Virus record (IMG/VR): IMGVR_UViG_3300019373_000210
Coordinates: 3,520 to 67,519 of that record
Reading direction: 5' to 3' (one strand)
From: a virus
Lineage: Duplodnaviria; Caudoviricetes
Length of the DNA stretch: 64,000 nt
The translations under genes were made by a program, and so were the position numbers. The notes beneath the pieces were generated by a model. The model was not told where the DNA came from, did not search any database, and saw only the letters and a program-made list of their open reading frames with translations. Below, in pieces: positions 1-64,000 of this stretch (position 1 is the first letter of the stretch; the number at the start of each line of letters is the position of its first letter).

Positions 1-1
1 C

Positions 2-574
2 GCTCATGTACTGGAAGCCCACGACCTCGGACATCTCCTCGAACGCTTGGAAGAAGTAGCTTGTGTTGGTAACGCCGGCGTTGGCCCAGGACGAGTCGAT
101 CACGACGCGCTTCACCTGCAGCTTGACCGAGTCCCATGGGCGGGCGGAAGCGGAGGAATACCCGCCGTAGGCCTCGAAACCCTGAACGATTGTGCCGCCG
201 ACCGTCGAACGCCGGCGTTCCAAGTAGTTGAGCTCCAACGTGCCGTCGGCCAAAAGCAGCGCACGTGGCTTCAAGCCGATGTCCCAGATCAGATCCAGTA
301 TGGCTTGCGCCATGTCGCCTGGCTGGTACTGCGTCGAGAGCCCGTTCTGCCCGCGTATAGCGTCGGCGATGTCGGCGAACACCTTGTCGCTCAGGATCCC
401 CGAATCGAGCTGCATGTACGGCTGCGCCTGGTAGTTGCCGGCATTGGTCCCGTCCAGGGCCGACACGGCAGCGGCCATCTCGGAGGGCTTGTACAGCGTG
501 GCAACGCCCGCCTGGAAGCGTATGGCGTTCGCGATGTCGGTAAGCGTGCTCGTGGAAACGGTGCCGACGGTCAT
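2..574 (-). CDS. Partial (runs off window) phage tail-associated protein with BspA/DUF285-type LRR lead-in
   Basis: Not in the ORF track; manual translation from ATG 574 (TGATG overlap with fibre stop): [23 protein letters not shown]...RPWDSVKLQVKRVVIDSSWANAGVTNTSYFFQAFEEMSEVVGFQYM, open to the edge. Confidence 0.7.
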   Translation of the reverse strand, partial: MTVGTVSTSTLTDIANAIRFQAGVATLYKPSEMAAAVSALDGTNAGNYQAQPYMQLDSGILSDKVFADIADAIRGQNGLSTQYQPGDMAQAILDLIWDIGLKPRALLLADGTLELNYLERRRSTVGGTIVQGFEAYGGYSSASARPWDSVKLQVKRVVIDSSWANAGVTNTSYFFQAFEEMSEVVGFQYMS

Positions 575-3102
575 CAGAAGTACTCCTCTTCCAAATCGTC
601 GAGTGCGGCGATGGCTGCGTTGATCTGCTGCGTAACCCAGTTTTCTGTCGCGTACCCGGTAAGGCTAGGCACAGCACCGTCGACGTATCCCTTCGTGGCG
701 AAGTGCGCGTTGGCCGTCGGCGTGATGCCCGAAACCGCGCCGGTGAACGTCGCGCCCGCCAGGGCTGCGTAGGTCGAGAGGTCGATCGATATCTCGTTGT
801 TGGCGTCGATGGAAAGAGGCGACGCTGCCGTGTAGGTCTCCCCGCCGCCGAATATGTTGGCGATGCCTACCGCGCTCACGCTGACCTTCACGTTCGTCCC
901 GTTGGCGGGCGTCGCCTTTGCGGTCACCCTCATCAGGTTGCCGCTCGTCGTGTTCAGCAGGAGCGTCCCCGCGTTCACGGAGTGTCCGTTCACGTCGACG
1001 CTCGCGGAGCCGGTAACGCCGGGGGCCAGGTCAATATCGGCGGTCGCCAGGATGCCGCGCGCCTTGGAGAAGTCGACCATGCCCTGGAAGGCGATGCTGT
1101 ACGAGTATTCGCCCTCTGACACGTTGTGAAGCCTGACCAGCGTGTCGGCCACCGTGTTCCACATGAAGTCGCCCACCTTCAGGCCCGGGTAGCTCGATTT
1201 CGAGACGGACGTCGCCGTCGACGAGTACTCGGTCACGCTCGGCACGAAGGGGCCCATCCAGAGCTTCGGCGGGATGTCGGACGCGCCCGCGTAGTCGGAC
1301 AGGTCTATCGATAGCTCCCCGTTCGAAAGCGAGAGCGGCGATTGCGCCGTGAACGCCGCCGCCACGTCGTACAAGTTGCAGAGCCCCTGAAGCGTCAGCG
1401 GCGTGTCGCGCTTGGTGTACTGCGGCGCGTACTCGGTTGTCACCTTCATCAGGTTCCCGGTCGTCGGGTTGAAGATGATGCATCCTGCCGGGTAGATGTG
1501 GTTGTTGCCGGAAAGCGTCTGGCTCTCGGTCTCGCCGGGATCCACGTCGACCTGGGCCGTCGCATCGAAAAGGCGCATGTGCCCCAGGTCAAGCATCCCC
1601 ATCACGATGGCCGACATCTTGCCCGAGTTGGGGTCCTTGCTCACCTGCATCACTTTGCCCAGCGTCATCCGTATCGTGTTCACGAGGATGTCTCCCACAG
1701 CAAGGCCCTCAAAGGAGCTCGTGTTTCCCACGATCTGCCAGTTCGACGAGTCCGCCTCCCGGTAGTAGGGGTAGTCCCACCCGCACCAGATTCGAGGGGC
1801 ATCGGTCACTTCAGCGTAACCGGAAAGGTCGATTGACAGCTCACCACCGTCAAGTACCAGCGGCGAAACAGGCGTGAAGGTCGTGCCGTCCGCACCAGCG
1901 GGGCCGGTCGGTCCGGTTGCGCCGGTGTCGCCCTTCGGCCCCTGCGGCCCAACGAGGTCGGCAGAAGAAGTCCCAGAAGCGCTCGTGACGGAAAGCACGG
2001 TGCCGTTCCAGGCGTGTGTGCAGGACACGCCGTCGTTGCCGTCAGCACCGGTGTCGCCCTTGGGGCCGGTGTCGCCGGTATCGCCCTTCGGGCCCTGCGG
2101 CCCGGTCGGTCCGGTCGCGCCCGTCTCTCCCTGCAAGCCGCGCTCGCCCTGGGGCCCTGTCTCGCCTTGGATGCCCTGCGGCCCCTGCTCTCCCGTGTCG
2201 CCCTTCTCGCCTTGCGGTCCCTGCGGTCCCGTCGCACCGGTGGCGCCGGTTTCGCCTTTCGGCCCCTGCTCGCCTTGCGGCCCCTGCGGGCCGGTCGCCC
2301 CGGTCGCGCCCGTCTCCCCGCGCTCTCCCTGCGGCCCCTGCTCTCCGGCGTCGCCCTTCTCACCTTTGGGACCTTGCTCGCCGGTGTCGCCTTTGTCGCC
2401 CTTAGCGCCCTTGGCTATGTCGGCGGTCGTGGTGCCGTTCTTGTCGGTGATGGTGATCACCGCGCCCTCGGCGGTCTGCGTCACCGTTGCGGTCGGGCTG
2501 AAGCCGTCCGCACCGTCCTGGCCGTCCTGGCCGTCGGCCCCGTCGAAGTCGCCTTGCTCGGCGGCAGCGCGCAGGTCAGCTGCAGCCTGATTCGCGTTGC
2601 CCGCCGCCGTGTTGGCGGCTGTTGCGGCCTCGTTGGCCGCGTCAGCAGCCTCGGTGGAGATGCCGGCTGCGTTCTCGTAAGCGTGGATCGCCCCGACGAA
2701 CAGGGTGAAGCCGTCCTGGGTCTCCAGCTCGCCAACGATCACCGGCTCAACGCGGATCTGGAACGTGCGCGTGGAGATGTACGAATTGGAGCCCGTGGAA
2801 ACCATCACCTGCGCGTCTACCACGCCGCCGCACTCCAGCATCGATGCCGGGTAGTAGATCTCGAACTTGCCGACGGAAGCGTCGACCGCCTCGAAGAGCT
2901 CGGTTCCGCGTTTTCCGGTCATGCGGTGCCGCCATACAAGGTAAACGCTAGCGTCTGTCAGGTCGGCGGCAGTTCCGTCCTGGCGCACTTCCAAGGCGAT
3001 CCCGCGCCCGTGCGAGTCGCAGGGCGATGCGACCAGGTCGCCGCTGATGACCTGGTCCGCCACGTTCCAAACGAGTTCGAAGAGTCCGTATCCTTCTAGC
3101 AT
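574..3102 (-). CDS. Tail fibre/receptor-binding protein: BppU-like N-terminus, collagen-like G-X-Y repeats, two duplicated modules
   Basis: 842 aa; N-terminal ...[22 protein letters not shown]...[11 protein letters not shown]; long GPQG/GDTG run; position after Tal. Confidence 0.8.
1885..2410 (-). repeat. Collagen-like (Gly-X-Y)n coding repeat
   Basis: [19 protein letters not shown]... in the fibre; 9-bp periodicity in the DNA. Confidence 0.9.
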
Positions 3103-3103
3103 G

Positions 3104-4324
3104 TCAGAAGTCCAATCCGCTCAAGTCGTCCAAGTCGTCTATCGCCTCGGTCACGGCCTCCTCGACGCGGTCGACCGAGGCCGCAGTGGTCAGGTTGCCG
3201 TCGATGCCGGTCACGTCGTTCTGCAGCGCAGCCACGTCTGCGGCAAGAGAGCTCGTCACCGCGTAGTCCACGGGCTGCACCGTGCCGATCGTCACGCGCG
3301 CGAGTACCCTCTCCCCGAAGGTGCGCACGCGCCTGACGACCCTGGCGGTGAAACGCCATTCCGGGTCCCGCGATGTATCGATGACGGCCACCGTGTCGCC
3401 CAGGTCCGCGTCGTCGCCTTCGAGCGCCGCCACGTCGACCTCGTAGGAGACCTTCGGCTTCGCGGCCTCCGCCAGCGCCGCCCGCGTCAGTTCCAGAAGC
3501 TTCGCCGGGTCGGTGCAGTCGCTGAAAGTGACTTGCCCGAAGGCGCTCACCTTCGCGGTGCGGTCCGCGTTCCAGCGTCCCCACAATTCCCGGGCCGCGA
3601 CGTCCTCGACGTAGTTCAGCCCGCCGTTGATCTCCCCGAACGTCAGCTTGCGCCGGTACCCGGGAACGTAGTTGCCGTCCTCGTCTGTGTAGGGAAGCCC
3701 GGCGCCGAAGCCGTAAAGCGCCGTGTAAACGTCCTGCTCCAACACGGTCCTCGTGCAGCTCGCCATGTTCTTCCCGTAGACGAGCCTCAGCCCGTTCCAG
3801 GATCCGCGTTGGGCGTCCAGGCGAATCGACCGCGACGATACACGTCCGCCAGAAACCTCGATGACCGGCGTAACCTCGCCCTTCCACACCTCGGCCACTC
3901 GCCGCAGTGCCCACAAGGCATTCTGGTGGTAGATCAGCGCCCCGGACCTCCCGAGGTTCGCGCAGTAAGCGATTGACCAGCGCGTCGTCGCGAGCACCGC
4001 CGTCAATGCCTGACGGGCCGTCCTGTTCACCAGCTGTGCTTCCTCGACGAAATCGTCAAGCATCTCGCAGAGCGAGGATTCCGCGTACACGAAGCACAGC
4101 CCGCAAAGCGGCTCAATCGTGTGGACTACCACGTGCTCTCTCCAAGCCTCGCCATCCCGCCACAACAGACGGTCACCCTTGGCCGGCACTTCTCGCGTTT
4201 GGAATTCGATCGTGTCCTCGCCGTTCAATTCCTCGGTATGTACGAGCTCTCCGACGACCGGCAACATCCCGATCCTCTCGTCGAACCGGTCGTACCAATA
4301 CAACGCCGGCACGCACCCGCCCAT
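3104..4324 (-). CDS. Phage tail spike/baseplate hub (Tal, prophage endopeptidase tail family)
   Basis: Probable start ATG 4324 overlapping the Dit stop; [40 protein letters not shown] motifs. Confidence 0.8.
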
Positions 4325-5043
4325 CAAGCCCACCTCTCGCGAAATCGGGCCTCGAAGTAGGAGCATCCCGAGAACGACAGGGAACAAGGCCCAGGCTTCA
4401 ACGCGAAGAAGTCGCTGCCCAGCGTCACGCAATCCCGAGCGTCACCGTCGTTTATGTCGACCCGCTCGTTCGCGCAGTCGATTACCACCGCCTCGCCGCC
4501 CGCGAACCCGTACTCGATGCGCAAGAGCTCGCCTGCCGTAGGGTTGGAAACCTGAAGAGCGGACCCGGAAGAGGCGACAAGCCGGAACTCCGGCAGCGTC
4601 GCCCATGTCCCGCCGACATCGAAAGAGGTCTCCCGCTCGATGCGCTGAGCGCCGTAGGAGATCGGGTCGAACAGCGTGAACGTCACCTCGCACTCGCCGG
4701 TTTCGAACAGCCGCGACCAGGTAGATGCCGCGATCAGCAGCGCGTCATGGTACTCGCGCTCCGGATCGTCCGGCAAAACCAACGTCCCGCCGCCGGGAAC
4801 GCAAAGCCAGGACCTCAGCAGATGGTGCATCTCAGCGAGCTCGACGACATCAGGCTTGAATCCCAGATCCAGGAACAGCTTCACCCGCACGTCCACCGGC
4901 GGCACGTAAACCGAGACGATCTCGCCGCCGGCCCGTCCGGGCACCTCGGCCATCTCGGCAACAATCGGGTTCGCCGACTTCTCTATAACCTGCGCCGAGC
5001 AGATCTGCGAGAAGTCGTTACCGGCGTAGATTATCGACCTCAT
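4324..5043 (-). CDS. Distal tail protein (Dit)
   Basis: 239 aa MRSIIYAGNDFS...EVPGRAG...LVLPDDPEREYHDA...TFTLFDPISYG...FFALKPG; position before Tal. Confidence 0.8.
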   Translation of the reverse strand: MRSIIYAGNDFSQICSAQVIEKSANPIVAEMAEVPGRAGGEIVSVYVPPVDVRVKLFLDLGFKPDVVELAEMHHLLRSWLCVPGGGTLVLPDDPEREYHDALLIAASTWSRLFETGECEVTFTLFDPISYGAQRIERETSFDVGGTWATLPEFRLVASSGSALQVSNPTAGELLRIEYGFAGGEAVVIDCANERVDINDGDARDCVTLGSDFFALKPGPCSLSFSGCSYFEARFRERWA

Positions 5044-5192
5044 GCATTCCCCCTAGCACGCCCGTAAGCGGAAGCCCGCCGCTGGGACTCCCGCGCAGCC
5101 TTGTCGTCGTTCCCGAAAGCACGAGTGCGCCGGACCAAAGTCTCGACGCGCTTGCCAGCCTGCTTGGCCTGTCTGTATCCCTGCCTTGTCAT
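5040..5192 (-). CDS. 50-aa basic hypothetical protein
   Basis: ATG 5192 with AGGGAG RBS; ATGA overlaps with both neighbours. Confidence 0.55.
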   Translation of the reverse strand: MTRQGYRQAKQAGKRVETLVRRTRAFGNDDKAARESQRRASAYGRARGNA

Positions 5193-5587
5193 ATCTCCCT
5201 CGCAACCGTCAGGATCACCTCGAACTTCCAAACGAACCGCCCGGACGAATCCTGCAGCTCAAGCTCGGGGGCGGCGGTGTCCAAACCGCATATGCGGTAC
5301 TGCCCGGCTTCCGCGTGCATCTCCCAACGCGCTCTCCTCAAAGCGTGCTCGCAGGCGCACGCCACGCTCTCTGCATCGGCGGATACGTTGCGTACCACAC
5401 GCACCGTCACCGTCACGGCCCCGCGCTCCTCCTCGGCCATCCGAACGTCCCGCACGAACCCACCGGAGCTCACCACAATTGGTTCGGCGCATTCCAGGGC
5501 GCTGCAAGATTGTGTGAAAACGCTCGTGAATTTCGCTTCTACCAGCAGTTTTGCGATGGAATTAGCGCAGGAGCCCAATCCCTCCAT
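5189..5587 (-). CDS. Tail terminator/completion-like protein
   Basis: 132 aa from ATG 5587 (TGATG overlap); ends DTAAPELELQDSSGRFVWKFEVIL; synteny. Confidence 0.6.
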   Translation of the reverse strand: MEGLGSCANSIAKLLVEAKFTSVFTQSCSALECAEPIVVSSGGFVRDVRMAEEERGAVTVTVRVVRNVSADAESVACACEHALRRARWEMHAEAGQYRICGLDTAAPELELQDSSGRFVWKFEVILTVAREI

Positions 5588-5913
5588 CACGAAACCTCCA
5601 ATTCCCAGTGGTGGACTCGACCCCATTTGCCGCAGTGCCGCTTGCACTTCCTCACGTAGTAGGAGGCCCCGTCGATCTCGATGCGGGATCCGGCGGGAAC
5701 CGCGAAGGCCCCCGCCGAGTTGACCGCATCCACGAACACGATCCCCGCGCCCGCATCAACGCTACGATGCGCGTCGTCCGAAACGGACTGTGACTCATTG
5801 AACCTCACGTTTGAAACCTCAACGGGCTCACCGAACCCGCCGCGCCCGTCCGGGACCCTAACCGTCATGGTGTCGGGAAGGAGCCGGAGTGGGATGGGGC
5901 ACGGGGCACTCAT
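5587..5913 (-). CDS. Head closure/stopper (minor capsid) protein
   Basis: 108 aa from ATG 5913; DTMTVR...NVRF...VFVDAVNS...HHWELEV; synteny after connector. Confidence 0.65.
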   Translation of the reverse strand: MSAPCPIPLRLLPDTMTVRVPDGRGGFGEPVEVSNVRFNESQSVSDDAHRSVDAGAGIVFVDAVNSAGAFAVPAGSRIEIDGASYYVRKCKRHCGKWGRVHHWELEVS

Positions 5914-6257
5914 CAGCGAACGCCTGCGAATATGAGCGTCGTGCCCGAAAGCTCGCGCATTATGGCCTCGTTTGCGAGCGCGTCGCCGGTCGCGGTCCCA
6001 CGCCCCTCGAACTGGGTCATGCGGAAGTCGCCGATGGCGAACCCGCCCACCTGCCCGTGCCCGTATTCGGCGAGCACGTCGACGGCGGCGCAGATCGCCC
6101 GCTTGTAGGCGGTGCGCTCGCAGCAATCCGGGCTTCGGTGGTCGCAAAGCCAGGCAACCTGCTGCTCGGCGGCGGGAAGGGACCCCTCAAAAGCGGTGCG
6201 GGTCAGCTTCCCGCCGTAGGTCTCGCGGTAATACGCGTAGTCGACAGTCACAGCCAT
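5913..6257 (-). CDS. Head-tail connector/adaptor
   Basis: 114 aa, VDYAYYRETYGG...KRAICAAVD...IGDFRMT; directly after the capsid gene. Confidence 0.7.
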   Translation of the reverse strand: MAVTVDYAYYRETYGGKLTRTAFEGSLPAAEQQVAWLCDHRSPDCCERTAYKRAICAAVDVLAEYGHGQVGGFAIGDFRMTQFEGRGTATGDALANEAIMRELSGTTLIFAGVR

Positions 6258-6268
6258 GGCGCAACCAC

Positions 6269-7282
6269 CTACTCAGCCGCCGCCGACGCGTAGACGCCAG
6301 CCAGCTTGTTGTCGAGCAAGTCGACGATCCCGTACTTCCTATATTTGAGCATGTAGGAATCCAGGTTCTCCAATTCGTCTGGGCTGAAGATCCGGCTTGC
6401 GATGTGGCGGTCGAACTTGATGACTGCGCCCTTCTCCACCACGATGAAGTTCAGCGCCGCGCCGGTTCCGACCAGCTCGTAGTACGTCCCAAGGTTGCTC
6501 TTCGTCGGGTTGGCCACCGGCGTGTACACGCCTCCGCTCTCCGTGTAGTACGTCTTGGAGGAATCGACCTCGGTGTCCTCGGTAAGCACGTACTCGCCGG
6601 CCGCCTTCTGGTAGCCGAACTGCTCGTCGTCGCCGGAGAGCAGATCGATTGCCGTGTAGAAGCGAGATTGCGGTACCTCAACGATCTGATTGAAGCGCTC
6701 GAGCACGCGGTTGGAACGCGTGGGGTTCGCGTAGGAGTAGTCGTCGAGCACACCCTTGAGAGTGGGCGTGATGAACAGGAAACGCGTGCCCTCGGTGACC
6801 TGGTGCTCGTCCATCAGGCTCGTCACGTCGCGCAGCTTCGCCAGGACGTCGGTAGCCGTGGCGCTGGAAAAATCGTCGGTCGAATAGCCGATGCCCTCGT
6901 GCGACGCGATCTGCGAGAACGTGAACGCGTCTGCCTCGGGCGCCACGTGGCAGCGCTGGAGCTCCGCGCCGGCCTCGAAGAAGCAGTCCTCGATTCCGGA
7001 CTCGGCCACGTCCATCACATCTGCGGTGATTTTGATCCCGCGATCGTAATTCATCTGCCGGGTCTGGAACTCAAGATTTATGCTTCCCGTACGATACCCC
7101 TGGTCACGGGTGTAGTCGCCAAGGCCTGAAACCGAGATCTTCGGGATCATGATCTCGCGCGCGTTATGCGTGGATCTCACGATGCGCCCGCTGCTCGTCA
7201 GGATGCGCGACACGCTCGCGTTCTGGTAGACCTCGTCGATGATGGGAATGTAGCTCTTAGCGAATGCGATGCTGTTAGGCAT
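6269..7282 (-). CDS. Major capsid protein
   Basis: 337 aa; EIMIPKISVSGLGDYTRDQGY, YDRGIKITADVMD, YRKYGIVDLLDNK; follows scaffold. Confidence 0.85.
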   Translation of the reverse strand: MPNSIAFAKSYIPIIDEVYQNASVSRILTSSGRIVRSTHNAREIMIPKISVSGLGDYTRDQGYRTGSINLEFQTRQMNYDRGIKITADVMDVAESGIEDCFFEAGAELQRCHVAPEADAFTFSQIASHEGIGYSTDDFSSATATDVLAKLRDVTSLMDEHQVTEGTRFLFITPTLKGVLDDYSYANPTRSNRVLERFNQIVEVPQSRFYTAIDLLSGDDEQFGYQKAAGEYVLTEDTEVDSSKTYYTESGGVYTPVANPTKSNLGTYYELVGTGAALNFIVVEKGAVIKFDRHIASRIFSPDELENLDSYMLKYRKYGIVDLLDNKLAGVYASAAAE

Positions 7283-7294
7283 GTGCGCACCTCC

Positions 7295-7876
7295 TTACTC
7301 GTTGCTCTTCTTCGCGGGAAGCCCGGCGATCTTGCGCCAATGGCGCTCGTCCTTGGCGTCGTCGGAGGCCGTCCCCGCGTTGGGAAGACCGGTCGCGCCC
7401 GACTGTTCGGCGTGCGCCGCGAAAAGGTAGGGCTCTGCGGCCTTCAGCTTCTCCACGTCGCCGTCGTAGTCGTCGAGCACCGCGCGCGCCGCCTTCACGT
7501 TGCGGCAGCCCGCAAGCTGCAGCGCGAAATCGATGCGGTCGGACGCCGCCTGGTTCTTCAGCTTCTCGTTCTCGGATTTCAGGGATTCCGCCTGCTGGCC
7601 CAGCTTCTCGGCGTCGGCCAGCTTGCCTTCGAGCTCGGCAATCTTGCCGTCGCGCTCGGTGATGCTCGCGTCGCGCTTCGCGATTTCGGCAACGTAGTCG
7701 ATTGCGGGCTTTCCCGTTCCCGACGACTTTGACTCATCGTTGGCGGAATTGTCGTTTCCGGAGGCTACCGGCGGCATCCCCGTCGACCCTGAGGTCTGCG
7801 CACTGGCCTGTCCTTCCGCCTGCGCCGCGTCTGCTGCTCCCGCACCATTTGTGATCTCGTTTTCCTTGCCATCCAT
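7295..7876 (-). CDS. Capsid scaffolding protein (Phage GP20-like)
   Basis: Start ATG 7876 with AAAGGCGG RBS; coiled coil then AGCRNVKAARAVLD...EKLKAAEPYLF. Confidence 0.8.
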   Translation of the reverse strand: MDGKENEITNGAGAADAAQAEGQASAQTSGSTGMPPVASGNDNSANDESKSSGTGKPAIDYVAEIAKRDASITERDGKIAELEGKLADAEKLGQQAESLKSENEKLKNQAASDRIDFALQLAGCRNVKAARAVLDDYDGDVEKLKAAEPYLFAAHAEQSGATGLPNAGTASDDAKDERHWRKIAGLPAKKSNE

Positions 7877-7949
7877 TCTTCCGCCTTTCGGTCGAAACGG
7901 CGCGTGGCCCACGCCAACAACACTTGCCACGGATGGAAGGGTAAAGGGG

Positions 7950-7960
7950 TGTCACAAATC
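7950..7960 (-). promoter_or_regulatory. Candidate late-gene regulatory motif GATTTGTGACA
   Basis: Identical 11-mer upstream of scaffold (7950-7960) and terS (57603-57613). Confidence 0.4.
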
Positions 7961-7982
7961 ACCTGATTTTGTCCCAAGAACA

Positions 7983-8010
7983 GAAAAGCGCTCCGCTTGG
8001 AGCGCTTTTC
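7983..8010. terminator. Bidirectional intrinsic terminator
   Basis: GAAAAGCGCTCC-GCTT-GGAGCGCTTTTC perfect 12-bp stem with A/T tracts; separates cargo from the scaffold promoter. Confidence 0.85.
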
Positions 8011-8034
8011 AAGTTGCGGTTCGTTTATCTTCAA

Positions 8035-8193
8035 CTAGTTGTTTTTCCTGGCCTTGTTTCTCTCGGAATTGGTTCTCTTTCCTTGATCAATCCAGTTCGG
8101 ATTATCTTTTATCTTTTTCTGGCTGCGGCCCTTATCGCGATCCGTATGCTTGTCATGCGTTGACGGCCGCGCTCCCTTTGTGTGCTCCTTCAT
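8035..8193 (-). CDS. 52-aa basic protein with an EHTKGARPSTHDKH motif (toxin-tip-like)
   Basis: Below the ORF-track cutoff; ATG 8193 with GAGGGG RBS, TAG at 8035; MKEHTKGARPSTHDKHTDRDKGRSQKKIKDNPNWIDQGKRTNSERNKARKNN. Confidence 0.55.
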   Translation of the reverse strand: MKEHTKGARPSTHDKHTDRDKGRSQKKIKDNPNWIDQGKRTNSERNKARKNN

Positions 8194-8339
8194 AAGTCAC
8201 ACCCCTCTCTCTTACGAATAATTTCTAAAGATCGCATAAAGAGCTTTCTCTGGGCAATCGGTTCAGTTTTCATCATGCGTTAGCAGATCAATTGGAATCC
8301 TTTCCAACTTCCAAGGCCATCCTCCAAACAATGCGACAT

Positions 8340-8600
8340 CTAAACGTCTCCTTGCTCAAATTCGAATAGTTTTTCATCGTCAAGAGACCAGAAACCCTGT
8401 ATTCGTCTTCTTGAAACGATCTTCTCGTTCTCTTCATCGTATTCGATTTCTATCACATCGTATTGAGCATCGTAGTAGCGCCGACACCACTCGGGGTTTT
8501 CTGTCCATTTGTGAGCATCCCTGTCGCGTTGATACCAAAACCCATTCTCTTCTTTTACGACTGAAAAACCCAATTCGAATAGATAGCACTTTCTAATCAT
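8340..8600 (-). CDS. Hypothetical protein, 86 aa
   Basis: Protein-like composition, co-oriented downstream of the ARH gene. Confidence 0.6.
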   Translation of the reverse strand: MIRKCYLFELGFSVVKEENGFWYQRDRDAHKWTENPEWCRRYYDAQYDVIEIEYDEENEKIVSRRRIQGFWSLDDEKLFEFEQGDV

Positions 8601-8640
8601 GCTGAACGCATATCCCTTCTCCTTCGTAGTCCCGATTACG

Positions 8641-9600
8641 CTAGAATCCGCTCAGCCTGTGGCCGTACGCCATGTGTTGCGCGACGCATTCCTCGAATTC
8701 ATCTATCGTCGCTAGGAACTCTTCGGGCAACATCGCGTCTATGTCGTAGCCTTCGACAAGCTCGTCACACCATGCGGGCCATCCCAGCTTCTTCTTTCCT
8801 GTTTCCTCGTAGGGGCCTACACAATCTTCGTCGACGCGGATGACAACATCGTAATCGTCAGTGCCTTCACGGCGCAGCCACTCGCCATAGGGCCGATAGT
8901 AAGCCCAGGCAATGGAGCCAGCGATGGCAGCCTGCGTGTCAGAGTCACCGCCAAGAGATACGGCGTTGCGAACCGCGTCCTCGTAGCTATCTGATTCCAA
9001 GAAGCATTGGATGGCCTGTGGCACCGAACCCTGACAGGTCACGTCGAAGTCGTAGTCTGGGCGTATCGCATTGAGGGATGCAGGCAGCTCGTAGAAGTTA
9101 TCCTTCACGAATGCCCGGATCTCACCCCTCGTCTTTCCGGCTTTCGCCAGGAATATGCACGCTGCCACCGCTTGGGCACCCTTGACGCCCTCTGGATGGT
9201 TGTGTGTCACCTCGGCAGAGGCTTTTGCCAGCTCAAGCGCTTCACCAATCGTGTAGGCATAGAGCCCGCAGGGCGATACGCGCATTGCCGAGCCGTTGCC
9301 GTAGCTGTTGTAGGGTCGGGGGTCGGGCGATTCGAGCCATACCGCGAATCTGCCGCCGTATCCCGCATCTGGAAACCTGCGCCCCATGTCCTGCATCTCA
9401 GCAGCAAGTATTTCCTTGAAGGCGTCTAAGCTGCTGATGTATTGGTCGCGCCATTCCATCAGCGCCCGCGCAACCGCCACCGTCATCACCGTATCGTCGG
9501 TGAACTCGCAACCCTTCGACACGAAGGGGAAATCCTTGGTCTTGATGGGGCGAAACTCGTATTTCGACCCTACTATATCGCCTATTATTGCTCCGTACAT
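8641..9600 (-). CDS. ADP-ribosylglycohydrolase (ARH/DraG family)
   Basis: GAIIGDIVGS, FTDDTVMT, SYGNGSAMR, THNHPEG, LGGDSDT motifs. Confidence 0.92.
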   Translation of the reverse strand: MYGAIIGDIVGSKYEFRPIKTKDFPFVSKGCEFTDDTVMTVAVARALMEWRDQYISSLDAFKEILAAEMQDMGRRFPDAGYGGRFAVWLESPDPRPYNSYGNGSAMRVSPCGLYAYTIGEALELAKASAEVTHNHPEGVKGAQAVAACIFLAKAGKTRGEIRAFVKDNFYELPASLNAIRPDYDFDVTCQGSVPQAIQCFLESDSYEDAVRNAVSLGGDSDTQAAIAGSIAWAYYRPYGEWLRREGTDDYDVVIRVDEDCVGPYEETGKKKLGWPAWCDELVEGYDIDAMLPEEFLATIDEFEECVAQHMAYGHRLSGF

Positions 9601-9645
9601 GCCGAACCTCGCTTCGTCCGCGTTCCCGTAATTGTAACTGTACGC

Positions 9646-10347
9646 CTAGCGACGGCCGAAAATCCCGAGCTTCCTCTTGGACTTGCCGCCGATTGCGTCG
9701 CCAGCACCTCGACTCGCCAGATCTTTGTCGATGTCGCGCTTCCATGATCCGGCCGGCATCGGAGCGCCTGCGCGCATCGCCACGGTCGCCGCACATTGCG
9801 CGCGGTGCATGACGCGCGTGCCCTCTTCGTCCGCCACATAGGTCGCGGCGAAATCGGGGGAGATCCCGAACCGCCCCGCTTCAGCTGCGGCGTCGATGTT
9901 CGCGCCAAGGAATAGGAAGTTCCAGCCCTCCTTTTCCTTGCTCGTGATCATCGCCTTGACCCGCTCGTAGTTGTATTCGCGGCTTGCGTTCTCCATCCCG
10001 TCGGTCGTGATAACCACTATGGTGTGCTCGGGACGACATTCTTCGGGAAGGTACCCGTGTACTCGTCCGATGTGGTTCACGGCGCCTCCCACGGCATCGA
10101 GCAGCGCCGTGCATCCGCGAACCCAGTACTCTTTCTCGGTGATGGGGGCCACCTCGGCGATGGGAATCCGGTCGTGAAGTACCTCTATCTCGTTGTCGAA
10201 GAGAATTGTGGATACCAGCGCCTCGCCCTCTTCCTTGCGATGGGCATCCAGCGTCGCGTTGAAGCCTCCGATCGTGTCGCTCTCCAACCCGCCCATCGAC
10301 CCGCTGCGATCGACTACGAACACCAGCTCTGTCAGACCTTCTTTCAT
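9646..10347 (-). CDS. vWA-domain protein
   Basis: MIDAS DRSGSM, TALLDAVG, ITTDGMENAS. Confidence 0.9.
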   Translation of the reverse strand: MKEGLTELVFVVDRSGSMGGLESDTIGGFNATLDAHRKEEGEALVSTILFDNEIEVLHDRIPIAEVAPITEKEYWVRGCTALLDAVGGAVNHIGRVHGYLPEECRPEHTIVVITTDGMENASREYNYERVKAMITSKEKEGWNFLFLGANIDAAAEAGRFGISPDFAATYVADEEGTRVMHRAQCAATVAMRAGAPMPAGSWKRDIDKDLASRGAGDAIGGKSKRKLGIFGRR

Positions 10348-10458
10348 GATGTGCCCTTCCTCTCGTGCGCACGACTCATTGCCGTCCGCTGCTTACAGGA
10401 AGGACTTTACGGCTATGGCACCTCCGGTAGGTCAAGTGGCAGTTGACATATCGCAACG

Positions 10459-11583
10459 CTAGAGAATCGGCTGGTCGAAAGCGTAAAGCGCCTCGTTTAT
10501 CTCGAAGATGTCGTAGCTGCCCCGCTCGATGAAGTACTCCACGATGACATCGGATTTGCTGCTGTGCGAAAGCGTGAAACCAGCCCTCGCCAGAAGGCTT
10601 TTCGTCTCGCCCAGGTCCAGGCCCAGAGCTATCGCGAGTGCCAGCGCCGTCTTCTTGGTGGGGCGATAGTTTGCGTCTGATCGGATATTGCTGAACAGCT
10701 GCCGGCTCATGTTCGCCCTCTTGTACACTTGCACGTCCGTCATGCCGCGCTCGTCGATGAGCGCGAGCAGCGTAGTCGAGAACGGCTCGTCGAGCGAGCT
10801 CAGCAAATCCTCCAAACTCCTTTGCCCTGCTGGTGCAGCGGCCATTGTCGGCATCGGTGTGGCGGCCTCTTCGGCTTCCGGTCTATCCCGGCCAGCCTTC
10901 ACGCCCTCTATCGCCTCTCCCAAGCGCGAAGCCAAGCCCCGTCTCTGCTTTGCCCGACGGTCTCCCGGCTCTTGTGCGCTTGCAACAATGGGCCGCGAAG
11001 GCAACATGGAAGGTGCGTTCAACACCATGCTTTCCATTGAGAAGCCGCTATCGACATAGTGGTCGTCGATGTACTCGGAGATCTCAAGGTAAGCATCCAT
11101 CCCGGCCGCCACAGACTCGCGGCTGTAGAGCACCAGACGTACATCGATGTCCTCGCGTCTGTTGAGAAACGTCCTGATTGACTCGCGCGCCACAGCAAGC
11201 GATATGCTCGCCGGGAAACCGTAGGTTCCCGCCGATATGAGGGGCAACGCAATCGAGCGGGCTCCTCCCGAAGCAGCGCATTCGAGGGCGGAATCGTAAG
11301 CGCTCCTCAGGAAGTCCGCTTCGCCCCGCGAACCGCCCATCCAAATCGGCCCAACGGCATGGACCACAATCTTGGCATCAAGCCCGAAAGCGGGCGTCGC
11401 CACAGCTGATCCGCAAGGACAGAATCCAATCTCGTTACAAGCTGCCTGCAGTTCGTCTAAGCCGGCGACCAGCGCAACGGTCCGCCCAACACCTCCGGTT
11501 ATCTGTAGACGCTCGTTTGCGGCCACAACAATGGCATCCGCCTTAACAGTAGCGAGGTTATTTCGCTCTATCGTGAAAGGCAT
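10459..11583 (-). CDS. Macrodomain plus C-terminal Cro/C1-type HTH protein
   Basis: IVVAANERL...GGVG, VHAVGP, IALPLISAGTYGFP; C-terminal VYKRANMSRQLFSNIR. Confidence 0.9.
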   Translation of the reverse strand: MPFTIERNNLATVKADAIVVAANERLQITGGVGRTVALVAGLDELQAACNEIGFCPCGSAVATPAFGLDAKIVVHAVGPIWMGGSRGEADFLRSAYDSALECAASGGARSIALPLISAGTYGFPASISLAVARESIRTFLNRREDIDVRLVLYSRESVAAGMDAYLEISEYIDDHYVDSGFSMESMVLNAPSMLPSRPIVASAQEPGDRRAKQRRGLASRLGEAIEGVKAGRDRPEAEEAATPMPTMAAAPAGQRSLEDLLSSLDEPFSTTLLALIDERGMTDVQVYKRANMSRQLFSNIRSDANYRPTKKTALALAIALGLDLGETKSLLARAGFTLSHSSKSDVIVEYFIERGSYDIFEINEALYAFDQPIL

Positions 11584-11628
11584 GAAGAAGCCCCCTGTCC
11601 CGAAGATTGATCGACTCGCCCCACAGGC

Positions 11629-12627
11629 TTATAGCACGATTGGTATCTCAACTTGTGTAACGAAACATTCTTGCTGCTCATAGTTCGCATCAAGGATTCG
11701 GCCCAACAACTTGTTTACAGCCAGGCTTGGAATATTAACCCCGCTGCCGGCGCATGTCATATGGATACCGCCTGACATGCGTGTATTAACCTCAAGTAGG
11801 TACGGAATACCATCTCTAATCTTAAACTGAATATTGCAAGGGTTTTCAAGCTTGAAGCTTTTGACGACCGCTTTGCACGTTTCAATGAGGTCGGAATCGT
11901 ATCTGATCTGCTCAACACGGCTCTCCGTTTTCACGCGAGGTATAGCAATCAGCCTTTCTGGCATAGCAAGACAATCGATGCTAATCTCGTCCCCAGGAAG
12001 ATAGGGCATTACCATCATCGGTGAAAACTCGCTTCGTTCAGAAAGGCAAGCCCTCGCTTCGTCAAAAGTTATGCGAGTCGTCTTCTTCTTGAAAAGCGTT
12101 TCGTAGCCTTTTGCACGATTGTCAATCCTACGATAACTCTTACCGCCCTCGTCTTTTACGAATTTGAAGCAAACGGAACCAAACTTTTCAGTCAATTCCT
12201 GATAAGCCTTCTCGAATTCGCCTACATTTGTTACCAGCCGATATTCCGGAACAATCCCGAGCCCCCGATTCGAGAATTCTTCGTATGCTTTTACCTTATC
12301 GTTCAGTATTCGCACAGTATCGTATTCGTCAACCATAACCCGTACGCCGGCTTCATCGAATATGTTCCTGTATTCGCTTATCGTCGTCAGATGCCGACGA
12401 GGCATGAAAACAGTTACCTCGTGATCAAGGCAGAATTGTAAGCAAAATTCTGCGTAGTCTTTTCCTTTAATGACGGGCTCTTTGTACCATTCGTCGCATA
12501 TGGCCTTAATAGGAGAAAGGTCATTCTCGTTCGTGCTTATAATGCGGAATGCCGGGTTATCTGCCTTTATGAGCCTCACGATATCGTAGGCGGTGCTAAA
12601 CCAATGATTAAGCCAAATAGTTTCCAC
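11629..12627 (-). CDS. ATP-grasp enzyme (Ter-cluster type)
   Basis: CFKFVKDEGGKSY, MPYLPGDEISID, LEVNTRMSGG. Confidence 0.85.
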   Translation of the reverse strand: METIWLNHWFSTAYDIVRLIKADNPAFRIISTNENDLSPIKAICDEWYKEPVIKGKDYAEFCLQFCLDHEVTVFMPRRHLTTISEYRNIFDEAGVRVMVDEYDTVRILNDKVKAYEEFSNRGLGIVPEYRLVTNVGEFEKAYQELTEKFGSVCFKFVKDEGGKSYRRIDNRAKGYETLFKKKTTRITFDEARACLSERSEFSPMMVMPYLPGDEISIDCLAMPERLIAIPRVKTESRVEQIRYDSDLIETCKAVVKSFKLENPCNIQFKIRDGIPYLLEVNTRMSGGIHMTCAGSGVNIPSLAVNKLLGRILDANYEQQECFVTQVEIPIVL

Positions 12628-12675
12628 TCGATTCCTCGTCTTTCCCGAAACGCAATCGCTATCTATTGCGGGCCC

Positions 12676-13242
12676 TTAGAAAAGGCCGAGAAGGAAGAAA
12701 GCAACGAGAGCGACGATGAGCACCAATGTCCCTATGCCCATTACCGACCCAGCAACAGCAGTGGTGGTGGACACCTTGTCATTGCGTTTGTCTATGGCGT
12801 AGTAGTACTCAAACATCTCTTCGACTTGCTCTGGGCTATACGATCCATCGGCTTGCAGGGCCTGATTCCTCGTTTTTGGCTCCGTTATCGCTATGTGTTC
12901 GATGCTCCTCATTGAGACCAGGATGTAGATTGCTATCGCCAGCAAGATAGCCAAGTAAATCGCTACCGCCCATAGAACGGGTGTTCCATGGCCCATGCCG
13001 ATTACGACACATGTCAAAACGAACCAAATGGAGAACCAAAACAGAGCATGCCTGTATTTCTTTAGAAGCGAAAGGGTCCTTTGATATTCGCTTTCTTCAA
13101 CTGTGCACTTTTCAATCAGGTTCTCGATGATTTGACGTAAATCCTCGGCGTCTGTTATTGCAGCCACGTTGGCACTCATTTTGCTCATCACCTCTTTAAT
13201 CGGCGGCGTATTGCGCCTCGACCTCATATAATTGGCTCGCAA
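12676..13242 (-). CDS. Membrane protein, about 3 TM helices
   Basis: Hydrophobic stretches ALFWFSIWFVLTCVVIG, VLWAVAIYLAILLAIAIYILV, C-terminal VMGIGTLVLIVALVAFFLLGLF. Confidence 0.75.
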   Translation of the reverse strand: MRANYMRSRRNTPPIKEVMSKMSANVAAITDAEDLRQIIENLIEKCTVEESEYQRTLSLLKKYRHALFWFSIWFVLTCVVIGMGHGTPVLWAVAIYLAILLAIAIYILVSMRSIEHIAITEPKTRNQALQADGSYSPEQVEEMFEYYYAIDKRNDKVSTTTAVAGSVMGIGTLVLIVALVAFFLLGLF

Positions 13243-13957
13243 CGAACTCTTCGAACGATCTCCCTTCGGGACACGCTATCCATCCTTCATATCGAGCATT
13301 CTGCTCGTCTTTCAAAAGCTGTTTGGGCGCTATTGCTACATCGCATTCTACAAGCATTGCGATGTCGTTGATACTGTCGCCGGCACCAATAATGTAAGCA
13401 TCTGGAACGCGTTCTCTTATCTGTTTAATCGCAAATCCCTTATTTAGCCCTTTCGGAAACAGGTATGCCTTCTTCCGGTCCTGGAAGAAGGTGAAATAAT
13501 CCAGCTTTCCATCAGCAAGCTGGGACGCATCGCGTTCGGGCCTATCTACGTAGGCCAGCACGTAGCATCCGTCGACAATAACGCATCGTTTGACGTAAGA
13601 AGTGTTTTCAATCTCGCACGCAACATCATGCAAGCTCCTTGCAGCGTCGTCTTCAAATTGCAGGAATAGTTTTTTGGCGTCACCGCCACACAACCTGATT
13701 CCTCCATTGGCAACATAAGCTGTTTCAAGTCTTACCCCGCCCCATTCTATGCGGCTGAATTGCTCGACGGATCGGCTAGTGACGGGTATGACGATTCCGC
13801 ATTTGCTTGCATGAACCAACGCATTGCGCATTTCCGGTAGCATGAACCCTCGATCTTCGCCATCGATTCGCTCAATACATAAATCACCCGTAACGCGGCC
13901 CCTGCGGGAGTGCATCACTGTTCCGTCTAGGTCAAGGGCGAATACAAGTGGCTTCAT
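13196..13957 (-). CDS. HAD-superfamily (Cof/IIB-like) phosphatase
   Basis: DLDGT, VTSRS, KG, GAGDSINDIAML. Confidence 0.88.
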   Translation of the reverse strand: MKPLVFALDLDGTVMHSRRGRVTGDLCIERIDGEDRGFMLPEMRNALVHASKCGIVIPVTSRSVEQFSRIEWGGVRLETAYVANGGIRLCGGDAKKLFLQFEDDAARSLHDVACEIENTSYVKRCVIVDGCYVLAYVDRPERDASQLADGKLDYFTFFQDRKKAYLFPKGLNKGFAIKQIRERVPDAYIIGAGDSINDIAMLVECDVAIAPKQLLKDEQNARYEGWIACPEGRSFEEFVASQLYEVEAQYAAD

Positions 13958-15024
13958 TAGCTATCGGCCATTTCCCGAATGAGCCCGCAGGCCCTGTAGT
14001 TCGCCAGCTCGTATTCCTCCACCTCAACTCCTTTTTCGCGTGCAAGCTGGAAAACATGTCCAAGATTCTCGACATCGTCGAGACTCCAAACCAGGATCTT
14101 CCACGGTATCCTTCTGAGCAAAACTCGGGTGGCCTCTCCAATTCCCGGTTTTATCAGGTTGATGTCATCTATGCCAAAATCCTCTGCGATCGCCATCACT
14201 TCGGATATCCCGTCTCGCTTTTCGGGAGTTTCTTTTACAGGGGACACGACAGCTTTATCGAAAAGGCTCTCGATAGCTTCGATGAACTCGTAAGTTCTAT
14301 CTTCACATTTCAGCTCCTCATAGAAAGCTACGCCGTGAAAATCGTCACTTCCGATGATGTCGCTGCGGTAAAAAGTCCTACTGATAAGCCCCGATATAGT
14401 TGCGTTAAGGCACGAGCTGGCAATCAGAAAATCATCGCGAGACCCGCACATGCGAGTAACGTAAGCAGGATCCGACAAGACCGCAAGCTCGGGTTCGACC
14501 CCCGCATAATCCAGCATAGCCTGATTGAGTTCTCGCTGTATCGCTCCCTTGCCAACCCAACCATCAACGAACTGGATGTCTGCCGCTTTGTGCCTCGAAA
14601 GCAAGTATCTCATCGCATTGCCGTCGATGCCCTTTCCCCGAATAATCGAGATTGCGTAATGAGGTGGATCGATGGCAAATTTATTTCGAAGATAATGCTT
14701 GATGAGAACCCCGATGGATATACCGGCACGGGCCAGCGACACGAGCACGACATTTTCCCCTTTTACCTCAACTATCTTGTGCGCAACGGTGGCAACTGCA
14801 TCTGCCACGTTTTGCGCGTATCGATTCAATGCGATTTCGTATTGCTCGACGTACTTTTCCGTAGGCACATATTCCAACGGAAGCATTTCGGAGTAATGGA
14901 CACCGCTTTGAATCAGCGGCTCGCGCTTTTCCGCTGGCAGGGGCTCTACGACCCCCGTGATGTCTTTGAGCAGTAGCGTGACGTCGTCGCTGCGGTACGT
15001 TCCAAGGCTCATATCATCACCCAA
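13957..15024 (-). CDS. StiP-family cysteine protease with C-terminal PELOTA-like domain
   Basis: HYSEMLPLEY, LVSLARAG, FVDGWVGKGAI, DFLIASSCLNATISGLISRT, IKPGIGEATRVLLRR. Confidence 0.85.
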   Translation of the reverse strand: MGDDMSLGTYRSDDVTLLLKDITGVVEPLPAEKREPLIQSGVHYSEMLPLEYVPTEKYVEQYEIALNRYAQNVADAVATVAHKIVEVKGENVVLVSLARAGISIGVLIKHYLRNKFAIDPPHYAISIIRGKGIDGNAMRYLLSRHKAADIQFVDGWVGKGAIQRELNQAMLDYAGVEPELAVLSDPAYVTRMCGSRDDFLIASSCLNATISGLISRTFYRSDIIGSDDFHGVAFYEELKCEDRTYEFIEAIESLFDKAVVSPVKETPEKRDGISEVMAIAEDFGIDDINLIKPGIGEATRVLLRRIPWKILVWSLDDVENLGHVFQLAREKGVEVEEYELANYRACGLIREMADS

Positions 15025-16133
15025 TAAACCAATTCACACCCATGAGCGCGAAGCACGCTTACCATATCGCTCATACCAGCTGACAGAGTATCGTTGTGGG
15101 CATCCGAAATGATGATGGCCGCATCGTAATGCCGTAGGTTATAAAGAAATACCTTGCGGTCAGAATCGTACACGCTACGCATGGAGTAACCGTTTTGGAT
15201 GGGGTAGTTCGCCGTTGCCGACGTTCTGATTGGGCTCCTGGTAGTGGCATGGCAGAACGTCTTATACCCAGAGCTCGATTCTTCAATTTCCATCCCTGCT
15301 ATCAGTGACGGAAACATGCACTCTTCAGTACCGAGGATTACTATTTCCGAGCCTTGATTAATTTGCCGTTCAACCAGCTGTGCCAGCTTTATAAATTGTC
15401 GCTGGCAAGCCTTCCGATACTCACCAGCTCTTAAGCCTTTTCTGGGATCAGGAATCGAGTTGCGAAAATCTATGACTTCAGTTGGTCCTTTCGAGCCTTT
15501 GCTGACAGCTAATGCCCGTTTCCCATCTATGCCTTCAATTGAAGCATGAACATCCAGGTTGTTTGCAGCCGTCAAGTAGTGCAAGGATACGCCTTTGGCC
15601 TCTAAGCCCCTAATCGCGCTTTCGTCCATTCTGTTCACTACCGAGGCAGCATGAATCAAAGTCTGTTCCTGAATGCCTCCCAATTTGCGAACAGCCTCGA
15701 TGGCGTTGGTAAGCGTCTTGCCAGTGGAGTATTCGTCATCAATGAAAACTAAATGTTTAATTGATCCCAAATGCTCCGATAGCTCGTTGGCAAATAGGTG
15801 GTGGTGCATAGCGTGGCTATGGCTCTCTTCAAAATCGACGCTGTTCATGCCCTCGGGAACCTGGGCTCTTGTGCTGTGTATGTAAAAGCATCCATCGCCA
15901 ATGCAGCACGCTACAGCAGCCCCAATAGCGGTGGCAGTCTCCGCAAAAGCGATTACGGCTACTTCGTCTTTGGCGTCTATAGTATCAGCAAGCGATGCCA
16001 TCATGCCCAAAGCCTGACTGGGCTTCGTCGGTATATGCTTTGCTTGGTATCTGTTGACGATGAGGTAAGGACGCTTCAGATTGCCATCTCGCCTCGCAAC
16101 CTCGATTCCATCAAAATCGAAGTCCTCACCCAT
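15009..16133 (-). CDS. Phosphoribosyltransferase (PRTase_2) with TRSP domain
   Basis: KHIPTKP, FAETATAIG, EESHSHA, VFIDDEYSTGKT, LGTEECM, TTRSPI; start ATG 16133 chosen. Confidence 0.85.
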   Translation of the reverse strand: MGEDFDFDGIEVARRDGNLKRPYLIVNRYQAKHIPTKPSQALGMMASLADTIDAKDEVAVIAFAETATAIGAAVACCIGDGCFYIHSTRAQVPEGMNSVDFEESHSHAMHHHLFANELSEHLGSIKHLVFIDDEYSTGKTLTNAIEAVRKLGGIQEQTLIHAASVVNRMDESAIRGLEAKGVSLHYLTAANNLDVHASIEGIDGKRALAVSKGSKGPTEVIDFRNSIPDPRKGLRAGEYRKACQRQFIKLAQLVERQINQGSEIVILGTEECMFPSLIAGMEIEESSSGYKTFCHATTRSPIRTSATANYPIQNGYSMRSVYDSDRKVFLYNLRHYDAAIIISDAHNDTLSAGMSDMVSVLRAHGCELVYWVMI

Positions 16134-17103
16134 CTTTAACTCCATACACATTGGCCAAACATAGTATTTTTCGCGCCCATTTAGAGTGGCACTTCAATTC
16201 ATTCATTCTGTCTTGTCTGCATCCTCCCGAAACAGCGTTATTGCCGTTATCCCAATGAATAACGGCTTTAGCGTCTTCGAAGTCTTCTCGCGTCACCATG
16301 AGCGCATCGTGGATAACGGGAAGTTGACTCGGGTGTATCGCCGTCTTGCCAACAAAGCCATTGATGGCGTCAAGAGCCATTTCTGCTCGGAGGCCATTCT
16401 CCCAGGCATCACCACGAGAACCGTAATACTCCCATACAGGACCAGATACGACATAGTCACGGCCGAAAACGTTAACGATATCAACCAAGGCATCTCGCAC
16501 TACGCCAACATCGTATATCGTCTGAGAAACGCTTCGTCTAATGCCAAAATGGGAACAAAGATCGTTGCCCCCAACGCGAATGTTTAGCACCAGCTCATGG
16601 TAAAAGCCGATGGTCATCGCCAACTTAGAAAGCGTCTCTATACGCGCTTCGGAACGCGATATCGATGCGCTCTCCAGAATCGGCATGCAGTATAGCTGCT
16701 TTCGCCGGCCCGCATTGATGCCCCCAAGGGTATCGAGGTAGGCATCGGCGTTGTAGGCATCGAACTTTGGAAAAACGTAGCCGGTCAGCATTTGCTCCAG
16801 GTCACCAAGGAAATCGTGCATGTGAGCCAAATGCTGCGGATTTCTAACGCGTACGAACATCAGTGGTCTGTTAGGGACACTGACCTCGGATAGCTCGGCC
16901 AATGTTTCCGCTAATTGCCGTTCGGCTTCTGGCACTGCCGCATCCATAATTGCGTCTTCGAGGCAGAATGCAATCGAGCTAAGTCCCGGAATCCCGCCAC
17001 CCGCAATCTTGGTGGCAACAGTTTCATTTGTTGCAGGAGTGTAGAGCAATCCGCCCACCCTGTAGGGAAGCAGGCTGTCGGTCTGAGCTATGTCGCGAAT
17101 CAT
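16126..17103 (-). CDS. HpcH/HpaI aldolase / citrate-lyase-like enzyme (Ter-cluster type)
   Basis: GGLLYTPA, FCLEDAI, VFPKFD, MPILES, RVGGNDL, GKTAIHPSQ. Confidence 0.85.
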   Translation of the reverse strand: MIRDIAQTDSLLPYRVGGLLYTPATNETVATKIAGGGIPGLSSIAFCLEDAIMDAAVPEAERQLAETLAELSEVSVPNRPLMFVRVRNPQHLAHMHDFLGDLEQMLTGYVFPKFDAYNADAYLDTLGGINAGRRKQLYCMPILESASISRSEARIETLSKLAMTIGFYHELVLNIRVGGNDLCSHFGIRRSVSQTIYDVGVVRDALVDIVNVFGRDYVVSGPVWEYYGSRGDAWENGLRAEMALDAINGFVGKTAIHPSQLPVIHDALMVTREDFEDAKAVIHWDNGNNAVSGGCRQDRMNELKCHSKWARKILCLANVYGVKDG

Positions 17104-17110
17104 TTAGCCC

Positions 17111-17335
17111 TCACCGCCCGGGCTTGAAAAGGCCTCCCGTAAAAGGAAGGGCAGATGTATCGAGCGGTTCGCATTTTTCGGACTCCTTAGGTAATACTGG
17201 GCAAATCGCAAACTTGTATGATAACAGCTGCGCCCGTGACAAAGAAGCCCGATGCTTTGATTTCCGTATATCGACAACCCTTCTGGATGCGACCTGCAAT
17301 CCTATAGAAACTGAAAGATGAGTGTTTACGCCCAT
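17111..17335 (-). CDS. Possible 74-aa hypothetical protein
   Basis: Exactly fills the gap between the Sel1 and HpcH genes; no recognisable motif. Confidence 0.3.
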   Translation of the reverse strand: MGVNTHLSVSIGLQVASRRVVDIRKSKHRASLSRAQLLSYKFAICPVLPKESEKCEPLDTSALPFTGGLFKPGR

Positions 17336-18231
17336 TTCTCGCCAAGATCCTCCAGTTTTCTCCTTGCGTCATCATGTCCCAGTGAGGCAGCGGAGCGCAG
17401 CCATTTTTTGGCATTCTGCATGTCTCTTCTGACGCCTTGGCCCGTCGCTAGGGCCATCGCCACAGCATACTGCGCGTAAACATGCCCCTCGTTCGCCGCC
17501 TCAAGATATCGGTTGAAAGCCTTGTCGTATTCGGTGTTTCCTCGATAAATCTCACCGAGAGTGAAAAGGGCGTTCGGATCATCCAGCTCTTTCAGAATTG
17601 AAACCGCTCGCCTCGGGTCTTTTTCGATATCCAGCCCTTTCCACAACCGATTCGCCAGGTCCAAGCAGGCTTTAACATCGCCATTTTCTGCGGCCAGTTC
17701 GAGATATCGCATGCCCTTTGCAGCATCCCGGGAAACGCCTTTCCCCTTTAGATAGCTACTCGCCATGAAGATGAGCGACTCTGAACTGCCTTCATGCCAC
17801 GCCTCCTCAAGCAGCAAAAGCGCAATGGGCATATTCTTATCTTTCGGAAACAATCGATAATATTCCATGCCCTTTGCGTGCGTTTCTGCAGGATCAAGGG
17901 GCTCAGTGAGGCGCCTATCGAGCGTTCCTAGCAGTTTCTTAATCAGTTCGAGCAAGGCGATTCGGTCGTCAGCGCTAATAGGCAATTGCGCAATGGCCTC
18001 GCAAGCTCTTGAAAGCAATGAGGCCGGCGATTCATGCATTGCGGAGCCTTCGGCAATAGACTTGAAACCATTTGCGCGGGCGAATTCACGAATTTTGCGT
18101 TGCTCTGAGGGGAAAGCTGGCGCGTAATCACTAAGAATCGCAATAAACCGGGGCGTATCGTTGAGCGTAGCTACGCCATAATCGTTCAGAACAGCTGCAA
18201 ACGCCTCCTCTATCGTGTTGAATGCTTTCAT
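17326..18231 (-). CDS. Sel1-repeat protein
   Basis: C-terminal YLKGKGVSRDAAKG, LWKGLDIEKD, ALATGQGVRRD repeats; start ATG 18231 with GGAAGG RBS. Confidence 0.88.
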   Translation of the reverse strand: MKAFNTIEEAFAAVLNDYGVATLNDTPRFIAILSDYAPAFPSEQRKIREFARANGFKSIAEGSAMHESPASLLSRACEAIAQLPISADDRIALLELIKKLLGTLDRRLTEPLDPAETHAKGMEYYRLFPKDKNMPIALLLLEEAWHEGSSESLIFMASSYLKGKGVSRDAAKGMRYLELAAENGDVKACLDLANRLWKGLDIEKDPRRAVSILKELDDPNALFTLGEIYRGNTEYDKAFNRYLEAANEGHVYAQYAVAMALATGQGVRRDMQNAKKWLRSAASLGHDDARRKLEDLGEKWA

Positions 18232-18310
18232 TTGCCTTCCCGGTCTCGATGCCTTTTCGTTTCTTGAAGCCCTTTCGATAAACAAAGGGCTGCCCGGATT
18301 GCGTGTTGGG

Positions 18311-18943
18311 CTAGCCTAACAGTTCAGACAGCAATTTTTCCTGCTCATTCATGCTTATCACCATGCCTGAGTCGGCGAATTCGTGAAAGAAATCTAAGCT
18401 CTGGCAATCGGAGAGATCGTCATCGAAGGCCATGACTATCTTCCTGATATCGCCGTATCGCCCGACTCGCCTCCATTGCTCAAGGCTGTCCCGATAGTCT
18501 TCAGTTATCAATCCGTCGGAGAAAAGAACTACGTATTTGTCCGATTCGTCGACCATGTGCGTTTCCGCCAGGCTCGCAAGCTCTTGGAACAGCGCATTCG
18601 CGTTCGTCAGCCCATCGACCATCTCAACGTAACTATATTTAAAGCTTGCCGCAGGAACGAAGCCTTCGGTCCATTTGAACAACCGTCCCGAAAATCCTAT
18701 CGCCGAAACACTGATGGCCCCATTCTTGCCACGGTCTAGCGACCTAAGTTTGGAAACAGCATTGTTGACGCAATCGTTGATGGCCCCGATCTTATGACCT
18801 TGCATGCTGTTTGACGCATCGATGGCAAAAACCACCTGAATCTGCCTGCTTTCATACCTATCCGTACATGCACTGTCGGCGTCGTCTATCTCCTGTAGAA
18901 AACTGTCTATATCAAATTCGCCAAGTTCTATTGCATCGGGCAT
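18311..18943 (-). CDS. terY: TerY-like vWA protein (copy 2)
   Basis: VFAIDASNSMQGHKIGAINDCV; VLFSDG. Confidence 0.75.
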   Translation of the reverse strand: MPDAIELGEFDIDSFLQEIDDADSACTDRYESRQIQVVFAIDASNSMQGHKIGAINDCVNNAVSKLRSLDRGKNGAISVSAIGFSGRLFKWTEGFVPAASFKYSYVEMVDGLTNANALFQELASLAETHMVDESDKYVVLFSDGLITEDYRDSLEQWRRVGRYGDIRKIVMAFDDDLSDCQSLDFFHEFADSGMVISMNEQEKLLSELLG

Positions 18944-18955
18944 CTTCGACCTCCA

Positions 18956-21900
18956 CTAGAAGATATCCTCGCAAGAAATCTTGCCCGTAATCTCATTGAA
19001 CCATTCGCTGTTGGGAGTCGAGTACGGCCTGAACTTTTGCTTTCCGCGCCCCGCCTCGAAGTAGACGGCGTTGTTCTTGTTGATGCTTGGGTCTTTTACG
19101 ACGTCTGCAAAGTTCAGAGCCTCCTCATCGCTGAGATTGAACGCTATGCGCTTCTTGAATGCGTCAATCATGTTGGGGAATTTTTGCTGGAACAGAGTTA
19201 GGTCGTCGTGCCAGGCAATTGTGAATATGCCCTTTTCAGGTCCTTTTCTCAAGATTTCATCCAGCATGGTGAAACCTTGGCTGCTGCTGCTGTAAAGCCC
19301 GTTTTGGAAATCTGAAGCAAGGCCCAGATTGTTGATTATTATCCAGACGTACTCGCCGTCGTTCTGCTTCGACAGGTACAACCGATATACTTCTTCCAAC
19401 CTGTCAATAGCGTCGTACGATTCGGCTCCCTCGATAAAGTCTGGCAGGAGGAGCACCATTTCTTGCAGTTTATCTTGAATGGCCCCCTCTTCTGAATCGC
19501 TGAAGTTGAATACGTAGATTTGCGAGGCCGGCTGTCCGTCTTTGAGCGCCTTCAGCTTCTGCAAAACTAAATCCAAGGTGATGAAGAATAGGAGGTTATG
19601 TGCTTTCTGGGCGTCTTTACCCGCAAGAAGCATATTCTCGTTCTTCCGCATCTCGAATGGCACAGCAAGGCTTCGGTCAATTGCCAAGGCCTCGCCAAAG
19701 TGAATCTTTCGAGACTCCACGATTAAGTTGCCGTGGCGTAAATACTCCTGGAATACGCTATCACGGCTGTCGGCTACATCGGAAACAAGCACGCGGGTAT
19801 CGGACCGCCTAATGCCGCTTTGCGCGTAATGCGCTTCGACATCCTTCAAGATATCGTTGTGTGCTTCGGGGCTGATATACCCGACACGAAATCTATTGTT
19901 CGTCTTCGGCGTACTGATGGCCGGCAAATAGATTGCCGATCCAGCATCGTTGTCTTCAATCTGCGCTATGGCATCGCTCCCCGCGCCAAGAAGGATCTCG
20001 GCATCCTCTTTCGGGCATTTCAGGGCGATACGCACTGCAATCTGAGCCATTGCGGCCTCGTTTACCTCGTTGAGCCCTCTTACGCTCTGGGTGCAAAGAA
20101 TTACGTGTACACCATAGCTGCGTTTCAGCCTCAATATATTGTCGAGAAGCCGCGAAGCTTCGGACGAAACGGCCGCGTTGGCGCTGTTGAAGAGTTCGTG
20201 GAACTCGTCGATGACAACGAGCATGCGCGGCAACTTCCCGCTCCTCCTTGCTTCAGGGCTGTTGTTGTAAGCCGTGATGTCGCTGACGGAAATGCTGTTA
20301 AATAACTGCGATCGACGGTCGCCCTCTTTCATGATGTACTGCAAAACGCTCAGCCCGAATTCCTGCTCGCTCTCGATGGCGATGACTTTGAAGTTGGGTA
20401 AGTTGTAGTCGGCGTAAATCTTGAACTCGGTACCGCTCTTGAAATCGACAAGGTATATCTCGAGCTCTTCGTTCGAGTATTGCAATATGCAGCTTGTGAT
20501 AATCGCATGCAACAGGCGGCTCTTTCCGCTACCAATCTGACCGGCTATCAAGGCATGGATCGATTGGCTGCCTGGTTGCCCAAGGGTCAGGTATTGAATG
20601 TCGCTTGCGCCGCTCATTCCTATAGGTATCATCAAGCCTTCGCCGGAGCTGTACGAGAAAAGCTTTGAAGACGGTGGTGCGATATGCTTGTAGTCGATGA
20701 CGATTCGTCCGGCATCTTTGATTCCTTGTTTCATTGTCGGCGCAATGGATATGATCTTCTTTACACTGAGCGGCGGGTTTATCGTGTAGATCATATTCTC
20801 GTCAATGCCGTCTTTTGCTTCGAGGAAATAACCTTTCTTTCGAAGCGAGTAGACCGTTGCTGATGCCTCGATGTTGCCAATCTGCGCCTGGATTTTGGCG
20901 TCGGCTGCGGAAATCGCATCTGTGTTGCACATAATGACAACGTAGACGCCGCATTCCTTGCCGGTTGCGACAATCTGTTGCAGAAGGTCAACAGCCTTTG
21001 CCGAGAATCCTGCGGGGAAATCCATTATTCCGACGATGTTGTAAGGTTGCGGGTTAAGCGTGTTCGCCGCATTGTATTCGCGGATATTCGTGTACTGCCC
21101 CTTGAACGTGTTAATCTGCATCGTCTTTATGTGGTCGACGATTATCTGAAGCTGCTGCTCGATGCCGGATTCTTCTGTTTGAATTCCGCCGAGTATTACA
21201 TTGTAGCTGCGGCCCTGTTCATCCTCGAAATGCTTGAAGACCGCGAAGCTTTGGCCCGACTTCAACGGGTCGCAGAAATGGAATCTCATCTTGTTCGGCG
21301 GGGTAGACAGAAACGCGGTAAGGCATATCGTCTGGATGTGGTCTTTTGCCTGGGCCGCCTGTTCGTTCCCGTATTTGAACATTAGGCACAAGTTCTGATT
21401 GAGCCCGATGGTGAATGGAAATACAAAACTGTTCCCATTTATGACAGCTTGGTAGTTCGAGGTCATGATTCCCGATACCAAGCGATTGCTCAGTATCCGA
21501 TCGAGCTTGTACTCGAGAGAGCCTATGGTGATGTTTTCCGGCTCCGCAGTTGCGAGGGCAAAGTTGTTCGAGAGAGCTTTGGTTCTCGCCTTTTGGGTTT
21601 TCACAGCGTCGGCAATCGCCTGTGGCGGCACTTTTGTCAAAACGGTTTGTTGCAATGCCTGATAGGATGCAAACAGCTCCTGCTTCTTTTTCGAATCCAA
21701 ATCGGCAAGCTGTTGTTCGTGCTGTTCAAGCAATTCCTTCTTCTGCTGCGCATGCTTGGTGATCTCTTCGCTTCTCTGCTGATCGTATTTCCGGTTAAGC
21801 TCAGCGCAATAGCTGATGTATTCCTGCTTGTTCTTTGCTGCATCTTTGTCATGTTGAGCCATAAGAGACGTGAAACGCTGGCGCGCTTCTTCTACCATCT

Positions 21901-22705
21901 TGTTGGCTTTTGAATCGCTGTCCGGCAACAATGCATTAAGCTCGGCCAGCTCCTTTTGATAAAGTTGCTCGGCCTTCACGCGCATGGAATAGAACTCGAG
22001 AAACCTGCGATTAACCTCACTTCCCTTAACAGCCCTTCTTAAGAACTTCTCGTTCAGCACATTCAACTCTTCGACCATGATGTTCGGATGCATTGCATCG
22101 ATTGCCTCAAGAGTTGTCGCTGCAACTTCGACACATTCGGGCTGCTTGGCAATAAACCTTTTGTATCTCCAAGACGCAATCTGCTCTTCGGCTGCTCGAA
22201 GATTGGCCATTATCCTCTCTATGCGCTGCTTGCCGCTTTGCACTCGCTTACGCATATCCTCGCGGTATTTCTGGGAATTATCGTTAACTGCACGCTGGTC
22301 CCTCTTGTATGCGTCGGCCTCGCGCTGCGCATCGCTCAGGGTCTTCTTGTATTGAGATTCAACCTGGTCCAAAACCTTGGTTCGCTCGTACTCGATCTTT
22401 GAGAGCTCTTGCGAATGCCGCTCGTCACAATTCTTGATCTGACTAGCTTGGCTTGCCAGCATAGCCTCTTTCCGCTTTTTATAGTCATTATTGATTCCGC
22501 GGACCTTTTCAACGTATGCATCAAGCAGGCCCAGAAGAAGATGCAGGTTTCCAAGCGTTGTTTCCATCTCATCGTTGATTTGGGTCTGCACAAGGAGCTG
22601 CAAACTACTCGCATCCGCTCCGCAACCCGGGCAATACTCGGGTTCCTGGGGGCTTTCGAATTCTTTGTAACAATCGGAGCATAAGTATCTTGGCATGAGA
22701 TTCAC
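18956..22705 (-). CDS. FtsK/SpoIIIE (EccC/EssC-like) ATPase with N-terminal Zn ribbon and coiled coil, no TM segment
   Basis: CSDC...CPGC; AGQIGSGKS, IYLVDFKSGTEF, VVIDEFHELF, RSYGVHVILCTQ; flanked by two degenerate FtsK-like domains. Confidence 0.85.
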   Translation of the reverse strand: MNLMPRYLCSDCYKEFESPQEPEYCPGCGADASSLQLLVQTQINDEMETTLGNLHLLLGLLDAYVEKVRGINNDYKKRKEAMLASQASQIKNCDERHSQELSKIEYERTKVLDQVESQYKKTLSDAQREADAYKRDQRAVNDNSQKYREDMRKRVQSGKQRIERIMANLRAAEEQIASWRYKRFIAKQPECVEVAATTLEAIDAMHPNIMVEELNVLNEKFLRRAVKGSEVNRRFLEFYSMRVKAEQLYQKELAELNALLPDSDSKANKMVEEARQRFTSLMAQHDKDAAKNKQEYISYCAELNRKYDQQRSEEITKHAQQKKELLEQHEQQLADLDSKKKQELFASYQALQQTVLTKVPPQAIADAVKTQKARTKALSNNFALATAEPENITIGSLEYKLDRILSNRLVSGIMTSNYQAVINGNSFVFPFTIGLNQNLCLMFKYGNEQAAQAKDHIQTICLTAFLSTPPNKMRFHFCDPLKSGQSFAVFKHFEDEQGRSYNVILGGIQTEESGIEQQLQIIVDHIKTMQINTFKGQYTNIREYNAANTLNPQPYNIVGIMDFPAGFSAKAVDLLQQIVATGKECGVYVVIMCNTDAISAADAKIQAQIGNIEASATVYSLRKKGYFLEAKDGIDENMIYTINPPLSVKKIISIAPTMKQGIKDAGRIVIDYKHIAPPSSKLFSYSSGEGLMIPIGMSGASDIQYLTLGQPGSQSIHALIAGQIGSGKSRLLHAIITSCILQYSNEELEIYLVDFKSGTEFKIYADYNLPNFKVIAIESEQEFGLSVLQYIMKEGDRRSQLFNSISVSDITAYNNSPEARRSGKLPRMLVVIDEFHELFNSANAAVSSEASRLLDNILRLKRSYGVHVILCTQSVRGLNEVNEAAMAQIAVRIALKCPKEDAEILLGAGSDAIAQIEDNDAGSAIYLPAISTPKTNNRFRVGYISPEAHNDILKDVEAHYAQSGIRRSDTRVLVSDVADSRDSVFQEYLRHGNLIVESRKIHFGEALAIDRSLAVPFEMRKNENMLLAGKDAQKAHNLLFFITLDLVLQKLKALKDGQPASQIYVFNFSDSEEGAIQDKLQEMVLLLPDFIEGAESYDAIDRLEEVYRLYLSKQNDGEYVWIIINNLGLASDFQNGLYSSSSQGFTMLDEILRKGPEKGIFTIAWHDDLTLFQQKFPNMIDAFKKRIAFNLSDEEALNFADVVKDPSINKNNAVYFEAGRGKQKFRPYSTPNSEWFNEITGKISCEDIF

Positions 22706-22745
22706 TCTTCCCGTTTAGCAGCTTGGTCGCAATAGCTCATAATGG

Positions 22746-22979
22746 CTATAGTTCTATCGTTGTTGCATCCTTTAATTTTTCAACGTTTGCTGGTGGGAAG
22801 AAAGTTCTGATTTTGCCATTATCTTTATTGATTGCGAAAGGTGATATGTCAAGGGGCTCTCCGCTTTCCTTGTCGCCGGCAGACATAACAAATTCGTCAC
22901 CAACATCTAATGCTGAGATAATGGAGTAGTTCGGATACTCTGTTTCAAAAATTTCTTTAGCTTCGTCAAATGTCAACAT
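22746..22979 (-). CDS. Candidate immunity protein, 77 aa
   Basis: Small acidic ORF immediately downstream of the toxin. Confidence 0.6.
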   Translation of the reverse strand: MLTFDEAKEIFETEYPNYSIISALDVGDEFVMSAGDKESGEPLDISPFAINKDNGKIRTFFPPANVEKLKDATTIEL

Positions 22980-23065
22980 TTTCGTCCTATCCTTTGGTTA
23001 ACACTTATTTTCAACGAATCTCTTCTCGGTTTATTTCCCCTATCTTCAACAAGCCGATTGCTGTT

Positions 23066-24394
23066 TTATGCAGCTATTGGCGTGCAGCATTGGTTAATTC
23101 GGTCCGTAAAGGGGAGGTTGTCTATCCTCATGCAGAACACTTCACTTCCTTTTGCAAAATCAAAATATGAACGCACATCTGTATCACCATTTTGCGGATC
23201 AACAAATCGCGTCGCCCCACCATTCCTCTCGGCAATAAAAACATGACCGCCGCCCGCTTTCCATCGCACGCGAACAATGGCGCGCGCATCGGTACCCCAT
23301 TGCTCCATCTGGTTTTCAACATTGATTGCAGCGCCGGTGCCTGAATTAGCCGAGCAGTCGATAAGACATGCGCCTTCGTATACGCTCGGCCATCCATTTG
23401 GATGCCTCATGATTGGCAAAGCATCATTCCCTGGCGGCAACGGCTGTGCCACAACATCAAGGCCCCGCCTTCGTGCCTCATAGGCCGAAACGCATCGTTG
23501 ACAGTTGTTATTCCAAGGCGAATCGTTGTCCGTCTTTGAGTAATTTGGGTTTGTCCCCTTTAGGCAATAGCTCCGAAATTCATCAGCTAGGTTATTGTAG
23601 AATTGAGGATAATCCGTCGGATAGTTGTACAGTATTCCAGTATTGGTGTTTTCAACAATTTGACCTCGCGCTACCTCTAAATTATGGCTTTCTTGATTTA
23701 GCATTGCTGTTCGATGTTCGTTAAGCGTTTTATTCAGCCAAGAACATTCCGGTACGCCACGTGAAATTAATTCTTCTCTATAGTTTTGAATTTGTGCGTC
23801 AACGTTTTGCAGCGTTTGCTTCCACCGTGAATCGGCTTCTTCCCTTGAGAGGTGGAGTGTCTTGCCGCCATCCGATTTAGTGCTCGATTCTATTTCACCA
23901 GTCGAGTCATCTGCCTGCTCATATGCAAATGTATCGATGTAGCTACTCGCTTTTTCGGCACTTCCGCCGGAAGATTCAATAGCATCTTCGCCCAATTCGC
24001 CCATCAAAGCCTTGAATCTATCGATTTGCCTTTTGTATTCCTGGCTGCTCTGCTCAACAGCTTTTCTACCAAACTCAATAGAATTGGCCTGCTTAAGCTT
24101 TTCTAGCCCGCTATTGAGCTTTGCAATTTCGCTGTTGATTTCACCAGCAATTTCTCTCTTTTCTTCTTCGGCAGTTCCAGTTTCAGTTTCAATTCTTTGT
24201 GATTCAGTATCGCCAACAGACTTGACTTCTTGAATGGCGTCCGAAGCCTCGTCGTCGAGCATATTTTGGATGCTGTCAAGCAAGCTTAGGGGTGCGTACT
24301 CTTCGCGAAGAGTCTTACCTTCTTCGCCTAAGCGTTCCAGCGTCTGCCTATTCTCCGAAACGTCTTTCTTGCTCTTTTCGTATCTCTTACCCAC
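23066..24394 (-). CDS. Polymorphic toxin: helical N-terminus plus papain-fold (Tox-PL/glutamine deamidase-type) C-terminus
   Basis: NNCQRCVSAYEARRRG (Cys), GGGHVF (His), FVDPQ (Asp). Confidence 0.82.
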   Translation of the reverse strand: MGKRYEKSKKDVSENRQTLERLGEEGKTLREEYAPLSLLDSIQNMLDDEASDAIQEVKSVGDTESQRIETETGTAEEEKREIAGEINSEIAKLNSGLEKLKQANSIEFGRKAVEQSSQEYKRQIDRFKALMGELGEDAIESSGGSAEKASSYIDTFAYEQADDSTGEIESSTKSDGGKTLHLSREEADSRWKQTLQNVDAQIQNYREELISRGVPECSWLNKTLNEHRTAMLNQESHNLEVARGQIVENTNTGILYNYPTDYPQFYNNLADEFRSYCLKGTNPNYSKTDNDSPWNNNCQRCVSAYEARRRGLDVVAQPLPPGNDALPIMRHPNGWPSVYEGACLIDCSANSGTGAAINVENQMEQWGTDARAIVRVRWKAGGGHVFIAERNGGATRFVDPQNGDTDVRSYFDFAKGSEVFCMRIDNLPFTDRINQCCTPIAA

Positions 24395-24426
24395 GATTTT
24401 TGGCTTACCTTTTCTTTGAATCTAAG

Positions 24427-27240
24427 CTATTCCCATTCCATGAGCCTTGCTTTCAACCTGGTCTTTTGTTCTTTCGATCGTTCAAAACCGTATCTTTCCC
24501 CAATTGTCTTTGCGAAGGCCTTATAGTTCTGGCGTTTTTCCTCGATCAGCGTCTTTACTCCATCCTCGCAATACTTGTTTTGTTTCTTGTAGGAGGATAG
24601 GCTGAAGATTATTTCCTCCATCGAGTCGCTAATTTGATGGAATTTCAGCTCTAGTGACCTCTTTTGCTCGTTTGCGTAGTCAATGCTTGCTTGAACCTGA
24701 TCGAGCACTTCTGCCTGTTTCTCGGCTGTGACCTTTGACCAGTCCGTTTTCTCAAGGGTCTTTCTGCTCTCTTCGATTTCACCGCAGAAATCTGCCAATT
24801 CATCTAGCCTGTCGAATAGAACGTTGGCATCGTCCATGACGTCATTCCACTGCTGGTTGAACTTTCGCGAGGTTATCTCAAAGCTTTGCTGCATGTCTTT
24901 TGTAAACGGGGAACCTTCATAGCACAGCATTGCGTATAGTTTTTCGTCGCTTGGTGAGTCGTATAGTTCGTCGTGAACTACGCCATTCACCTTCGACCAT
25001 TGCTCCATTTGTAGCTCGAAGGGCTTTAACAAGCCTTCGTATATCGCAAGGGTACGACCGGTTGTGAAGGTAGCCATCCGCTCAAGCTGCACTTCGTCAG
25101 CCGACATGGTGCTTCCGAGAAGCTGCCTATCGTCCTGGGATGTCATTCGATGCCCAAGCTTGAGGGAGGTGTTCTTAATAACTTCAGGTGCCATAGCGGT
25201 AGGAAGCTGATCAGCGATGATAATCGCCTCATTAAGAGCACGAACCTCCGCGAGCATTTTCACGATAAATGCCGTAGCTGCTATCTTCGGGTTTGCGTTT
25301 TCCCCGGCTTCCTTCTCGGCCTTGGGACCAATAAGGTTATGCGCCTCCTCGAAGAAGATAACATGCCGTGGTTTGTTGCTTCCGTCCTTCCGCTTCAATG
25401 GGTTTGCTTTCAAAGTTTCCCTGATGAGAGTGGAGAGCATCAACGTTAGGAAATTTGCCGGACCGCTGCCCATCGCTTCCAGCTCAATCACAACTGGTCG
25501 AGTCAGCCATTCTTCAGGCGCTAGTGAGGATTCCGCAACGTTGAACACATCGCCCATTTCCCTCGAAAGGAGGCTGCCAATTCGAACTTGCAAGACGGAT
25601 TTTAGGTTGCCCTTGATTTCGCCTTCGTAATCCGTCTCCTCAAGAATTTGCTCAAGGGTGTCGTAGAGCTCGCCCATCGTTGGATAGGGAAGTGTTCCGT
25701 GGTTGATCATGTACGGAAGCCAGCCCTTTTCCCGATAGACACGTTCAATCGCGCGGTCGAGCAGGAACGGCATTGGGGGATCCATGGAGAAAGATCCCTC
25801 GAATACGTTAATCAGATTCCTGATGTGCTCGGCCAAAGACATCTTCAGGGGGAACTGGAACGGGTTTATATGGAGAAGGAATTTCGTCCCAGACGAAGGT
25901 GAAAATACCGTCGTCCCCTTCATTTCGGGTTTGTTTACAAGTGCCCTGTATTCTTGCTTTGCAGGCTCCAATATCAAGAACGGTATATCGAAGCGCGAGT
26001 AAAGCTCCGTGACAAGATGAAGCATGCTGTTCGTCTTGCCAGACCCAGGCACGCCAGCCAAGAAGGCGTGTTTCGATAGATTCTTCAAAGGGAAATAAAC
26101 TTCGTAACCATCCGTGTCCTTGCCGAGGTAAAGTCCATTTCCGTCGTAATTTGGCGACGTCTCTTTCGGCATCTCTATCGACTCGCCCGAATACAAGGTT
26201 GGCAAAGCAGTGAATGGCACCAGCTCTTTAAGGAAGAACAGCGTTGGCCAGAAACGCAACTCTCTGGGCGCATTCGAATTGCAGAGGAGCTTCAGGTTGC
26301 TGTTGATGATCTCGTTGGCGTTGAACATCCCAGTTTCAACGATCACGTCATAAGAACCTTCGGATAGCGCCTCCGATGCCGCTGCATCCAACAGCATGTT
26401 TGCGTAGTTTGAGTTCTGCGCAAACGCCCGAATATTCACGTTGAAATGCGGATTCGCAGCGACGGTCTTAACTAGATCTTTATATCGGTCCAGCGTGTAG
26501 TCGGCGCTCTCATCTTTCTGGAAGGTGGTGGAAGACCCTGACTTCTCAACTCGTAGTGACAACATGCGACGCAAGCTCGACATTATGGCGCCGAGCATCG
26601 TTGGTGTTTCGATTGTGTTTGAGTAGTCCATTGGAACAACGTCGACGCAGTAGAGACATCTCCACTGGCTCTTGTCTTCCTTTTTAGAATTCTCAGCCAT
26701 TTTCTTCATCATGGTGAAGAGGCTGAAAAGTCGTGCGTCCTCGTTCATCTCCCATTTGTTGACGGAATAAAAATCTGTCATGTCAGGGTTATCCGGGCGT
26801 GCGAACTTTTCTTTTTTGATGAGAGCCGCCTGGTACCTATACAGCTCTGGACTTAGCTCAAGCGTTTGGTCTTTTCGCTTCTTCAATTCCTTGGGCGTTT
26901 CGTTGCCGGTCAACGGCGGCAGCTCTTCTTCGGGGAAAACTTGCACTAGGTCAAAATATGGCGCCAGCGGCGACGACCCGATGAAGCTCTGCATGTAATC
27001 CGATGCGTCCTTGCCGTCGAATTTTATGATGATCTTCATCCTTTGGCCCTTGGGGGCAGACGGATTGTATTCGTAAATCCAACGGATGATTTCCCTGTTC
27101 AATAAGCCTTTTCTGTGAATCTGGCGTAAGAACGCTTCGTGCTTCTTTAGCACGCCCTCAACCCCGCCCTCATCGAGGGCTGAGTATTTACTTAATGTTA
27201 GGTCGGGTATCCTCTTAACCTCGTAGTACAGGCTCGGCAT
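24427..27240 (-). CDS. HerA/VirB4-like ATPase (DUF87 type), 937 aa
   Basis: HAFLAGVPGSGKT, LILEPAKQEY, IFFEEAHNLI, LAEVRA, IADQLP. Confidence 0.85.
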   Translation of the reverse strand: MPSLYYEVKRIPDLTLSKYSALDEGGVEGVLKKHEAFLRQIHRKGLLNREIIRWIYEYNPSAPKGQRMKIIIKFDGKDASDYMQSFIGSSPLAPYFDLVQVFPEEELPPLTGNETPKELKKRKDQTLELSPELYRYQAALIKKEKFARPDNPDMTDFYSVNKWEMNEDARLFSLFTMMKKMAENSKKEDKSQWRCLYCVDVVPMDYSNTIETPTMLGAIMSSLRRMLSLRVEKSGSSTTFQKDESADYTLDRYKDLVKTVAANPHFNVNIRAFAQNSNYANMLLDAAASEALSEGSYDVIVETGMFNANEIINSNLKLLCNSNAPRELRFWPTLFFLKELVPFTALPTLYSGESIEMPKETSPNYDGNGLYLGKDTDGYEVYFPLKNLSKHAFLAGVPGSGKTNSMLHLVTELYSRFDIPFLILEPAKQEYRALVNKPEMKGTTVFSPSSGTKFLLHINPFQFPLKMSLAEHIRNLINVFEGSFSMDPPMPFLLDRAIERVYREKGWLPYMINHGTLPYPTMGELYDTLEQILEETDYEGEIKGNLKSVLQVRIGSLLSREMGDVFNVAESSLAPEEWLTRPVVIELEAMGSGPANFLTLMLSTLIRETLKANPLKRKDGSNKPRHVIFFEEAHNLIGPKAEKEAGENANPKIAATAFIVKMLAEVRALNEAIIIADQLPTAMAPEVIKNTSLKLGHRMTSQDDRQLLGSTMSADEVQLERMATFTTGRTLAIYEGLLKPFELQMEQWSKVNGVVHDELYDSPSDEKLYAMLCYEGSPFTKDMQQSFEITSRKFNQQWNDVMDDANVLFDRLDELADFCGEIEESRKTLEKTDWSKVTAEKQAEVLDQVQASIDYANEQKRSLELKFHQISDSMEEIIFSLSSYKKQNKYCEDGVKTLIEEKRQNYKAFAKTIGERYGFERSKEQKTRLKARLMEWE

Positions 27241-27266
27241 GGTAACAACACCCCCCGTTAGGGCTC

Positions 27267-27758
27267 TTACAGGGCGCTGTCAATCTCACCCATCTGCTGC
27301 CTAAATTCGTTCTCCGCATCCTGGGATGCCTTTGTGTTCTCCTGGATGGCTTGATTGAATTCTCTCGTAGACTGGTCGACTCTGTTGCCGCCTTCGCTCC
27401 GAGCGCTTTTGCCGAATGAACCTATGCCGTCCATTTGACCGAAAATAGCCTTCACACGCTCGTTGTTCTTAACTTGCTCACCAGCATCCTTGCTCGATGC
27501 CTCCATGCTCCTGCGTCCACTTTCGACGTTGGAGTGAACCGCAGAGTCCATATGCGCCTTCGCGTCGCTCTTTGTTCCTTCTTGCACTGCTCTGGCCGCT
27601 TCGGTGATTTCGTCATCGACGTCTGTAGGAAGCGAGTCGAGAAGCTGTTTCATTGACCTGACGTCACTTACCGCTTTTCGTCCTTGCTCAGCTCCCTTCC
27701 TGAAGCTCTCGCTACCTTCGCTTGACTTCCGCTTAACCTCTGCAAGCTTCTTTCCCAT
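27267..27758 (-). CDS. Small alpha-helical protein homologous to the toxin N-terminus (WXG100/LXG-partner-like)
   Basis: 163 aa; shares MGK..SE..E.G..LLDS..DDE..FGxxA pattern with 23066-24394. Confidence 0.7.
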   Translation of the reverse strand: MGKKLAEVKRKSSEGSESFRKGAEQGRKAVSDVRSMKQLLDSLPTDVDDEITEAARAVQEGTKSDAKAHMDSAVHSNVESGRRSMEASSKDAGEQVKNNERVKAIFGQMDGIGSFGKSARSEGGNRVDQSTREFNQAIQENTKASQDAENEFRQQMGEIDSAL

Positions 27759-27820
27759 AATGAGCCCTCTTCCTTATACAAGGCATTTTGCCAAACCTAC
27801 TCTTATTGTATACGCCGAAA

Positions 27821-28345
27821 TCATCTTCGTAGAACTTTTTGCGGCGCTGTTCTTCCACCGCTCAAAACCGAATCGATTCTCCCTGCAAGCGTGTATGCGT
27901 CGTTTAAATTCTGACGATAGTCTTCCAATACAGCCCGAAGCCTCGGAAGCTGATCTGCGGCACTCGCCCCGAACGGGTTAGCTGCCATCTGTTCGAAAGT
28001 GCTTATACTCTGTTCAACCTTCGGAATCTTTGCTTCAAGAGTATTGATCACATTCGTGAGCTCGGCACGAGTTGCCTGCAAGTAATTCAATGCGTGAGCT
28101 TTCGCAGCCTGAACCTGACGTAATTGCTCCTGATACTGCTGGTATCTCTGCGCGGCATCGCGCATGTTCTCCAAAGCCGCTCTCTCGTCGGAAGGATCTT
28201 CGGCAGATGAGGCCTGCGCATTATATCGGCTCATTTCGTTTTCTGCATCTTGGATCATGCTGTAAAGCGTTGCTTCTTGTTCGCAAGCTTGTTCGTATTG
28301 CGAAATGGCTCGATCGACGTTGTTGTAAAGGGCCTCCATCGTCAT
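27821..28345 (-). CDS. Small alpha-helical protein (WXG100-like hairpin)
   Basis: 174 aa; heptad-rich, FEQMAANPFGASA turn, C-terminal PQKVLRR. Confidence 0.65.
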   Translation of the reverse strand: MTMEALYNNVDRAISQYEQACEQEATLYSMIQDAENEMSRYNAQASSAEDPSDERAALENMRDAAQRYQQYQEQLRQVQAAKAHALNYLQATRAELTNVINTLEAKIPKVEQSISTFEQMAANPFGASAADQLPRLRAVLEDYRQNLNDAYTLAGRIDSVLSGGRTAPQKVLRR

Positions 28346-30057
28346 TGCGCTTCACCTCCCCGTTGTCTTGACCTCGAAGCAAATGGCCAACGCCTCCGCT
28401 CGCTCCTCTCAACATGGGGCTGGTTTTCGTCTGCTGGTGCTATTGGAAGGTCGGAAAACTCTGTTTTCCTTGGCGTGTCTCGCAATGCATCGGAATAGCT
28501 CGTTGCCGAATCGAGGTGTTGACTGCGAGCGAAATCGTCTGCCGTTATCTCGGGCAGTCGCAGAGTCGAAGTAGCCTCTATTGCTGCTGGCTTTTCTGGC
28601 TCTTCGATATTCGGGTTCGTTTGCAGAACATCATCCGAAACGGACGGCCGAACATCCAGCGTCAATTCGTCGCCGTCAACAATTCCAGAACTATCTCTGG
28701 TATTGTCCGTCAAACAATCCCCTGAACCTGCTGCCGCAAGTAACTCCTCAGCCTCTTCGTTGCCTGGGGCATCCGCAGGTGCCTCAACGGGCCCTCCCTC
28801 GATCTTTTCCAGGTTCTCCTCGTCACCGACATCGTTTTCATCATCGTTGAGTGGTTCGCCATCAATCTCGGGCTTGAACTCAAGCCCGATCTTCTCAAGC
28901 CTGGGAAACCAGAAATTCTCGGCTGACGCTTTGAAGCTTTCTGCCTTCTCCATCTGCTCTGTAGCCATATGTTCTCTTTCAGAAAGCTCGTCAACGTCTG
29001 CATCGATCGCTTCTTTTTCTTTCGCCACTGCATTGAAAAGCTCTTCTTTTTCCGCAAGCTTTTCCTTCAGCTCAACGATTTCCATCTCGATAGAATCATA
29101 TTGCTCTTCAAGGCCTGCAAGTTTTGCTTGAGCATCTGCGAGCTGAGCAGTGCATTGTTCTAACGCATCAGAGCACGATGAGACTTTCTCATATACCTGT
29201 TGTAGCGATTGCCGTGGTTTTGCAAGCAGGCTTTTTTGGGAAGTCATGGCCGCAATGCTTACATCATCGCCGCTGCCGCCCTCGCTAATCTGGGGAAGAA
29301 GATCATCAAGTTTTTCCCTCGTTGCTTCGAGGCCATTTTCCTTAAGCCAGTATCCAACGGAGTAGAAGCAGTTATATAGGCCAGCCTGATCGAAGCTCTC
29401 CTCAATTCCATCGGATGAGACGAATACGGCCAAAGGTTTGACGTTGCTGTAGTAATGCCGGAACGACTCTATTGCATTCGAGTTGCATAGTGATGTCGAC
29501 CTGTTCCCGAGGCAGTTTTCATCAACTGGCACCGGTTCGACGAACACTCCGTCGTTGTAAGCTGCAACGCATTTTCCATCGCCAATTTGAATAGCCAACC
29601 AGTAGCTACCCGTAACTATCGCCGCTATCAACGTGCAACCATAAGCCTTTTCGAATCGGTCGCCAGCCCCATAGACTTCGCGCGCCCGTTCCGAAGCCGC
29701 ATCAAGCTCTTCGGCAGTAAATGGATTTAGTTCGGCGTCTCGCAGAACCTTTTCCTTCCATCTATTCGCAATGTCGGATTCCAATGAAACAACCAGCGAT
29801 TCGAAATCGCATTGCGATAAGTCGTCGATATGATTGGTTACGCTCTGGAATCTGCGGAGCTCTCTGATTGCAACATCGCATGCGTGCATAGCGCCCAGGG
29901 CGCTTCTAAAGCAATTCTTGTCGCCATGGCCATCGCTAATCACGACGATGCTAAGTTGCTCATCCGAGTAAACTTCTGAGTAATCTTCGCAATCTAGCCC
30001 GTTAAGGACATGGCTTTTGCCAATGTGATGAGCATTGATTTCGATGTATGGCTGCAT
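28342..30057 (-). CDS. PP2C-family phosphatase (TerY-P triad) with coiled-coil and acidic tail
   Basis: HIGKSH..CED, VISDGHG, QIGDG, VSSDG, GDDVS. Confidence 0.88.
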   Translation of the reverse strand: MQPYIEINAHHIGKSHVLNGLDCEDYSEVYSDEQLSIVVISDGHGDKNCFRSALGAMHACDVAIRELRRFQSVTNHIDDLSQCDFESLVVSLESDIANRWKEKVLRDAELNPFTAEELDAASERAREVYGAGDRFEKAYGCTLIAAIVTGSYWLAIQIGDGKCVAAYNDGVFVEPVPVDENCLGNRSTSLCNSNAIESFRHYYSNVKPLAVFVSSDGIEESFDQAGLYNCFYSVGYWLKENGLEATREKLDDLLPQISEGGSGDDVSIAAMTSQKSLLAKPRQSLQQVYEKVSSCSDALEQCTAQLADAQAKLAGLEEQYDSIEMEIVELKEKLAEKEELFNAVAKEKEAIDADVDELSEREHMATEQMEKAESFKASAENFWFPRLEKIGLEFKPEIDGEPLNDDENDVGDEENLEKIEGGPVEAPADAPGNEEAEELLAAAGSGDCLTDNTRDSSGIVDGDELTLDVRPSVSDDVLQTNPNIEEPEKPAAIEATSTLRLPEITADDFARSQHLDSATSYSDALRDTPRKTEFSDLPIAPADENQPHVERSERRRWPFASRSRQRGGEAQ

Positions 30058-30069
30058 CTCTTCACCTCG

Positions 30070-31053
30070 CTAGAAATCGAAATCATGCTCCCAATCTATC
30101 TCGCCAATAGGCAATGTTGGGCTTGCGCTTACAGTTGCAGCCGGTTGGCTCACTGGTTGCAGCGGCTCGGGTGCGGCGCTTGCGCTTGTTTGCGGCTGAC
30201 TTTGCGCCGTTTGCGCTGGTGCAGGAGCGGGCGCAACTGTGGGCGCGGGAGCGTATGATGAATTGAACGTTGACGTTCCCTGCGCAACGCTTGTTGTCGT
30301 GTTCTGAATCGATCCTTGTTGAGTCACGAAATCTACACCCGTCAAAGTAACAAGCTCTATTTGTTTCGCTAGGATGACGGTGTTCTTCGCCTCGTATACG
30401 TTGCTCTCGTTTTCGGTGAACTCCATGAGGACACGCTTGCACTCTGGGCTAAGAGCGCCTTCTTCGATGGCGATTCCCGCCCTCGTGGAGAACTGGAACC
30501 ACTTGTTCCTTTTTAGCCGTTCGAGCTCTTCCCTGTAGAGCCCCATGTCAGACGGTTTTCCATCGGTCATGAATATTATGAGGGGCGTGTAGGCGCCGGC
30601 GGTGGAGTTGAGAAATTGCCTCCTGGAAAGCTTCTCGTTAAGAGCGGCAAAGGCCGTTCCGTAATTTGTGCATCCCCCGACCACGTCAATATCTTGGAAC
30701 TGATACGAGGACACCGGTTGTGGTGATATGGTCCGCCAGGTCGCTCTTGTCGAGAACTCCAATACGGCAATCTGCACTTCAGCGGCTGTGTTCCCGCGCT
30801 CCCGCTTTTTAAGCTCTGGAAGAACGTTTCTGATGGCATCGTTGACGGCGCCAATGCGAGCACCCCTCATGCTGCCTGAAACGTCCACGACGAAGAAGAC
30901 AACCATCGCCCTCTTCTTTAGCGACGTTACGATGTTGGAAACATCCGGAGTGGCAACGGGCTGGCTCTGCACGCTTACGCCGGTATCGAGGCTGTCAAAG
31001 TCGCCAAAATCGAACGAGTCGAGATCGAACGGATCAAAATCGCTACCCGCCAT
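30070..31053 (-). CDS. terY: TerY vWA protein (copy 1)
   Basis: FFVVDVSGSMRGARIGAVNDAI, TNYGTAF, FMTDGKPSD; between kinase and PP2C. Confidence 0.88.
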   Translation of the reverse strand: MAGSDFDPFDLDSFDFGDFDSLDTGVSVQSQPVATPDVSNIVTSLKKRAMVVFFVVDVSGSMRGARIGAVNDAIRNVLPELKKRERGNTAAEVQIAVLEFSTRATWRTISPQPVSSYQFQDIDVVGGCTNYGTAFAALNEKLSRRQFLNSTAGAYTPLIIFMTDGKPSDMGLYREELERLKRNKWFQFSTRAGIAIEEGALSPECKRVLMEFTENESNVYEAKNTVILAKQIELVTLTGVDFVTQQGSIQNTTTSVAQGTSTFNSSYAPAPTVAPAPAPAQTAQSQPQTSASAAPEPLQPVSQPAATVSASPTLPIGEIDWEHDFDF

Positions 31054-31070
31054 TGCAAATCACTCCCTTC

Positions 31071-32330
31071 CTAGAAAACCTTGCCTTTTATATTGCCGAA
31101 ATCAATAACGGTGCCATGAATGAGCGGGGCGAAGGCCTTTGGCTTAATCGTCGCTGGACCCTTGCCCGGCAAAGTGCAGACCCATTCTCCGTCAGAAAGG
31201 TTTCCGAGTCCGTATACGGTATTGTCCGATACGCTCGCCCGAACCATTCCGGAAGGAGTCTTGTAGTCCGTGCTTATCCGGTTCGTCTGGCAGTCGTAGA
31301 GGATGCTATCAGGCGAAAGCGCTATCGCCTGTTCTTCGGTCCTCAGCAGACGACAGCCTGGCGGGATTGTTTCGGGTTTATAGGCGTTTACAAACTGCTC
31401 TTTGCCGTCAAGCTTGACAAGCATGCCCCTGGCCTTGACCAGCACTTCGCGCCACTGCTGCTCCGTTATCCGGCTGTTGATGTCCTTTAGGCCTTTGGTA
31501 AACGCCTTCGTGAACGCCGCCGTGAGATCAGGCGGAAACATGGGCCATCGCATTATCACGTTGGGGTGAGCTTCGGGATCGGGCCTGTTGGTATTGTTGT
31601 CCGGATCGTAAACGAATATTGGTTTCTCGCCGAAAAGCTGAGCCCCGATTGCATCGGTTAAGGGGAACTGTATCGTGTATCTCCCCTCAAGCGGGTGGTC
31701 GATGTAGAACAGCCGGAACAAAATGATTGCGAGCGAGAAGCGGTCTGTATGGGTGTTGGGACGAACTTTGTTGGTCACGACTTCGGGCGCCATGTATTTT
31801 GGCATGCCCTTTACGCCGAGGTTCTCGCCGAAAGGAGCTACGTTGTCGTTGTCGCAAATCAGGACCTCTCCGTCATCTGGATTGATAAAGAAGCTACCCT
31901 CGTTCAGGTCCTGGTAGCTGTATCCCATGCTGTGCAATGCGAAAAAGCTCTCGACGATGTTCAGGGCCGCTTTGAACAACAGATCCCAGCTCTTGAACCT
32001 GGCGTCTCCCAGAAGGAATTCTCCGTATTCCCTGTAAAAAGACGGACGTAAGTCCATGATGTAACCGAATCTTCCGTTGACCTTCTCGGTTATCGCTTTT
32101 GGCCATAGGAAATGCTCGTCAGGCGCTCCGACTTTTATGTTGTGGGCAAGGTTTGCGTAAAATGCATCCGTTGGCACGATTTTGCTGTACCACTTCAATG
32201 CATATTCGCCGCCGTTGTAATCGACTCTGTAAACCTCGCCTTGTCCGCCCTCGGCGATATAGTCGATAATCCTGACGTATCGACCACCATCTAGCAGGGG
32301 TATGGTGTCGCCTTTCTTCAGTGTCGCCAT
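31071..32330 (-). CDS. Ser/Thr protein kinase (TerY-P triad)
   Basis: IAEGGQGEVY, ALKWY, YQDLNEGSF, ICDNDN, KYMAPE, TDRFSLA. Confidence 0.9.
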   Translation of the reverse strand: MATLKKGDTIPLLDGGRYVRIIDYIAEGGQGEVYRVDYNGGEYALKWYSKIVPTDAFYANLAHNIKVGAPDEHFLWPKAITEKVNGRFGYIMDLRPSFYREYGEFLLGDARFKSWDLLFKAALNIVESFFALHSMGYSYQDLNEGSFFINPDDGEVLICDNDNVAPFGENLGVKGMPKYMAPEVVTNKVRPNTHTDRFSLAIILFRLFYIDHPLEGRYTIQFPLTDAIGAQLFGEKPIFVYDPDNNTNRPDPEAHPNVIMRWPMFPPDLTAAFTKAFTKGLKDINSRITEQQWREVLVKARGMLVKLDGKEQFVNAYKPETIPPGCRLLRTEEQAIALSPDSILYDCQTNRISTDYKTPSGMVRASVSDNTVYGLGNLSDGEWVCTLPGKGPATIKPKAFAPLIHGTVIDFGNIKGKVF

Positions 32331-32349
32331 TTCACAATCCTTTTTTCGC

Positions 32350-35300
32350 CTATTCCACGGCCACTATTTTAATGCACTCGTCTTCACTCAATACATCCGA
32401 CATCTGGATGGTCTTGGCTTCTTCCTCGGTTATGCCCTCGGTGCGAACCACCCTCCGCATGAGCTTTGCAGCGGTCTTCTCGAAAACGGTTCTGGCAGTA
32501 CGCCCGTTGGAGTAATACTCCATAGTTGTCATCTTGTCGAAAATCGGAATGTAGTATTCCTCTACGCCGTCGGCGATGCTGTATCCAGCTTTCCTACAGA
32601 ACAAAGCAAAGATCTGATAGAGCTCTTCTGCTGAGAAATCGCGGAAATGCACTTCTTCGATTCTCGATCTCATGCCGCTATTGGACTTGTACAGCCCTTG
32701 CATGTCCTTTTCGTAGCCGGCCATAATGATGCAGCACTTAGCCCTATGCTCCGGGTCGTCCATGAACGCGATGATTTGCTCGAGCGCTTCCTTTTTGTAG
32801 CTCGTGTCCGAATGCGCGCCGTCGGCGTAGGAGAGGCTGTAGGCTTCGTCGATGAAAAGAACGCCGTTGATCGATTTTTTCAACAGCTCGTACGTCTTCT
32901 TGTCGGTTTCCCCCATGTACTGTCCGATTAGGTCCTTTGCGGTGCATGAGTAAAAGTTGCTTGTCTTTACGATGCCTAATTCGCGAAGGCATTCCCCGAA
33001 GAGCTTCGCGCTGGTCGACTTTCCCGTCCCGGGATTGCCAACGAAGAAATAATAGCCAGGAATGATGTCGTAGAGCGATAATCCGCTCTTCTGCGCGTAA
33101 ACCAATTGTTCCCGTTTTTGCAGGATGATTTCCTTCAAGTCGGAAAGGCCTATTTGCTCGTTGAGCTCGCTCATTATTTCGTCGAAGCTACGCGGGTTGA
33201 TTTGGTCTTTTATCAAATCGAGTTGATCTTGCGGTATGTCTTCAGCAACGTATTGGTAGCGGTCAACTCCTTCGCCAGCCATGCTGGTACGCTTTAGCAA
33301 GAGCTTCTTCATATCTATGACAAGCTTCTTAACTTCGCCTGCGTTTCCAAACGATTCTGTCCTTGTGTTGTACTTGTACTCCATCAGGAGCTCGATGAGG
33401 TGGTGGGCCTCATCCGTGATGGTTCGTCCCTGAGCTTCAATTGACTTGTCGAAAATCTTCACTAGCTGATCGGGCTTGTAATCGGGGAAGTCTACGATTC
33501 TTACGCGACGAGCGAGACCGGCGTTCAGCTTCAGGAAATCTTCAACGCGATTGGAATACATGCCGAATATCATCTTGAAGTCGGCCGCGTTCTCCGTCAT
33601 TTTCGTCATCATCGCGCCAACGATTTCGGCAGAGTACGCGGTATCAGCAATCTGGTATGCCTCATCGATGTAGAGGAGGGCGTTGTGGTCGATGGCTTCC
33701 TGGATTTTCTCCACTATCTTGTTTTTCGAGTCGCCAACATGGCTTCCTATTAGCTCTGAGGCGTCGACGAAAAGAGTCTCCGCCCCGCCTAGAACACCCA
33801 TGAGATGATAGAATTCGCCAATCATCTTGCCGACAGTAGTCTTGCCTGTTCCTGGATTCCCAGCGAAGATGAAGTGGTCCGGATAGACGTCGGGCTGGAT
33901 GCCCCTGCGCTTGCAATCCTCAACGTCGAGGATTTCCAAGCGAACGCTATCGAATAGCTCCTTGACGAAATCGAGCCCAACATATCTGTCTATTTCCGCA
34001 TAGATGTCATCAATCGAAGATACGCCGTGTTGTTCGAAGTATTTCGCGTAGCTCCCGAAGTCCTCTTTCTTTATGCACCGCTCGTCATCATCCCTCAGCG
34101 ATGATTGCATCTTGGCTTCTCTCGCAACGGAAACCACGTCGCGGGCGTTTCCGAAGTTTGCGCGATCCCTTTGCTCGTACATGTTCTTGAAGAAAAGATC
34201 GAGGTCGATCGGATCGTCTTCGCCCTCTCCGCTGCCCCACAGCCTGTAGCCGTCTTTCTTGCAGTTGTTGATGAAAATGGTCTTAAGGAGGTCTGGGCCA
34301 TAATCCTCGATGGTCAATATGTTGGCTTTGCTGAATCGGCTGCTCAAACCGGAATTCATCTTTAATAGCTCGTCCATGGGGTCTGGATAGCCAGCCATGA
34401 TCATGCAAAAGCGATACTGCTTGACGTTAGTCATAGCTGCAACGATTTCGTCTATCGCCTCTTTGGGATAGTTGTTCTCATCGCTCTTGTCCAAAAGTGA
34501 GTATGCATCGTCTATGAAGAGTACGCTTTCTTGAGCTTCGGCGATTTGCTCTCGCGTTCTGTTGGCCGTTCCGCCAACATATCTATCTACTAGGTCTTCT
34601 CTCGTAGCCTCAATGGTCAAGCCCTTTTTCAGGATCCCAGTCTCGTAGAATATCTGTCCAATTAGCCTTGCAACGGTCGTCTTTCCGACGCCGGGGTTTC
34701 CTTTTATTACGAAATGGGGTACCGGGTAATCGAAAACAACGTCGTCTTCTGGCGTGTCGATTCGCTCGTTCGAGCATACTTTCTTGCTGGCCTTCTTCTT
34801 TTTTGGCTTTTTCGCAAGCGCTCGCGCTTTCTTTTGGTTGTAATCGGCGACGATTTCGCTAATCCGTTTAGCAATGGATTCCCAGCCCCTCGTGTTCACG
34901 AGCGTTTCCATTGGGTCGGCATTATCGTTTGCCTCGAATTTACTGTAGATTGCCTTAATGGTCTCTTCAGTAATTGGGACGACGTCGCCCTCCTGTTGTT
35001 TCATGTACCAAACGACGTTTTCATATATGGTGCTTAGGTAACCCGCACGATTCTCCTCGCGGTCCGCCTCTCTGCTAAGGTACATGAGGGATGAGACTAT
35101 CTTTGGCATTTCTAGCCTATCAAAGGAAATCCTCTTGCCCTCATCGCCGACAATCCTCAGATAGTCCAACATGTATCGGAACTCATCCTGGTTGGGCAGC
35201 CCGATGTGTACAGTACAGCTTCGGTTTATCGATTTGTTGTCGTTGAAAAACCTGTTCCGGAAGACATTTCCACTAGCCAGCCCATCAAACAGTCGCGAAA

Positions 35301-35961
35301 TGGATTCGGCGTTCATTTGGGGCGCCAAGAAGATGCATATGTTCTCGTTGCTGTTAAGGGCGTATTCGTCCCAAAGATGCGAAAGCAGCTCTGAATATTG
35401 TTGCAACGGCGCAGAGCCGTCGGTGACGAAATCCTGAAAGAACGTAAACACGATGGCGGTCTTTACACTCGAGTCCGCCATCATCCTCTTGGCATCGTCC
35501 AGGAATTCTGCGGGGGTAATCTTTGGCTGCTTATAAACAAGCTTTGCGGGCGTTGCGTCACTAGCTGCTTCGGCGCTCGGCTCGCTTGCCTTTTCATTCG
35601 CCGTCGCTGCTTGATCGTTGTTCGCTGCAGGTTGCGATTGAGCATGCGGGCTCAATATGCGGCGCTTCTTCTTCGGCGTGCCAGCGGATGGACCAGAAGG
35701 CTGATTTAGTGAGCCAGCACCGCCCTTGTCCTTGTTTTTGTTAATCGCAAGTAAGGCGCTCTGGTCATCGAGGACGTACTTGCCCGTGTTCTTTGCCCCT
35801 GAGTAGAATACGATTTGCTCATATCCCAAACTCCTCAGGTACGAGTTCAGAAACGGTCGAAAATTGTTCTTTTGCAAATCGGGCGACATGAACATGTCGT
35901 CAAGGTTTCCGTAGACGAGAAATATCTTGTTTATCTCCGGACGTTCGAAAATTGAACTCAT
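32350..35961 (-). CDS. Triple-domain AAA+ ATPase of the CbxX/SpoVK/EccA family
   Basis: GNPGVGKT/LFIDDAY, GNPGTGKT/LYIDEAY, GNPGTGKS/LFIDEAY. Confidence 0.9.
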   Translation of the reverse strand: MSSIFERPEINKIFLVYGNLDDMFMSPDLQKNNFRPFLNSYLRSLGYEQIVFYSGAKNTGKYVLDDQSALLAINKNKDKGGAGSLNQPSGPSAGTPKKKRRILSPHAQSQPAANNDQAATANEKASEPSAEAASDATPAKLVYKQPKITPAEFLDDAKRMMADSSVKTAIVFTFFQDFVTDGSAPLQQYSELLSHLWDEYALNSNENICIFLAPQMNAESISRLFDGLASGNVFRNRFFNDNKSINRSCTVHIGLPNQDEFRYMLDYLRIVGDEGKRISFDRLEMPKIVSSLMYLSREADREENRAGYLSTIYENVVWYMKQQEGDVVPITEETIKAIYSKFEANDNADPMETLVNTRGWESIAKRISEIVADYNQKKARALAKKPKKKKASKKVCSNERIDTPEDDVVFDYPVPHFVIKGNPGVGKTTVARLIGQIFYETGILKKGLTIEATREDLVDRYVGGTANRTREQIAEAQESVLFIDDAYSLLDKSDENNYPKEAIDEIVAAMTNVKQYRFCMIMAGYPDPMDELLKMNSGLSSRFSKANILTIEDYGPDLLKTIFINNCKKDGYRLWGSGEGEDDPIDLDLFFKNMYEQRDRANFGNARDVVSVAREAKMQSSLRDDDERCIKKEDFGSYAKYFEQHGVSSIDDIYAEIDRYVGLDFVKELFDSVRLEILDVEDCKRRGIQPDVYPDHFIFAGNPGTGKTTVGKMIGEFYHLMGVLGGAETLFVDASELIGSHVGDSKNKIVEKIQEAIDHNALLYIDEAYQIADTAYSAEIVGAMMTKMTENAADFKMIFGMYSNRVEDFLKLNAGLARRVRIVDFPDYKPDQLVKIFDKSIEAQGRTITDEAHHLIELLMEYKYNTRTESFGNAGEVKKLVIDMKKLLLKRTSMAGEGVDRYQYVAEDIPQDQLDLIKDQINPRSFDEIMSELNEQIGLSDLKEIILQKREQLVYAQKSGLSLYDIIPGYYFFVGNPGTGKSTSAKLFGECLRELGIVKTSNFYSCTAKDLIGQYMGETDKKTYELLKKSINGVLFIDEAYSLSYADGAHSDTSYKKEALEQIIAFMDDPEHRAKCCIIMAGYEKDMQGLYKSNSGMRSRIEEVHFRDFSAEELYQIFALFCRKAGYSIADGVEEYYIPIFDKMTTMEYYSNGRTARTVFEKTAAKLMRRVVRTEGITEEEAKTIQMSDVLSEDECIKIVAVE

Positions 35962-35999
35962 CGTCGTTTCTCCACCGTAGCAGGCTCGTTTGTTATTGG

Positions 36000-37514
36000 C
36001 TATTGCCGTAGCTTTTTCTTAGTTTCGACATCCGTGGAGAGCTTGCCCCTTGTTTCAGGCTTGCATTTGATGCTCACCTTGGCATACGGGTTGCCGCCCT
36101 TCACAACCTCCTCGACGCTCTCTCGGTAATAGGCCTTTCTTTCTTCGTTTGCCTCGTCGCCTTTTGTCTGCTTCACATCAACATGTGTCTGTATGTCCCC
36201 GTTCTCAAGGAGTTCGGGCGCCAGGGTAATAATCAGCTCCTCTCCAGAAGCCTCGTTTTCTAACCCAATGTGCAGAGCTCCATCGTGACGATCGTCGTCA
36301 TATGCATAACCGCTAAAAGTGAAGTTATGGTCCTCGAAGAAATCGATTAGCTCCTCGCTAATGTTCTGACGAGAGAATGCGTTGTTCATGTTGAGAACAG
36401 CTTTGCTCACGCATAGAGCGATTGCAGGGTAGAGCTCGCTATTCAGGAAGTTAACGTAAGCTTTAAGCTGATCAGTTGTCAGCTGTTCCGCATTGGGGCT
36501 ACGTAACGCGTCGTACATTTCGTTCGCCTTATGCAGCAAGTATTCAAAACGCGTCTGTCCTTTTGCGTTCCTGTCGGTGTATTCGGAGATCTGCACGCCG
36601 ACTATTTCATCTTCTAGCCTTTTGCCGGTCGCTTCTTCCGCATAGGCTTTGGCTTCCGCAGTTATGACGGATTGCGATTCGATATACGCCTTCACCTCTT
36701 CGGATAGCACAAGAGCCATCTTGAAGTAGTTCTCCCATTCCTGCTTCTTGGCGTCTGCTTCGTATATTTCCTCAAGTGCGTTTATTGCGACATCTTTTGC
36801 ACTAGCTATGGCACTTTCATATTGCCCGCCGTTGTATAGCGCAATCGTTTGATTCAGCTGGTTGCTAAGGGTTGCCAGTTGTCTTGATGCAAACTTTTCG
36901 CCGTCAAAGTCTTCTGCCAATGACACGAGCAGGGTTTTAGCCTCTTCGATATACGTCTTAGCGATTTCCTGGGCCCGCTGCTCTTTTGCTTTCATGTCAA
37001 CTTGGAGCTGCTGCAACTCGTCAATGTACATCGCGTACTGCTCGTTAATACGCTGCGAAACAACACCCATGCTCTCTGAAATCGCCTGTCGGTAGGAAGC
37101 ATTAAACCGGTCCTGGGTGCTGGCGATTGTCTGCATGGTCTGGGCGCGCGAAGCTTGAAGATTCGATACGTAATCCTGGAATGCTTGTGCATCTTTCTGG
37201 TCGGCGACACGTTGCATGTTGACCCGCTGCATTTCAAGCTCGCGCAGCATCTCTTCCGACGTCTGGATATTGAGCCTCGTCTGTTCCTGCATGCTGCTCT
37301 GCATGGTGCTCCGGAAACTACCAATGCTCTCAGCAACACCGCTCCTGCGAATTGCCTCTCGACGTGCTCGCTGCTCGCGCTCGTACTGAATAGCGGCGCT
37401 ACCAGCTTTTGCGCCAGCGGCAGCTATGCCCGCAACAGCTAGACCGCCAACTACCACAGGCATGGCGACAAGTGCTAGTGGAATAAGAATCAATCCGCCT
37501 GCTTCTCCACTCAT
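36000..37514 (-). CDS. Coiled-coil protein with N-terminal hydrophobic/Gly-rich segment
   Basis: GGLILIPLALVAMPVVVGGLAVAGIAAAGAKAG then Q/E-rich heptads; paralogous to 37535-38992. Confidence 0.8.
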   Translation of the reverse strand: MSGEAGGLILIPLALVAMPVVVGGLAVAGIAAAGAKAGSAAIQYEREQRARREAIRRSGVAESIGSFRSTMQSSMQEQTRLNIQTSEEMLRELEMQRVNMQRVADQKDAQAFQDYVSNLQASRAQTMQTIASTQDRFNASYRQAISESMGVVSQRINEQYAMYIDELQQLQVDMKAKEQRAQEIAKTYIEEAKTLLVSLAEDFDGEKFASRQLATLSNQLNQTIALYNGGQYESAIASAKDVAINALEEIYEADAKKQEWENYFKMALVLSEEVKAYIESQSVITAEAKAYAEEATGKRLEDEIVGVQISEYTDRNAKGQTRFEYLLHKANEMYDALRSPNAEQLTTDQLKAYVNFLNSELYPAIALCVSKAVLNMNNAFSRQNISEELIDFFEDHNFTFSGYAYDDDRHDGALHIGLENEASGEELIITLAPELLENGDIQTHVDVKQTKGDEANEERKAYYRESVEEVVKGGNPYAKVSIKCKPETRGKLSTDVETKKKLRQ

Positions 37515-37534
37515 AATCTCATTCTCCCTTGGCT

Positions 37535-38992
37535 CTATCTGTTTTGACGCTTCATGCGCTCCAGATCTTTACCCGTTTCGCTGTAACCTCTATTCTCGCT
37601 AACTTTAAGCTCGTTAACGTCCGCCGCATAGTTGACTATGCCATCGCCACCGTCAACAAGCTGTATTGCTTCGCAAATATGCTGATAGATATCCCGTGAG
37701 TACATCTCTTGCTCGGGGCCGCCATAGTCAATGTGCAAGATGATGTGATTTACAACGTTGTTAGTCGCCTCAAGCGGAAGGATGTAGACGAAAATTCGAC
37801 TTCCTGATGAATTGTCGAATACCACTTTCAGCCATTCACGAGGATCCTGCTTCATATCGGGATCGCCATATTTGCTCTTTACGTAATCGATGAAGTCCTT
37901 AGAGATGATTACGTCCACGTCAGCTTCTTTGTATCCGGTGAGCTGCTCTATCCATTCGAGGTTAATCTCAGATGTCAGGAAATCGATGATGTCCTCGCCC
38001 CATTCCGCTCTTTCACAAGAAGCGTCATACCTCAACTTATAGAGGCCACTCAGCTCCGACAATCTCCTATCCGCCCTATCAATCTCTTCTATGTATTTCT
38101 TTAAGTCATCAACCGATGGACTGTCCGCTTGCTTTAGGTAAGCGTCTTTCCCCATCTGCGAGAATACCGTGATGTAACCCTGGTATCTTTTCGCGACTTG
38201 CACTATCTCGGCGAACTCACCACGACACCAGAAGTTAATCTCTATGAGGTTTCGGGTTCTTGTCTCAGCGTCGCCATCACTGGCGTTTCCAGTATGGGCT
38301 TCCCAATCAGCAAGCTCTTGCTGCACCTTTCCTTGAAGGTAGCTAAGCTTCATACTAAATAAATCAAATTGCTGATCCCATTCTTCAACTTTGTCATCAA
38401 TGGTGTACCCGAGTCGTTCTAATCCTGACTTAGCTGAAATTGCCACTGCGGTTGCCGCCTCAAACAACCCAGCCTTGTAAAGCTGCTGTCCATCTTTTAT
38501 GGCGTTGAAGAAAATCTGAAGTCTGTTAGGCGTAAACTTTTCATGCGGCTTCGCTTCGATTTCATGGAAGGACCCCGTTGCGTTTTGAAGGTAAGTTTTC
38601 GCTTCTTGGCTGCTACCCTCGTTCTTCCGCGATACGTCGCTGCGAATTGCCGTTATCGCCTGCTCGAGTTCCTGGTTCTTCTGAAGCAGCATTTCTTCGC
38701 TGCGCTTAACGTCATCCATCAGCCGGCTGTAGTTTGCGTCCATCCGGCAAAGCTCAATCTGGACGTCTGAGCTAATCGAGCTCTGATATTGGCTTAGCAA
38801 TCGTTCGTATTCGGCTTGAGTTGTGCTGTCGTGGTCTCTTATTGCTCGCCGCATCTCAGCTTGATACGAATCAAGCTGCCGCCGATTGTCTGCAACAAGG
38901 CTCTGTCGCGCTTGCGCAGCTTCAGCGTTTTGCTGTCGCAATTGCGCTTGTAATGCGTTTATTTCCTGCTCTAGCCGTCTTATCTCGTCCAT
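37535..38992 (-). CDS. Coiled-coil protein, paralog of 36000-37514
   Basis: 485 aa; shared EAKTxL..EKF..LYxxGx(Y/F)ExA..EW..F block. Confidence 0.8.
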   Translation of the reverse strand: MDEIRRLEQEINALQAQLRQQNAEAAQARQSLVADNRRQLDSYQAEMRRAIRDHDSTTQAEYERLLSQYQSSISSDVQIELCRMDANYSRLMDDVKRSEEMLLQKNQELEQAITAIRSDVSRKNEGSSQEAKTYLQNATGSFHEIEAKPHEKFTPNRLQIFFNAIKDGQQLYKAGLFEAATAVAISAKSGLERLGYTIDDKVEEWDQQFDLFSMKLSYLQGKVQQELADWEAHTGNASDGDAETRTRNLIEINFWCRGEFAEIVQVAKRYQGYITVFSQMGKDAYLKQADSPSVDDLKKYIEEIDRADRRLSELSGLYKLRYDASCERAEWGEDIIDFLTSEINLEWIEQLTGYKEADVDVIISKDFIDYVKSKYGDPDMKQDPREWLKVVFDNSSGSRIFVYILPLEATNNVVNHIILHIDYGGPEQEMYSRDIYQHICEAIQLVDGGDGIVNYAADVNELKVSENRGYSETGKDLERMKRQNR

Positions 38993-39098
38993 GGTGATTG
39001 CTCTTCTATGTCAGGCCAATCATTATTCGTCGAGCACTATAGCTACATTGTCGAATGGTTATTTGCTCCCCAGCTATGAAGACGTTCTTGTCAGTGCT

Positions 39099-40247
39099 TT
39101 ACGAAGAATGACCTCTGTTATTTGCTTTGATCTCGCTTTCTATTTCCATAGTCTTCTTTTGCTTGGCTTCTATGAAGAATCGTATTTGGCTCTCTGCTTC
39201 CTCCAGTTTCAGTCGAATCTCCTGAAAAATGGTTTCGATGGGCATAACATCCTGGTCTTTATAATGCTCAATGATGGCCTCATCGGCTTCCATTCTTGAT
39301 TTAACTTCTTCGAGTTCTGCTTCCAGCGATTCGTAGTCTTTTTTATATTCCGCTTCGATTTTCTCAAGGTGGTCAATAGCGCTCTGCTTCTTACGCGATA
39401 GCTGCCCCTGCTGTCGCTCTATTACAGATATCTCTTGTTCGATCCTTGCAAGGTCAGGGTCTGAGCATTCTTCGGCATGGACGTTAGTAGCCTCTTCTTG
39501 GCGGACGCCGCTTTCGGCCCGCTGCTCAATTTCCGTAACTGGGTTGTCGATTTGTGGTGTAACAGAAGCGCTTATGACCGTATCTGAACCCAAATCAAAA
39601 GAGGAAAAGCGCTCGTCTTGCAGTCCGAAACCAGCATCCAAATCAAAGCCTTGAAATCCATCGTTGGATGCTAATCGGCTATCAGCATCGAAAATGCTGT
39701 TGCTGCTTATTTCCTGGGGCTGTATTGGCTCGGGCTCGATGATTGGGGCTGAAGTCGGTTCTAGGCTAGATGCAGGAGGTTGAATCCGCCTGCTTTCTGA
39801 AATTGCTTCTGTTGGCGTGGAAACGCTCGCCTGCATCGAGGCTCTTCCACCAGCTATTTTCATTAAGTAGTTTTGCCGACCTTGTGGTACCAGTTCTATG
39901 CTTTTTGTCTCGCTACTAATCTCAAATTCGCATTCGACGGCTTTCGTCTTGCTTCTAACGACGCTCGCACTTTTTCCGGAAAAGGATGCATTGGCACTAA
40001 GCAGAAGCGTCAGAGGCGCATCGACCATAATGGGTCGGATTGTAAGGACCTCGCCGGCGGGGTCTTCGGAGATGTTGAATTTCCCAAAGACTTGAACGCG
40101 CTTCCCATCTTCGTGTATGGAGGAGGCGTAGTCTTCAGCGGGCTTATCCCCAAGCTTCAAAGAAAGCTTGATCATGCCGCCTAAAACATCCTGCAGGATA
40201 TTCAACTTGATAGAGTCTTTGGTAAAGACCTGGATATCAGAAGTCAT
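39099..40247 (-). CDS. Hypothetical protein: beta-rich N-terminus, low-complexity linker, C-terminal coiled coil
   Basis: 382 aa, overlaps the radical SAM stop. Confidence 0.75.
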   Translation of the reverse strand: MTSDIQVFTKDSIKLNILQDVLGGMIKLSLKLGDKPAEDYASSIHEDGKRVQVFGKFNISEDPAGEVLTIRPIMVDAPLTLLLSANASFSGKSASVVRSKTKAVECEFEISSETKSIELVPQGRQNYLMKIAGGRASMQASVSTPTEAISESRRIQPPASSLEPTSAPIIEPEPIQPQEISSNSIFDADSRLASNDGFQGFDLDAGFGLQDERFSSFDLGSDTVISASVTPQIDNPVTEIEQRAESGVRQEEATNVHAEECSDPDLARIEQEISVIERQQGQLSRKKQSAIDHLEKIEAEYKKDYESLEAELEEVKSRMEADEAIIEHYKDQDVMPIETIFQEIRLKLEEAESQIRFFIEAKQKKTMEIESEIKANNRGHSS

Positions 40248-40866
40248 TCCTCATGCCCCCGCTTTTACCCTTCAAGTCCCGCCAGATTTCAAGCACGTCT
40301 TTCGACGGGACGCCAATAAGTACCGCTTGCGTTGGCGATAGCTTAATCTCAGCGCGCCTGCTGCTGGACGAATAGTAAGCTTCGCCGATGCCGTCATAGC
40401 GGGGTGAGAGGTAATGAATTATTTGGTTAGACGATCCGACATATGCCCTTCCGTCATCGAGCCCTTTTATATATCGGCCATCGATCAGAATGTCTATTTC
40501 ATCAAGAAGAGGAGCCATATTTCTGTCCCCTTCAATTTCTTTCAGAGTGAATCCTGAATACAAGATGACACCGATATCACGCCGCTTTTTGACTTCTCCT
40601 ATCAGCTCCAGCAACTGTTGCGCTTGGAGCATTGGCTCACCGCCGCTAACCGTTATACCTTCACACGCGCTTACAGCAATTTTCTGAGAGAGCTCATGAA
40701 TATCGATGCATTCATGAGCTCCCTCTTTGGCGTTGTCCGCCAAACAACCATCGCAGTCAAAGCAACAGCCATACGTCCATATAACAAAGCGCTCGAATGG
40801 CCCAAGCAGCTCAGTGCTTGGTTCGATATGAGATACCTTTAAGAGCCCCTCCTCATTCGAGCGCAT
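40237..40866 (-). CDS. Radical SAM, NrdG/RNR-activase-like 4Fe-4S protein
   Basis: GCCFDCDGC (CxxxCxxC), ITVSGGEP, DILIDGRY, GSSNQ. Confidence 0.88.
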   Translation of the reverse strand: MRSNEEGLLKVSHIEPSTELLGPFERFVIWTYGCCFDCDGCLADNAKEGAHECIDIHELSQKIAVSACEGITVSGGEPMLQAQQLLELIGEVKKRRDIGVILYSGFTLKEIEGDRNMAPLLDEIDILIDGRYIKGLDDGRAYVGSSNQIIHYLSPRYDGIGEAYYSSSSRRAEIKLSPTQAVLIGVPSKDVLEIWRDLKGKSGGMRNDF

Positions 40867-40933
40867 GTCATACCTAATCTCCGACGAGGCAAGCTATGTG
40901 CTCTAGCATTGCACTTCGTCAGCTAAACCCCCG

Positions 40934-41524
40934 TTATACGTTTACGCCATAGTTGTGGCAAAGCGCCTCAAGCCCGCCCTGGTAACCAGCTGCTACAGCG
41001 TTAAACTTCCATTCTCCGTTCTTGCGGTAAATCTCGCAGACGACCAGAGCCGTCTCGATGGAGAACTCTTCCTCAAGGTCGAACTGGATAACGGTTTCGC
41101 CAACCGTGTCGAATTCATTCTGGATTTTTGCGACACGTACGTAAGCGTTGGAGACCTGCCCAAAGTTCTGGCGACGATTCACGGCATCATAAATGGTCAC
41201 CGTGATAGCAATCTTATCAACCTCGGGTGGAATCTTCGAAAAATCAATGAAGATCTGCTCATCGTCGCCGTCTTCGCTGTTGCCACCAGATTGGTCGTCA
41301 CCAGTCGACCATACCGTATGGTTGCCGAAATCCTGGTTTCCGTAGAAGACGAAGTGATTGTCGCTCAGGACTTTCCCGTTTGTTCCGCAGAGGAATGCCG
41401 AAGCGTCGAGGTCAAAATCATAACCTCCGTCATATTTATTCGGATCCCATCCGAGTCCAACAAGCGCCATCTTCATCGAGCTATCGAGCGATGCTCTCTG
41501 ACCTTTTTGTAGATTAACTGCCAT
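40934..41524 (-). CDS. terD: TerD-family protein
   Basis: MAVNLQKGQ, VGLGWD, FDLDASAF, GDDEQI, WKFNAV; start ATG 41524. Confidence 0.92.
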   Translation of the reverse strand: MAVNLQKGQRASLDSSMKMALVGLGWDPNKYDGGYDFDLDASAFLCGTNGKVLSDNHFVFYGNQDFGNHTVWSTGDDQSGGNSEDGDDEQIFIDFSKIPPEVDKIAITVTIYDAVNRRQNFGQVSNAYVRVAKIQNEFDTVGETVIQFDLEEEFSIETALVVCEIYRKNGEWKFNAVAAGYQGGLEALCHNYGVNV

Positions 41525-41556
41525 GTCCTTCTCCTTTTTTCGCTGTCGTACATTAC

Positions 41557-42123
41557 CTAAACTAATACACCGTATTTCTGGCACATCATTTCGAGATCGC
41601 CTTGGTTGCCATCTGCAATAGCTTTCATCTCCCATTCGTTGTTATTGCGGCAAAGTTCGCAGACAACAAGCGCGGTTTCGTCGGTTAATCCTTTCACAAT
41701 ATCGAACCGAACCATGTTTTCGCCAACGGCGTCAAATTCGTTCTGAGCCCTCGCGACACGAACGTACATGCTGCCTATCTGGCCGAAAGTTTGCCGACGA
41801 TTCTTAGCGTCATAAATCGTTATCGTAAAAACAATCTTATCTACCCATTCAGGTAGTCTGTTAAAGTCAACGTAGATTGCTTCGTCGTCGTTGATTTCAC
41901 TGCAATAGCAAACGCCAGTAGACCATATCGTACGATCATTCCAATCTAGATTGCCGTAGAAAACGAAGTCCTCGTCGCTTCGAACGTGCCCATTTATGGC
42001 GCAAATGAATGCTGATGCGTCAATGGCGAATTCTCTTCCGCAATCCCAGCCAAATCCGACAAGCACAAATGGAGCTGCGATGTCTAGCTTCGCTGTTTGT
42101 CCTTTTGAGAGATGTACAGTCAT
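41557..42123 (-). CDS. terD: TerD-family protein, divergent
   Basis: LSKGQ, VGFGWD, IDASAF, FVFYGN; GDNxTG motif replaced by GVCYCSE. Confidence 0.85.
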   Translation of the reverse strand: MTVHLSKGQTAKLDIAAPFVLVGFGWDCGREFAIDASAFICAINGHVRSDEDFVFYGNLDWNDRTIWSTGVCYCSEINDDEAIYVDFNRLPEWVDKIVFTITIYDAKNRRQTFGQIGSMYVRVARAQNEFDAVGENMVRFDIVKGLTDETALVVCELCRNNNEWEMKAIADGNQGDLEMMCQKYGVLV

Positions 42124-42142
42124 TCTGTCTCTTAATACCCCA

Positions 42143-42781
42143 TTAGCGCCATACAGATGCTGGCAATCCGTACCTTTCGGCCAAATCTGCTACAGACCAC
42201 AGCTGCAATGGCTGGCCTATTGCATTGAACTTCCACTCGCCGTTGTGCCTATAGAGCTCTCCGAAAACTACTGCTGTCATCCCACTATAGTTTTCTGAGA
42301 GGTTATAGATGCAAAGCTCCCTATTGGTGTCGGCATCGACGAGACGGATGAACGCGTTTCGAATCATTCCAAAATGCTGGTTCTTCCTCGTCGCCTGATA
42401 AATGCTTACAAGAATTGCCACACGCTCATATTGCGCAGGAAGCATAGACAAATTGACTTCTATTTGCTCGTCATCCCCGTCGCCAGCGCCAGTAAGGTTG
42501 TCTCCTTGATGATTGACGCAGCCGCTGAAATGTCGCAAGTTATTGAAGAATACGACGTCATCCTTCTTCGTCAATCTCCCATTGCCATCGAGGAGGAAAG
42601 CTATGGCGTCGCAGTCTATTTCATCTACTTGCTGCTGCCCGCCACCGAACAATCCGCTAAACATTCCGCCCGATTGTGGTTTCTGGGCTTCGTCCCAACC
42701 AAGGCCAACCATAACCCTGCGTAGACTAGCATTGCCCTTAGTCAGATCTACTTTTTGTCCCTTCTGAAGCGAAACAGCCAT
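42143..42781 (-). CDS. terD: TerD/TerZ-family protein
   Basis: LQKGQKVDL, VGLGWD, GDNLTGAGDGDDEQI. Confidence 0.92.
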   Translation of the reverse strand: MAVSLQKGQKVDLTKGNASLRRVMVGLGWDEAQKPQSGGMFSGLFGGGQQQVDEIDCDAIAFLLDGNGRLTKKDDVVFFNNLRHFSGCVNHQGDNLTGAGDGDDEQIEVNLSMLPAQYERVAILVSIYQATRKNQHFGMIRNAFIRLVDADTNRELCIYNLSENYSGMTAVVFGELYRHNGEWKFNAIGQPLQLWSVADLAERYGLPASVWR

Positions 42782-42832
42782 AAAAACTCCTTTCTCCTCG
42801 ATTTGGTTTATGTCGCATTGATTTTGCTTTGC

Positions 42833-43465
42833 TTAATTAACCCTGAGCCCAAATCTGCTTGCAATTTCGCTAACGCTGTTATCGTAAGTCGGCTGTCCGA
42901 TAGCCCCGAACTTCCATTCGCCGTTATGGCGATAGACTTCGCCAAAGACCATTGCTGTATATCCCGAATAGTTCTCATTCAGGTCATAACGGCAGAGCTC
43001 TCGGTTGGTGTCTGCATCGACCAGACGAATGAAGCAGTTCCTAATCATGCCAAATTGCTGATTGCGTTGCTTGGCCTGATAAATTGTTACGACGAAAACG
43101 ATTTTCTCGTACATTGCGGGCACGGCAGCCAGATTGACCAGAATCTGTTCGTCGTCGCCTTCGCCAGCTCCTGTTAAGTTGTCTCCCTGGTGAACGACAG
43201 TGCCGCTGGAATGGATGAGGTTTCCGTAATACACGACGTCTGCAACATTGTTTATGCTGCCGTTGGAAATCAGGAAAGCCGAAGCATCGCAGTCGATGTC
43301 CTGTTTAGGAGCGCTGGGTCCGCTGAAAAGCCCGCCAAAGAGTCCGCCACTGCGCTGTGGCGCCTGATCGACTTCATCCCAGCCGAGTCCGACCATCACC
43401 CCCCTCAAACCGGCATTGCCTTTGGTCAAATCGACCTTTTGGCCCTTTTGCAAATTGACGCCCAT
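42833..43465 (-). CDS. terD: TerD/TerZ-family protein
   Basis: LQKGQKVDL, VGLGWD, GDNLTGAGEGDDEQI. Confidence 0.92.
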   Translation of the reverse strand: MGVNLQKGQKVDLTKGNAGLRGVMVGLGWDEVDQAPQRSGGLFGGLFSGPSAPKQDIDCDASAFLISNGSINNVADVVYYGNLIHSSGTVVHQGDNLTGAGEGDDEQILVNLAAVPAMYEKIVFVVTIYQAKQRNQQFGMIRNCFIRLVDADTNRELCRYDLNENYSGYTAMVFGEVYRHNGEWKFGAIGQPTYDNSVSEIASRFGLRVN

Positions 43466-43487
43466 GACTTCTCCTTTCTAAGAAGCT

Positions 43488-46139
43488 TTAATCGTTCTTA
43501 TGAGTTGCGTTCCAAATCACCTTGCGGATGAGATCCACGGGAATGATGGAAATCGCCAACACGAGGACGAACGCCCATTCTTGGACGTTGAGGCCATAAC
43601 AACGGAAAATCGCACCGCCGAAATAGGTCATCAAAACTTGGACCACGACGATGAGCGCGATGATCTTCAAGAATCCCTTGTTGCCACTGATATTGTCGAA
43701 AAGATTCATCTGATCGGTGCGTGCGTTAAACGCATTGAACACAGATATGAAAATGAAGAAACAGAAATAGCCTGTCAGTAAGTAGCCGTTATCTGGCGCT
43801 TCGCGGAAAATGCTATGCGAGAACGGCGTAAGAAGGACAATCATGCTGAGGGCAAAAGTCCAGAGCGCTCCGGTGAGGATTGCCGACCACATGTACCCGT
43901 TAACAATCTTCTCGTCGCGGCGTTTCGGTTTCTCTTGCATGAACCTACGCAACGCAGGCTCCCCGCCGAGAGCGAGTGCAGCAAGCGTGTCCATGACAAG
44001 ATTCACCCAGAGAATCTGCGTAATAGAAAGCGGGTTCGCCATTCCGATGAGTGGGAACACAAACGAAACGAGCACTGCCGCAACGTTAATCGTGAGCTGG
44101 AAGATGATGAATTTCCTGATGCTGTTGAAAATAGTGCGGCCATAGAGCACGGCCTTCTCGATCGAGCTGAAGTTGTCGTCCAGGATGACGATTTCTGCTG
44201 CTTCCTTCGCGACCTCCGTGCCGCCGCCCATGGCGAAGCCCACATCGGCGCGCTTCAGCGCCGTCGAATCGTTCACGCCGTCGCCGGTCATGCCGACGAC
44301 CAGGTTCTGGTCCTGGGCCACCTTGACGAGGCGGCTTTTATCGCTCGGGAGGGCGCGGGCGATGACCCGGATGTCGGACAGCTTCGCGGCAAGCTCTTCG
44401 TCTGTCATTTCTTGTAGCTCGGCCGATGTCAGGACGAGGTTCTTCGGGTCGTCGATCAATCCGGCGTCCTTGGCGATAGCCTCGGCGGTCTCGCGGCGGT
44501 CGCCGGTGATCATCACTACCTGGATGCCGGCGCTGCGCGCCTCCTTGATTGCGGAAATGGATTCCGGTCGTATCTCGTCGCGGATTCCAACTAGGCCCGC
44601 AAGCGTCCAGCCGAAATCGCTCAGCATGCCGTCGGAAATAGATCCGTCGTAATGGGCGAAGGCGAGAACGCGCATAGCCTTCTCGGCCAAGGCGTCGATA
44701 GCCGCATTGAGGGCGTCGACATTCAACGGAACTACGTTTCCATCTGCGTCAAGTCCATTCGCACATTTCGGAAGGATCATCTCAGGCGCGCCCTTGACGT
44801 AAACCCGATTTGTTCCGCCTTCGGCGATTTCGACGGCAGAGTACTTCTGCTCGCTGTTGAACGGTATTTCGTTAACGGGATCAATCGATTCCGCAACAGC
44901 ATTGGCCACAAAGTTCAGCAGCGCACGTTCGGTGGCGTTTCCGCCGACAGGTACGGGCTTTCCCTCATGGCTCGTGAGGATAGCTTCGGTATTTTGGAGC
45001 GAGTTCTGCACGAATACGCTGCGGATAGAATCGGGAATCGTTTCCAAAGAATCGTATTTCTTGCAGTTCACGTCGATGAACGACACGACTTCGAGCTGGC
45101 CTCTTGTGATCGTTCCGGTCTTATCGCTGAACAAGATGTTCAGACTGCCGGCGGTCTCGATGCCGTTGATCTCGCGTACAAGAACGTTGTCCTTGAGCAT
45201 TTTGCCCATGTTCATGGACGAGACGAGGGCGATCATGAGGGGCAGGCCCTCGGGAACGGCCATAACGATGATGATAACGGCGAGCATGACTGCTTCGACG
45301 ATGTCGTTGATGACCACCATCGGATTCGAGCAGTAGCTGGCGATGGCCGCCATGTCGAACCCGTTCTGAAGCACGATTGCCTGGAACAGGTAGGCGAGGG
45401 CGATAGCTACGCCGCCGATGTAGCCGAAGCGGCTGATGCCCTGGGCCAAGTCGGCCAGCTTCACCTGAAGCGGCGTTTGCCTATCGTCATCCTGCTGAAG
45501 CTCGTTCGCTATGGTTCCGTAAATGGTGTTATCGCCAACCTTTGCGACATGCAGAACCGCGCTGCCAGAGCAAACGATGCTCCCCCTGTAAAGGTCATGC
45601 GGCGTCAGGAAGTCGATGCTGTCCCCTTGCTGGTACCCCTCTGGGGCAGCCGTCTTCTTCGCCTCTTTCGCCTCTCCGTTCAGGACGGATTGGTCTACGG
45701 CCAGACCGCCGTCGATAAGGTACCCGTCGGCAGGAACCTTGTCGCCAGACTGGAGGAGGACCGCATCGCCAACGACGATTTCATCGATGTGAATCTCTTC
45801 GACTTCACCATCACGGTAAACCTTGCAGACGATGCGAGAGGCTTCCTCCTGCAGCTTCTGGAAGGCGCCTTCGTTCTTGTATTCCGAGTACGTCGAAACG
45901 AACGTGGCGATTATCACTGCTACGGCAATGCCCACCGATTCGTACCATTCGGTTTGGCCGAAGAAGGTGAGGATGACGTTGATGATGAGGGCGACAACCA
46001 GAATCTTGATCATGGGATCGCCGAAGTTGTCTTTCAGCTTCGACCAGAAGGATTCACGCTCAACCTCCGACAGCGCATTCGTACCGTATTGGCGTCTAGA
46101 TTCTTCGACTTCCTGCGTCGTCAAACCAAACTTTGCCAT
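43488..46139 (-). CDS. Ca2+-translocating P-type ATPase (type II)
   Basis: VPEGLP, DKTGT, KGAPE, MITGD, TGDGVND; start ATG 46139 with GGAGG RBS. Confidence 0.93.
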   Translation of the reverse strand: MAKFGLTTQEVEESRRQYGTNALSEVERESFWSKLKDNFGDPMIKILVVALIINVILTFFGQTEWYESVGIAVAVIIATFVSTYSEYKNEGAFQKLQEEASRIVCKVYRDGEVEEIHIDEIVVGDAVLLQSGDKVPADGYLIDGGLAVDQSVLNGEAKEAKKTAAPEGYQQGDSIDFLTPHDLYRGSIVCSGSAVLHVAKVGDNTIYGTIANELQQDDDRQTPLQVKLADLAQGISRFGYIGGVAIALAYLFQAIVLQNGFDMAAIASYCSNPMVVINDIVEAVMLAVIIIVMAVPEGLPLMIALVSSMNMGKMLKDNVLVREINGIETAGSLNILFSDKTGTITRGQLEVVSFIDVNCKKYDSLETIPDSIRSVFVQNSLQNTEAILTSHEGKPVPVGGNATERALLNFVANAVAESIDPVNEIPFNSEQKYSAVEIAEGGTNRVYVKGAPEMILPKCANGLDADGNVVPLNVDALNAAIDALAEKAMRVLAFAHYDGSISDGMLSDFGWTLAGLVGIRDEIRPESISAIKEARSAGIQVVMITGDRRETAEAIAKDAGLIDDPKNLVLTSAELQEMTDEELAAKLSDIRVIARALPSDKSRLVKVAQDQNLVVGMTGDGVNDSTALKRADVGFAMGGGTEVAKEAAEIVILDDNFSSIEKAVLYGRTIFNSIRKFIIFQLTINVAAVLVSFVFPLIGMANPLSITQILWVNLVMDTLAALALGGEPALRRFMQEKPKRRDEKIVNGYMWSAILTGALWTFALSMIVLLTPFSHSIFREAPDNGYLLTGYFCFFIFISVFNAFNARTDQMNLFDNISGNKGFLKIIALIVVVQVLMTYFGGAIFRCYGLNVQEWAFVLVLAISIIPVDLIRKVIWNATHKND

Positions 46140-46226
46140 CAACTCGCCTCCAAACAAAAAGCGCCGCTCCTGTCCGTCGAGCCGCGCTTAGAACGTTTGC
46201 CTCTTCTAATGGTCAGAAACTCATAT

Positions 46227-46232
46227 ATTATA
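46227..46232 (-). promoter_or_regulatory. Candidate -10 box (TATAAT) for the Ter/toxin operon
   Basis: AT-rich intergenic gap upstream of the P-type ATPase; no clear -35. Confidence 0.4.
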
Positions 46233-46343
46233 CATTGTCGAGTAAGGCACATTGCCCAATCAACCCACCTTTTTGATGCTAAAATATTATTTCGCCCTAA
46301 TTTCTTCAGTCGTCATACCAGATAGCTTTAATTAATCCAGTAT

Positions 46344-48950
46344 TTATAGCAATCGCACCAGTTCTAAGAACTTGCTGAAATGGTACGCCCCCTCAAGGTG
46401 CGGGTCGCTGTTCTGGAACACCATGTAGTACCTGAACTCGTCACCGATACTGTTCTGCCACTGCCGCCCCATGCGAAGCTTCGCCCGTGTCTCCGGGTTG
46501 TTCAGGTGGTCGCCCTTCGTCTCGATCAGCAGGAGCCGCCCCTTGGCGGTGTACGCCATGAAGTCCGGGTAGTGGTTGGTCAACCCGTTTATCGCGAACT
46601 CTCGCCGGGATATGTTGCGGTGCCACCACACGATGTTGTCCAGGCCCGACAGCGCCATCATCATTTCAAGCTCGAACCCGTTTACACGCTCCTCGCTCTC
46701 GTAGAGCGACTTCGCAACGGGGTTGTCGAGCACGTCGGCCGGGCTTATCGTCTCGGCTAGTTTCCAGGACGGCTTGCAAACGATGGCGGCCCGCTCTATC
46801 TCCTCGCCGAACCGCATCGTGCAGTAATCGCGCTCCAAAGCGTCTATCTTGTCGCGGATCTTCTTCGCGTACACGGTGGGATATTTCTCGAGCGTGGCGA
46901 GCTCGTCACCCGTCATGTCCCCGACGATGCGGTCGATGTACGCCTCGAGTTCGGTAGAGCTCACCGCATCGTCCTTGTTCAGGTATTCGTGCATGATCCC
47001 CTTGCAGATGCGCACCTTGCTCTCGGGCGAGCGCCCGGAGAAGTACTGCTTGATGTAGGCGCTGTCGCGTCCCATCAGCTTCTGGGTAGAAACGCCGCCG
47101 CCCTTCATCACGTCGAGCTTGTACATGTCGAAGTCGATGGACGCGAAATCGATTCGGCTGTCAGCGCCCTTCAACGTGAACCCTTCCAGCAGGTGCGCTT
47201 GCGTCAGCAGCACTTCCTGGCTGTCGCAGAACAGGTTCCCCTCGATCGTCTTGAAGAACTGCGGCAAGGCGAGCGCGAGCGCCTGCTCCCGATACTCGAC
47301 CTTCATGCGGTACCCGTCGCCTAGGCTCGTGAAGAAGTAGCTGATTCCGGCGTCGCCCTGCGCCGACTGCGCCCTCCGCTCGTAGTCCATGGCCTCTCCT
47401 TCGGCGATGGCCGCCATGTCGCCCGCCGCGCTGCCGCCGCCGTGCGCGTGCGAGTCTATGAGCTCGGCAACCTTTCCGTCGTCCCATTCCAGGAAGTCCT
47501 CGGCTCCCGCCTCGTCATCGACCGCAAGCTGCGTTTGCTCCGGCTCACTCGGCGCCTCGTCCTCGACCAGGCCGACTAGGCCCACGTCGTGAGCGCGGTA
47601 GTCCTGCTTGCTGAAGCCCGCGCTGTTCAGCCCCGCAATCACCCGATTCACGGTCGCCTGGAAATCGGCCGACGACGTCAGCACGTAGCTCATGTTCAAT
47701 ACGGGCGTGTCGTATCGCCTCGTGAACGGCTGCCGCAGGATGCGCCCCACGACCTGCTCGACGTCGACCTGCGACGTCTTGTTCGCGAGCGTCGCCAGGA
47801 TGTACGCGTTAGGGCAGTCCCAGCCCTCCTTCAGCGCGTTCACGGTGATTATGAACCGTATCTGGCACGCCGGGTCCATCAGGTCCACGTGCCGAAGCTC
47901 GTTCACGTTCGCAGTCTTGATGGCTATCTGCTCGGCGGGTACGCCGAACTCCACCAGCTTGTCGCGCAGCTTCTCGAAGGTGGTCGAGTCCTCCTTGCCC
48001 TTGGGTTGGGCCTGGAACAGCACGATGGGGCGAATGCCCGCCTCGGAGGCCCCGGCATCGTTTCTGGCTGCCTCTTCGAGGTTCTGCCTGAAGTCGATCG
48101 CGTCTACGAGCACGTCTTCCTTGCTCGACCGGTTGTACACGACCACTGGCAGCTTCACCATGTTCTCGGCCTTGAGCTGCAGGGCGTCCACGTAGCTGAT
48201 CACGTTGCTGTTCTTCGCCGGCGTCGCCGTCAGGTCCAGCACGAAGCACGGGTTGAAGTTGTTCAGCATCTCAAGGCTCAGCGTGCTCTTCGCATGGTGG
48301 CTCTCGTCCACGATCACGAGCGGGTGCAGCTGGTTTATCACCTGTATCAGCGCCGTCTCGTCGGCCCCCTCGATGGGGGAGGCGGGCTCGCCGAGCACCT
48401 CCGCGAAGGGCATCAGGCTGCTGTTCTCCTGGTAGGCCTTGCGCCCCTCCTTCTTCCCCGCGCGGAACGAGTCGTAGCTCAGCACGAATATGCTCAGCTG
48501 CTCGCGCACGCTCGTCGGGCTGAAGTTCTGCCCGACGAGCAGCTGCGCCTTCGTGTACACCTCCACGCGCCCGCCGAAGTCCACGTCGATCTTCTGGCGG
48601 TAGGGGTGAGTCGGGTCGGATAGTGCCTTCGTCGTCTGCTCCAGGATGGCGTCCGACGGCACCAGCCACACGACCGCCCTCGCCTTCGTGAATTCGGCGG
48701 AGTCGAAAATCGGCTTCAGGGCGTTGCAGGCCAGGAAGGTCTTGCCACCGCCGGTGGGCACCTTGAAGCAGACGTGCGGGGCGCCGGCCACGGTGTCGAC
48801 GTACGCCGGTATCCTCGACCCGCCGACCGCCACGCCGCGAAGCGCCCAGTAACTCTTGTAGGCCGCCGCCGCGTCGTGCGTGTCCGCCAGCTCCGCCAGG
48901 TAGGAGCGGAGGTCCTTCATCACCCTGCGTTGATATCTCTTGAGCTCCAT
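46344..48950 (-). CDS. res: Type III restriction subunit (SF2 helicase + PD-(D/E)xK nuclease)
   Basis: KVPTGGGKT, IVDESHH, LKEGWD, GRILR, YPDF..LIETKG. Confidence 0.9.
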   Translation of the reverse strand: MELKRYQRRVMKDLRSYLAELADTHDAAAAYKSYWALRGVAVGGSRIPAYVDTVAGAPHVCFKVPTGGGKTFLACNALKPIFDSAEFTKARAVVWLVPSDAILEQTTKALSDPTHPYRQKIDVDFGGRVEVYTKAQLLVGQNFSPTSVREQLSIFVLSYDSFRAGKKEGRKAYQENSSLMPFAEVLGEPASPIEGADETALIQVINQLHPLVIVDESHHAKSTLSLEMLNNFNPCFVLDLTATPAKNSNVISYVDALQLKAENMVKLPVVVYNRSSKEDVLVDAIDFRQNLEEAARNDAGASEAGIRPIVLFQAQPKGKEDSTTFEKLRDKLVEFGVPAEQIAIKTANVNELRHVDLMDPACQIRFIITVNALKEGWDCPNAYILATLANKTSQVDVEQVVGRILRQPFTRRYDTPVLNMSYVLTSSADFQATVNRVIAGLNSAGFSKQDYRAHDVGLVGLVEDEAPSEPEQTQLAVDDEAGAEDFLEWDDGKVAELIDSHAHGGGSAAGDMAAIAEGEAMDYERRAQSAQGDAGISYFFTSLGDGYRMKVEYREQALALALPQFFKTIEGNLFCDSQEVLLTQAHLLEGFTLKGADSRIDFASIDFDMYKLDVMKGGGVSTQKLMGRDSAYIKQYFSGRSPESKVRICKGIMHEYLNKDDAVSSTELEAYIDRIVGDMTGDELATLEKYPTVYAKKIRDKIDALERDYCTMRFGEEIERAAIVCKPSWKLAETISPADVLDNPVAKSLYESEERVNGFELEMMMALSGLDNIVWWHRNISRREFAINGLTNHYPDFMAYTAKGRLLLIETKGDHLNNPETRAKLRMGRQWQNSIGDEFRYYMVFQNSDPHLEGAYHFSKFLELVRLL

Positions 48951-48959
48951 TTGCGCCGC

Positions 48960-50546
48960 CTAAAGCCGTGCGATGTCTCGCGGGATCTTCTTGAACGTTA
49001 TGCCGAACTCGGCCAGCTCGTCTTCGGACAGGCTGCAGGTGTCGGCGTAGATCACGTAGCCCTCCTGCCGCTCCGTTATCGTCGAGAGGAACGCGTAGTC
49101 GAGCGCCGTGGCAGCGTCCGGCACGTAGTGGAAGTAGTAGCCCGTGCCGTTCGAGTCGCCGAGGTGGTAGGGGTTGCCGCCCTCGGGCGGCTCGAAGGAG
49201 CGCCCCGTCTCCGTGTACCACACGTAGGCGCGTATGCGCTCCGCCCCGACCGCCTCGTTCAGGTTGCCGTCCTCCTTGAACATGCGCTCTCCCAGCTCGT
49301 AGAAGCCGAATGATCCGCCCGTGCCTTCTACTGCCTTCTTGCCTTCGCCGTACCCGTCGATGACGCGCCTCACGCGCTCGGCGGTGATGCTGTCGGCGTA
49401 GTCCATCATCTCGACGAGGATGAACCTACGGTTGCCGCCATCGGACTTGTTCACGTTCAGGACGGCATGCGCCGTGGTGCCGGAACCGGCGAACGAGTCG
49501 AGCACGATGGAGTCCTTGTCGGTCGCAATCTGCAGGATCCGCTCGATGAGGCGTGTGGGCTTGGGGTAGTCGAACACGGCCTTCCCGAGCATCGACGCGA
49601 GCTCCTGCGTTGCCTCCTGCGTGTGCCCGACCTCGGTGTTCGGCCACCAGGTCCAGGTGGTCTTGCCAGGCTTGTCGCGAAGATAGTTCTTCTGCCTCGG
49701 GACACCGTCGCCCGACTCGCCGAACCACAGGCGGCCGCTGTCCCTCAGCTCCTCGTAGACCGAGTACAGGTTCTTCCAGCAGCGGCCCTCCGGAGGCCCT
49801 ATCACCTTGCCGGACGGCGTCTCTATCTCGTACATCTGGTTCGGCCTGAAGCCCTGCGCCGTGAAGTCAACGGAAACCCACGGCCCGTTCGGGTCTTTGT
49901 CCGGGTTCCTGTACTTCTTGGCGTCGTCCTCGCTCAGCGGGACCAGGTTGAGCACGGCTTCGAGGTCGGAGGCGTCCTTCGCGTAAAGGACGATGTATTC
50001 GTGGCCGTTGCTAATCCGCTTCCTGGCGTCGGGAGACGTTCGTTTTTGCCAGATGATGGTCCCGACGTAGTTGCTCTTCCCGAATATCTCGTCGCAGATG
50101 AGCTTCAGGTTCGCGTACTCGTTGTCGTCTATGCTGATGAAAATCGCGCCATTGTCGGCGAGCAGCTTGTAGAGCAGCCGCAGACGCGGGTACATCATGC
50201 AGAGCCATTTGTCGTGGCGGCTAAGGTCCTCGTCTTCGGAGCCGACAACCTCGCCAATCCACTTGCGAATCTTCGGGTCGTTCACGTTGTCGTTGTAGAC
50301 CCACCCCTCGTTGCCGGTGTTGTAAGGCGGATCGATGTACACGCAAGACACGCGCCCCTCGTACTCGGGAAGCAGCGCCTTCAGCGCTTCGAGGTTGTCC
50401 CCGTGGATGACCATGTTGCCCGAATGGGAGCTGCCGTCGTTCTCGCTGGATTCATCGTATTCGTATACGCAGTCGAGCGTCCGAAGCGGCACCTCAAGAT
50501 GGTGGTTGATAACCTTGTTCTTTCCAATCCATTCGAGCGTGGGCAT
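48960..50546 (-). CDS. mod: Type III adenine DNA methyltransferase
   Basis: IHGDNLEALK, IDPPYNTG, YPKP, VLDSFAGSGTT; start ATG 50546 with GGAGG RBS. Confidence 0.92.
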   Translation of the reverse strand: MPTLEWIGKNKVINHHLEVPLRTLDCVYEYDESSENDGSSHSGNMVIHGDNLEALKALLPEYEGRVSCVYIDPPYNTGNEGWVYNDNVNDPKIRKWIGEVVGSEDEDLSRHDKWLCMMYPRLRLLYKLLADNGAIFISIDDNEYANLKLICDEIFGKSNYVGTIIWQKRTSPDARKRISNGHEYIVLYAKDASDLEAVLNLVPLSEDDAKKYRNPDKDPNGPWVSVDFTAQGFRPNQMYEIETPSGKVIGPPEGRCWKNLYSVYEELRDSGRLWFGESGDGVPRQKNYLRDKPGKTTWTWWPNTEVGHTQEATQELASMLGKAVFDYPKPTRLIERILQIATDKDSIVLDSFAGSGTTAHAVLNVNKSDGGNRRFILVEMMDYADSITAERVRRVIDGYGEGKKAVEGTGGSFGFYELGERMFKEDGNLNEAVGAERIRAYVWYTETGRSFEPPEGGNPYHLGDSNGTGYYFHYVPDAATALDYAFLSTITERQEGYVIYADTCSLSEDELAEFGITFKKIPRDIARL

Positions 50547-50704
50547 TAACGCTGCCTCCAATACCTCCGTCATCCAGGCAATCGAATTATAACGCCGATG
50601 AAAACGCCATCACTCGGCCATATGCGGCTGCCTTCAATCGAGACAGAAGGCGTTTGCCCGCGTTCGCGGTACATCGGAACCACGCTTGCAGCGTTATACG
50701 GTTT

Positions 50705-51113
50705 TCTGCTGCCACGCCAGCCATCGGTGCCACCGCGCGCTACGTCATCACGGCTTGGCCGCAGCCCACGCGCCCCCACCTGCGGTCTTCACCGGGCGGC
50801 CGTGCCCCACGGGGCGCACGGCGCATGGAAGCGTCACTGGGCTGCCGTGCCCGCCGGCCCCGTCGCTGCTCCGCGTGTTCCGCCGACCAGCCAAGCCGCT
50901 TCGCGTCTTGTCTGGTGCCCGGCTTCACACGCTACGCAGCGCCGGGTCCGTCGTGCACGGCAGCTCGGAAGGTTGTCGGCTTTGCGCCGTGCGCCCCGTG
51001 GGTCACGGCCGCTTGGGCGCCGGTTCAGCCCGCAGGTGGGGGCGCGTGGGCTGCTACGTTATCTCGGCTGTCCGCGCACGGCGTCACCGATGGCTGACAG
51101 GCGTGGCAGCAGA
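50705..51113. repeat. 409-bp imperfect inverted repeat (single long fold-back)
   Basis: Nested stems, e.g. 50705-50718/51100-51113 (14/14), 50718-50729/51085-51096 (12/12), 50761-50785/51030-51054 (25/25), 50796-50825/50983-51012 (29/30); apex near 50900. Confidence 0.92.
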
Positions 51114-51199
51114 GGTGTGGTGGGTCTGCGGCCGCCACGGCGGAGCTGGCACATGCCGATTGGCCACCGTCTCGGATGCGCCCGGTCCCAGCGAGGGTG

Positions 51200-52096
51200 T
51201 CACGCCCGGACGGCCTCATCATCCACCAAATCCAGGAACCGCCCGTACTCCGGCGCATACGCGAGCCTGACGAGCCCGCAGGACCCATGAGCGTTCCTAG
51301 CCACGGCCACGACCGCCGTCCCGAAATCCGGAGCGTCCGCCCTGGCACCCTCCTCGGGCGTCGAGCTGCGGTCCAGGAGCGTCAGCACGTCGCACTCGTC
51401 CGCCACCGAATCGAGGGCGATCCCGACATCGCAGAGATCGTACCCGCCCTTCCTGACGCACCGCGCGATCCCCTCATGCACACCCACGGTGATGACGACG
51501 GGCAGGCCCATCTCGACGGCGAGATTCTTCATCCGGGCGGCCGCCCAGTCAGCGTCGTGGCCGCAGTTCTCACCGAGGCGCTCGACACCGCAGAGCACGA
51601 CGAGACCGCCGCCGCGCCCGCCTAGGGACTCTTCGACGAGCTCGGTCACGTCGCCTGCGCCGATGTCCCTGCCGCAGCACAGATGCAGGTCGTAGCCCGA
51701 AATCGCCTCCGACGCATCCACGATTCGCTTCAGCTCATCCTCGCCGAGCTCGCCAGCCGAGAGATCCGACAATCCCACCCTTGCTTCCGCCGACAGCGCC
51801 CGCAACGCAACCTGCCGCCTGCTGGTCTCGAGCGTCACGAGGAGCACCGGAGACCCTTGCTTTGCGACCGAGAAGGCAATCTGGCACGCCAGGGTATGCC
51901 TTCCCGCCCTGCTCGTCCCCGCGATGCAGGCGAGCTCGCCAGGCACAAGCCCGCCGAGAACCGCATCCAGGTTCTCCAACCCTGTCGAGAACGATTCTCC
52001 TTCGAACCCCTCGATTCCCTTAACAGTTTTCGTGACGTCCCCGAGTGTCTCTTCGAGAACGCTGCCGATGTTCTCAGCCATGTTTTCGTTGCTCAT
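51200..52096 (-). CDS. DnaB C-terminal-like protein with degenerate ATPase motifs
   Basis: STGLENLDAVLGGLVPGELACIAG, VLLVTLE, LKNLAVE-like region, DSVADECD, VARNAHG; Walker A reads GTSRAGRHT, Walker B LVVLCG. Confidence 0.8.
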   Translation of the reverse strand: MSNENMAENIGSVLEETLGDVTKTVKGIEGFEGESFSTGLENLDAVLGGLVPGELACIAGTSRAGRHTLACQIAFSVAKQGSPVLLVTLETSRRQVALRALSAEARVGLSDLSAGELGEDELKRIVDASEAISGYDLHLCCGRDIGAGDVTELVEESLGGRGGGLVVLCGVERLGENCGHDADWAAARMKNLAVEMGLPVVITVGVHEGIARCVRKGGYDLCDVGIALDSVADECDVLTLLDRSSTPEEGARADAPDFGTAVVAVARNAHGSCGLVRLAYAPEYGRFLDLVDDEAVRA

Positions 52097-52199
52097 TACG
52101 TTACCGTCCTAACGCACGCATGCGTGCATCGAGTAAATGTGATTGTTGAAAATGTTGTTCGGCGAAGCGTGAGAAGCGCCTTGGCCGCAAGGCCAATCG

Positions 52200-52394
52200 C
52201 TATCGCGCCAGGCGCGTGCGCCTCTCGTGATAGGTGGCCCGCCAGTCCGCGCAGATGGCTTTCGCTTCCTCAGCCCTTAGGTTCGGAAACTCCCGCACGA
52301 GGTACGCTGCCGCCAGCACCGTGTTCACCTCGCCGCTATCGCGTAATGCATCCAGGAAGGCGAAGTAATCGCCGTCTGGCACCAGGCTACGCAT
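52200..52394 (-). CDS. Small conserved-looking phage protein, 64 aa
   Basis: YFAFLDALRDSGEVN...AYLVREFPNL..EAKAICADW; start overlaps the yhcG stop. Confidence 0.6.
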   Translation of the reverse strand: MRSLVPDGDYFAFLDALRDSGEVNTVLAAAYLVREFPNLRAEEAKAICADWRATYHERRTRLAR

Positions 52395-53460
52395 CCTCTT
52401 CACCGCTCGCTAGCGCCCTGCGCTCATTGGCCTCGATGGCCATGCGAACTTGTTCAGCCAGCTCCTCTTCATCGGGCATGACCGTCACATAAGTCGAGGC
52501 GAAGATCCGGTTCTCCAAGCCGCCCAGCGCATAGTGAGCATCGATGTTCCGCTTGTCGGTGCACAGGATGATGCCGATGGGCGGGTTGTCGAACTCGTCG
52601 TTGACCTCCTCGGCGTAGTAGTTCAGGTAGGCGTTTATCTGGCCGACGGCGGACGCCATGAGCTTCGACGTCTTGAGTTCGATGAGGACGTAGCTCCGCA
52701 GCAGCTTGTTGTAGAAGACCATGTCGACGTAATTGTGAACGTTGCCGATCGTCACGCGCTGCTGTGTGCCGACGAACCAGAACCCGCGCCCGAGCTCGCG
52801 CATGAACTTCTCGATTTGCGCCACGAGGGCCGCTTCCAAGTCGCTTTCCATGGGCGGCTCGTCCTCGGGAAGGTCCAGGAATTCGAGAACGTAAGGCTCG
52901 CGGATGATGTCTGCGGGATCGCGGGGAACGACGCCCTCGTTAGCCAGGGCCAACACGTGCTCTCGCCTCGCCTCGTCCTTCGCCTTCAACAGGCGCTCGA
53001 ACAGCAGGCTATCCATCTGGCGGCGCATCTCGCGCACACTCCACCCCGAATTCGCCGCTTCATGTTCGTAGAAGCTGCGCCTCTGCGGGTCGCTGACGCT
53101 CATGAGCTCGCAGTAGTGGGTCCATGTCAATTTTCCAGTCACTGACTGGAAAATCTGATGCTCGTTGTAGAACTGCCTCATGTTGTACAGGTTAGTCATG
53201 GAGTAGCCGCGCCCGAGCTCCTTCGTCAATCGCCTCGACAGCTGCTTGATCGTCTGGTCGCCGTATTCCGCACGATCCCTGCCGCGCAGCTCGTAAACCA
53301 CGATCATGCGGCCGTTCAGCCAGTACGAGAGAAGCTGCGTTCGGTTCGTCTCGCGGGCGACATGCCTTTTCGCCGCCCTGTCGACTTTCTTGATGCCCTC
53401 AACCAAGTCCTCGAACGTCTCGGGGTCAACGCTCTCGCGCTCTATGGTCGCAAGCGCCAT
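52387..53460 (-). CDS. yhcG: YhcG/DUF1016 PD-(D/E)xK nuclease
   Basis: YWLNGRMIV, YGDQTIKQLS, LTWTHYCEL, FYEHEA, WSVREM, REPYVLEFL, VDMVFYNKLLRSYVLIELK, GQINAY, PPIGIILC; probable start ATG 53460. Confidence 0.92.
   Translation of the reverse strand: MALATIERESVDPETFEDLVEGIKKVDRAAKRHVARETNRTQLLSYWLNGRMIVVYELRGRDRAEYGDQTIKQLSRRLTKELGRGYSMTNLYNMRQFYNEHQIFQSVTGKLTWTHYCELMSVSDPQRRSFYEHEAANSGWSVREMRRQMDSLLFERLLKAKDEARREHVLALANEGVVPRDPADIIREPYVLEFLDLPEDEPPMESDLEAALVAQIEKFMRELGRGFWFVGTQQRVTIGNVHNYVDMVFYNKLLRSYVLIELKTSKLMASAVGQINAYLNYYAEEVNDEFDNPPIGIILCTDKRNIDAHYALGGLENRIFASTYVTVMPDEEELAEQVRMAIEANERRALASGEEDA
53130..53154. repeat. 25-bp palindrome inside yhcG
   Basis: ATTTTCCAGTCA-C-TGACTGGAAAAT, perfect 12-bp arms; encodes IFQSVTGKL. 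Confidence 0.9.
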
Positions 53461-53471
53461 GTCTCCATCCG

Positions 53472-53500
53472 AGATTTTCCAATCACTGACTGGAAAATCT
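53472..53500. promoter_or_regulatory. Second copy of the yhcG palindrome at operator position
   Basis: 53474-53500 matches 53130-53156 at 26/27 nt; lies 14-38 nt upstream of ATG 53460. Confidence 0.65.
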
Positions 53501-53667
53501 TGGGAGTTGCCATTATCTGCCGGCTGGCCCATCTTTTCCTCCACTCCAATTCCACCACCACTGGCGGCAGAAATCCGTTTCCGCTAAATGATAGCCCATT
53601 GCACGTTGCTTGAGCCAAACCGGGCGGGCCGCGAACTCTCCAGACAGGGTTTGGAATATCTTGAAGG

Positions 53668-55359
53668 TTACGCATTGGAAATCGCCGCCAACTCAGCCGC
53701 CCTCTCTTCCGCTACCTCGGACGATTCCGCATACCATTTCGACCTGAACTCGGCAACCGTCATGGTCACGCCGACCTCGGCTAAGTCCTGTTTCTTTTCT
53801 TGGAAAGTGTCGACAATAATCGAGTCATCGAATTCCACGCGGATTGCGCCTTCATGGGGAAGTTCGATGCCGAAACCTCGCGCGATGTGGAGAAGGGCCC
53901 GCGCGATGCCGGCGATTGACTGTTCCAGTAAATGCTCGTGCCGCGCGATGTTGCGCATAAGCGCGCTGTTGTCGCTTGACACCTCGGTCGCGGTCTTCAC
54001 GTACCCAGTGCTGTCGAAGTCGAAGTACATGATCCCGAGCCCGCACAGGTCTCCGAGCATCTGGAGCGATATGCGCAAGGCTTCGACCTGTGAAGCCGTG
54101 CGAAGCGGGGGCGCGAACTCCTGAATCATGTCATCGGTACTCATGACCTTACGGAAAACGGTGCAATCCTGCTTCCCGAAGGGAATGGAAACCCGCTTCT
54201 TGCCGTCCCTCTCCTTGTCGAAGAGAACATCCGAGAGGAAGACCCTCATCTTGCTCACGTCCACTTCATTGATCATCGCGTCGAAAGCCAAATCAACCGC
54301 TTGGATCGCATCAACGGCATCCGCGAAGATAGATTGCCCGTAAGGACTCATGTCAACGCGCGTGTTCTCTATCGCCGGCTTGACGAGCGAGAAGGTGGGG
54401 AAAGGGCAACCCGTGTCGTATTCCGCGCAGATGCCCTCTGGTTGTATTTCGCTCCCATCTTCATCGAACAGCACCGTGATGATCTTGTACGTGGGGAAAG
54501 TGTCGGTTGGCGACGCCCCGGCACAGCCATCGTCGGCTCTCGATTTAGAAAGCGAAGATTCGGAAAATCCTTCTGCATTTCCATGGGAAGGTGAAGATGC
54601 GGAAGACGATGCAGCGTTGCAACTGTTTCCAGCTTCAGATTGCGAAGGTGAAGCCGAGCTCGCGTTTCCATGCGAAGAAGATGGCGAAAACGCCGCTCCG
54701 ATGCTTCCATGTGAAGGCGAGGAAGGGGAAAGTCCCAGCGCTTGTAAGGATTGGGAAAGGGAAGATGGAGAAGGTGAATCTGTGGAAGGCTCCACCCCGT
54801 CTCCACCCCCGAGCAGGTGCATTTGAAGCTGGTCCACGGCCTGCCCACGGTAGAACGCCCGCGTGACGAAGGCGCATTCCGTGACATGTTCTTCATCCCA
54901 GCTCAGGGGAATGACCATCCTCGCATCGTACCGCCGGATGCGAACGTCTTTCCTGTCTGCGTCGATCCACAGCGCCCACGCGCCGGTCCCCATGCCGAAC
55001 GCCCTAACCACAGTCGCTTGCGCCGAGGGAAAGAACCCGGTCTGGGTGAAGTATTCCTGCAGCCAGTCCGTGCACTCCTGGCTCTCGCATACCACCTGCG
55101 TCTTGTCGTTGAGAAGCAGCGAGCCCCACTCCCTGCAGACGCGCATCGCCGGCCGGATCGAGCGCCTATGTACCTCGTACAACCGCCCAAATCCATCCGA
55201 GTCGCGATAGTCATAGAAAGTCCCTTTGGACTGCATCCACCCGTGCCAGCTGCGTATGTATTCCTCCATGGGCTCCAGGGGATGGCGAAACCCCAGCCCG
55301 CGCAAGTACTCTCGCACGTGCTCCGGCACCCAGTACTCGACCTCTTCTATCTTGCTCAT
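53668..55359 (-). CDS. SPP1-type portal protein with a Ser/Pro-rich insertion
   Basis: RVCREWGSLL, GMGTGAW, PYGQSIFADA, LGDLCGLG, TATEVSSDNS, EFDDSII; start MSKIEE at 55359. Confidence 0.9.
   Translation of the reverse strand: MSKIEEVEYWVPEHVREYLRGLGFRHPLEPMEEYIRSWHGWMQSKGTFYDYRDSDGFGRLYEVHRRSIRPAMRVCREWGSLLLNDKTQVVCESQECTDWLQEYFTQTGFFPSAQATVVRAFGMGTGAWALWIDADRKDVRIRRYDARMVIPLSWDEEHVTECAFVTRAFYRGQAVDQLQMHLLGGGDGVEPSTDSPSPSSLSQSLQALGLSPSSPSHGSIGAAFSPSSSHGNASSASPSQSEAGNSCNAASSSASSPSHGNAEGFSESSLSKSRADDGCAGASPTDTFPTYKIITVLFDEDGSEIQPEGICAEYDTGCPFPTFSLVKPAIENTRVDMSPYGQSIFADAVDAIQAVDLAFDAMINEVDVSKMRVFLSDVLFDKERDGKKRVSIPFGKQDCTVFRKVMSTDDMIQEFAPPLRTASQVEALRISLQMLGDLCGLGIMYFDFDSTGYVKTATEVSSDNSALMRNIARHEHLLEQSIAGIARALLHIARGFGIELPHEGAIRVEFDDSIIVDTFQEKKQDLAEVGVTMTVAEFRSKWYAESSEVAEERAAELAAISNA
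54570..54790 (-). repeat. Degenerate SPSHG-type repeats inserted in frame in the portal gene
   Basis: Core TTCCATG(G/C/T)GAAGGTGAAG on the plus strand; peptide SPSSPSHG / SPSSSHGN / SSPSHGN. Confidence 0.8.
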
Positions 55360-55384
55360 GTCAAAGCTCCAATCCATCAAGTTT

Positions 55385-55850
55385 TAGAAGGTGAAAATGC
55401 AGAAGGCGAAGGCCATCCCCGCTTTCCATGCGAAGGTGAAGAAAGGGAAGGCGAAACCCAGCCCCGTTTTCCATGGGAACACGAGGATTCGGAAGATGAA
55501 GCCCAAGCTCGCTTTCCGTGCGAAGGTGAAGGTTTGGAAGGTGACGTCCGGTCTCGCATTCCATGGGAAGGTGAAGGTGCGGAAGGTCCCGCCCATCCAG
55601 GCCATTTGCTTTCAGGAGGTGAAAATCCCGCCCGTTTCCATGGCGAAGGTGGCGAAAATGCCGCCCGGTTCCAAACTCAAGATTTGGAAGGTGAAGCCGA
55701 GCCCCGTTTTCCATGGGAAAAGCCCGCCCGTAACCATGGCCATGCAGAAGATTTGGAAGGTGAAGGTGAGGAAGGGGGAGGCGAAGCCCATGCCCTGGCT
55801 TCGCCTCCTTGCCTTCCATGGGAGGGTGAAAGTTCGGAAGATGACGCCCC
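55385..55850. repeat. Degenerate 45-bp-period repeat array between terL and portal
   Basis: Units start at 55421, 55466, 55511, 55556; further partial units to about 55845; same core as the portal insertion. Confidence 0.85.
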
Positions 55851-55851
55851 A

Positions 55852-57138
55852 TCATGCACCCCTCAAGGCGTCGTCCATGCAGGCGTAGCGCACGGCGTCG
55901 ATGGAATGGTCGTTGCCGTCGGGGATGTTGTCGATCCAGTTCCCTTCCTTGTCGCGCTCGAACTCCTTCAACGTGAACTCGGCGAAGGTGAGCGGGCAGC
56001 GCTTGGAGTCGATGACAATCTCCCGCAGCCCCGCCAGCCATTCGTACGAAAGCCGCCTCATCCGGGCCTTCCGCGCCGCGTGGATCCGGATGCCAAGGTC
56101 GCGGCGGTACGTCGACATCTGCACCTTTGAATCCGGTGTGTCGTCGCAGTACACGATCTGGTCGTGGAAGTAGGGCTCTCCGCCCTCCTCGTCGGCGTAG
56201 GTCAGCGAATCCACCACGATCTGCCCGGTCTCCGCCGGCATCATCTTGTTGGCCGAGTGCTCCTCGAACACCAGCAGCCGCCGAGCGCCAGGCTCCCAGG
56301 CGCAGCGAACGAAGCGCCACGGATCCGGAAACCAGCCCCAGTCGATCCCGTTGCGCACGCGCTCGAAGTTGCGGATGCGCGAGTCGGAAAGCCTCGCGTC
56401 GTGAACGTTGTCGAATACGGCGCCGCCGGTGCCGACGATCTCTCCCAGGTACTCCCAGCGCCAGGCCGTCTCGTTCGTGTCGCGAAGGTACTCGGCCTCC
56501 TCGATGAATGGCGCGCCCAGCCATTCCGGATGAGACTCGATTACGTCAAGGTAAGACGAGCCGCGAACCAGGGTGTCATCCCTGCGCTTGCGTTCCAGCA
56601 GCTCCACGTTCACCCAGGACCACATCGTCTTCGGCGGGTTATACGAATAGAACACCCAGAAGCGGTCCCCGCCACGGCGAAGCGAGTTCAGGATCGAGCG
56701 CACGGCGTCCAGACCCTCGAACTGATCGAGCTCTTCGAACCAGATCCCAGCACAATACCCCCTCGTGAACTTCACGCCCTTCAGCTTCAGCGGGTCATCG
56801 GCCCCCCGGAAGACGATGCGCTGCCCGGTCGGCGTGTACACGATCTCCATGGGCGATACCTTCGCCCGGAATACGCTGTCGAGCCCCAGGACCTCGATGG
56901 CCCACAAGACCTGCTGGTAGACCGAATCGCGAAGGGTGTTGCCGAACCGGCGCACCACCACGGCGTTCGTCTGCGGGAAGGCGATGATCAGCATCACCAG
57001 GCACACGGATATAAACGAGCTCTTCGTCGAGCCGCGCCCACCGTGAAGCCAGTAGTGGGTATGCCCGTGGGCCATCACGTCGGAAAGCACGGGATGGAAG
57101 CGCTCGATGACGTAGTCGCTAACCTTCGTCACGGCCAT
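55852..57138 (-). CDS. terL: Terminase large subunit, PBSX family
   Basis: GGRGSTKS, VVVRR, IWFEE, YSYNPP, IDWG, DHSIDAVRY; start ATG 57138. Confidence 0.93.
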   Translation of the reverse strand: MAVTKVSDYVIERFHPVLSDVMAHGHTHYWLHGGRGSTKSSFISVCLVMLIIAFPQTNAVVVRRFGNTLRDSVYQQVLWAIEVLGLDSVFRAKVSPMEIVYTPTGQRIVFRGADDPLKLKGVKFTRGYCAGIWFEELDQFEGLDAVRSILNSLRRGGDRFWVFYSYNPPKTMWSWVNVELLERKRRDDTLVRGSSYLDVIESHPEWLGAPFIEEAEYLRDTNETAWRWEYLGEIVGTGGAVFDNVHDARLSDSRIRNFERVRNGIDWGWFPDPWRFVRCAWEPGARRLLVFEEHSANKMMPAETGQIVVDSLTYADEEGGEPYFHDQIVYCDDTPDSKVQMSTYRRDLGIRIHAARKARMRRLSYEWLAGLREIVIDSKRCPLTFAEFTLKEFERDKEGNWIDNIPDGNDHSIDAVRYACMDDALRGA

Positions 57139-57592
57139 CGCCGTCACCTCCGTCCCATTTCTCGCCCTCGTTGGCCTTGGCGCCAGCATCCTCGTCCTCG
57201 TCGGTCATGACCTCCAGTTCTAGGCCAAGCGTCAGCTGCACGGGCTCGTCGGCCTTCTCCTCGCGCCGGTCGGTCTTGCCGAACTCCAGCGGGTACTTGC
57301 GTTCGAGCAGCCAGGCAGCCGCCGTCCAGTGCTGCGGGCGCATCGACGCGTTTCGTATCGTGACCAGGAGGTTCTTCTTGTAATCGACCTCGGCCTTTTT
57401 TAGTTGGTCGCATAATGCGCGTTTCGCAGACCCGGCGCGAGCGTCCTCGCCCTCCTTCAGCCAGCGGTAGAAGGTAGACTTGTGGACGCCCAGCGCCTTG
57501 ATGATGTCGGCGTCGCAGAGGCCGTCCTTCTTCAGGGCGACCGCACGGTCGACCATCTCGTATGTCAGCTTCGTCTTTCTCATGCCGGGCAT
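57119..57592 (-). CDS. terS: Terminase small subunit (HTH)
   Basis: IIKALGVHKSTFYRWL HTH, HWTAAAWLLERKYP; directly upstream of terL. Confidence 0.75.
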   Translation of the reverse strand: MPGMRKTKLTYEMVDRAVALKKDGLCDADIIKALGVHKSTFYRWLKEGEDARAGSAKRALCDQLKKAEVDYKKNLLVTIRNASMRPQHWTAAAWLLERKYPLEFGKTDRREEKADEPVQLTLGLELEVMTDEDEDAGAKANEGEKWDGGDGDGRDEG

Positions 57593-57594
57593 TT

Positions 57595-58083
57595 TCAGCC
57601 CATGTCACAAATCGGCCAGCAGCACGCCGAAAAGTGCCTGCAATCAGGGCATTTGCAGCCGTCTCCACCCCGCTTCCGCTCGAACTTGGTGGGCAGCTCG
57701 TACTCGTCGCGCAACCGCTCCGCCTTCTTGCGCAGCGCCGCCCGCTCCCGCTTTATGCCGGCGATGGTCTCGGGGTCGTTCGACCTTTCCGCCTCGCGCA
57801 GCAGCACTTCGATGTATGCGACGTCTTCGGCGAGCCGCAGCTTCTCGTTGCAGACAGGGCAAAGGCCGCTCTGGTAGTTCAGCACCACGCCGATTGCCCC
57901 GCATTCGGGGCAGACGGGTTTGATTCGCAAGCTGGCGTGGATCACGTGCGCATGCTGCTGGATGGCGCGCACGCTGCGGCGAACGCCGCATTCCGCCTCG
58001 ATGGCGTCGGCCACGGCCTCGGCTCCCAGGTGCCCGTATTCGCGGATCATCTCCTCTTGGCGGACAGTCCAGAAGTTCGTCAT
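57595..58083 (-). CDS. Hypothetical Zn-ribbon protein (possible late regulator)
   Basis: FWTVRQEEMIRE HTH-like start, CPEC and CPVC pairs, C-terminal CKCPDC. Confidence 0.65.
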   Translation of the reverse strand: MTNFWTVRQEEMIREYGHLGAEAVADAIEAECGVRRSVRAIQQHAHVIHASLRIKPVCPECGAIGVVLNYQSGLCPVCNEKLRLAEDVAYIEVLLREAERSNDPETIAGIKRERAALRKKAERLRDEYELPTKFERKRGGDGCKCPDCRHFSACCWPICDMG

Positions 58084-58260
58084 CTGGACCACCACCCCGT
58101 CACGGGCGACATCCCATCCAGCCCGGGGCATGGCATGGATTGCAGGGCGGGCGGTCTTCCGCGCCCGCCTGCTTTCCATGCCGACGCAACTACCCTTTCA
58201 TTCATATTTATATAAGGGCGAAAGGGAGGTCTCCACCCGTTCAATGAAGGGGTTGAGGGG

Positions 58261-59436
58261 TTAGCCATCGTCCTCGCTCCCTCCGCGCCGGATGACCTTG
58301 GCCTTGCTGCCACCCTCCGGGCTGTCTCGCATGAACCTCTTGCTCTTGTCGAGCCAGCGGTTCACGGTGGATGTTGACCAGCCGAGGGCCCGTTCGACCT
58401 CGTCGCGGTATACGAAGCCGGAAGTACCGATCAGGCGGTCGCATACGGCTTCGAGCGAGGCGATCTTGCCGACGTTCTCGGCTTCGAGACGAAGCCGCCT
58501 GGCCTCGGACGCCCCGCCGAAGTTCGGCTTGCAGTCTTCGAGAAGCCCGGTCTCGTCAACCTTGTGCAGCGGGAACACGAACCATGCGTCGAGCGGCGGT
58601 TTCGGCGGGAACTCTCGCAAGGTGAAGGAGATGCGCCACCCCGTCAGGTGCTTAGTTGCCGCAAGTGAGTTGAGTTCGCGTGCCATCTGCAGCGTGCCGG
58701 GTTCCAGGACGAGCTCGGTCATGTCGAGCACGGCGTCGGGCGCGCGTCCGAAAACGCCCGACCCGGAAGACCGGTCAATCGCGCTCTTCATGCCCTGGGC
58801 GCCCTTGGAGTGGTGGTGGGATATCACGACGGTGCAGCCGAGCCCCACGCACAGGCTGTCTAGCTTGGCGAAGAACTCGCGTATGTCGCGGGCGTTGTTC
58901 TCGTCGCCGTCCTGGATCATGTACGCAGGGTCGAGCACGACCATGCCGAAGTCGCCCGGGCGGCAGCGGGAGAACAGCTCGGCTGCGACCTCGCCCAGGC
59001 TGCACGACTTCCCGCGCAGCGGCCAGACGATCAGGTTCTCCGCAACATCGCTCTCGCTCGCGCCCTTGGCGTACGCGACGGTTGATATGCGCCGTTGCAG
59101 CGTGCGCGCGTCGGTCTCGAAGTCGACATAGAGCACGCGCCGCTTCGCGCAGCGGAAGCCCAGCCAGTACGTGCCGGTGGCGACGCTCTCGGCAAGGGCT
59201 ATGAGGCACCATGTCTTGTTCGCCTTCGACGGCCCGGTGAGCAGCATCTTGTGGGTTTCCAGAAGCACGCCCTCGATGATCTCGTCCGGCATCTCAGGAA
59301 GCTCGTCCGCCTTCACGATGGCCCGCTCGAAGGGCGGAAGCCCCGAGCCCGTAGTTGCCGTAACTTCTTCGGCCTCGCAGGGGGATTCGGCGGCCTCGAT
59401 CATCTGGGCGGCGTACTTCTCCTTGCTAGCGCCCAT
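58261..59436 (-). CDS. RepA/AAA_25 replicative helicase
   Basis: LLTGPSKANKT, VLYVDFE, VVLDP, ISHHHSKG, SSGSGVFGRAPD; start ATG 59436. Confidence 0.88.
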   Translation of the reverse strand: MGASKEKYAAQMIEAAESPCEAEEVTATTGSGLPPFERAIVKADELPEMPDEIIEGVLLETHKMLLTGPSKANKTWCLIALAESVATGTYWLGFRCAKRRVLYVDFETDARTLQRRISTVAYAKGASESDVAENLIVWPLRGKSCSLGEVAAELFSRCRPGDFGMVVLDPAYMIQDGDENNARDIREFFAKLDSLCVGLGCTVVISHHHSKGAQGMKSAIDRSSGSGVFGRAPDAVLDMTELVLEPGTLQMARELNSLAATKHLTGWRISFTLREFPPKPPLDAWFVFPLHKVDETGLLEDCKPNFGGASEARRLRLEAENVGKIASLEAVCDRLIGTSGFVYRDEVERALGWSTSTVNRWLDKSKRFMRDSPEGGSKAKVIRRGGSEDDG

Positions 59437-60520
59437 CTCGCCACCTCGTGCGGTACAGCACAAGCCCGGTGCCGGGGGCCGGCTGCGCCTCAAAGTCCCA
59501 TTCCTTGCCCTCGCCGCGCATGAGCCACTCGTCCATGTCCTTCGCGCCGTCAGGGTAGGGAGGCACGGGGTTGCACGCCACGCCCATGCGCCCGAGGTTA
59601 CCGCAAATTTGCTCGGCGGTCTTGCGTCCCTCGTCGTCCTCGTCCATGCAGACGACGACCTTCCCCGGGCGCTTGTCGGCGTCAGTGTGGTACAGGACGC
59701 TCGCCAGGCGCTTCGCGTTGGCAACGCCGCCGAGGGCCACGACGGGGTAGTTGACCACCTTGGCTATGGCCATGGCGTCGATCAGGCCCTCGGCCACCAT
59801 CACCACGGGAAGCGATGCGGAAAGCATCCACTCGTTCCAGAGGGGGCTCGCGACGCCCTTGGGCCTCCATTCCTTGTTGCGCACCTCGCCGCGGCTAATC
59901 GTGCGCACCATGCAGTAATGGGCCTCGGTGAAGTCCCGGTTCCAGAAGGGGATCGTGATGAAGCCCAGCGCCTCGGGCTCGTACACGCGGAACTGGGGCA
60001 TTATCTCCCTGGGATCCCGCGTGAATCCGAGGCCCCATCGGGCTGCGTCGTCGTCATCGAGGCCACGGTATCGCAGGTAGCGCCGGCCGACCTCGTTGCC
60101 GGGCGTGTACAGGTTCCCGAACGCCCAGCCGCATTGCTCGTAGCAGTTCTCCGCGCCGGCCTCCCTCGGGGGATCGAACGGCGGCCTCGGTTTCTTCTTG
60201 GGCCTCGGCCTGGGCTCTTGCCCCGTTCCATCGTCGTCTCCCAGCCGGTAGCCGACGATGTCGGCGACAGCCCTGGCCTGATCGGCGAAGCCGCTTATGC
60301 CGTCAGCCTCGCCGATTAGACTGAAGACGTCCCATGTCTTGCCGCATCCGAAGCAGTGGACCGTGTTGCCGTTCTCGTAGTAGTGCGCGGAAGGGTCGCT
60401 GTCCTCGTGGTTCGGGGACAGGCAGCTGAAGGAGCGGTTCAGGTTCGTTATGCCGAAGCGCTCGTGCAGCAGGTCCGGCATCGACTCGCGCAGGTCGTCG
60501 CGCTCGCGCTCGCTAATCAT
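59426..60520 (-). CDS. DNA primase (CHC2 Zn finger + TOPRIM)
   Basis: FSCLSPNHEDSDPS..HCFGCG, VAEGLIDAM, CMDEDDEG. Confidence 0.9.
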   Translation of the reverse strand: MISERERDDLRESMPDLLHERFGITNLNRSFSCLSPNHEDSDPSAHYYENGNTVHCFGCGKTWDVFSLIGEADGISGFADQARAVADIVGYRLGDDDGTGQEPRPRPKKKPRPPFDPPREAGAENCYEQCGWAFGNLYTPGNEVGRRYLRYRGLDDDDAARWGLGFTRDPREIMPQFRVYEPEALGFITIPFWNRDFTEAHYCMVRTISRGEVRNKEWRPKGVASPLWNEWMLSASLPVVMVAEGLIDAMAIAKVVNYPVVALGGVANAKRLASVLYHTDADKRPGKVVVCMDEDDEGRKTAEQICGNLGRMGVACNPVPPYPDGAKDMDEWLMRGEGKEWDFEAQPAPGTGLVLYRTRWRDGR

Positions 60521-60701
60521 GTCGCCACCCCCTGCCCGCACTCATGTAGACCTTGTCGGCGCGAAGGTTGCCGCAATTAATGGGAGTTGCGGTCATATAA
60601 TCCGAATCGGAGCGCACAGCGCCCCGGCATCCCGCGTCCTGCAGCCGGTCGCCCGCCAAAGCCCTGGCTGCAGGTCGCATGCCAACAGTCGCCCTCATCA
60701 T
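60513..60701 (-). CDS. Possible 62-aa hypothetical protein
   Basis: ATGA overlap with xis stop; its stop overlaps the primase start. Confidence 0.35.
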   Translation of the reverse strand: MMRATVGMRPAARALAGDRLQDAGCRGAVRSDSDYMTATPINCGNLRADKVYMSAGRGWRHD

Positions 60702-60952
60702 GCCCCCTCGCTCTCTACCACGTAGTCGATCAGCGCCTGCTTCGTTATGCGCACGCGCGTGCCCACATGGAAGCTGCGAAGCCGGCCCCGGTCTATCTCC
60801 CGCTTGATCGTCTGGCGCGCCACGCCCAAGAGCTCGGCCGCCTTCTGCATGTCGAAGGTGTCGGGCGCGTCGGCGAACAGGCCGCCCGGCTGCTCGGGCG
60901 GCACGTCGGTCAGGTAGACCAGCCTCCCTCCGGTGGAAATCGCCTCTGCCAT
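60698..60952 (-). CDS. xis: Excisionase-like HTH_17 protein
   Basis: FDMQKAAELLGVARQTIKREIDRGRL..HVGTRVRITKQAL. Confidence 0.85.
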   Translation of the reverse strand: MAEAISTGGRLVYLTDVPPEQPGGLFADAPDTFDMQKAAELLGVARQTIKREIDRGRLRSFHVGTRVRITKQALIDYVVESEGA

Positions 60953-61165
60953 CTAGGCCACCTCCCCTCCGTCGTCCTCGCGCTCGAACAGCTCCCGCCA
61001 GTCGCCGTCCCATCCGACGGCGTCGGCGATCGCCCGCCCGCGCTTTGGGTAGGGCGGCTCCAGGCCGCGCACGATGCGGGACACAGCGGGCTTTGCGATG
61101 CCCGTCTTCTTGGCAATCGCCGCCTGCGTCCCTCTCTCCTCGCAGATCTTTTCGATACGCAACAT
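60953..61165 (-). CDS. Cro-like HTH regulator
   Basis: TQAAIAKKTGIAKPAVSRIVRG; start ATG 61165. Confidence 0.85.
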   Translation of the reverse strand: MLRIEKICEERGTQAAIAKKTGIAKPAVSRIVRGLEPPYPKRGRAIADAVGWDGDWRELFEREDDGGEVA

Positions 61166-61271
61166 TTCTTCTCCTTTCTGCTTGCAGTTGCCGTAACGTT
61201 GCGGTACCATTCTCACATCGGAAATGTACTTGTTAAACACGACATTGCAGGGACATTTGAAAGGAGGGGAA

Positions 61272-62360
61272 ATGGTCGTCGAGGACATGGTCCAGCAGGC
61301 CTTCTACAACGGCAGCGCCGTCGGCGACGTGACGTTCTCCGACGTGCTCATGCTCGTGGGCGAAGACGCGGGGATCCCGGAGGTCGCCCAGCGCTTCGAG
61401 GGGGCCGACCTCCTGCCCGATTACCTGTCCGCGCGCGCGAGGTCACTGCTGTCGCTGCATGGGACGTTCGGGGAGGGCGCGGCCGCCGCGCATGCCAAGT
61501 ACACGGAGCTCCTGAAGCTGCGTGTTGATGATGCGGAGGGGCGCGAGCGGGATCTTGAGACGCTTCGCATGTTCGTCCGCGAGGCCTTCGCCCTGTTCGA
61601 GCTCCTTCAGAACGAGGAAGAGCACCCGGTGACGTCTGCGACGCTCGACGCGCACGGGATAGCCCGGGCCCGCAACGGGAAGGGCAAGGTCGACCTGACC
61701 GCTAGCTACCTGCTGCCGGCATGCGATTACCTGCAATTCCTCTCGGATGGCTGCGACACGCTTTCGGCTCGCCCGTTCTTCTGCGATTGCCGCGTGGAGC
61801 CGCTGGATTCGGATGACGGACGCGATGCCGTTCTGGGGTGGTCCGCCAACAGGGGCGGCGCACGCATGTCGTTCACCGTGCACGGACTGCCCGCAAACGA
61901 TGCTGGATCTAAGCGGTTCATGGGCTACCTGCTCAAGTTCCTGCTCGACGTGCACCTGCACGACGTCCAAGTCGTCACCTACGACACCGGCAAGCAGCTG
62001 TGCGTGGCCAAGCACGCGGTTGCCGCCACATGGGTCTGCCTGCGCGAAGAGCTCTCCGGCGCCCGCGCCGGCGTCTGCCGCGTGTGCGGCAAGCCCTTCA
62101 TCGCGTCCAACGAGCGCAAGGAGAAGGCCCGCTACTGCCAGCAGGGAGGCACCTGCGCCAAGGCGTTCGCCCGCGCGCGCAAGGTGCTCGGGGCAGTCAA
62201 CGAGGGCTCCGACCTGGAAGACGCGCTCGACGGAATCGGCAAGATCAGCCGCCGCAAGCTCGCCGACATAGCGAGTCGCAACTACTACGTGCTGTCGTTG
62301 GAATTCCCCAACGTGGACATGGAGACGCTAGAGCGGAAAGGAGGCGACGCCCGAAAGTAA
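61272..62360 (+). CDS. Regulator with C-terminal CGNR-like Zn finger, in the repressor position
   Basis: ATG 61272 after AAGGAGG RBS; CRVCGKPF..KARYC..TC..AFAR; divergent from cro. Confidence 0.7.
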   Translation: MVVEDMVQQAFYNGSAVGDVTFSDVLMLVGEDAGIPEVAQRFEGADLLPDYLSARARSLLSLHGTFGEGAAAAHAKYTELLKLRVDDAEGRERDLETLRMFVREAFALFELLQNEEEHPVTSATLDAHGIARARNGKGKVDLTASYLLPACDYLQFLSDGCDTLSARPFFCDCRVEPLDSDDGRDAVLGWSANRGGARMSFTVHGLPANDAGSKRFMGYLLKFLLDVHLHDVQVVTYDTGKQLCVAKHAVAATWVCLREELSGARAGVCRVCGKPFIASNERKEKARYCQQGGTCAKAFARARKVLGAVNEGSDLEDALDGIGKISRRKLADIASRNYYVLSLEFPNVDMETLERKGGDARK

Positions 62361-62413
62361 ACAGGCACCACCGGCAACGTAAACCACGATTCAAGGAAAG
62401 GAGAGAAGAAGAA

Positions 62414-63784
62414 ATGCCACGTAAGAAAAAGAAGAAGCAGCGTGAAACGTACGGAGACGGGTCTATTACCCCGAAACTTGGTCCTGACGGCACTCAGAGG
62501 TTCGACCGCAAAGGTCAACCCGTCTGGCAGGTCAGCGTTTTTCTAGGCGAAGAGCAGTACGTTGACGCCAACGGCAAAACCCGGAAACGCCAGAAGCGGG
62601 TCAGGCGCGATTACCACGGAACGTTAGCCGGAGCTCGCAAATTTAAGGACGACCTCGCCGACCAATACGAAAACGTCGACCTTGAAGCAGCGGAAGGTTC
62701 CTTCGAGTGGACTTATAAGAAGTGGTTGACAGCCATGCGCAACGCGAATATTGCTAGCGCGGAAGTTATCAAGTCATACGAGACGCGTCTAGGCTATATG
62801 TCGAAACAGTTTGGCGGTAAAGCGATTATCGAGATAACGGCAACGGATGTTGACGATGCTATTGCGGCGATAAGGACCGAAAGAAACCTCTCGAATACCA
62901 CGCTTCATAAAGTGTTCGCTGTTACAAAGCGGGTTTTCGACTTTGCCATAACGCGCGACTGGCTGGTAAAGAATCCTTGCGCTGCAGCAATGTCCCCGAA
63001 AGAAGACGAGGTGACGAACCGCAACTCTCTTTCAGCCGCAGACGGCGCCAAGCTGCGCTCAAAGTTGGACGAGAGCGAGCTAGAAGCGTATGAAAGCTTC
63101 TCCGCCAAAGAAGAGCGCCAGAAGCTCAACGGAAAGTCAAAGGGCCGCTCTTGCGTGCGCGGCATCAGCGGAATAGCAAGCATAATCGCCATCAGAATCA
63201 TGCTTGCCACTGGCATGCGTCGCGGCGAAGTGTGCGGCCTCGTCTGGGGCGCCGTCAACTTCGAGAACGGCCAGATTTGCGTCAGGCAGTCGCTCACCGC
63301 TCGTGTGAAGGTGAAGACCACCAAAACCGAAAGCGGCATCAGAAGGCTTGCTATAGACGCCGATACGATTGCCCATCTGCTCAAGTGGAAGGCATTCCAG
63401 GCCGAAGCCCTAAACAAGATCATGGTCGATGGAGCCTGCGTCTCCCAGGACGAGGACACGCCCATCGTGTGCAACGATCTGGGCAACTGGCTCGATCCCA
63501 CAAACCTTGGTCGCTGGTGGGACAAGTATCGCCAGACCATCGGGTTCCCCACGCTCAAAATGCACGAATTGAGGCATACACAAGCCACAATGCTCATCGG
63601 CAATGGCGCCGATATCAAGACCGTGGCCCATCGCCTCGGACACAAGAAAGAGACTCTGACTCTCTCCCAATACGCCCACGCGATTCCCGCGAACGACAAG
63701 GCCGCAGCCGATCTTATCGGCTCGCTCTTCGGCCAACCCTCCAATGCCGGTTCCGGCGTCAAATCCTTTAAGAGAACTGCTTAG
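62414..63784 (+). CDS. int: Tyrosine integrase
   Basis: GDGSI arm-binding start; TGMRRGEVCGL, KTTKT, HELRHT, RLGH, TLSQYAH catalytic residues; start ATG 62414. Confidence 0.95.
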   Translation: MPRKKKKKQRETYGDGSITPKLGPDGTQRFDRKGQPVWQVSVFLGEEQYVDANGKTRKRQKRVRRDYHGTLAGARKFKDDLADQYENVDLEAAEGSFEWTYKKWLTAMRNANIASAEVIKSYETRLGYMSKQFGGKAIIEITATDVDDAIAAIRTERNLSNTTLHKVFAVTKRVFDFAITRDWLVKNPCAAAMSPKEDEVTNRNSLSAADGAKLRSKLDESELEAYESFSAKEERQKLNGKSKGRSCVRGISGIASIIAIRIMLATGMRRGEVCGLVWGAVNFENGQICVRQSLTARVKVKTTKTESGIRRLAIDADTIAHLLKWKAFQAEALNKIMVDGACVSQDEDTPIVCNDLGNWLDPTNLGRWWDKYRQTIGFPTLKMHELRHTQATMLIGNGADIKTVAHRLGHKKETLTLSQYAHAIPANDKAAADLIGSLFGQPSNAGSGVKSFKRTA

Positions 63785-63800
63785 GTACAACCAAAATGCG

Positions 63801-63823
63801 AATTTCCACCAAAATTTCCACCA
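63801..63823 (+). repeat. Tandem AATTTCCACCA x2, candidate integrase arm-binding sites
   Basis: 63801-63811 and 63813-63823, between the int stop and the tRNA 3' end. Confidence 0.6.
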
Positions 63824-63834
63824 CTTTGATTTTT

Positions 63835-63870
63835 AAAGAAAACAGGCCAGAGAAACTAGCCTCTGACCTG
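63835..63870 (-). terminator. Intrinsic terminator downstream of tRNA-Ala
   Basis: Minus strand CAGGTCAGAG-GCTAGTTT-CTCTGGCCTG followed by TTTTCTTT. Confidence 0.75.
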
Positions 63871-63877
63871 CGATTTT

Positions 63878-63953
63878 TGGTGGAGCATAGGGGGATCGAA
63901 CCCCTGACCTCAGGCTTGCAAAGCCCGCGCTCTCCCAGCTGAGCTAATGCCCC
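63878..63953 (-). tRNA. tRNA-Ala (TGC), CCA encoded; integration target
   Basis: GGGGCATTAGCTCAGCTGGGAGAGCGCGGGCTTTGCAAGCCTGAGGTCAGGGGTTCGATCCCCCTATGCTCCACCA, 76 nt cloverleaf. Confidence 0.97.
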
Positions 63954-64000
63954 ATGTGGCGCCCTTGCGTCGTGCGCTCGGGCGCAGGCTGCGCTTCTTG

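What the first reader, a model, noticed from the sequence alone, without database searches (positions are those of the whole stretch)
17326..35961. Candidate new system: ESX/type VII-like toxin machine without membrane-channel genes, fused into a Ter operon
Seen, in one co-oriented and partly overlapping run: triple EccA/SpoVK-like AAA, kinase, TerY, PP2C, two small helical proteins, HerA-like ATPase, papain-fold toxin with a homologous helical N-terminus, small immunity-like ORF, EccC/EssC-like FtsK, second TerY, Sel1. None of these has an obvious TM helix, and no EccB/D/E, EssA/B or EsaA equivalent is visible. Knowledge: T7SS uses FtsK ATPases, WXG/LXG hairpin heterodimers and EccA; TerY-PP2C-kinase triads have been reported as anti-phage systems. 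Inference: a phosphorylation-gated, ATP-driven device that holds a toxin-hairpin complex and releases or unfolds it inside the cell on infection or stress (abortive defence), or exports it by an unknown pore (possibly 36000-38992). I know of no characterised system with this combination.
Basis: partly seen in the sequence, partly recalled or inferred. Interest (0 to 1): 0.88.

Follow-up and report, generated by a model that had tools for sequence, protein, structure and literature searches.

The report
Anchorless type VII-like toxin module in Ter operon
A conserved operon of gut and rumen Clostridia joins membrane-anchor-less relatives of type VII and type IV secretion ATPases, a kinase/phosphatase switch and swappable toxin-immunity cassettes inside a tellurite-resistance (Ter) gene cluster; its parts have been noted in comparative-genomics papers, but nobody has tested how, or whether, the toxin leaves the cell.

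Summary
Every listed gene is present on the minus strand in a tight operon. No ORF in 17326-35961 has a hydrophobic helix. The immunity-like ORF is 22746-22979.

The combination is not chance. The same gene order recurs in several Clostridia metagenome genomes and in the isolate Butyrivibrio sp. AC2005. The FtsK-like and 937-aa ATPases, with two small helical proteins, still sit together at 32-46% identity in loci without Ter genes.

New here:
- The 937-aa "HerA-like" ATPase has a VirB4-type N-domain (Z 15.2). EccE3 is a weaker match (Z 8.6).
- The toxin is a true polymorphic toxin. One N-domain, a paralogue of the 163-aa protein, is joined to at least 11 unrelated C-termini. The recombination break lies at about 23,990 and 22,690.
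- All four carrier genomes tested also hold a canonical membrane EssC/WXG100 locus, against 4-21% of sampled relatives.

The system is not unprecedented. TerY-P triads with WXG/FtsK genes (2012, 2016), anchorless EssC, SpoVK and EccE3-HerA inserts between duplicated vWA genes (2024), and vWA-kinase-phosphatase T7SS variants (2024) are in print.

Best reading (0.45): a regulated cytoplasmic loading and targeting module for exported polymorphic toxins, with the membrane conduit encoded elsewhere. Abortive defence remains possible (0.3). This is a new variant of a known kind.

The parts
32350..35961 (-). 1203-aa protein with an unknown N-domain (about 1-400) and three tandem AAA+ modules of the CbbX/SpoVK/EccA family
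   Evidence: Pfam AAA x3 and AAA_lid_6. Best PDB sequence matches are CbbX (E 5e-34) and EccA1 (E 9e-27). Walker A motifs at 421, 701 and 975. Conserved upstream of the kinase in L001, L002, L007, L009 and G404.
31071..32330 (-). Ser/Thr-type protein kinase (TerY-P triad) with a C-terminal domain of about 120 aa and unknown fold
   Evidence: Pfam Pkinase E 1.9e-9. The Gly-rich loop, the Lys and the catalytic D-x-x-x-x-N are readable in the sequence.
30070..31053 (-). TerY-like vWA protein 1, with an intact MIDAS motif and acidic-aromatic termini
   Evidence: Pfam VWA_2/VWA. DxSxS...T...D read.
28342..30057 (-). PP2C phosphatase with a coiled coil and a disordered acidic tail
   Evidence: Pfam PP2C_2 E 1.3e-28. 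Its stop overlaps the start of the next gene by 4 nt.
27821..28345 (-). 174-aa helical protein with an invariant N-x-F-G-x-x-A motif and a conserved basic C-terminal tail (KVLRR)
   Evidence: Alignment A2. No Pfam or PDB match above noise. Conserved in all related loci.
27267..27758 (-). 163-aa helical protein, a paralogue of the toxin N-domain, with an invariant FG(K/R)xA motif
   Evidence: BLASTP against toxin residues 1-146, E 6e-7. Alignment A1. Duplicated next to each toxin cassette in L004.
24427..27240 (-). 937-aa VirB4-like ATPase: a VirB4/EccE-like N-domain (1-358) plus a HerA/FtsK-superfamily P-loop domain (Walker A at 396)
   Evidence: Pfam DUF87. AlphaFold model of residues 1-375, pLDDT 74. 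TrwK/VirB4 N-domain Z 15.2, 264 aa, rmsd 3.9. ESX-3 chains 6sgz_D/6umm_A Z 8.1-8.6.
23066..24394 (-). Polymorphic toxin: a conserved helical N-domain (about 1-165), a linker, and a C-terminal papain-fold Gln_amidase tip (296-403)
   Evidence: Pfam PF15644 E 8e-14. The N-domain is joined to at least 11 unrelated C-termini. DNA homology to other loci ends near 23,990.
22746..22979 (-). 77-aa immunity-like ORF that co-varies with the toxin tip. GC 0.39.
   Evidence: 64% identical in L001, which has the same tip. Replaced by other small ORFs where the tip differs. GC.
18956..22705 (-). EssC/EccC-like FtsK ATPase without a membrane anchor: Zn ribbon, a coiled coil of about 350 aa, and three P-loop-like domains of which only the middle one is intact
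   Evidence: Sequence. Walker A at 722 and Walker B at 829 only. Best PDB matches are YukB, EccC5 and EccC D1. No hydrophobic segment.
18311..18943 (-). TerY-like vWA protein 2 (short form)
   Evidence: Pfam VWA families. DxSxS, T and D are present.
17326..18285 (-). Sel1/TPR repeat protein
   Evidence: Pfam Sel1 E 1.7e-20. A Sel1/TPR gene follows the FtsK gene also in L018 and L019.
36000..37514 (-). 504-aa membrane-anchored helical-bundle protein, conserved directly upstream of the AAA+ gene. A candidate membrane partner.
   Evidence: TM segment at 2-38. Model pLDDT 84: TM helix, long bundle and a C-terminal alpha/beta domain. No significant fold match. 90 clusters in 1.84 billion proteins.
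37535..38992 (-). 485-aa soluble paralogue of the 504-aa protein
   Evidence: BLASTP E 3e-6. Conserved in L006 and L021.
8641..17103 (-). Downstream Ter-associated genes: C-C lyase, PRTase-TRSP, StiP-PELOTA, HAD, a 188-aa membrane protein, ATP-grasp_Ter, Macro, a third vWA and an ADP-ribosylglycohydrolase
   Evidence: Pfam.
39099..46157 (-). Upstream Ter genes: P-type cation ATPase, four TerD paralogues, an NrdG-like radical-SAM protein and a 382-aa coiled-coil protein
   Evidence: Pfam. Same order in L006 and L021.

Best explanation
This is a cytoplasmic or peripheral loading and targeting module for a family of polymorphic toxins. It is derived from type VII/type IV secretion ATPases and is wired into the Ter stress-response cluster.

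Shown:
- The toxin has a conserved helical N-domain and a swappable C-terminal tip, followed by a matching small immunity gene.
- Two small helical proteins, one of them a paralogue of the N-domain, are always encoded with an EssC-like FtsK ATPase and a VirB4-like ATPase.
- In this clade a triple CbbX/EccA-type AAA+ protein, a TerY-kinase-PP2C triad, a second TerY and a Sel1 protein complete the operon.

Inferred:
- The small proteins and the toxin N-domain form a helical bundle, like EsxA/B or LXG-Lap complexes. The EssC-like hexamer recognises this bundle, perhaps through the conserved KVLRR tail or the FGxxA turn.
- The VirB4-like ATPase docks the complex at the membrane.
- The AAA+ protein acts as an EccA-like chaperone or disassembler.
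- The vWA-kinase-phosphatase triad gates activity by phosphorylation in response to a Ter-sensed metal, metabolite or envelope signal.
- The toxin is then passed across the membrane through a conduit that is not part of the conserved core. The most likely conduit is the canonical membrane EssC/T7SS that every tested carrier genome also encodes. The anchored 504-aa/485-aa pair is the alternative. The exported toxin would kill competitors that lack the immunity gene.
For: Synteny:
- The gene order is conserved over 50-89% identity in six loci, including a cultured isolate.
- The FtsK-like ATPase, the VirB4-like ATPase and two small helical proteins persist together at 32-46% identity in loci L019 and L020, which lack Ter genes.

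Polymorphic-toxin signature:
- 56 protein clusters share the N-domain at 54-75% identity and carry at least 11 unrelated C-termini.
- The recognisable tips are Gln_amidase, Peptidase_C39-like, Tox-GHH and WHH/colicin-DNase.
- One or two toxin plus small-ORF cassettes lie between the two ATPase genes.
- DNA homology breaks at about 23,990 and resumes at about 22,690.
- The Gln_amidase tip is shared at 46-61% identity with phage MuF and minor-capsid carriers, that is, with delivered toxins.

ATPase affinities: YukB/EccC D1, VirB4 N-domain Z 15.2, CbbX/EccA1.

Co-occurrence with a canonical T7SS:
- All four carrier genomes tested hold a long EssC with WXG100 genes elsewhere. A TM segment in that EssC and an adjacent YukD gene were checked only in G001.
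- WXG100 passes the Pfam cut-off in 13/301 genomes sampled at class level, and in 19/151 and 32/151 at family level.

Precedent: vWA, kinase and PPM phosphatase are reported core parts of T7SSc (PMC11217815).
Against: - No conserved membrane channel gene lies in the module. The membrane proteins near it differ between variants.
- The EssC-like protein lacks the TM helices on which T7SS pores are built.
- The small proteins show no sequence similarity to WXG100 of the same genomes, and none to any solved structure.
- The link to a canonical T7SS rests on four genomes. Their relatedness is unknown, and three are MAGs.
- TerY-P triads are reported as stand-alone anti-phage systems (Gao 2020, as cited in PMC11090510), and Ter clusters are linked to phage resistance. 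That fits an intracellular role equally well.
- No expression or secretion data exist.
Confidence: 0.45

Rival explanations
1. The module is an intracellular abortive-infection or stress-suicide device. The toxin is held inactive by its immunity protein and helical partners. On phage infection or envelope stress, the TerY-kinase-PP2C switch licenses the ATPases to strip or unfold the inhibitor. The toxin then acts in the producing cell, so no channel is needed.
For: - No ORF of the module has a TM helix, and no channel gene is conserved.
- Bell et al. note that the missing TM domains argue for a mechanism other than classical secretion.
- TerY-P-like triads are reported as stand-alone anti-phage systems.
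- The island sits beside a type III R-M system and a YhcG nuclease, inside a phage-like element.
- PADLOC gives partial hits of the ATPases to defence ATPases (mad8, SspH, IetA).
Against: - Dedicated, co-varying immunity genes, tandem toxin-immunity cassettes and recombinational tip swapping are the signature of toxins aimed at other cells.
- The tips (Tox-GHH, WHH, Gln_amidase) belong to the secreted or injected polymorphic-toxin pool.
- Carriers are enriched for a canonical T7SS.
- TerY, kinase and PP2C of the window gave no PADLOC hit to a TerY-P model at E <= 0.001.
Confidence: 0.3
2. The module is a remnant or derivative of a Gram-positive type IV (conjugation-like) apparatus. In that reading a VirB4 ATPase and an FtsK-type coupling protein move DNA or DNA-bound proteins, and the nuclease toxins are a DNA-processing arm of the Ter/TerY-P system.
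For: - The N-domain of the 937-aa ATPase matches TrwK/VirB4 at Z 15.2.
- FtsK-type coupling proteins also match the active domain (6o1w, E 1e-8).
- Several tips are HNH-fold DNases.
- Earlier papers tie TerY-P to DNA-processing modules.
Against: - The window holds no relaxase and no VirB3/6/8-like genes.
- The FtsK protein has the tandem three-domain EssC/EccC layout and scores best against YukB/EccC.
- Many tips are peptidase or deamidase domains, not nucleases.
- The two small helical partners are a T7SS-like feature.
Confidence: 0.07
3. There is no single machine. Several independent conflict modules (TerY-P, an AAA+ system, a toxin-immunity pair, ATPases) merely accumulate side by side in a defence island.
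For: - The window is a low-GC island (about 0.50 against 0.63-0.65) beside R-M genes and phage genes.
- Sub-modules occur separately elsewhere. Bell et al. describe EssC, SpoVK and EccE3-HerA inserts as three different variants.
- L019 and L020 lack some of the parts.
Against: - The order is fixed and the spacing is operon-like or overlapping.
- The order persists across 50-89% identity.
- In L004 and L018 the Ter ATP-grasp and HAD genes lie between the PP2C and VirB4-like genes, so the parts are interleaved.
- The toxin cassettes always sit between the two ATPase genes.
Confidence: 0.08

Closest known systems
TerY-P triad clusters with WXG/FtsK genes (Anantharaman, Iyer & Aravind 2012; Uchiyama et al. 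2016, PMC4978471)
   Same: A TerY vWA, a PP2C and a Ser/Thr kinase sit in one operon with an FtsK-family ATPase, small helical proteins and an HNH-fold nuclease toxin. The citing papers call this a 'minimal type VII secretion set'.
   Different: - Those clusters are in Proteobacteria/Campylobacterota and carry McrBC-type genes.
- Here the cluster sits inside a full Ter operon of Clostridia.
- It adds a VirB4-like ATPase and a triple AAA+ protein.
- Its toxins share a previously unnamed N-domain.
- The 2012 paper itself could not be read here.
[quoted passage not shown] 2024, PMC11090510)
   Same: - An EssC-like ATPase without TM helices, with an N-terminal coiled coil and only the central P-loop domain active.
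- A pair of small helical proteins.
- A coiled-coil-plus-nuclease protein followed by a small protein.
- SpoVK-type AAA+ proteins.
- 'EccE3-HerA' VirB4-like ATPases.
- All of these lie between duplicated TerY vWA genes.
   Different: - In that paper the three ATPases define three alternative variants. Here all three are in one operon.
- The window has no McrB/McrC (CnuB/C), CnuH/E or CARF genes.
- The AAA+ protein here has three intact modules rather than two modules with one active.
- The polymorphic nature of the toxin was not described there.
T7SSb LXG toxins with Lap targeting factors, and the T7SSc-j variants (Klein et al. 2022, PMC9600955; Garrett et al. 2024, PMC11217815)
   Same: - A toxin with a helical N-domain and a variable tip.
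- Two small helical partner proteins.
- An immunity gene downstream.
- An EssC-family ATPase.
- A cytoplasmic vWA, a kinase and a PPM phosphatase as conserved parts of T7SSc.
- An AAA+ accessory ATPase.
   Different: - All described variants have a membrane-bound EssC and a Pfam-recognisable WXG100 protein.
- Here the ATPase is soluble.
- The small proteins match neither WXG100 nor LXG models.
- A VirB4-like second ATPase is present.
- YukD is absent from the record.
VirB4 (TrwK) of type IV secretion and EccE of ESX systems
   Same: The N-domain fold of the 937-aa ATPase matches TrwK at Z 15.2 and ESX-3 chains at Z 8.1-8.6. The protein has a HerA/FtsK-superfamily P-loop domain.
   Different: Sequence identity is 4-6%. 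No VirB3/6/8 partners are present. EccE has two TM helices and no ATPase domain.
MuF-type phage polymorphic toxins
   Same: The same Gln_amidase tip, at 46-61% identity, sits on PF04233 (Phage_Mu_F) and PF06152 carriers.
   Different: The carrier domain and the presumed delivery route differ. The window's toxin has no MuF domain.

Membership tests
Type VII secretion system (ESX/Ess) | FtsK-family EccC/EssC ATPase with tandem P-loop domains | tested here: met
   Best PDB sequence matches are YukB (E 3e-19), EccC5 and T. curvata EccC, aligned on their D1 domain. Three P-loop-like domains, of which only the middle one has Walker A/B.
Type VII secretion system (ESX/Ess) | The ATPase is membrane-embedded (N-terminal TM helices) and forms the pore with EssA/EssB/EsaA or EccB/D/E | tested here: not met
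   No hydrophobic segment in the 1249-aa protein or in any ORF of 17326-35961. Pfam YukC finds nothing in the record. Only a weak EccE3-like fold match, Z 8.6, for a soluble domain.
Type VII secretion system (ESX/Ess) | WXG100-family substrate or partner protein | tested here: inconclusive
   No Pfam WXG100 or LXG hit in the record. hhalign of the 163-aa, 174-aa and toxin-N profiles against WXG100 proteins of the carrier genomes gives probability <= 14%. A conserved FGxxA turn-like motif is present.
Type VII secretion system (ESX/Ess) | YukD/EsaB ubiquitin-like component (T7SSb and most new variants) | tested here: not met
   PF08817 finds nothing in the 67.5-kb record. It is present in the separate canonical locus of G001.
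TerY-P triad (Anantharaman 2012) | TerY-type vWA, PP2C phosphatase and Ser/Thr kinase as adjacent co-directional genes | tested here: met
   Pfam Pkinase, VWA/VWA_2 and PP2C_2 on three consecutive genes at 28342-32330. The catalytic and MIDAS residues are readable.
Stand-alone TerY-P anti-phage system (Gao 2020) | Match to the defence-system protein models; kinase fused to an OB fold | tested here: inconclusive
   The PADLOC scan gave no hit for the vWA protein. The kinase hit only mad6/PD-T4-6 models, and the PP2C protein hit only coiled-coil models. The fold of the kinase C-terminal domain was not determined.
Polymorphic toxin systems (Zhang et al. 2012) | A conserved N-terminal carrier domain joined to unrelated, exchangeable C-terminal toxin domains | tested here: met
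   56 clusters share the N-domain (54-75% identity) with at least 11 C-terminal classes. Known toxin domains are PF15644, PF15636, PF14414/PF12639 and PF13529. The DNA homology break lies at about 23,990.
Polymorphic toxin systems (Zhang et al. 2012) | A cognate immunity gene immediately downstream that co-varies with the tip | tested here: met
   The 77-aa ORF is 64% identical in L001, which has the same tip. Different small ORFs (61-176 aa) follow different tips in L002, L004, L007, L009 and L018. Protection itself was not tested.
Polymorphic toxin systems (Zhang et al. 2012) | The toxin is exported or delivered to another cell | not testable with these tools
   The toxin has no signal peptide or TM segment. 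The route is inferred only.
Type IV secretion system | VirB4 ATPase with its characteristic N-domain | tested here: met
   VIA-align Z 15.2, 264 residues, rmsd 3.9 to TrwK (7o42_E). This stands well above the next unrelated folds at Z <= 7.
Type IV secretion system | VirB3/VirB6/VirB8-type membrane parts, and a relaxase for conjugative systems | tested here: not met
   None appears among the Pfam results for the window ORFs scanned between 8.6 and 49 kb.
CoCoNuT type III-A (Bell 2024) | CnuB/McrB GTPase, CnuC/McrC and CnuH/CnuE core genes | tested here: not met
   No McrB, McrC/DUF2357, HEPN or CARF domain appears in any scanned ORF of the window.

The most novel reading that the evidence does not exclude
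The conserved pair of a soluble EssC-like ATPase and a soluble VirB4/EccE-like ATPase, with their FGxxA helical partners, is a self-sufficient machine that needs no dedicated pore. Two versions of this reading are open. In the first, it is a living intermediate between type IV and type VII secretion that docks on unrelated membrane proteins. In the second, it is an intracellular toxin-release device, gated by a Ter-sensed signal through the vWA-kinase-phosphatase switch. Under the second version, polymorphic toxin-immunity cassettes would be used for abortive defence rather than for competition.
Probability: 0.22. Interest if true: 0.85.

Novelty: new variant of a known kind. Interest (0 to 1): 0.62.

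Why it matters
Three open questions meet in one operon, which is present in a cultured rumen isolate (Butyrivibrio sp. AC2005).

- What Ter clusters and TerY-P triads actually regulate.
- How an EssC-type ATPase can work without a membrane anchor.
- How type IV (VirB4) and type VII (EccC/EccE) ATPases are related.

The toxin N-domain family, with at least 11 tip classes, defines an unnamed carrier class of polymorphic toxins in gut and rumen Clostridia. The enrichment of canonical T7SS loci in carrier genomes gives a simple genetic test: does the module need essC?

If the toxin proves to act inside the producer, polymorphic toxin-immunity cassettes would enter the repertoire of abortive defence.

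Tried and rejected
Complex prediction
- Complex prediction (163-aa + 174-aa + toxin N-domain) was asked for four times.

Small helical proteins
- Profile searches of the small proteins against PDB sequences found only coiled-coil noise.
- hhalign of the 163-aa/toxin-N profile against the 174-aa profile aligns the FG motifs, but at probability 3%.
- hhalign against real WXG100 proteins gave nothing.

The 504-aa and 485-aa proteins
- ESM Atlas look-ups gave no usable lead.
- Fold searches with the 504-aa model gave no significant match. The top weak rows were alpha-pore-forming toxins (SmhA, AhlB, ClyA, NheA) at Foldseek E >= 0.24 or Z 6.7-7.5. That is within the noise for helical bundles, so a pore-former reading is not supported.

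Wider searches
- Distant homologues of the 937-aa ATPase domain occur in 12 other genomes of the 399 Clostridia scored. The eight whose surroundings were fetched hold no other module gene. They are not the same system.
- A scan of IMG/VR viral contigs for the 937-aa protein found no other record.

Island boundaries
- No flanking direct repeats longer than 13 nt mark the edges of the island.

Literature and smaller points
- The Anantharaman 2012 paper is not held. Its content is quoted only through papers that cite it.
- The 92-aa ORF at 22336-22614 was rejected as a gene because it lies out of frame inside the FtsK ORF.

Full report
WHAT IS THERE

The window is bases 3520-67519 of a 67.5-kb IMG/VR virus record. 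From about 8.6 to 46.2 kb it holds a run of co-directional minus-strand genes. GC there is near 0.50, against 0.63-0.65 in the flanks.

The gene order, reading with transcription, was assigned with Pfam:
- P-type cation ATPase, then four TerD paralogues.
- An NrdG-like radical-SAM protein, then three coiled-coil proteins of 382, 485 and 504 aa.
- A 1203-aa protein with three AAA+ modules.
- Protein kinase, TerY-type vWA and PP2C.
- Small proteins of 174 and 163 aa.
- A 937-aa DUF87/HerA-type ATPase.
- A 442-aa toxin ending in Gln_amidase (papain fold toxin 1).
- A 77-aa ORF.
- A 1249-aa FtsK/SpoIIIE protein.
- A second vWA and a Sel1 protein.
- The Ter-linked biosynthetic set: C-C lyase, PRTase-TRSP, StiP-PELOTA, HAD, ATP-grasp_Ter.
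- Macro, a third vWA and an ADP-ribosylglycohydrolase.

Intergenic gaps inside 17326-35961 are -4 to 86 nt. Promoter- and terminator-like sites are no more frequent than in shuffles.

Three details change:
- The immunity-like ORF is 22746-22979. The 92-aa ORF at 22336-22614 is out of frame inside the FtsK gene.
- A hydropathy scan finds no membrane helix in any ORF of the finding. The 504-aa protein immediately upstream has one at residues 2-38.
- The "HerA-like" protein is VirB4-like (see below).

THE PARTS

FtsK protein. It begins with a CxxC...CxxC zinc ribbon and about 350 residues of coiled coil. Three P-loop-like domains follow. Only the middle one keeps Walker A (GSGKS, 722) and Walker B (VIDE, 829). 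Its best solved relatives are B. subtilis YukB (E 3e-19), EccC5 and T. curvata EccC, all aligned on their D1 domain. This matches the anchorless EssC homologue described by Bell et al. 2024.

AAA+ protein. It is closest to CbbX (E 5e-34) and EccA1 (E 9e-27), and has three intact Walker A motifs.

937-aa ATPase. An AlphaFold model of residues 1-375 was built from an alignment of eight homologues (pLDDT 74, pTM 0.77).
- It aligns to the N-domain of TrwK/VirB4 at Z 15.2 (264 residues, rmsd 3.9).
- The next family is the ESX-3 core-complex chain that Bell et al. identify as EccE3, at Z 8.1-8.6.
- Unrelated folds score Z 7 or less.

504-aa protein. The model is good (pLDDT 84). It shows a TM helix, a long helical bundle and a small alpha/beta domain. 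It has no significant structural relative. It is a paralogue of the soluble 485-aa protein (E 3e-6). The family is small: 90 clusters at 50% identity among 1.84 billion proteins.

163-aa protein. It is a paralogue of toxin residues 1-146 (E 6e-7).
- Both share an invariant FG(K/R)xA motif.
- The 174-aa protein has an invariant NxFGxxA motif and a conserved KVLRR tail.
- Homology between the two small-protein families is not significant.
- None of them resembles WXG100 proteins taken from the carrier genomes or any solved chain.

IS THE COMBINATION REAL?

Yes.
- The order AAA+ - kinase - TerY - PP2C - 174 aa - 163 aa - VirB4-like - toxin/immunity - FtsK - TerY - Sel1 - C-C lyase - PRTase - StiP recurs in L001, L002, L007 and L009.
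- A rearranged form occurs in L004 and in the cultured isolate Butyrivibrio sp. AC2005 (L018, L021, L022). There the Ter ATP-grasp and HAD genes lie between the PP2C and the VirB4-like gene. The parts are interleaved with Ter genes, not merely adjacent.
- The upstream block, from the P-type ATPase to the 504-aa protein, is kept as well.
- At greater distance, the FtsK-like and VirB4-like ATPases stay together with two small helical proteins: 34% and 46% identity in L019, 32% and 39% in L020.
- L019 also has a ClpB-like AAA+ protein, a PP2C, a TM-anchored kinase, a DedA/VTT membrane protein and a TPR/Sel1 protein, but no Ter genes. L020 has neither kinase nor Ter genes.
- The invariant core is therefore the two ATPases plus the helical pair. 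The Ter embedding and the triple AAA+ protein belong to this clade.
- The module is rare. One of 399 Clostridia genomes scored holds the close form. More distant ATPase-domain homologues sit in unrelated contexts.

THE TOXIN IS POLYMORPHIC

- A search with toxin residues 1-165 found 56 protein clusters at 54-75% identity.
- Their C-terminal parts fall into at least 11 classes with no mutual similarity.
- Recognisable tips are Gln_amidase, Peptidase_C39-like, Tox-GHH and WHH/colicin-DNase.
- Loci carry one or two toxin-plus-small-ORF cassettes, always between the two ATPase genes. In L004 each cassette has its own copy of the 163-aa gene.
- At DNA level, similarity between the window and loci with other tips stops near 23,990 and resumes near 22,690. 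That interval is the tip plus the immunity ORF, and the ORF has a GC of 0.39.
- The window's tip occurs at 46-61% identity on phage MuF (PF04233) and minor-capsid (PF06152) carriers, and on about ten other N-termini.

WHERE COULD THE TOXIN GO?

The record itself is too short to ask about the rest of the genome. In the four carrier genomes that could be searched (G001, G002, G003 and G404, which is Butyrivibrio sp. AC2005), a separate locus holds a 1521-1566-aa EssC beside one to five WXG100 genes.
- In G001, the only locus examined in detail, that EssC has a TM segment and is adjacent to YukD, a DUF6382-FHA protein and a large envelope protein.
- WXG100 passes the Pfam cut-off in 13 of 301 genomes sampled from the class, 19 of 151 from the family of G001 and 32 of 151 from the family of G404.
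- Four out of four is thus unlikely by chance, roughly 1e-3 at family rates.
- The caveats are that the sample is tiny, three genomes are MAGs, and their relatedness is not controlled.

MECHANISM

Best reading (0.45): a regulated, cytoplasmic loading and targeting module for exported polymorphic toxins. The two ATPases and the helical partners handle the toxin. The triple AAA+ protein acts as an EccA-like chaperone. The vWA-kinase-PP2C triad acts as the gate. The conduit is supplied from outside the conserved core, most likely by the canonical T7SS and otherwise by the anchored 504/485-aa pair.

What is shown: gene content, conservation, domain relationships, toxin polymorphism and co-occurrence. 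What is inferred: every step of handling, gating and export.

The main rival (0.3) is release of the toxin inside the producer as abortive defence.
- It is favoured by the lack of any anchor or channel and by the reported anti-phage role of TerY-P-like triads.
- It is disfavoured by cognate immunity genes, tandem cassettes and tip exchange with delivered toxins.

Two further readings are less likely: a type IV-like DNA-handling role (0.07), and a mere pile-up of independent modules (0.08).

COMPARISON WITH WHAT IS KNOWN

- Bell et al. 2024 describe anchorless EssC with two WXG100-like proteins, a coiled-coil-nuclease and a small protein after it. They also describe SpoVK-type AAA+ proteins and EccE3-HerA/VirB4-like ATPases. 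Each is inserted between duplicated TerY genes, as three alternative extensions of McrBC-type CoCoNuT systems.
- Garrett et al. 2024 report a cytoplasmic vWA, a kinase and a PPM phosphatase as core parts of T7SSc, always with a membrane-bound ATPase.

The window differs in five ways. It combines all three ATPases in one operon. It lacks McrBC genes. It lies inside a full Ter cluster. It shows that the FtsK-like and VirB4-like ATPases are an obligate pair. It carries a named-by-nobody polymorphic toxin carrier domain. None of these systems has been tested at the bench. I therefore class it as a new variant of a known kind, not a categorically new system.

CONTEXT NOTICED

The island sits inside a phage-like element.
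- Integrase, primase, terminase and portal lie at 53.7-63.8 kb.
- Scaffold, major head protein, adaptor, Dit, tail-associated lysin and a collagen-like fibre lie at 0.6-7.9 kb.
- A type III R-M pair and a YhcG nuclease lie between the portal gene and the island.
- In the other genomes the module lies on long chromosomal contigs.

LIMITS

- The TM calls come from hydropathy only.
- The small proteins were not folded.
- The 2012 paper was not readable.

Noticed in passing
window 574-7930 and 53668-63784: The 38-kb Ter/toxin island, together with a type III R-M pair and a YhcG nuclease, lies between the portal gene (53668-55380) and the scaffold and major-head genes (7295-7930, 6269-7282) of a phage-like element with an integrase (62000-63784). 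No tail tube or tape-measure gene was seen between the head-tail adaptor and Dit. The record is an IMG/VR entry with 57% estimated completeness. A chimeric assembly is not excluded.
   Followed up: partly
window 46344-50573 and 52387-53544: A type III restriction-modification pair (ResIII helicase 46344-48950, N6_N4 methylase 48960-50573) and a YhcG/DUF1016 PD-(D/E)xK nuclease lie directly upstream of the Ter cluster.
   Followed up: no
window 8641-11583: The distal end of the Ter cluster carries a Macro-domain protein, a third vWA protein with an intact DxSxS MIDAS motif, and an ADP-ribosylglycohydrolase. This hints at ADP-ribose signalling or reversal tied to the predicted nucleoside-like Ter metabolite.
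   Followed up: no
window 30070-31053 and 18311-18943: Both TerY-like vWA proteins begin with an acidic-aromatic motif (FDPFDLDSFDFGDFD; EFDIDSF). The longer one also ends with DWEHDFDF. These may be short linear docking motifs, for example for the Sel1 or AAA+ proteins.
   Followed up: no
window 27821-28345: The 174-aa protein keeps a basic C-terminal tail (KVLRR) in all homologues, including the 219-220-aa forms in L018 and L004. A similar QKRL end is seen in L019. This may be a recognition signal for an ATPase.
   Followed up: partly
window 39099-46157: This Ter cluster has four TerD paralogues, a P-type cation ATPase and an NrdG-like radical-SAM protein. No TerB or TerC was recognised in the window. 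Butyrivibrio sp. AC2005 has seven TerD copies at the same place (L021).
   Followed up: partly
L005 (G001:C6:26000-45900): The canonical T7SS locus of a carrier genome holds a 1403-aa envelope protein with Ig-like domains, a DUF6382-FHA protein, a ParA/MinD-like ATPase, YukD, a 1509-aa EssC with a TM segment, a WXG100 gene and YwqH-like helical proteins. It resembles the T7SSe/f/j layouts of Garrett et al. 2024.
   Followed up: partly
L019 and L020: Distant versions of the two-ATPase core sit beside different membrane proteins. L019 has a kinase with C-terminal TM helices and a DedA/VTT protein. L020 has an Lgt-like 6-TM protein and a 2-TM protein. The membrane partner, if any, is not conserved.
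   Followed up: partly

Follow-up and report, generated by a model that had tools for sequence, protein, structure and literature searches.

The 409-nt sequence at positions 50705-51113 of the window (the whole 64,000-nt stretch of phage DNA that was analyzed) is a fold-back element and belongs to an undescribed family of hairpins of about 400 bases in prophages of gut Coriobacteriia. Alignments within this family showed that, as far as sequence comparison goes, pairing is kept by compensatory change while the sequence diverges, and folding models indicated that only one of the two DNA strands is suited to folding well. We tentatively read the fold-back as a conserved cis-acting backbone element of a temperate Coriobacteriia siphophage lineage, which may act as a one-strand hairpin after the portal gene, within a region of variable defense cargo.

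The fold-back element and its neighborhood

RNA minimum free energy (MFE) folding converted 50705-51113 into one unbranched hairpin, or rod, on either strand, with an MFE of -306.4 kcal/mol on the plus strand (z -14.8; none of 100 shuffled sequences folded as well) and -309.5 kcal/mol on the minus strand (z -18.2). When DNA parameters were used, the sense (minus) strand reached -204.7 versus -179.4 for the antisense strand. The minus strand, on which the phage late genes read in sense, is the better folder and bears the purine-purine mismatches. A preliminary description of this DNA had proposed such a fold-back, and the rod obtained with both strands agrees with it. Its statement that the hairpin fills the whole intergenic gap stood with respect to the hairpin but not to its extent, since spacers of 86 nt (51114-51199) and 131 nt (50574-50704) are located at its sides.

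The stems listed in that description were present, namely 14 bp (50705-50718 with 51100-51113), 11 bp (50719-50729 with 51085-51095), 25 bp (50761-50785 with 51030-51054) and 9 + 20 bp interrupted by one mismatch, 29 paired positions out of 30 (50796-50825 with 50983-51012). Perfect stems of 20-25 bp alternate with loop clusters every ~42-45 nt, and no helical (10-11 nt) periodicity of the mismatches was detected. The apex, at 50898-50904 on the minus strand, reads GCGAAGC, a C-GAA-G triloop whose plus-strand counterpart is TTC at 50900-50902. The features of the GCGNAGC/GCGNNAGC mini-hairpin (a GNA or GNNA loop, C-G closing and a stem flanked by G-C) are found in this apex, which matches GCGNAGC, a short DNA hairpin of very high stability. 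The surrounding apical module of 90 nt (50857-50946, minus strand), with its GUA/GGA and GAA/GGA purine loops, is conserved more widely than the rest of the element. The unpaired loops include a direct repeat present on opposite arms, with a left copy at 50741-50760 of the plus strand (minus strand: ...GATGACGTAGCG...) and a right copy at 51055-51073 of the plus strand (minus strand: ...GATAACGTAGCAG...), the latter conserved in the related locus L008. The previously claimed repeat was confirmed by 15 identities out of 17 between 50739-50755 and 51053-51069, and GGAAG on both arms, GCTCCGC opposite GCTACGC, and ACGCTA at 50929-50934 (TAGCGT on the minus strand) also read as had been claimed. 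The two-fold symmetry of these loops is one instance of a general purine-purine mismatch rule, as 22 of the 23 arm-to-arm mismatches in the window element are pyrimidine-pyrimidine on the plus strand, i.e., purine-purine on the minus strand.

In the sense direction, the hairpin is followed by a conserved, A-rich 3′ flank (50656-50704, minus strand) that includes a small stem, CCGCG-N2-CGCGG, at 50658-50669. This flank was delimited by the blastn boundary and by comparison of flanks across loci; blastn homology to related phages stops at 50656, and the variable cargo lies beyond. The first genes of this cargo code for a Type III restriction-modification system (46344-50573, minus strand), with mod at 48960-50573 (Pfam N6_N4_Mtase, 1.2e-40) and res at 46344-48950 (Pfam ResIII, 2.5e-17). 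The phage backbone resumes after ~43 kb of cargo with the scaffold gene (7295-7930, minus strand), which also follows the cargo in L035 and L079, and a canonical terminator hairpin is located just before it at 7984-8010. The cargo at the downstream side of the hairpin differs among L006, L008, L035 and 18 other loci and consists of restriction-modification, Abi, BREX and McrBC-like genes that may lie on either strand (in L074 and L089, for instance, Abi_2 is on the opposite one). At the right edge of the cargo, no conserved non-coding counterpart of the hairpin was found, and a capsid gene, sought in three related records as a mark of the far cargo edge, was not found.

On the 5′ side, a spacer that is 72-86% identical to L006 (51114-51199, minus strand) separates the hairpin from the stop codon of a gene for a 298-aa DnaB_C-only protein (51200-52096, minus strand; Pfam PF03796, 4e-22). 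Its degenerate Walker A motif, GTSRAGRHT, has Arg in place of Lys, and the protein looks catalytically dead, as had been suggested. However, the functional link between hairpin and DnaB-like protein that had been considered was not supported, because the gene is missing from most hairpin-bearing loci, where the hairpin directly follows the portal gene; the DnaB_C-only gene is an optional neighbor outside the conserved element. Another optional gene between portal and hairpin codes for a YhcG/DUF1016 PDDEXK nuclease (52387-53544, minus strand), which is also present in L006 and L068 and not in most loci. The conserved upstream anchor is the portal gene itself (53668-55380, minus strand; phrog_533, 4.6e-74), in a phage that carries terS, terL, portal, primase and helicase genes. 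The spacer between portal gene and hairpin was not structured (z ~ -1) and not clearly coding. A 45-bp tandem array was observed in the gap between terL and the portal gene, with no evident relation to the hairpin.

A hairpin family in Coriobacteriia prophages

A near-palindrome of 165-542 nt was found 150-2500 nt 3′ of the portal gene in most sampled relatives of the Coriobacteriia siphophage, with a hairpin at this distance in 61 related loci. The host was assigned from the names attached to the terL homologues, which come from Olsenella, Collinsella and Enorma. The distance from the portal stop codon was 150-300 nt in most loci, and 31 of 32 hairpins had the sense orientation; position and orientation relative to the portal gene are fixed. 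The wider family was detected by a self-complementarity scan 3′ of portal homologues that missed at least one true copy (L134), and an nhmmer profile of four sequences reached the nearer homologues only. A covariance model of the apical 90 nt, named R1, has only 8 base pairs, since the arms of different subfamilies were misaligned by MAFFT, and therefore acts mostly as a sequence profile. R1 located the apical module on the sense strand at 42 places in 56 sources. Of 151 Coriobacteriia genomes, 4 had a single R1 match, and wherever its context was readable the match lay in a prophage of this type. The gap had no blastn match in GenBank phages or PLSDB plasmids. The 24 matches of a gapped two-arm pattern in genome contigs were all chance matches in unrelated high-GC genomes. 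Chance also accounted for all 10 matches of a 20-mer scan of metagenome contigs and for most of those of a 16-mer scan of viral contigs.

Usually one copy is present per prophage, as in the 67.5-kb record and in genomes G358, G106 and G458, while genome G187 has one strong copy and a short one. Two hairpins in tandem were found in L116, a hairpin followed by a gene and a second hairpin in L078 and L113, two inner arms in L072, and length variants or partial deletions in L110 and L114. One copy in L113 has its interior flipped between intact stem bases, as expected of an arm-to-arm crossover. Four portal relatives (L085 and L101-L103) seem to be without the element, which is therefore not indispensable.

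The element is 97% (97-100%) identical in L006 and the neighboring gene ~66%; hairpin and near flanks form a patch of 97% identity in a pair that is otherwise 66-80% identical. One compensatory change, T-A to C-G, lies at 50848/50957 within this conserved island. Among six diverged copies, 93.0% of the cells were paired versus 81.7% in shuffles, and 55 of 140 pairs showed double changes versus 21.5 in shuffles; neither value was attained in any of 500 shuffles. One-side-only variation was limited to 11 pairs, and when the registers were slid as a control the pairing collapsed to 27-43%. The compensatory changes that had been proposed as a check of the fold were thus present in the homologues, although arm-to-arm gene conversion, without selection on folding, could be behind part of the apparent covariation.

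Strand asymmetry and candidate functions

The mismatches between the arms follow a strand rule. In 23 non-redundant hairpins, the sense strand had 591 purine-purine versus 113 pyrimidine-pyrimidine mismatches, mostly G·A (p ~5e-49 against the 1.39:1 expected from the local purine skew), as well as 180 G·T versus 70 A·C. Conserved G·A, A·G and G·G mismatches, tandem GA and GNA-opposite-GNA loops occur on that strand only, and words such as CGGAGC (50:0), CGGAG (76:1) and CGTAG (40:0) are specific to it. A C-GNA-G triloop forms the tip of 24 out of 32 hairpins (13 GAA, 10 GCA and 1 GTA) and a GNNA loop that of four more, all of them closed by C-G; only one of four tip tetraloops is GNRA. With DNA parameters the sense strand was the more stable one in 31 of 32 hairpins, by a mean of 29 kcal/mol over the antisense strand; with RNA parameters it was also favored in most homologues, by a mean of 21 kcal/mol. 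The idea that the sequence was selected as a single-stranded structure with dyad symmetry was supported by the covariation, the family-wide purine-purine mismatches and the conserved orientation, and the non-palindromic positions obey a dyad, strand-specific rule. Both broad options raised at that time, a single-stranded DNA signal or a structured RNA, remain live candidates, and the earlier interpretation as a whole was partly supported.

We lean, with reservation, toward a signal made of folded single-stranded DNA, formed by the sense strand, that would serve priming or recombination. The folded molecule would then be DNA. If replication forks or a rolling-circle tail move co-directionally with late transcription, the sense strand would be the lagging or displaced one and, once exposed, could snap into a rod resistant to SSB and nucleases, with the GCGNAGC mini-hairpin as the nucleus of folding. 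Mismatches of the C·T and C·C types would block folding of the complementary strand, and therefore no cruciform would form. The rod might be a landing pad for priming or helicase loading, like an ssi or primosome-assembly site; alternatively, it could act as a recombination joint, a role that fits the gene swapping seen beside the element. DNA is favored over RNA because the tip is C-GNA-G in most hairpins with GNRA in only one of the four tetraloops, because one-sided (wobble) changes are rare (11 against 55 double changes), and because the single-strand overhangs of Streptomyces telomeres, when folded, are characterized by GCA loops with a sheared G:A closure (PMC4513846). The GCGNAGC/GCGNNAGC mini-hairpin has been reported at the G4, St-1 and alpha3 primase origins and in ssiA, and a review describes its DNA form as markedly more stable than its RNA equivalent (PMC13037366); the stability of GCGNAGC depends on the closing pair (PMC3201870). 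The location of the primase (59426-60541) and helicase (58261-59724) genes, ~7-9 kb from the element, counts against DNA, and the transcribed orientation just after a gene makes an RNA structure equally natural. Furthermore, to our knowledge the only documented single-stranded stage of tailed dsDNA phages is that of replication intermediates, and tandem GA and purine-rich 3x3 loops are stable in RNA too.

Close behind the DNA reading is the possibility that the late transcript (terS-terL-portal) crosses the element and that the sense RNA is a long cis-acting rod. Such a rod could be a 3′-end stabilizer, an RNase III-type processing site, a terminator or insulator without U-tract between packaging genes and cargo, or a put-like antiterminator for crossing the cargo. 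The short distance to the portal stop codon and the nearly invariant sense orientation agree with this proposal, as do the greater stability of sense over antisense RNA, the 180 G·U versus 70 A·C on the sense strand and the perfect stems of 20-25 bp between regularly spaced loop clusters. Alternating perfect stems and loops resemble stacked double-strand RNase sites. In addition, a terminator belonging to the cargo precedes the scaffold gene, and the late genes may therefore be split into separate units. However, cmscan of 49500-52500 on both strands, the Rfam check that had been suggested, gave no match with E up to 1, and the tips have GNA triloops in place of GNRA or UNCG tetraloops. A scan for intrinsic terminators found 0 terminator-like sites, as neither in the window nor in the homologues is the stem followed by a U-tract, and the 3′ flanks are A-rich, such as AGATAAATTC or AAAACTCGA; a canonical Rho-independent terminator was ruled out, as the stem has no U-tract. 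No promoter was found either, with 0 sigma-70 consensus sites on either strand of 50300-51500, but Actinomycetota promoters fit this consensus poorly and the lack of sites does not settle the matter. The G·U pairs are few (180 versus 3443 Watson-Crick pairs) and G·A mismatches are three times as common, an unusual pattern for an RNA maintained for stability alone, and 400 nt far exceeds the needs of termination or stabilization.

The remaining explanations are less probable than a DNA or RNA signal. It is rather unlikely that the palindrome is primarily a recombination joint, i.e., a hotspot, or the site of a recombinase specific to hairpins, through which defense cassettes are exchanged or captured, loosely like the one-strand-folded attC of integrons. 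Homology between phages stops 8-50 nt past the 3′ base of the stem and is followed by unrelated defense genes, the patch of 97% identity stands out in an otherwise diverged pair, and the duplicated, tandem or branched copies (L116, L078, L113 and L072) and the flipped interior in L113 point in the same direction. The element also conserves structure rather than sequence and has strand-specific asymmetry, as attC sites do. Against this explanation, no conserved recombinase adjoins the hairpin (an invertase was found in L008 only), the other end of the cargo is without a matching element, the copies are usually one per locus and not one per cassette, and the cargo comes in blocks of several genes that have promoters of their own. 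No hairpin is needed for the mosaicism, which ordinary homologous recombination between the portal and scaffold genes would explain. A selfish fold-back repeat of the MITE/REPIN type, or a neutral inverted duplication homogenized by gene conversion, in either case without a phage function, is very improbable. The long terminal inverted-repeat structure, the enrichment of GTAG-containing words and the length variants and partial deletions (L110 and L114) would suit it, but the single copy in the record and in G358, G106 and G458, the R1 match found once each in only 4 of the 151 genomes, and the fixed position and orientation relative to the portal gene would not. Neutral decay would leave unbiased transition mismatches (G·T and A·C) and not the observed excess of purine-purine over pyrimidine-pyrimidine. 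A dispersed MITE/REPIN repeat was rejected, with no dispersed copies and no target-site duplication visible in the flanks. There is hardly any probability that the long plus-strand open frames, e.g., 50598-51290 (230 aa), encode a protein. The antisense frames are strikingly open (54 stops versus ~163 expected from the composition, 55 of 96 frames open), but this depletion occurs because the purines lie on the other strand. The three antisense frames are equally open and none is singly conserved, the sense strand has stops in every frame (242 in total), no Pfam or PHROG match was found, and the substitutions are paired compensatory changes without codon periodicity.

Returning to the folded DNA strand, it is doubtful that a strand-selective fold-back organizes the defense-gene hotspot, with rod and tip forming only on the displaced or lagging strand and offering a priming or recombination site for the replication of cassettes or their swapping between phages.

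Comparison with known systems

The G4, St-1 and alpha3 origins, ssiA and ssiB of RSF1010 and Frpo of the F plasmid are similar to the element in being strand-specific DNA hairpins, active only when that strand is single-stranded, and ssi-type signals have GCGNAGC or GCGNNAGC mini-hairpins at the tip, as seen here (PMC13037366). Frpo has a long imperfect stem and lies ahead of establishment and anti-defense genes (PMC11541004). However, the replicons that carry these signals have an obligatory single-stranded DNA stage (ssDNA phages or transferred plasmid strands), whereas the element belongs to a tailed dsDNA prophage, and most of those elements are much shorter than this rod of ~400 nt with dozens of G·A mismatches. 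The Frpo stem carries -35 and -10 boxes, in contrast to the 0 sigma-70-type sites found here with a consensus of poor fit for Actinomycetota, and conjugative elements carry it in their leading region, upstream of the genes of the transferred strand, while the defense genes of the prophage lie on either strand. The 3′ overhangs of Streptomyces telomeres, also from Actinomycetota, are single-stranded DNA palindromes with GCA loops closed by sheared G:A that provide a platform for priming proteins (PMC4513846). Parvovirus terminal hairpins are imperfect palindromes with oriented "bubbles" that undergo flip/flop inversion, and inversion was seen here in L113. Both are found at the physical ends of linear replicons as several short palindromes, unlike the single long, internal rod of a phage that packages its DNA with terS/terL. 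In N15-type phages, telRL is a perfect palindrome accompanied by a protelomerase gene, while the palindrome described here is imperfect and belongs to a terS/terL-packaging phage.

The attC sites share with the hairpin the conservation of structure over sequence, the choice of strand by unpaired bases, a conserved stem base, a variable length and adjoining exchangeable cassettes. They are 57-141 nt long, occur one per cassette and are accompanied by an IntI integrase, whereas the hairpins are 165-542 nt long, with one (rarely two) per locus. No integrase adjoining the hairpin was found in the ORFs scanned, and integron attC membership was ruled out on length, copy number and this result. Lambda sib, the T7 RNase III sites and put-type RNAs are cis-acting hairpins in polycistronic phage transcripts, with internal loops that tune cleavage; unlike the element, they span 60-100 nt and have neither the purine-purine mismatch rule nor GNA triloops. 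The ssoA origins, suggested as relatives by the preliminary description, share with the window element a long, imperfect, orientation-specific hairpin and the TAGCGT hexamer. In ssoA this CS-6 hexamer is in the terminal loop, whereas TAGCGT in the window (minus strand, 50929-50934) lies in the internal GUA/GGA loop, ~27 nt from an apex whose terminal loop is GAA. The hexamer was present in only 5 of 23 non-redundant homologues, no sigma-70-type promoter or rolling-circle context was seen, and no rolling-circle type Rep protein was found among the ORFs scanned, which were part of those in the record. An ssoA identity was rejected on the internal location of TAGCGT, its rarity in the homologues and the siphophage context.

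For a phage or plasmid, a long palindrome is usually a burden, as it is unstable, is cut by hairpin nucleases and can trigger some defense systems. A near-palindrome of ~400 bp that is kept throughout a lineage, with pairing preserved under sequence drift, therefore implies a real function. We know of no phage element described with this design, in which dozens of conserved G·A mismatches on one strand are combined with a mini-hairpin tip and a complement that does not fold. The ratio of purine-purine to pyrimidine-pyrimidine mismatches between the arms is a simple sequence signature that can be searched for elsewhere, and the element allows the action of strand-specific DNA (or RNA) structure to be tested in a tailed phage. 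It also marks a hotspot where restriction-modification, Abi, BREX and other defense genes are exchanged among gut Coriobacteriia prophages, and therefore gives a handle on how such hotspots are built. If the fold-back does organize the hotspot, it would be a phage counterpart, not previously described, of the logic of attC or ssi.

Fold and conservation of the hairpin

The 409-nt element at 50705-51113 had been described as one hairpin, and this was borne out, as a single unbranched fold, on both strands: the RNA minimum free energy was -306.4 kcal/mol (z -14.8) for the plus strand and -309.5 kcal/mol (z -18.2) for the minus strand, and no shuffled sequence was as good in either case. The helix map recovered the stems of the preliminary description (14 bp, 11 bp, 25 bp and 29/30 bp) and placed the apex at TTC, 50900-50902. 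The direct repeat noticed in the loops is also present, with 15 of 17 positions matching between 50739-50755 and 51053-51069. The 67.5-kb virus record carries a single copy of the element.

Five further viral contigs with the element were recovered by searching with an 18-mer from the apex, a 21-mer from the 25-bp stem and a gapped pattern spanning both arms. The hairpin is 97-100% identical to that of one of the related contigs, L006, the middle of the adjoining DnaB-like gene is about 66% identical, and homology ends at window position 50656, 49 nt past the stem. The two copies show 11 differences, one of which is a compensated pair (50848 T->C with 50957 A->G). In contigs L008 and L035 the element is 88% and 77% identical to the window copy; there the hairpin immediately follows the portal gene, and the YhcG and DnaB-like genes are both absent. 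The proposed tie to the DnaB-like gene did not hold across the hairpin loci.

Arm-to-arm base pairing is preserved. In six diverged copies 93.0% of the cells were paired, compared with 81.7% in shuffles, and 55 of 140 pairs had double changes (21.5 in shuffles); none of 500 shuffles matched the observed pairing or double-change values, and pairing fell to 27-43% when the register was slid. Gene conversion between the arms could inflate the apparent covariation, but it cannot explain the conserved, oriented mismatches.

Strand-specific anatomy

One strand of the element is made for folding and its complement is made against folding, and the orientation relative to the late genes is maintained. 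The left arm of each of 23 non-redundant hairpins was aligned, with a simple scoring scheme, to the complement of the right arm, and the non-Watson-Crick positions were classed on the late-gene sense strand (the minus strand of the window). Besides 3443 Watson-Crick pairs there were 180 G·T against 70 A·C and 591 purine-purine (R·R) against 113 pyrimidine-pyrimidine (Y·Y) positions, while the R·R:Y·Y ratio expected from local purine skew is only 1.39:1 (p about 5e-49). A·G and G·A were the most frequent mismatches; of the 23 in the window hairpin, 22 are R·R when read on the minus strand. The positions of the mismatches are conserved from one homologue to another. The mismatches require transversions, whereas a palindrome decaying neutrally would acquire transition mismatches with no strand bias.

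Tandem GA in a CGAG context and opposed three-base GNA loops (GGA/GGA, GUA/GGA, GAA/GGA) recur, and because of them the asymmetry of words between the strands is extreme (CGGAGC 50:0, CGGAG 76:1, CGTAG 40:0). Of 32 hairpins, 24 end in a C-GNA-G tip (GAA 13, GCA 10, GTA 1) and 4 in a GNNA tip. With DNA parameters the sense strand folded better than its complement in 31 of the 32, the mean advantage being 29 kcal/mol (21 kcal/mol with RNA parameters). Perfect stems of 20-25 bp alternate with loop clusters at a spacing of about 42-45 nt; no 10-11 nt periodicity was found in the mismatches. The base of the stem is conserved, (T)CTGCCGCC or TTTGCCGCC at one end and GGCGGCAGA or GGCGGCAAA at the other, as is an A-rich 3' flank, commonly ATAAATTC.

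Several loci carry variants. The full copy in L113 (9547-9998) has an inverted interior, where Y·Y outnumber R·R by 35 to 3 when the portal strand is read, although the base of its stem and the 3' flank are oriented as elsewhere. The copy is a natural 'flop' isomer, the outcome expected if the two arms had crossed over. The flipped state occurs in only 1 of 32 hairpins, which argues for selection on orientation. In L113 and L078 the portal is followed by a small copy, a gene and then the full copy; the small copy of L113 lies at about 7470-7830, and between it and the full copy there is a 547-aa HNH-endonuclease-like gene. Truncated hairpins that retain the base and flank are found in L110 and L114, and a tandem pair (358 nt and about 530 nt) in L116 at 4153-5090. 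The element of L072 (8237-8757) is Y-shaped, with two inner arms on a single outer stem and the apical motif on each, both ending in ACAGACC(C/G)GC-G(A/CA)A-GC(G/C)GGGCTGT.

Distribution and genomic setting

Portal alignment gathered 61 related viral loci. In most of those with sufficient downstream sequence a near-palindrome of 380-450 nt lies 150-2500 nt downstream of the portal, the outliers being two of 542 nt, one of about 165 nt and one of about 280 nt. Most family members are too diverged for nhmmer, and the near-palindrome scan was imperfect, missing a true copy in L134; the element is apparently absent from four of the portal-related loci (L085 and L101-L103). The survey covered viral contigs plus 151 and 401 sampled genomes. 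Of the 151 genomes sampled from the class, 4 matched a covariance model of the apical 90 nt, each of them once, and in 3 of the 4 a portal homologue lies at most 1.5 kb upstream. The genome G358 has a single copy, and the element is not a dispersed repeat.

The window is the final 64 kb of the record, and its relevant genes are all on the minus strand: primase, helicase, terS and terL (55852-57189), portal (53668-55380), YhcG nuclease, a 298-aa DnaB_C-only protein (51200-52096), then the hairpin, type III mod and res genes, a P-type ATPase, a block of about 36 kb at about 50% GC, scaffold (7295-7930), major capsid, head-tail adaptor, Dit, Tal and tail fibre. Thus, the hairpin sits within a large insertion separating the siphophage portal and scaffold genes. 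We take the host to be a member of the Coriobacteriia only on the names of terL homologues 62-76% identical (Olsenella, Enorma, Collinsella and Eggerthellaceae). The DnaB_C-only protein reads GTSRAGRHT where a Walker A motif, GxxxxGK(T/S), is expected, and in all probability it is inactive as an ATPase; L002-L004 carry a homologue with 63% identity. The terL-portal gap (55387-55576) holds a 45-bp tandem array (4.2 copies, 72% matches) with no evident similarity to the hairpin modules, though these also recur every 45 nt or so.

What follows the element differs between loci: mod and res in the window, an EcoRI-like methylase and a GmrSD-HNH protein in L006, and a C5 methylase, DUF4928, an invertase, JAB/ThiF proteins and an FtsK-like protein in L008. 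The first cargo genes of 18 further loci, on either strand, encode methylases, type IIG or III enzymes, Abi_2, McrBC-like AAA_5, HATPase+Z1, BrxC, SNF2 helicase, AAA_2+DUF6414 and, once, an MFS transporter. The AAA_2 ATPase and DUF6414 pair, found in opposite orientations in L079 (8332-10276) and L090 (9223-11173), may be an uncharacterised two-gene defence system. The cargo runs for 4.4 kb in L079, about 10 kb in L035 and 43 kb in the window before the backbone restarts at scaffold, and no conserved element was found at the far edge of the cargo. Since genes also intervene between portal and hairpin in the window, L006, L068 and L113, the element is within the cargo hotspot and not strictly at its edge.

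Ahead of the type III mod gene (50574-50640, minus strand) lies GTTATAAT, which makes a good -10 box, and GATTATAAT occupies the equivalent site ahead of the unrelated methylase of L006; judging by these sequences, each cargo seems to supply its own promoter. A canonical bidirectional terminator, AAAAGCGCTCC-AAGC-GGAGCGCTTTT (7984-8010), ends the cargo block; it lies about 55 nt upstream of where scaffold begins, an arrangement suggestive of a separate promoter for the scaffold and capsid genes. The block at 8000-44000 (about 36 kb, 48-54% GC), between the portal side and the scaffold/capsid side (58-68% GC), includes Ter-associated genes, a macro domain and an ADP-ribosylglycohydrolase. The backbone of the phage seems to derive from Coriobacteriia. 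A prophage with this block would exceed ordinary siphophage head capacity, and the block may reflect a prophage that is defective, acquisition across phyla or a chimeric assembly.

Nature of the folded molecule

The element does not code for protein: the sense strand has stops in every frame, and the openness of the antisense frames, seen in all three phases, is a by-product of the purine rule. No protein family or Rfam entry matched it. It is not a canonical terminator, and a sigma-70 consensus scan of 50300-51500 gave no site on either strand, although promoters of Actinomycetota match that consensus poorly. The suggested ssoA identity was also rejected, as the TAGCGT hexamer is internal and found in only 5 of 23 homologues.

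The choice between DNA and RNA as the folded molecule is a matter of inference. Folded DNA is slightly favoured, though short of probable. Cruciforms would be suppressed by the C·T and C·C mismatches of the complementary strand, and a hairpin could still form on the strand exposed when forks run in the direction of late transcription. The tip fits the GCGNAGC/GCGNNAGC mini-hairpin rule and not the GNRA rule; a review of this motif places it at primase origins and in ssiA and reports that the hairpin is much more stable as DNA than as RNA (PMC13037366), and its dependence on the closing pair is treated in PMC3201870. Wobble pairs and one-sided changes are scarce, and G:A-closed GCA loops typify the folded telomere overhangs of Streptomyces, of the same phylum (PMC4513846). 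That the folded molecule is RNA is almost as plausible: the element lies just after a gene in sense orientation, the expected site of an RNA structure, the same loops are stable in RNA, and a tailed phage has no obligatory single-stranded DNA stage. It is unlikely that the role is primarily recombinational, and all remaining explanations together are quite improbable.

No description of the element was found in Rfam or in the literature searched. The nearest kinds are single-strand DNA signals, i.e., ssi sites and Frpo (PMC11541004), along with telomere and parvovirus-type fold-backs, attC sites and phage RNA processing hairpins. Where a defining feature of any of these could be tested, the element did not show it. 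We class it among strand-specific hairpin cis-elements and, if it acts as folded DNA or in recombination, it may prove a kind of its own.

Follow-up and report, generated by a model that had tools for sequence, protein, structure and literature searches.

The yhcG gene of a caudoviral genome (Duplodnaviria; Caudoviricetes; IMG/VR record IMGVR_UViG_3300019373_000210) carries a perfect palindrome in the middle of its coding sequence and a near-identical copy of it close to its 5' end, which raises the question of what the palindrome is for and what, if anything, reads it. The window analysed here is a stretch of 64,000 nucleotides from this record (positions 3,520 to 67,519), and its features around the gene are as follows.

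52387..53532, minus strand: YhcG/DUF1016 gene, 381 codons plus stop, with a predicted ParB-like N-terminal DNA-binding head and a C-terminal PD-(D/E)XK nuclease
52450..52911, minus strand: PD-(D/E)XK nuclease domain (Pfam YhcG_C), D...E-x-K intact
53130..53154, no strand: internal palindrome, perfect 12-1-12, at a position palindromic family-wide; candidate cognate site 1
53474..53498, no strand: copy 2, 24 of 25 bases identical to copy 1; candidate cognate site 2
53530..53542, minus strand: likely ribosome-binding site GGAGG (53538-53542) and start ATG (53530-53532), from the sequence and from relatives
53460..53462, minus strand: in-frame ATG, taken as the start in the original prediction, with only a GGAG at 2-nt spacing before it
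52200..52403, minus strand: 67-codon ORF overlapping the yhcG stop, a clade-conserved neighbour by tblastn

Both halves of the protein exceed the Pfam cut-offs, DUF1016_N (PF17761) with 133.1 bits (cut-off 32.8, E 9.1e-39) and YhcG_C (PF06250) with 175.1 bits (cut-off 32.5, E 1.2e-51), and the PADLOC candidate defence family PDC-S02 (PDLC04807) also matches (E 2.1e-122). The nuclease residues D274, E289 and K291 (385-aa numbering; the first and last are D270 and K287 in the 381-aa numbering) do not vary among 25 aligned sequences, that of the window included, and the domain has fold matches to the AdnA nuclease (Z 8.9, rmsd 3.6, 90 aligned), NucS (Z 8.4, rmsd 3.1, 95 aligned) and BpuSI (Z 8.1, rmsd 4.0, 114 aligned); a sequence search returned no solved structure for YhcG. 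Of 5426 complete E. coli genomes, 4460 contain a YhcG/DUF1016 match. Close relatives were not found in viral_contigs, either by protein or by exact pattern, and a metagenome scan gave eight loci, all at 65% identity or less. The genes for a Type III restriction-modification system, Mod and Res, lie 1.8-6 kb from yhcG. The small ORF directly after yhcG recurs in the relatives L132 (93% over 60 aa) and L133 (56% over 50 aa) by tblastn, with no match in Pfam, PHROG, PADLOC or NCBIfam; among homologous loci with two copies, the neighbours are unrelated.

The internal palindrome, ATTTTCCAGTCA-C-TGACTGGAAAAT, is read from the minus strand as IFQSVTGK(L) within the YhcG ORF. The original prediction had described it as a perfect palindrome encoding IFQSVTGKL with a 26/27-nt copy at 53474-53500, and sequence and translation confirm both points, the sole difference in the copy being an A in place of G at 53482. 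Viewed as a dyad, copy 2 has arms that pair at 11 of 12 positions, the other being a G.T on the coding strand, and the centres of the two copies (53142 and 53486) are 344 nt apart. With up to three mismatches allowed, the window contains these two copies only (100 dinucleotide shuffles of it gave a mean of 0.00 matches and a largest value of 0), and the whole 67,519-base viral record contains the same two sites only. A chance origin of the pair is ruled out by the shuffles and the whole-record search.

The second copy had been placed just upstream of a start codon at ATG 53460, in the position of an operator. An ATG is indeed present there, 3' of the copy, yet it probably encodes an internal methionine. 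The likely start is ATG 53530-53532, because GGAGG stands 5 nt upstream of it, the frame is kept in relatives and the motif of the resulting N-terminal tail is conserved (21 of 25 aligned homologues). The same GGAGG-ATG arrangement, with a frame open through the tail, is found in L132, L133, L089 and L137, and the closest database protein, P0001, has 381 aa and the N-terminus MGQPADNG. From this start, copy 2 would lie within the coding sequence, about 45 nt in (codons ~12-20), where it encodes DFPVSDWKI in another frame than copy 1 does; it is thus probably not upstream of the gene, and the proposed operator position is not supported. Tail residues 1-25 are predicted to be disordered in the structure model, and L132, L133, L089/L136 and L137 share the architecture with the copy in the tail. 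No sigma-70-like promoter was found near yhcG or at either copy by a scan that may not cover host-type promoters, and a terminator scan reported neither copy as an intrinsic terminator (G+C-rich stem plus T run); TTTTT follows the upstream copy in L028 only.

At the homologous position, 79 of 80 loci are palindromic, and the palindrome occupies the same codon position across phyla, in bacteria, one archaeon and E. coli, as had been expected of homologues. Complementary arm pairs number 11.5 of 14 in 83 non-redundant loci versus 6.1 after synonymous re-encoding, and for 78 of the 83 at most five of 500 re-encodings match the observed score. Covariation analysis revealed double-sided changes at all 13 pairs, with 88.6% paired cells versus 24-38% when partners were slid, and none of 500 shuffles equalled the covariation score (the L118 site, mis-centred in alignment A2, counts as a miss). 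The palindrome is under selection at the DNA level, synonymous sites included. Symmetry falls off at pairs 10-11 and is back at pair 12 (76/79), and 57 of 79 loci, versus 24 expected, are complementary at the innermost pair. Mismatches in core pairs 2-12 comprise nine GT/TG and 18 AC/CA. Pairs 1 and 13 show a bias towards G.U (15 cells each), which was not counted as evidence for RNA, as these are A/G third-codon positions of the left arm.

The sequence of the palindrome is far from uniform, with 35 half-site variants among 79 sequences. In five genomes of 3.2-7.6 Mb, the own variant occurs once each, within yhcG, and this single copy per genome rules out a dispersed repeat or a regulon site in those five. 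Because the half-site variants are many, and a locus's own variant is single-copy in these genomes and present just twice in the viral record, the reader has to be local. The searched literature, in which a broad search was dominated by ParB papers, yielded no description of the family-wide palindrome.

The nearest candidate for such a reader is the protein segment that surrounds the palindrome, for which three further features are relevant.

53161..53262, minus strand: predicted helix-turn-helix codons, residues 91-124 (model mb82c58d819fe, hhalign, Spo0J fold match)
53185..53187, minus strand: Tyr116 codon TAC, recognition-helix residue tracking base -8 (contrasts, base-residue table)
53119..53121, minus strand: Thr138 codon ACC, the x of W-x-H-Y, tracking base -3 (base partition, ParB alignment)

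The structure model predicts a helix at 91-106, a turn GRGYS and a second helix at 112-124 (MTNLYNMRQFYNE), which would be the recognition helix. The palindrome encodes part of a surface loop (residues 125-136, pLDDT ~90) between this helix and the W-T-H-Y helix; an AlphaFold model built on 25 sequences had a low pLDDT of 55 and is superseded by the later one. The likeness of the head to ParB is weak by every single measure. Alignment of YhcG with ParB by hhalign gave E 6.2e-4 and a probability of 28% over 71 columns, HTH_ParB (PF17762) reached 13.5 bits, which is below the Pfam threshold of 22.6 (E 0.08), and the fold match to Spo0J (1vz0; Z 5.5, rmsd 3.3, 88 aligned, 20% identity) has a Z that is common for helical domains. 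A Pfam scan of the full-length protein, with E up to 0.01 admitted, reported no ParB/Srx (CTPase) domain; therefore, YhcG is not classed as a ParB but only as a protein with a predicted ParB-type head. A homodimer model of YhcG scored 0.71 versus 0.00 for the best of three controls, with contact agreement of at least 69% across runs, partner pLDDT of at least 70 and a symmetric interface at residues 27-110. The dimer mark is reached by 20 of 30 proteins solved as same-chain pairs and 1 of 23 solved as single chains (own alignment, approximate counts). The model supports, but does not prove, the pairing of YhcG as a homodimer.

Residues on both sides of the loop change with the bases of the palindrome. 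Residue 116 differs in 16 of 16 independent contrasts on base -8 versus 0 of 16 controls, the contrasts being independent pairs and short of a full phylogenetic test; the residue of E. coli L179, beyond the reach of the residue-116 script, was assigned by eye. Where base -8 is T (n=29), the residue is Tyr in 20, Phe in three and Trp in three; with G (n=31) it is Gln in 21, Lys in five and Arg in three, with C it is Glu in six of eight and with A it is Gln in six of eight. These pairs are in line with classical base preferences (Tyr/Phe/Trp with T, Gln/Lys/Arg with G, Glu with C). Similarly, base -3 partitions residue 138, A going with Ser (45/45) and both T (16/16) and G (13/13) with Thr, while bases -2 and -4 show no partition. 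Thr138 aligns to the glycine of ParB G-H-A-R (Caulobacter G201), and ParB residue 201 reads an inner base pair (G201 in ParB, R201 in Noc; PMC7383237).

The original prediction that site and reader change together stands in so far as residues near the palindrome shift with its bases; the loop, which had been cast as the reader, need not be one, as residues 116 and 138 flank it. The palindrome is also the coding DNA of residues 128-133, so that the correlations could instead reflect intraprotein contacts with these residues, and the chemistry of the residue-base pairs is the only argument against this. The residues could also be linked to the site by block transfer of a short cassette, and one relative is diverged exactly over residues ~99-165.

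A matching second copy is found about 330 nt upstream (-325 to -389) in 12 of 142 loci, which belong to Firmicutes, Coriobacteriia and Cytophagales, and several of these copies are in non-coding DNA. They carry the variant of their own locus, and a peptide proxy for 5' copies (n=20) gave 17 concordant, two discordant and one undetermined; for the closest proteins, P0001-P0007 (70-99% identical), the 5' copies were judged by peptide only. Only among relatives from Firmicutes and Cytophagales does the 5' copy lie truly between genes, and in some lineages it is just 5' of the ribosome-binding site. A single mid-gene site characterizes about 122 of the 142 loci, and eight have tandem internal copies. 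In strain GF60, a palindrome is also seen after the stop. Thus, the expected covariation with an upstream copy holds where such a copy exists, but the copy is a minority trait and the internal palindrome is the constant. The middle of a gene is an unusual location for an operator.

Taken with moderate confidence, these patterns point to the palindrome as the cognate duplex site of YhcG, which would bind it as a homodimer via its predicted ParB-like helix-turn-helix head. Binding by YhcG, its geometry and, above all, its regulatory purpose are what we infer here. In the proposed arrangement, a symmetric dimer would form through the long helices of the N-terminal domain, the recognition helix (residues 112-124) of each subunit would read the outer bases of a half-site, while the inner ones would be read from the first residues of the following helix (W-T-H-Y, residues 137-140). 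The site would occupy the codons of the tolerant loop that connects these two reading elements, and the encoded peptide would therefore appear hypervariable. Reader and site, within ~70 bp of each other, would be co-inherited. The candidate site would probably serve autoregulation, a promoter-independent self-control of a potentially toxic nuclease that would act by roadblock and, where there are two sites, by looping. The nuclease could equally be cutting its own gene there instead.

This last possibility leads to a rather unlikely alternative, in which the palindrome is a cleavage or recombination target of YhcG or of a host enzyme that acts on palindromes, with deletion of the head segment, or its exchange between copies or alleles, as the outcome. 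As a cleavage target also requires recognition of the site, it differs from the cognate-site reading only after binding. The intact PD-(D/E)XK motif would suit it, and so would two loci (L129, L131) in which homology to relatives stops 5-25 nt from the left edge of the palindrome, as well as one close relative of the same length that is diverged exactly over 53037-53236 with alignable flanks. However, such breakpoints are just two cases among ~165 loci, most loci have a single copy, and a deletion between the copies would remove 344 nt, which is not a multiple of three, with loss of the frame. DUF1016 genes are enriched beside programmed-inversion targets (PMC9881135), although the enrichment described there concerns neighbouring restriction-modification genes, not yhcG itself. 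No contig joined the two copies (53142/53486) in runs X2, X6, X7 and X11, where contigs hide rare forms, uncovered parts are no evidence of absence and the RNA-library contigs of X11 are none of transcription. The nearest integrase (62000-63784) is 8.5 kb from the repeats, and no recombinase lies next to them. Little was thus found for the earlier suggestion that the second copy is a template or recombination site for diversifying the loop.

An improbable alternative dispenses with a reader altogether: the arms would be kept alike by intramolecular template switching (quasi-palindrome correction), a mutational process that perpetuates itself, and a permissive loop would tolerate the result. 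Concerted change of both arms, possibly extending to the centre, is what this process predicts, and the encoded segment is indeed a surface loop. It leaves unexplained why three phyla have second copies that match and stand at an equivalent position close to the start codon, some of them in non-coding DNA, why the symmetry profile dips and recovers, and why residues outside the dyad track single base pairs according to classical preferences. Moreover, the loss of the palindrome in only one of 80 loci suggests selection.

A hairpin in yhcG mRNA, acting in stability, processing or translation control with the 5' copy as a second hairpin or long-range partner, is very improbable. The hairpin folds of both copies beat shuffles, one at -15.9 kcal/mol (z -3.8) and the other at -19.6 kcal/mol (z -2.8), and the single mismatch of copy 2 is a G.U on the mRNA strand; yet the opposite strand folds equally well, so that folding is uninformative. 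Symmetry reaches the innermost pair, which is impossible in a hairpin, and the core has no wobble tolerance on the mRNA strand; a duplex-DNA site is preferred over an RNA hairpin for these two reasons. Structure alone also needs no identical sequence in two copies, and Rfam 15 returned no family, only two chance snoRNA hits in other parts of the gene (E 0.76 and 9). There is hardly any chance that another protein reads the site, whether the product of the small gene that ends just before the upstream copy in five Firmicutes loci or that of the small downstream ORF common to the window and L132/L133, since neighbours vary among lineages of the same architecture (portal here, others in L169, L028 and E. 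coli) and yhcG is the only constant partner of the palindrome.

The cognate-site reading has partial precedents. ParB-parS, Noc-NBS and KorB-OB use a helix-turn-helix head and the next helix to read a two-fold palindrome, and YhcG aligns there. PMC7383237 assigns the outer bases to the recognition helix of ParB/Noc and the inner base pair to the G-H-A-R position, and the covarying YhcG residues are at or beside these base-reading positions. Unlike ParB, YhcG has a PD-(D/E)XK nuclease in place of the CTPase domain, and its candidate site, which has an odd centre and spans ~27 bp, occurs in its own gene alone, whereas parS sites are origin-clustered. The palindrome is embedded in loop-coding DNA family-wide in yhcG, whereas the equivalent loop DNA of ParB genes, examined as a control, is palindromic in 0 of 6. 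Alignment A4 leaves out L174, whose ParB ORF had been picked on the wrong strand. The B. subtilis spo0J gene does contain a parS site.

Intragenic or auxiliary operators such as lac O2 in lacZ, gal OI in galE and the PurR roadblock in purB act by looping or roadblock, sometimes with a promoter-proximal partner a few hundred bp away. Like the yhcG palindrome, they are palindromic and within coding sequence, but they lie in targets of a separate regulator, whereas the yhcG site is in the gene of its presumed regulator, among the codons that separate the reading elements, and we know of no conservation of these operators across phyla. Controller (C) proteins of restriction-modification systems are small helix-turn-helix dimers that autoregulate potentially toxic nuclease operons via a palindromic C-box, which covaries with the C-protein family, and they share with yhcG a mobile, defence-related setting. 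The C-box is upstream and non-coding and the C protein a separate polypeptide, whereas the constant site of yhcG is intragenic and reader and nuclease are one polypeptide. In lambdoid phages, dyad-symmetric iterons (ori-lambda) lie inside the O gene and covary with the N-terminal specificity domain of O, so that lambda O and, as proposed, YhcG have binding sites within their own coding sequence. However, lambda O initiates replication and works with four iterons plus an AT-rich region, while yhcG shows no sign of an origin and has single chromosomal copies.

YhcG/DUF1016 is a very large uncharacterised nuclease family and a candidate defence gene, common on phages, conjugative elements and restriction-modification or BREX islands. 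If the palindrome is its cognate site, the family would gain a concrete DNA target, and dozens of matched reader/site pairs would offer a ParB-type code in which residue 116 goes with base 8 and residue 138 with base 3. The site would also be a cis element hidden in the codons of its own reader, shaping an apparently hypervariable peptide, and annotators would have to regard the constraint on the 'variable loop' of DUF1016_N as coming from DNA and not from protein function. More tentatively, and with doubt prevailing, reader and site may constitute a co-inherited 'specificity cassette' of less than 100 bp, of which the family would hold many private, recombination-inseparable pairs. Each mobile nuclease gene would then bear a unique self-address that allows it to silence itself without promoter dependence at any landing place, and possibly to tell its own allele from rival alleles on competing mobile elements and phages.

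A palindrome lies twice on the template of one minus-strand open reading frame, which encodes a full-length YhcG/DUF1016 protein (DUF1016_N, E 9.1e-39; YhcG_C, E 1.2e-51).

52387-53544, minus strand, yhcG open reading frame
53130-53154, internal copy, perfect 12-1-12 palindrome, ATTTTCCAGTCA-C-TGACTGGAAAAT
53474-53500, second copy, unlike the internal copy at 1 base of 27

The palindrome and its near-identical (26/27) second copy, on which the original prediction was built, are real. They are the sole matches in the window with up to three mismatches allowed, and the sole matches in the entire 67,519-base viral record, while dinucleotide shuffles of the window gave none (mean 0.00, largest 0, 100 shuffles). 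In one sequencing run (X2, record 10), a 275-nt contig matches just 34 nt around the second copy (window 53467-53500) with 3 differences, and both flanks are unrelated to the window; the contig probably derives its match from the palindrome of a different yhcG allele present in the sample.

The expectation that the in-gene segment would be palindromic across yhcG homologues was borne out, in distant clades as well. Of 80 genome loci (mostly Firmicutes, protein identity 53-64%), 79 have a palindrome in the DNA that aligns with IFQSVTGK, with the same central codon and in compensated variants. These variants include TTCCAGTC..GACTGGAA, TTCCAGAC..GTCTGGAA, TGCCAGAC..GTCTGGCA, AACAGAC..GTCTGTT and TGTCCAGAC..GTCTGGACA, and the synonymous choice of Gly codon (GGA/GGC) tracks the codon (Phe or Cys) of the opposite arm. 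Palindromes of unrelated sequence are also found in a Coriobacteriia clade (43% identical), a 28% identical paralogue (15+15), a Salmonella-type gene, Wolbachia phage WO, gut phage contigs, Geobacter, Elusimicrobia, Bacteroidota, Verrucomicrobiota and one Methanosarcinales archaeon. E. coli yhcG has a perfect 18-3-18 site, stronger than any other palindrome in its 4 kb locus. In an unbiased scan of the whole gene, the strongest perfect palindrome fell at the family position in 85 of 121 loci and elsewhere in 12, and 24 had no perfect palindrome of 7 pairs.

The symmetry exceeds that expected from the encoded peptides. In a set of 83 non-redundant loci, complementarity extends to 11.5 of 14 arm pairs, compared with 6.1 after synonymous re-encoding (same peptides, each gene's own codon usage, 500 re-encodings per locus), and the observed score was reached by at most 5 of 500 re-encodings in 78 of the 83. 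In an ungapped alignment of 79 sites, changes occurred on both sides at all 13 pairs, paired cells made up 88.6% versus 24-38% with slid partners, and the covariation score was reached by 0 of 500 shuffles; two mis-handled rows (L040 and L118) were kept in and scored as misses.

Several loci carry further repeats of the site. Tandem palindromes of the same core, 39-48 nt apart in the gene, occur in Elusimicrobia, Bacteroidota, Verrucomicrobiota and one gut-phage YhcG gene (L151, L152, L119, L160, L162-L164, L166, L168), where the permissive loop is duplicated along with the site. The E. coli protein contains a tandem IPQTPSAE / IWQTLSAKS unit, and in E. coli GF60 a second 12-1-12 palindrome, ATTCTCCAGACA-C-TGTCTGGAGAAT, lies 16 nt past the yhcG stop (L179:2572-2596), with the CAGAC..GTCTG core of the internal 18-3-18 site and a different outer arm. 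An antisense ncRNA, G0-10703, is reported to overlap the yhcG 5' region (PMC7967276).

The pattern of pairing bears on whether DNA or RNA is read. Complementarity holds at pairs 2-8 in 72-77 of the 79 loci, drops to 42-43 at pairs 10-11, climbs back to 76 at pair 12 and is at chance level past pair 14. The innermost pair, which is impossible in a hairpin, is complementary in 57 of 79 loci versus 24 expected. Non-Watson-Crick cells in the core (pairs 2-12) comprise 9 GT/TG versus 18 AC/CA, and therefore there is no wobble tolerance on the mRNA strand. Both strands fold equally well, and no Rfam family matches the element. By these features, the element acts like a dyad of about 27 bp that is recognised as duplex DNA rather than as RNA.

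Judging from its distribution, the reader of this dyad would have to be local. Half-sites occur in 35 variants among 79 sequences, and in five genomes of different genera sharing one variant (3.2-7.6 Mb) the 19-mer is present once per genome, within yhcG, the single other match being an unrelated one with 2 mismatches. A matching second copy 300-420 nt upstream was found in 12 of 142 distinct testable loci and is invariably the locus's own variant; eight further loci among the 142 have the tandem internal copies 39-48 nt apart. The predicted covariation with an upstream copy thus holds in the 12 loci that have one, a minority of the 142. At the protein level, the N-terminal tail motif is absent in 75 of the 120 closest proteins. 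By a peptide proxy with codons inferred from protein, 17 of 20 distinct tail-motif contexts match the internal site at the outer position (2 disagree, 1 undecided), and 14 of 15 match it at the centre, with 4 half-changed.

The original prediction placed the second copy at an operator upstream of a start at ATG 53460-53462, which is probably wrong for the window. A better candidate is ATG 53530-53532, with GGAGG 5 nt ahead, where the closest database protein (381 aa, 99% identical) also starts. The N-terminal tail has a conserved motif in 21 of 25 aligned homologues, P-D-x-x-W-x-I in most and F-P-V-S-D-W-K-I in the window's clade, and relatives (L132, L133, L089/L136, L137) have the identical GGAGG-ATG followed by an open frame through a palindrome into the domain. 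The shared start, tail motif and open frame place the second copy, on sequence grounds, within the coding sequence at about codons 12-20, one frame off the internal copy's reading. It encodes part of a tail predicted to be disordered (AlphaFold2, residues 1-25, pLDDT about 33). The equivalent copy is truly intergenic in six Firmicutes loci (L039, L059, L124, L127, L077, L028) and one Cytophagales locus (L169), either abutting the ribosome-binding site on its 5' side or lying about 40-60 nt ahead of the start. In the first five of these, a small gene terminates just ahead of the upstream palindrome, and its C-terminal peptide presumably resembles small XRE-type HTH regulators. The upstream copy of L028, at -389, may double as terminator of the preceding gene, because TTTTT and then a TATAAT-like box trail it.

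YhcG itself is the candidate reader. A model built from a 76-sequence alignment (mean pLDDT 72.9, 84-94 over the N-domain) predicts helix 91-106, a turn, helix 112-124, the palindrome-encoded loop 125-136 and helix 137-143 opening W-T-H-Y. The modelled C-domain resembles PD-(D/E)XK nucleases, namely AdnA (Z 8.9, rmsd 3.6, 90 aligned) and NucS (Z 8.4, rmsd 3.1, 95 aligned). For residues 65-171 the single fold match is the Spo0J/ParB DNA-binding region (1vz0, Z 5.5, weak for a helical domain; rmsd 3.3, 88 aligned, 20% identity). Pfam HTH_ParB is sub-threshold (E 0.08), and hhalign against six ParB proteins (E 6.2e-4, probability 28%) pairs KLTWTHYCELMSVSD...WSVRE with QITGGHARALLSVED...LSVRE. 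Each line of ParB likeness is weak alone. A symmetric homodimer interface is predicted at residues 27-110, with at least 69% of contacts agreeing between runs and partner pLDDT of at least 70. The prediction score was 0.71 (best of 3 controls, 0.00); the mark was reached by 20 of 30 one-chain-pair and 1 of 23 single-chain proteins of solved structure, counts that are rough because a custom alignment was used. The model supports, rather than demonstrates, pairing of YhcG with itself.

In Caulobacter ParB, parS is contacted with two-fold symmetry by the recognition helix and helix alpha-6. Inner base pair 6 is read by G201, the counterpart of an Arg in Noc, and R204 makes a contact that is conserved (PMC7383237). 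YhcG Thr138 aligns to G201, and Tyr116 falls at or beside the recognition helix's conserved base-contacting Asn, with one alignment gap there. None of six ParB genes has a palindrome of at least 6 pairs in the equivalent loop DNA.

The same two YhcG residues track palindrome bases, and the correlations support a joint change of site and reader. All 15 of 15 independent close pairs whose sites are unlike at pair 3 also have different residues at position 138, as against 0 of 15 same-state controls. Over the distinct contexts, base -3 is A with Ser (45/45), T with Thr (16/16) and G with Thr (13/13), and bases -2 and -4 show no such partition. Its codons vary synonymously and the intervening residue (L-x-W) is less tightly linked (12/15), which argues against simple block linkage. 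The same holds for residue 116 and pair 8, with a residue change in 16 of 16 contrasts and none in 16 controls. Where the helix motif was present (missing in 11 loci), base -8 as T occurs with Tyr 20, Phe 3, Trp 3 and Ser 3; as G with Gln 21, Lys 5, Arg 3 and Ala 2; as C with Glu 6, Trp 1 and Ser 1; and as A with Gln 6 and Leu 2. E. coli, read by eye, has Arg with G. These pairs fit classical amino-acid-base preferences. Since the palindrome also encodes residues 128-133, the correlations could instead reflect intraprotein contacts; the chemistry of pairs such as Arg116 with an Arg codon, or Glu with Ser, argues more for base contacts than for packing.

The palindrome may also have a role in cutting or recombination. 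The catalytic D...E-x-K of YhcG is intact, and in two metagenome contigs homology stops within 5-25 nt of the palindrome's left edge, leaving a 5'-truncated yhcG with about 115 codons replaced by unrelated DNA (L129) or a remnant of about 85 nt (L131). Further, in an independent run the divergence of one relative coincides exactly with 53037-53236 (residues about 99-165), and its flanks align. Against this, 0 contigs joined both copies in four runs, although contigs hide rare forms. Template switching would homogenise the palindrome arms, but it leaves both the recurring second copies and the residue-base tracking unexplained.

The genes around yhcG form a mosaic, phage-like element. The minus-strand order is primase, large terminase, portal, yhcG, a small overlapping ORF, a DnaB_C-like protein, Type III RM Mod/Res and a P-type ATPase.

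62000-63784, integrase
55852-57189, minus strand, large terminase
53668-55380, minus strand, portal protein (phrog_533, matched over residues 313-564)
52200-52403, minus strand, small ORF of 67 codons, overlapping the yhcG stop by 17 nt
48960-50573, minus strand, Type III RM Mod
46344-48950, minus strand, Type III RM Res
43488-46157, minus strand, PMCA-type P-type Ca2+ ATPase, adjoining the Type III RM pair

The Type III RM pair and Ca2+ ATPase are thus cargo or host-like genes within a record classed as viral, and GC3 of 0.8-0.89 over 46-57 kb versus 0.45-0.65 over 11-43 kb indicates that the contig is mosaic. The 67-codon ORF also directly follows yhcG in L132 (93% over 60 aa, compared with only about 65% between the YhcG proteins) and L133 (56%); Pfam, PHROGs, PADLOC and NCBIfam assign it to no family, and its Atlas matches are uncharacterised small phage proteins only. 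About 100 residues of low-complexity, Ser/Pro-rich sequence are inserted in the N-terminal half of the portal. In the portal-terminase gap (55380-55900), short periodic peptide repeats (HGK, FPWE, HLPNL and similar) in several frames on both strands suggest a tandem DNA repeat. On the minus strand at 40934-43465, three successive paralogous genes (about 210-233 aa) all match phrog_5698, whose function is unassigned there.

Searches of the DUF1016/YhcG literature, exclusive of subscription journals and supplements, yielded no description of an intragenic yhcG palindrome, and none stands in passages of PMC9881135, PMC4316617, PMC7967276 and PMC13734603. The original interpretation, of a protein recognising the DNA that encodes its own specificity loop, keeps the joint change of site and reader, as correlation, and loses the operator position in the window. 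The arrangement of YhcG and palindrome is a putative protein/site pair of the ParB-parS kind, in a new form. PADLOC places YhcG in the candidate system PDC-S02, and with this candidate nuclease in a phage-like mosaic setting, promoter-independent self-control of a mobile nuclease would be a plausible purpose.
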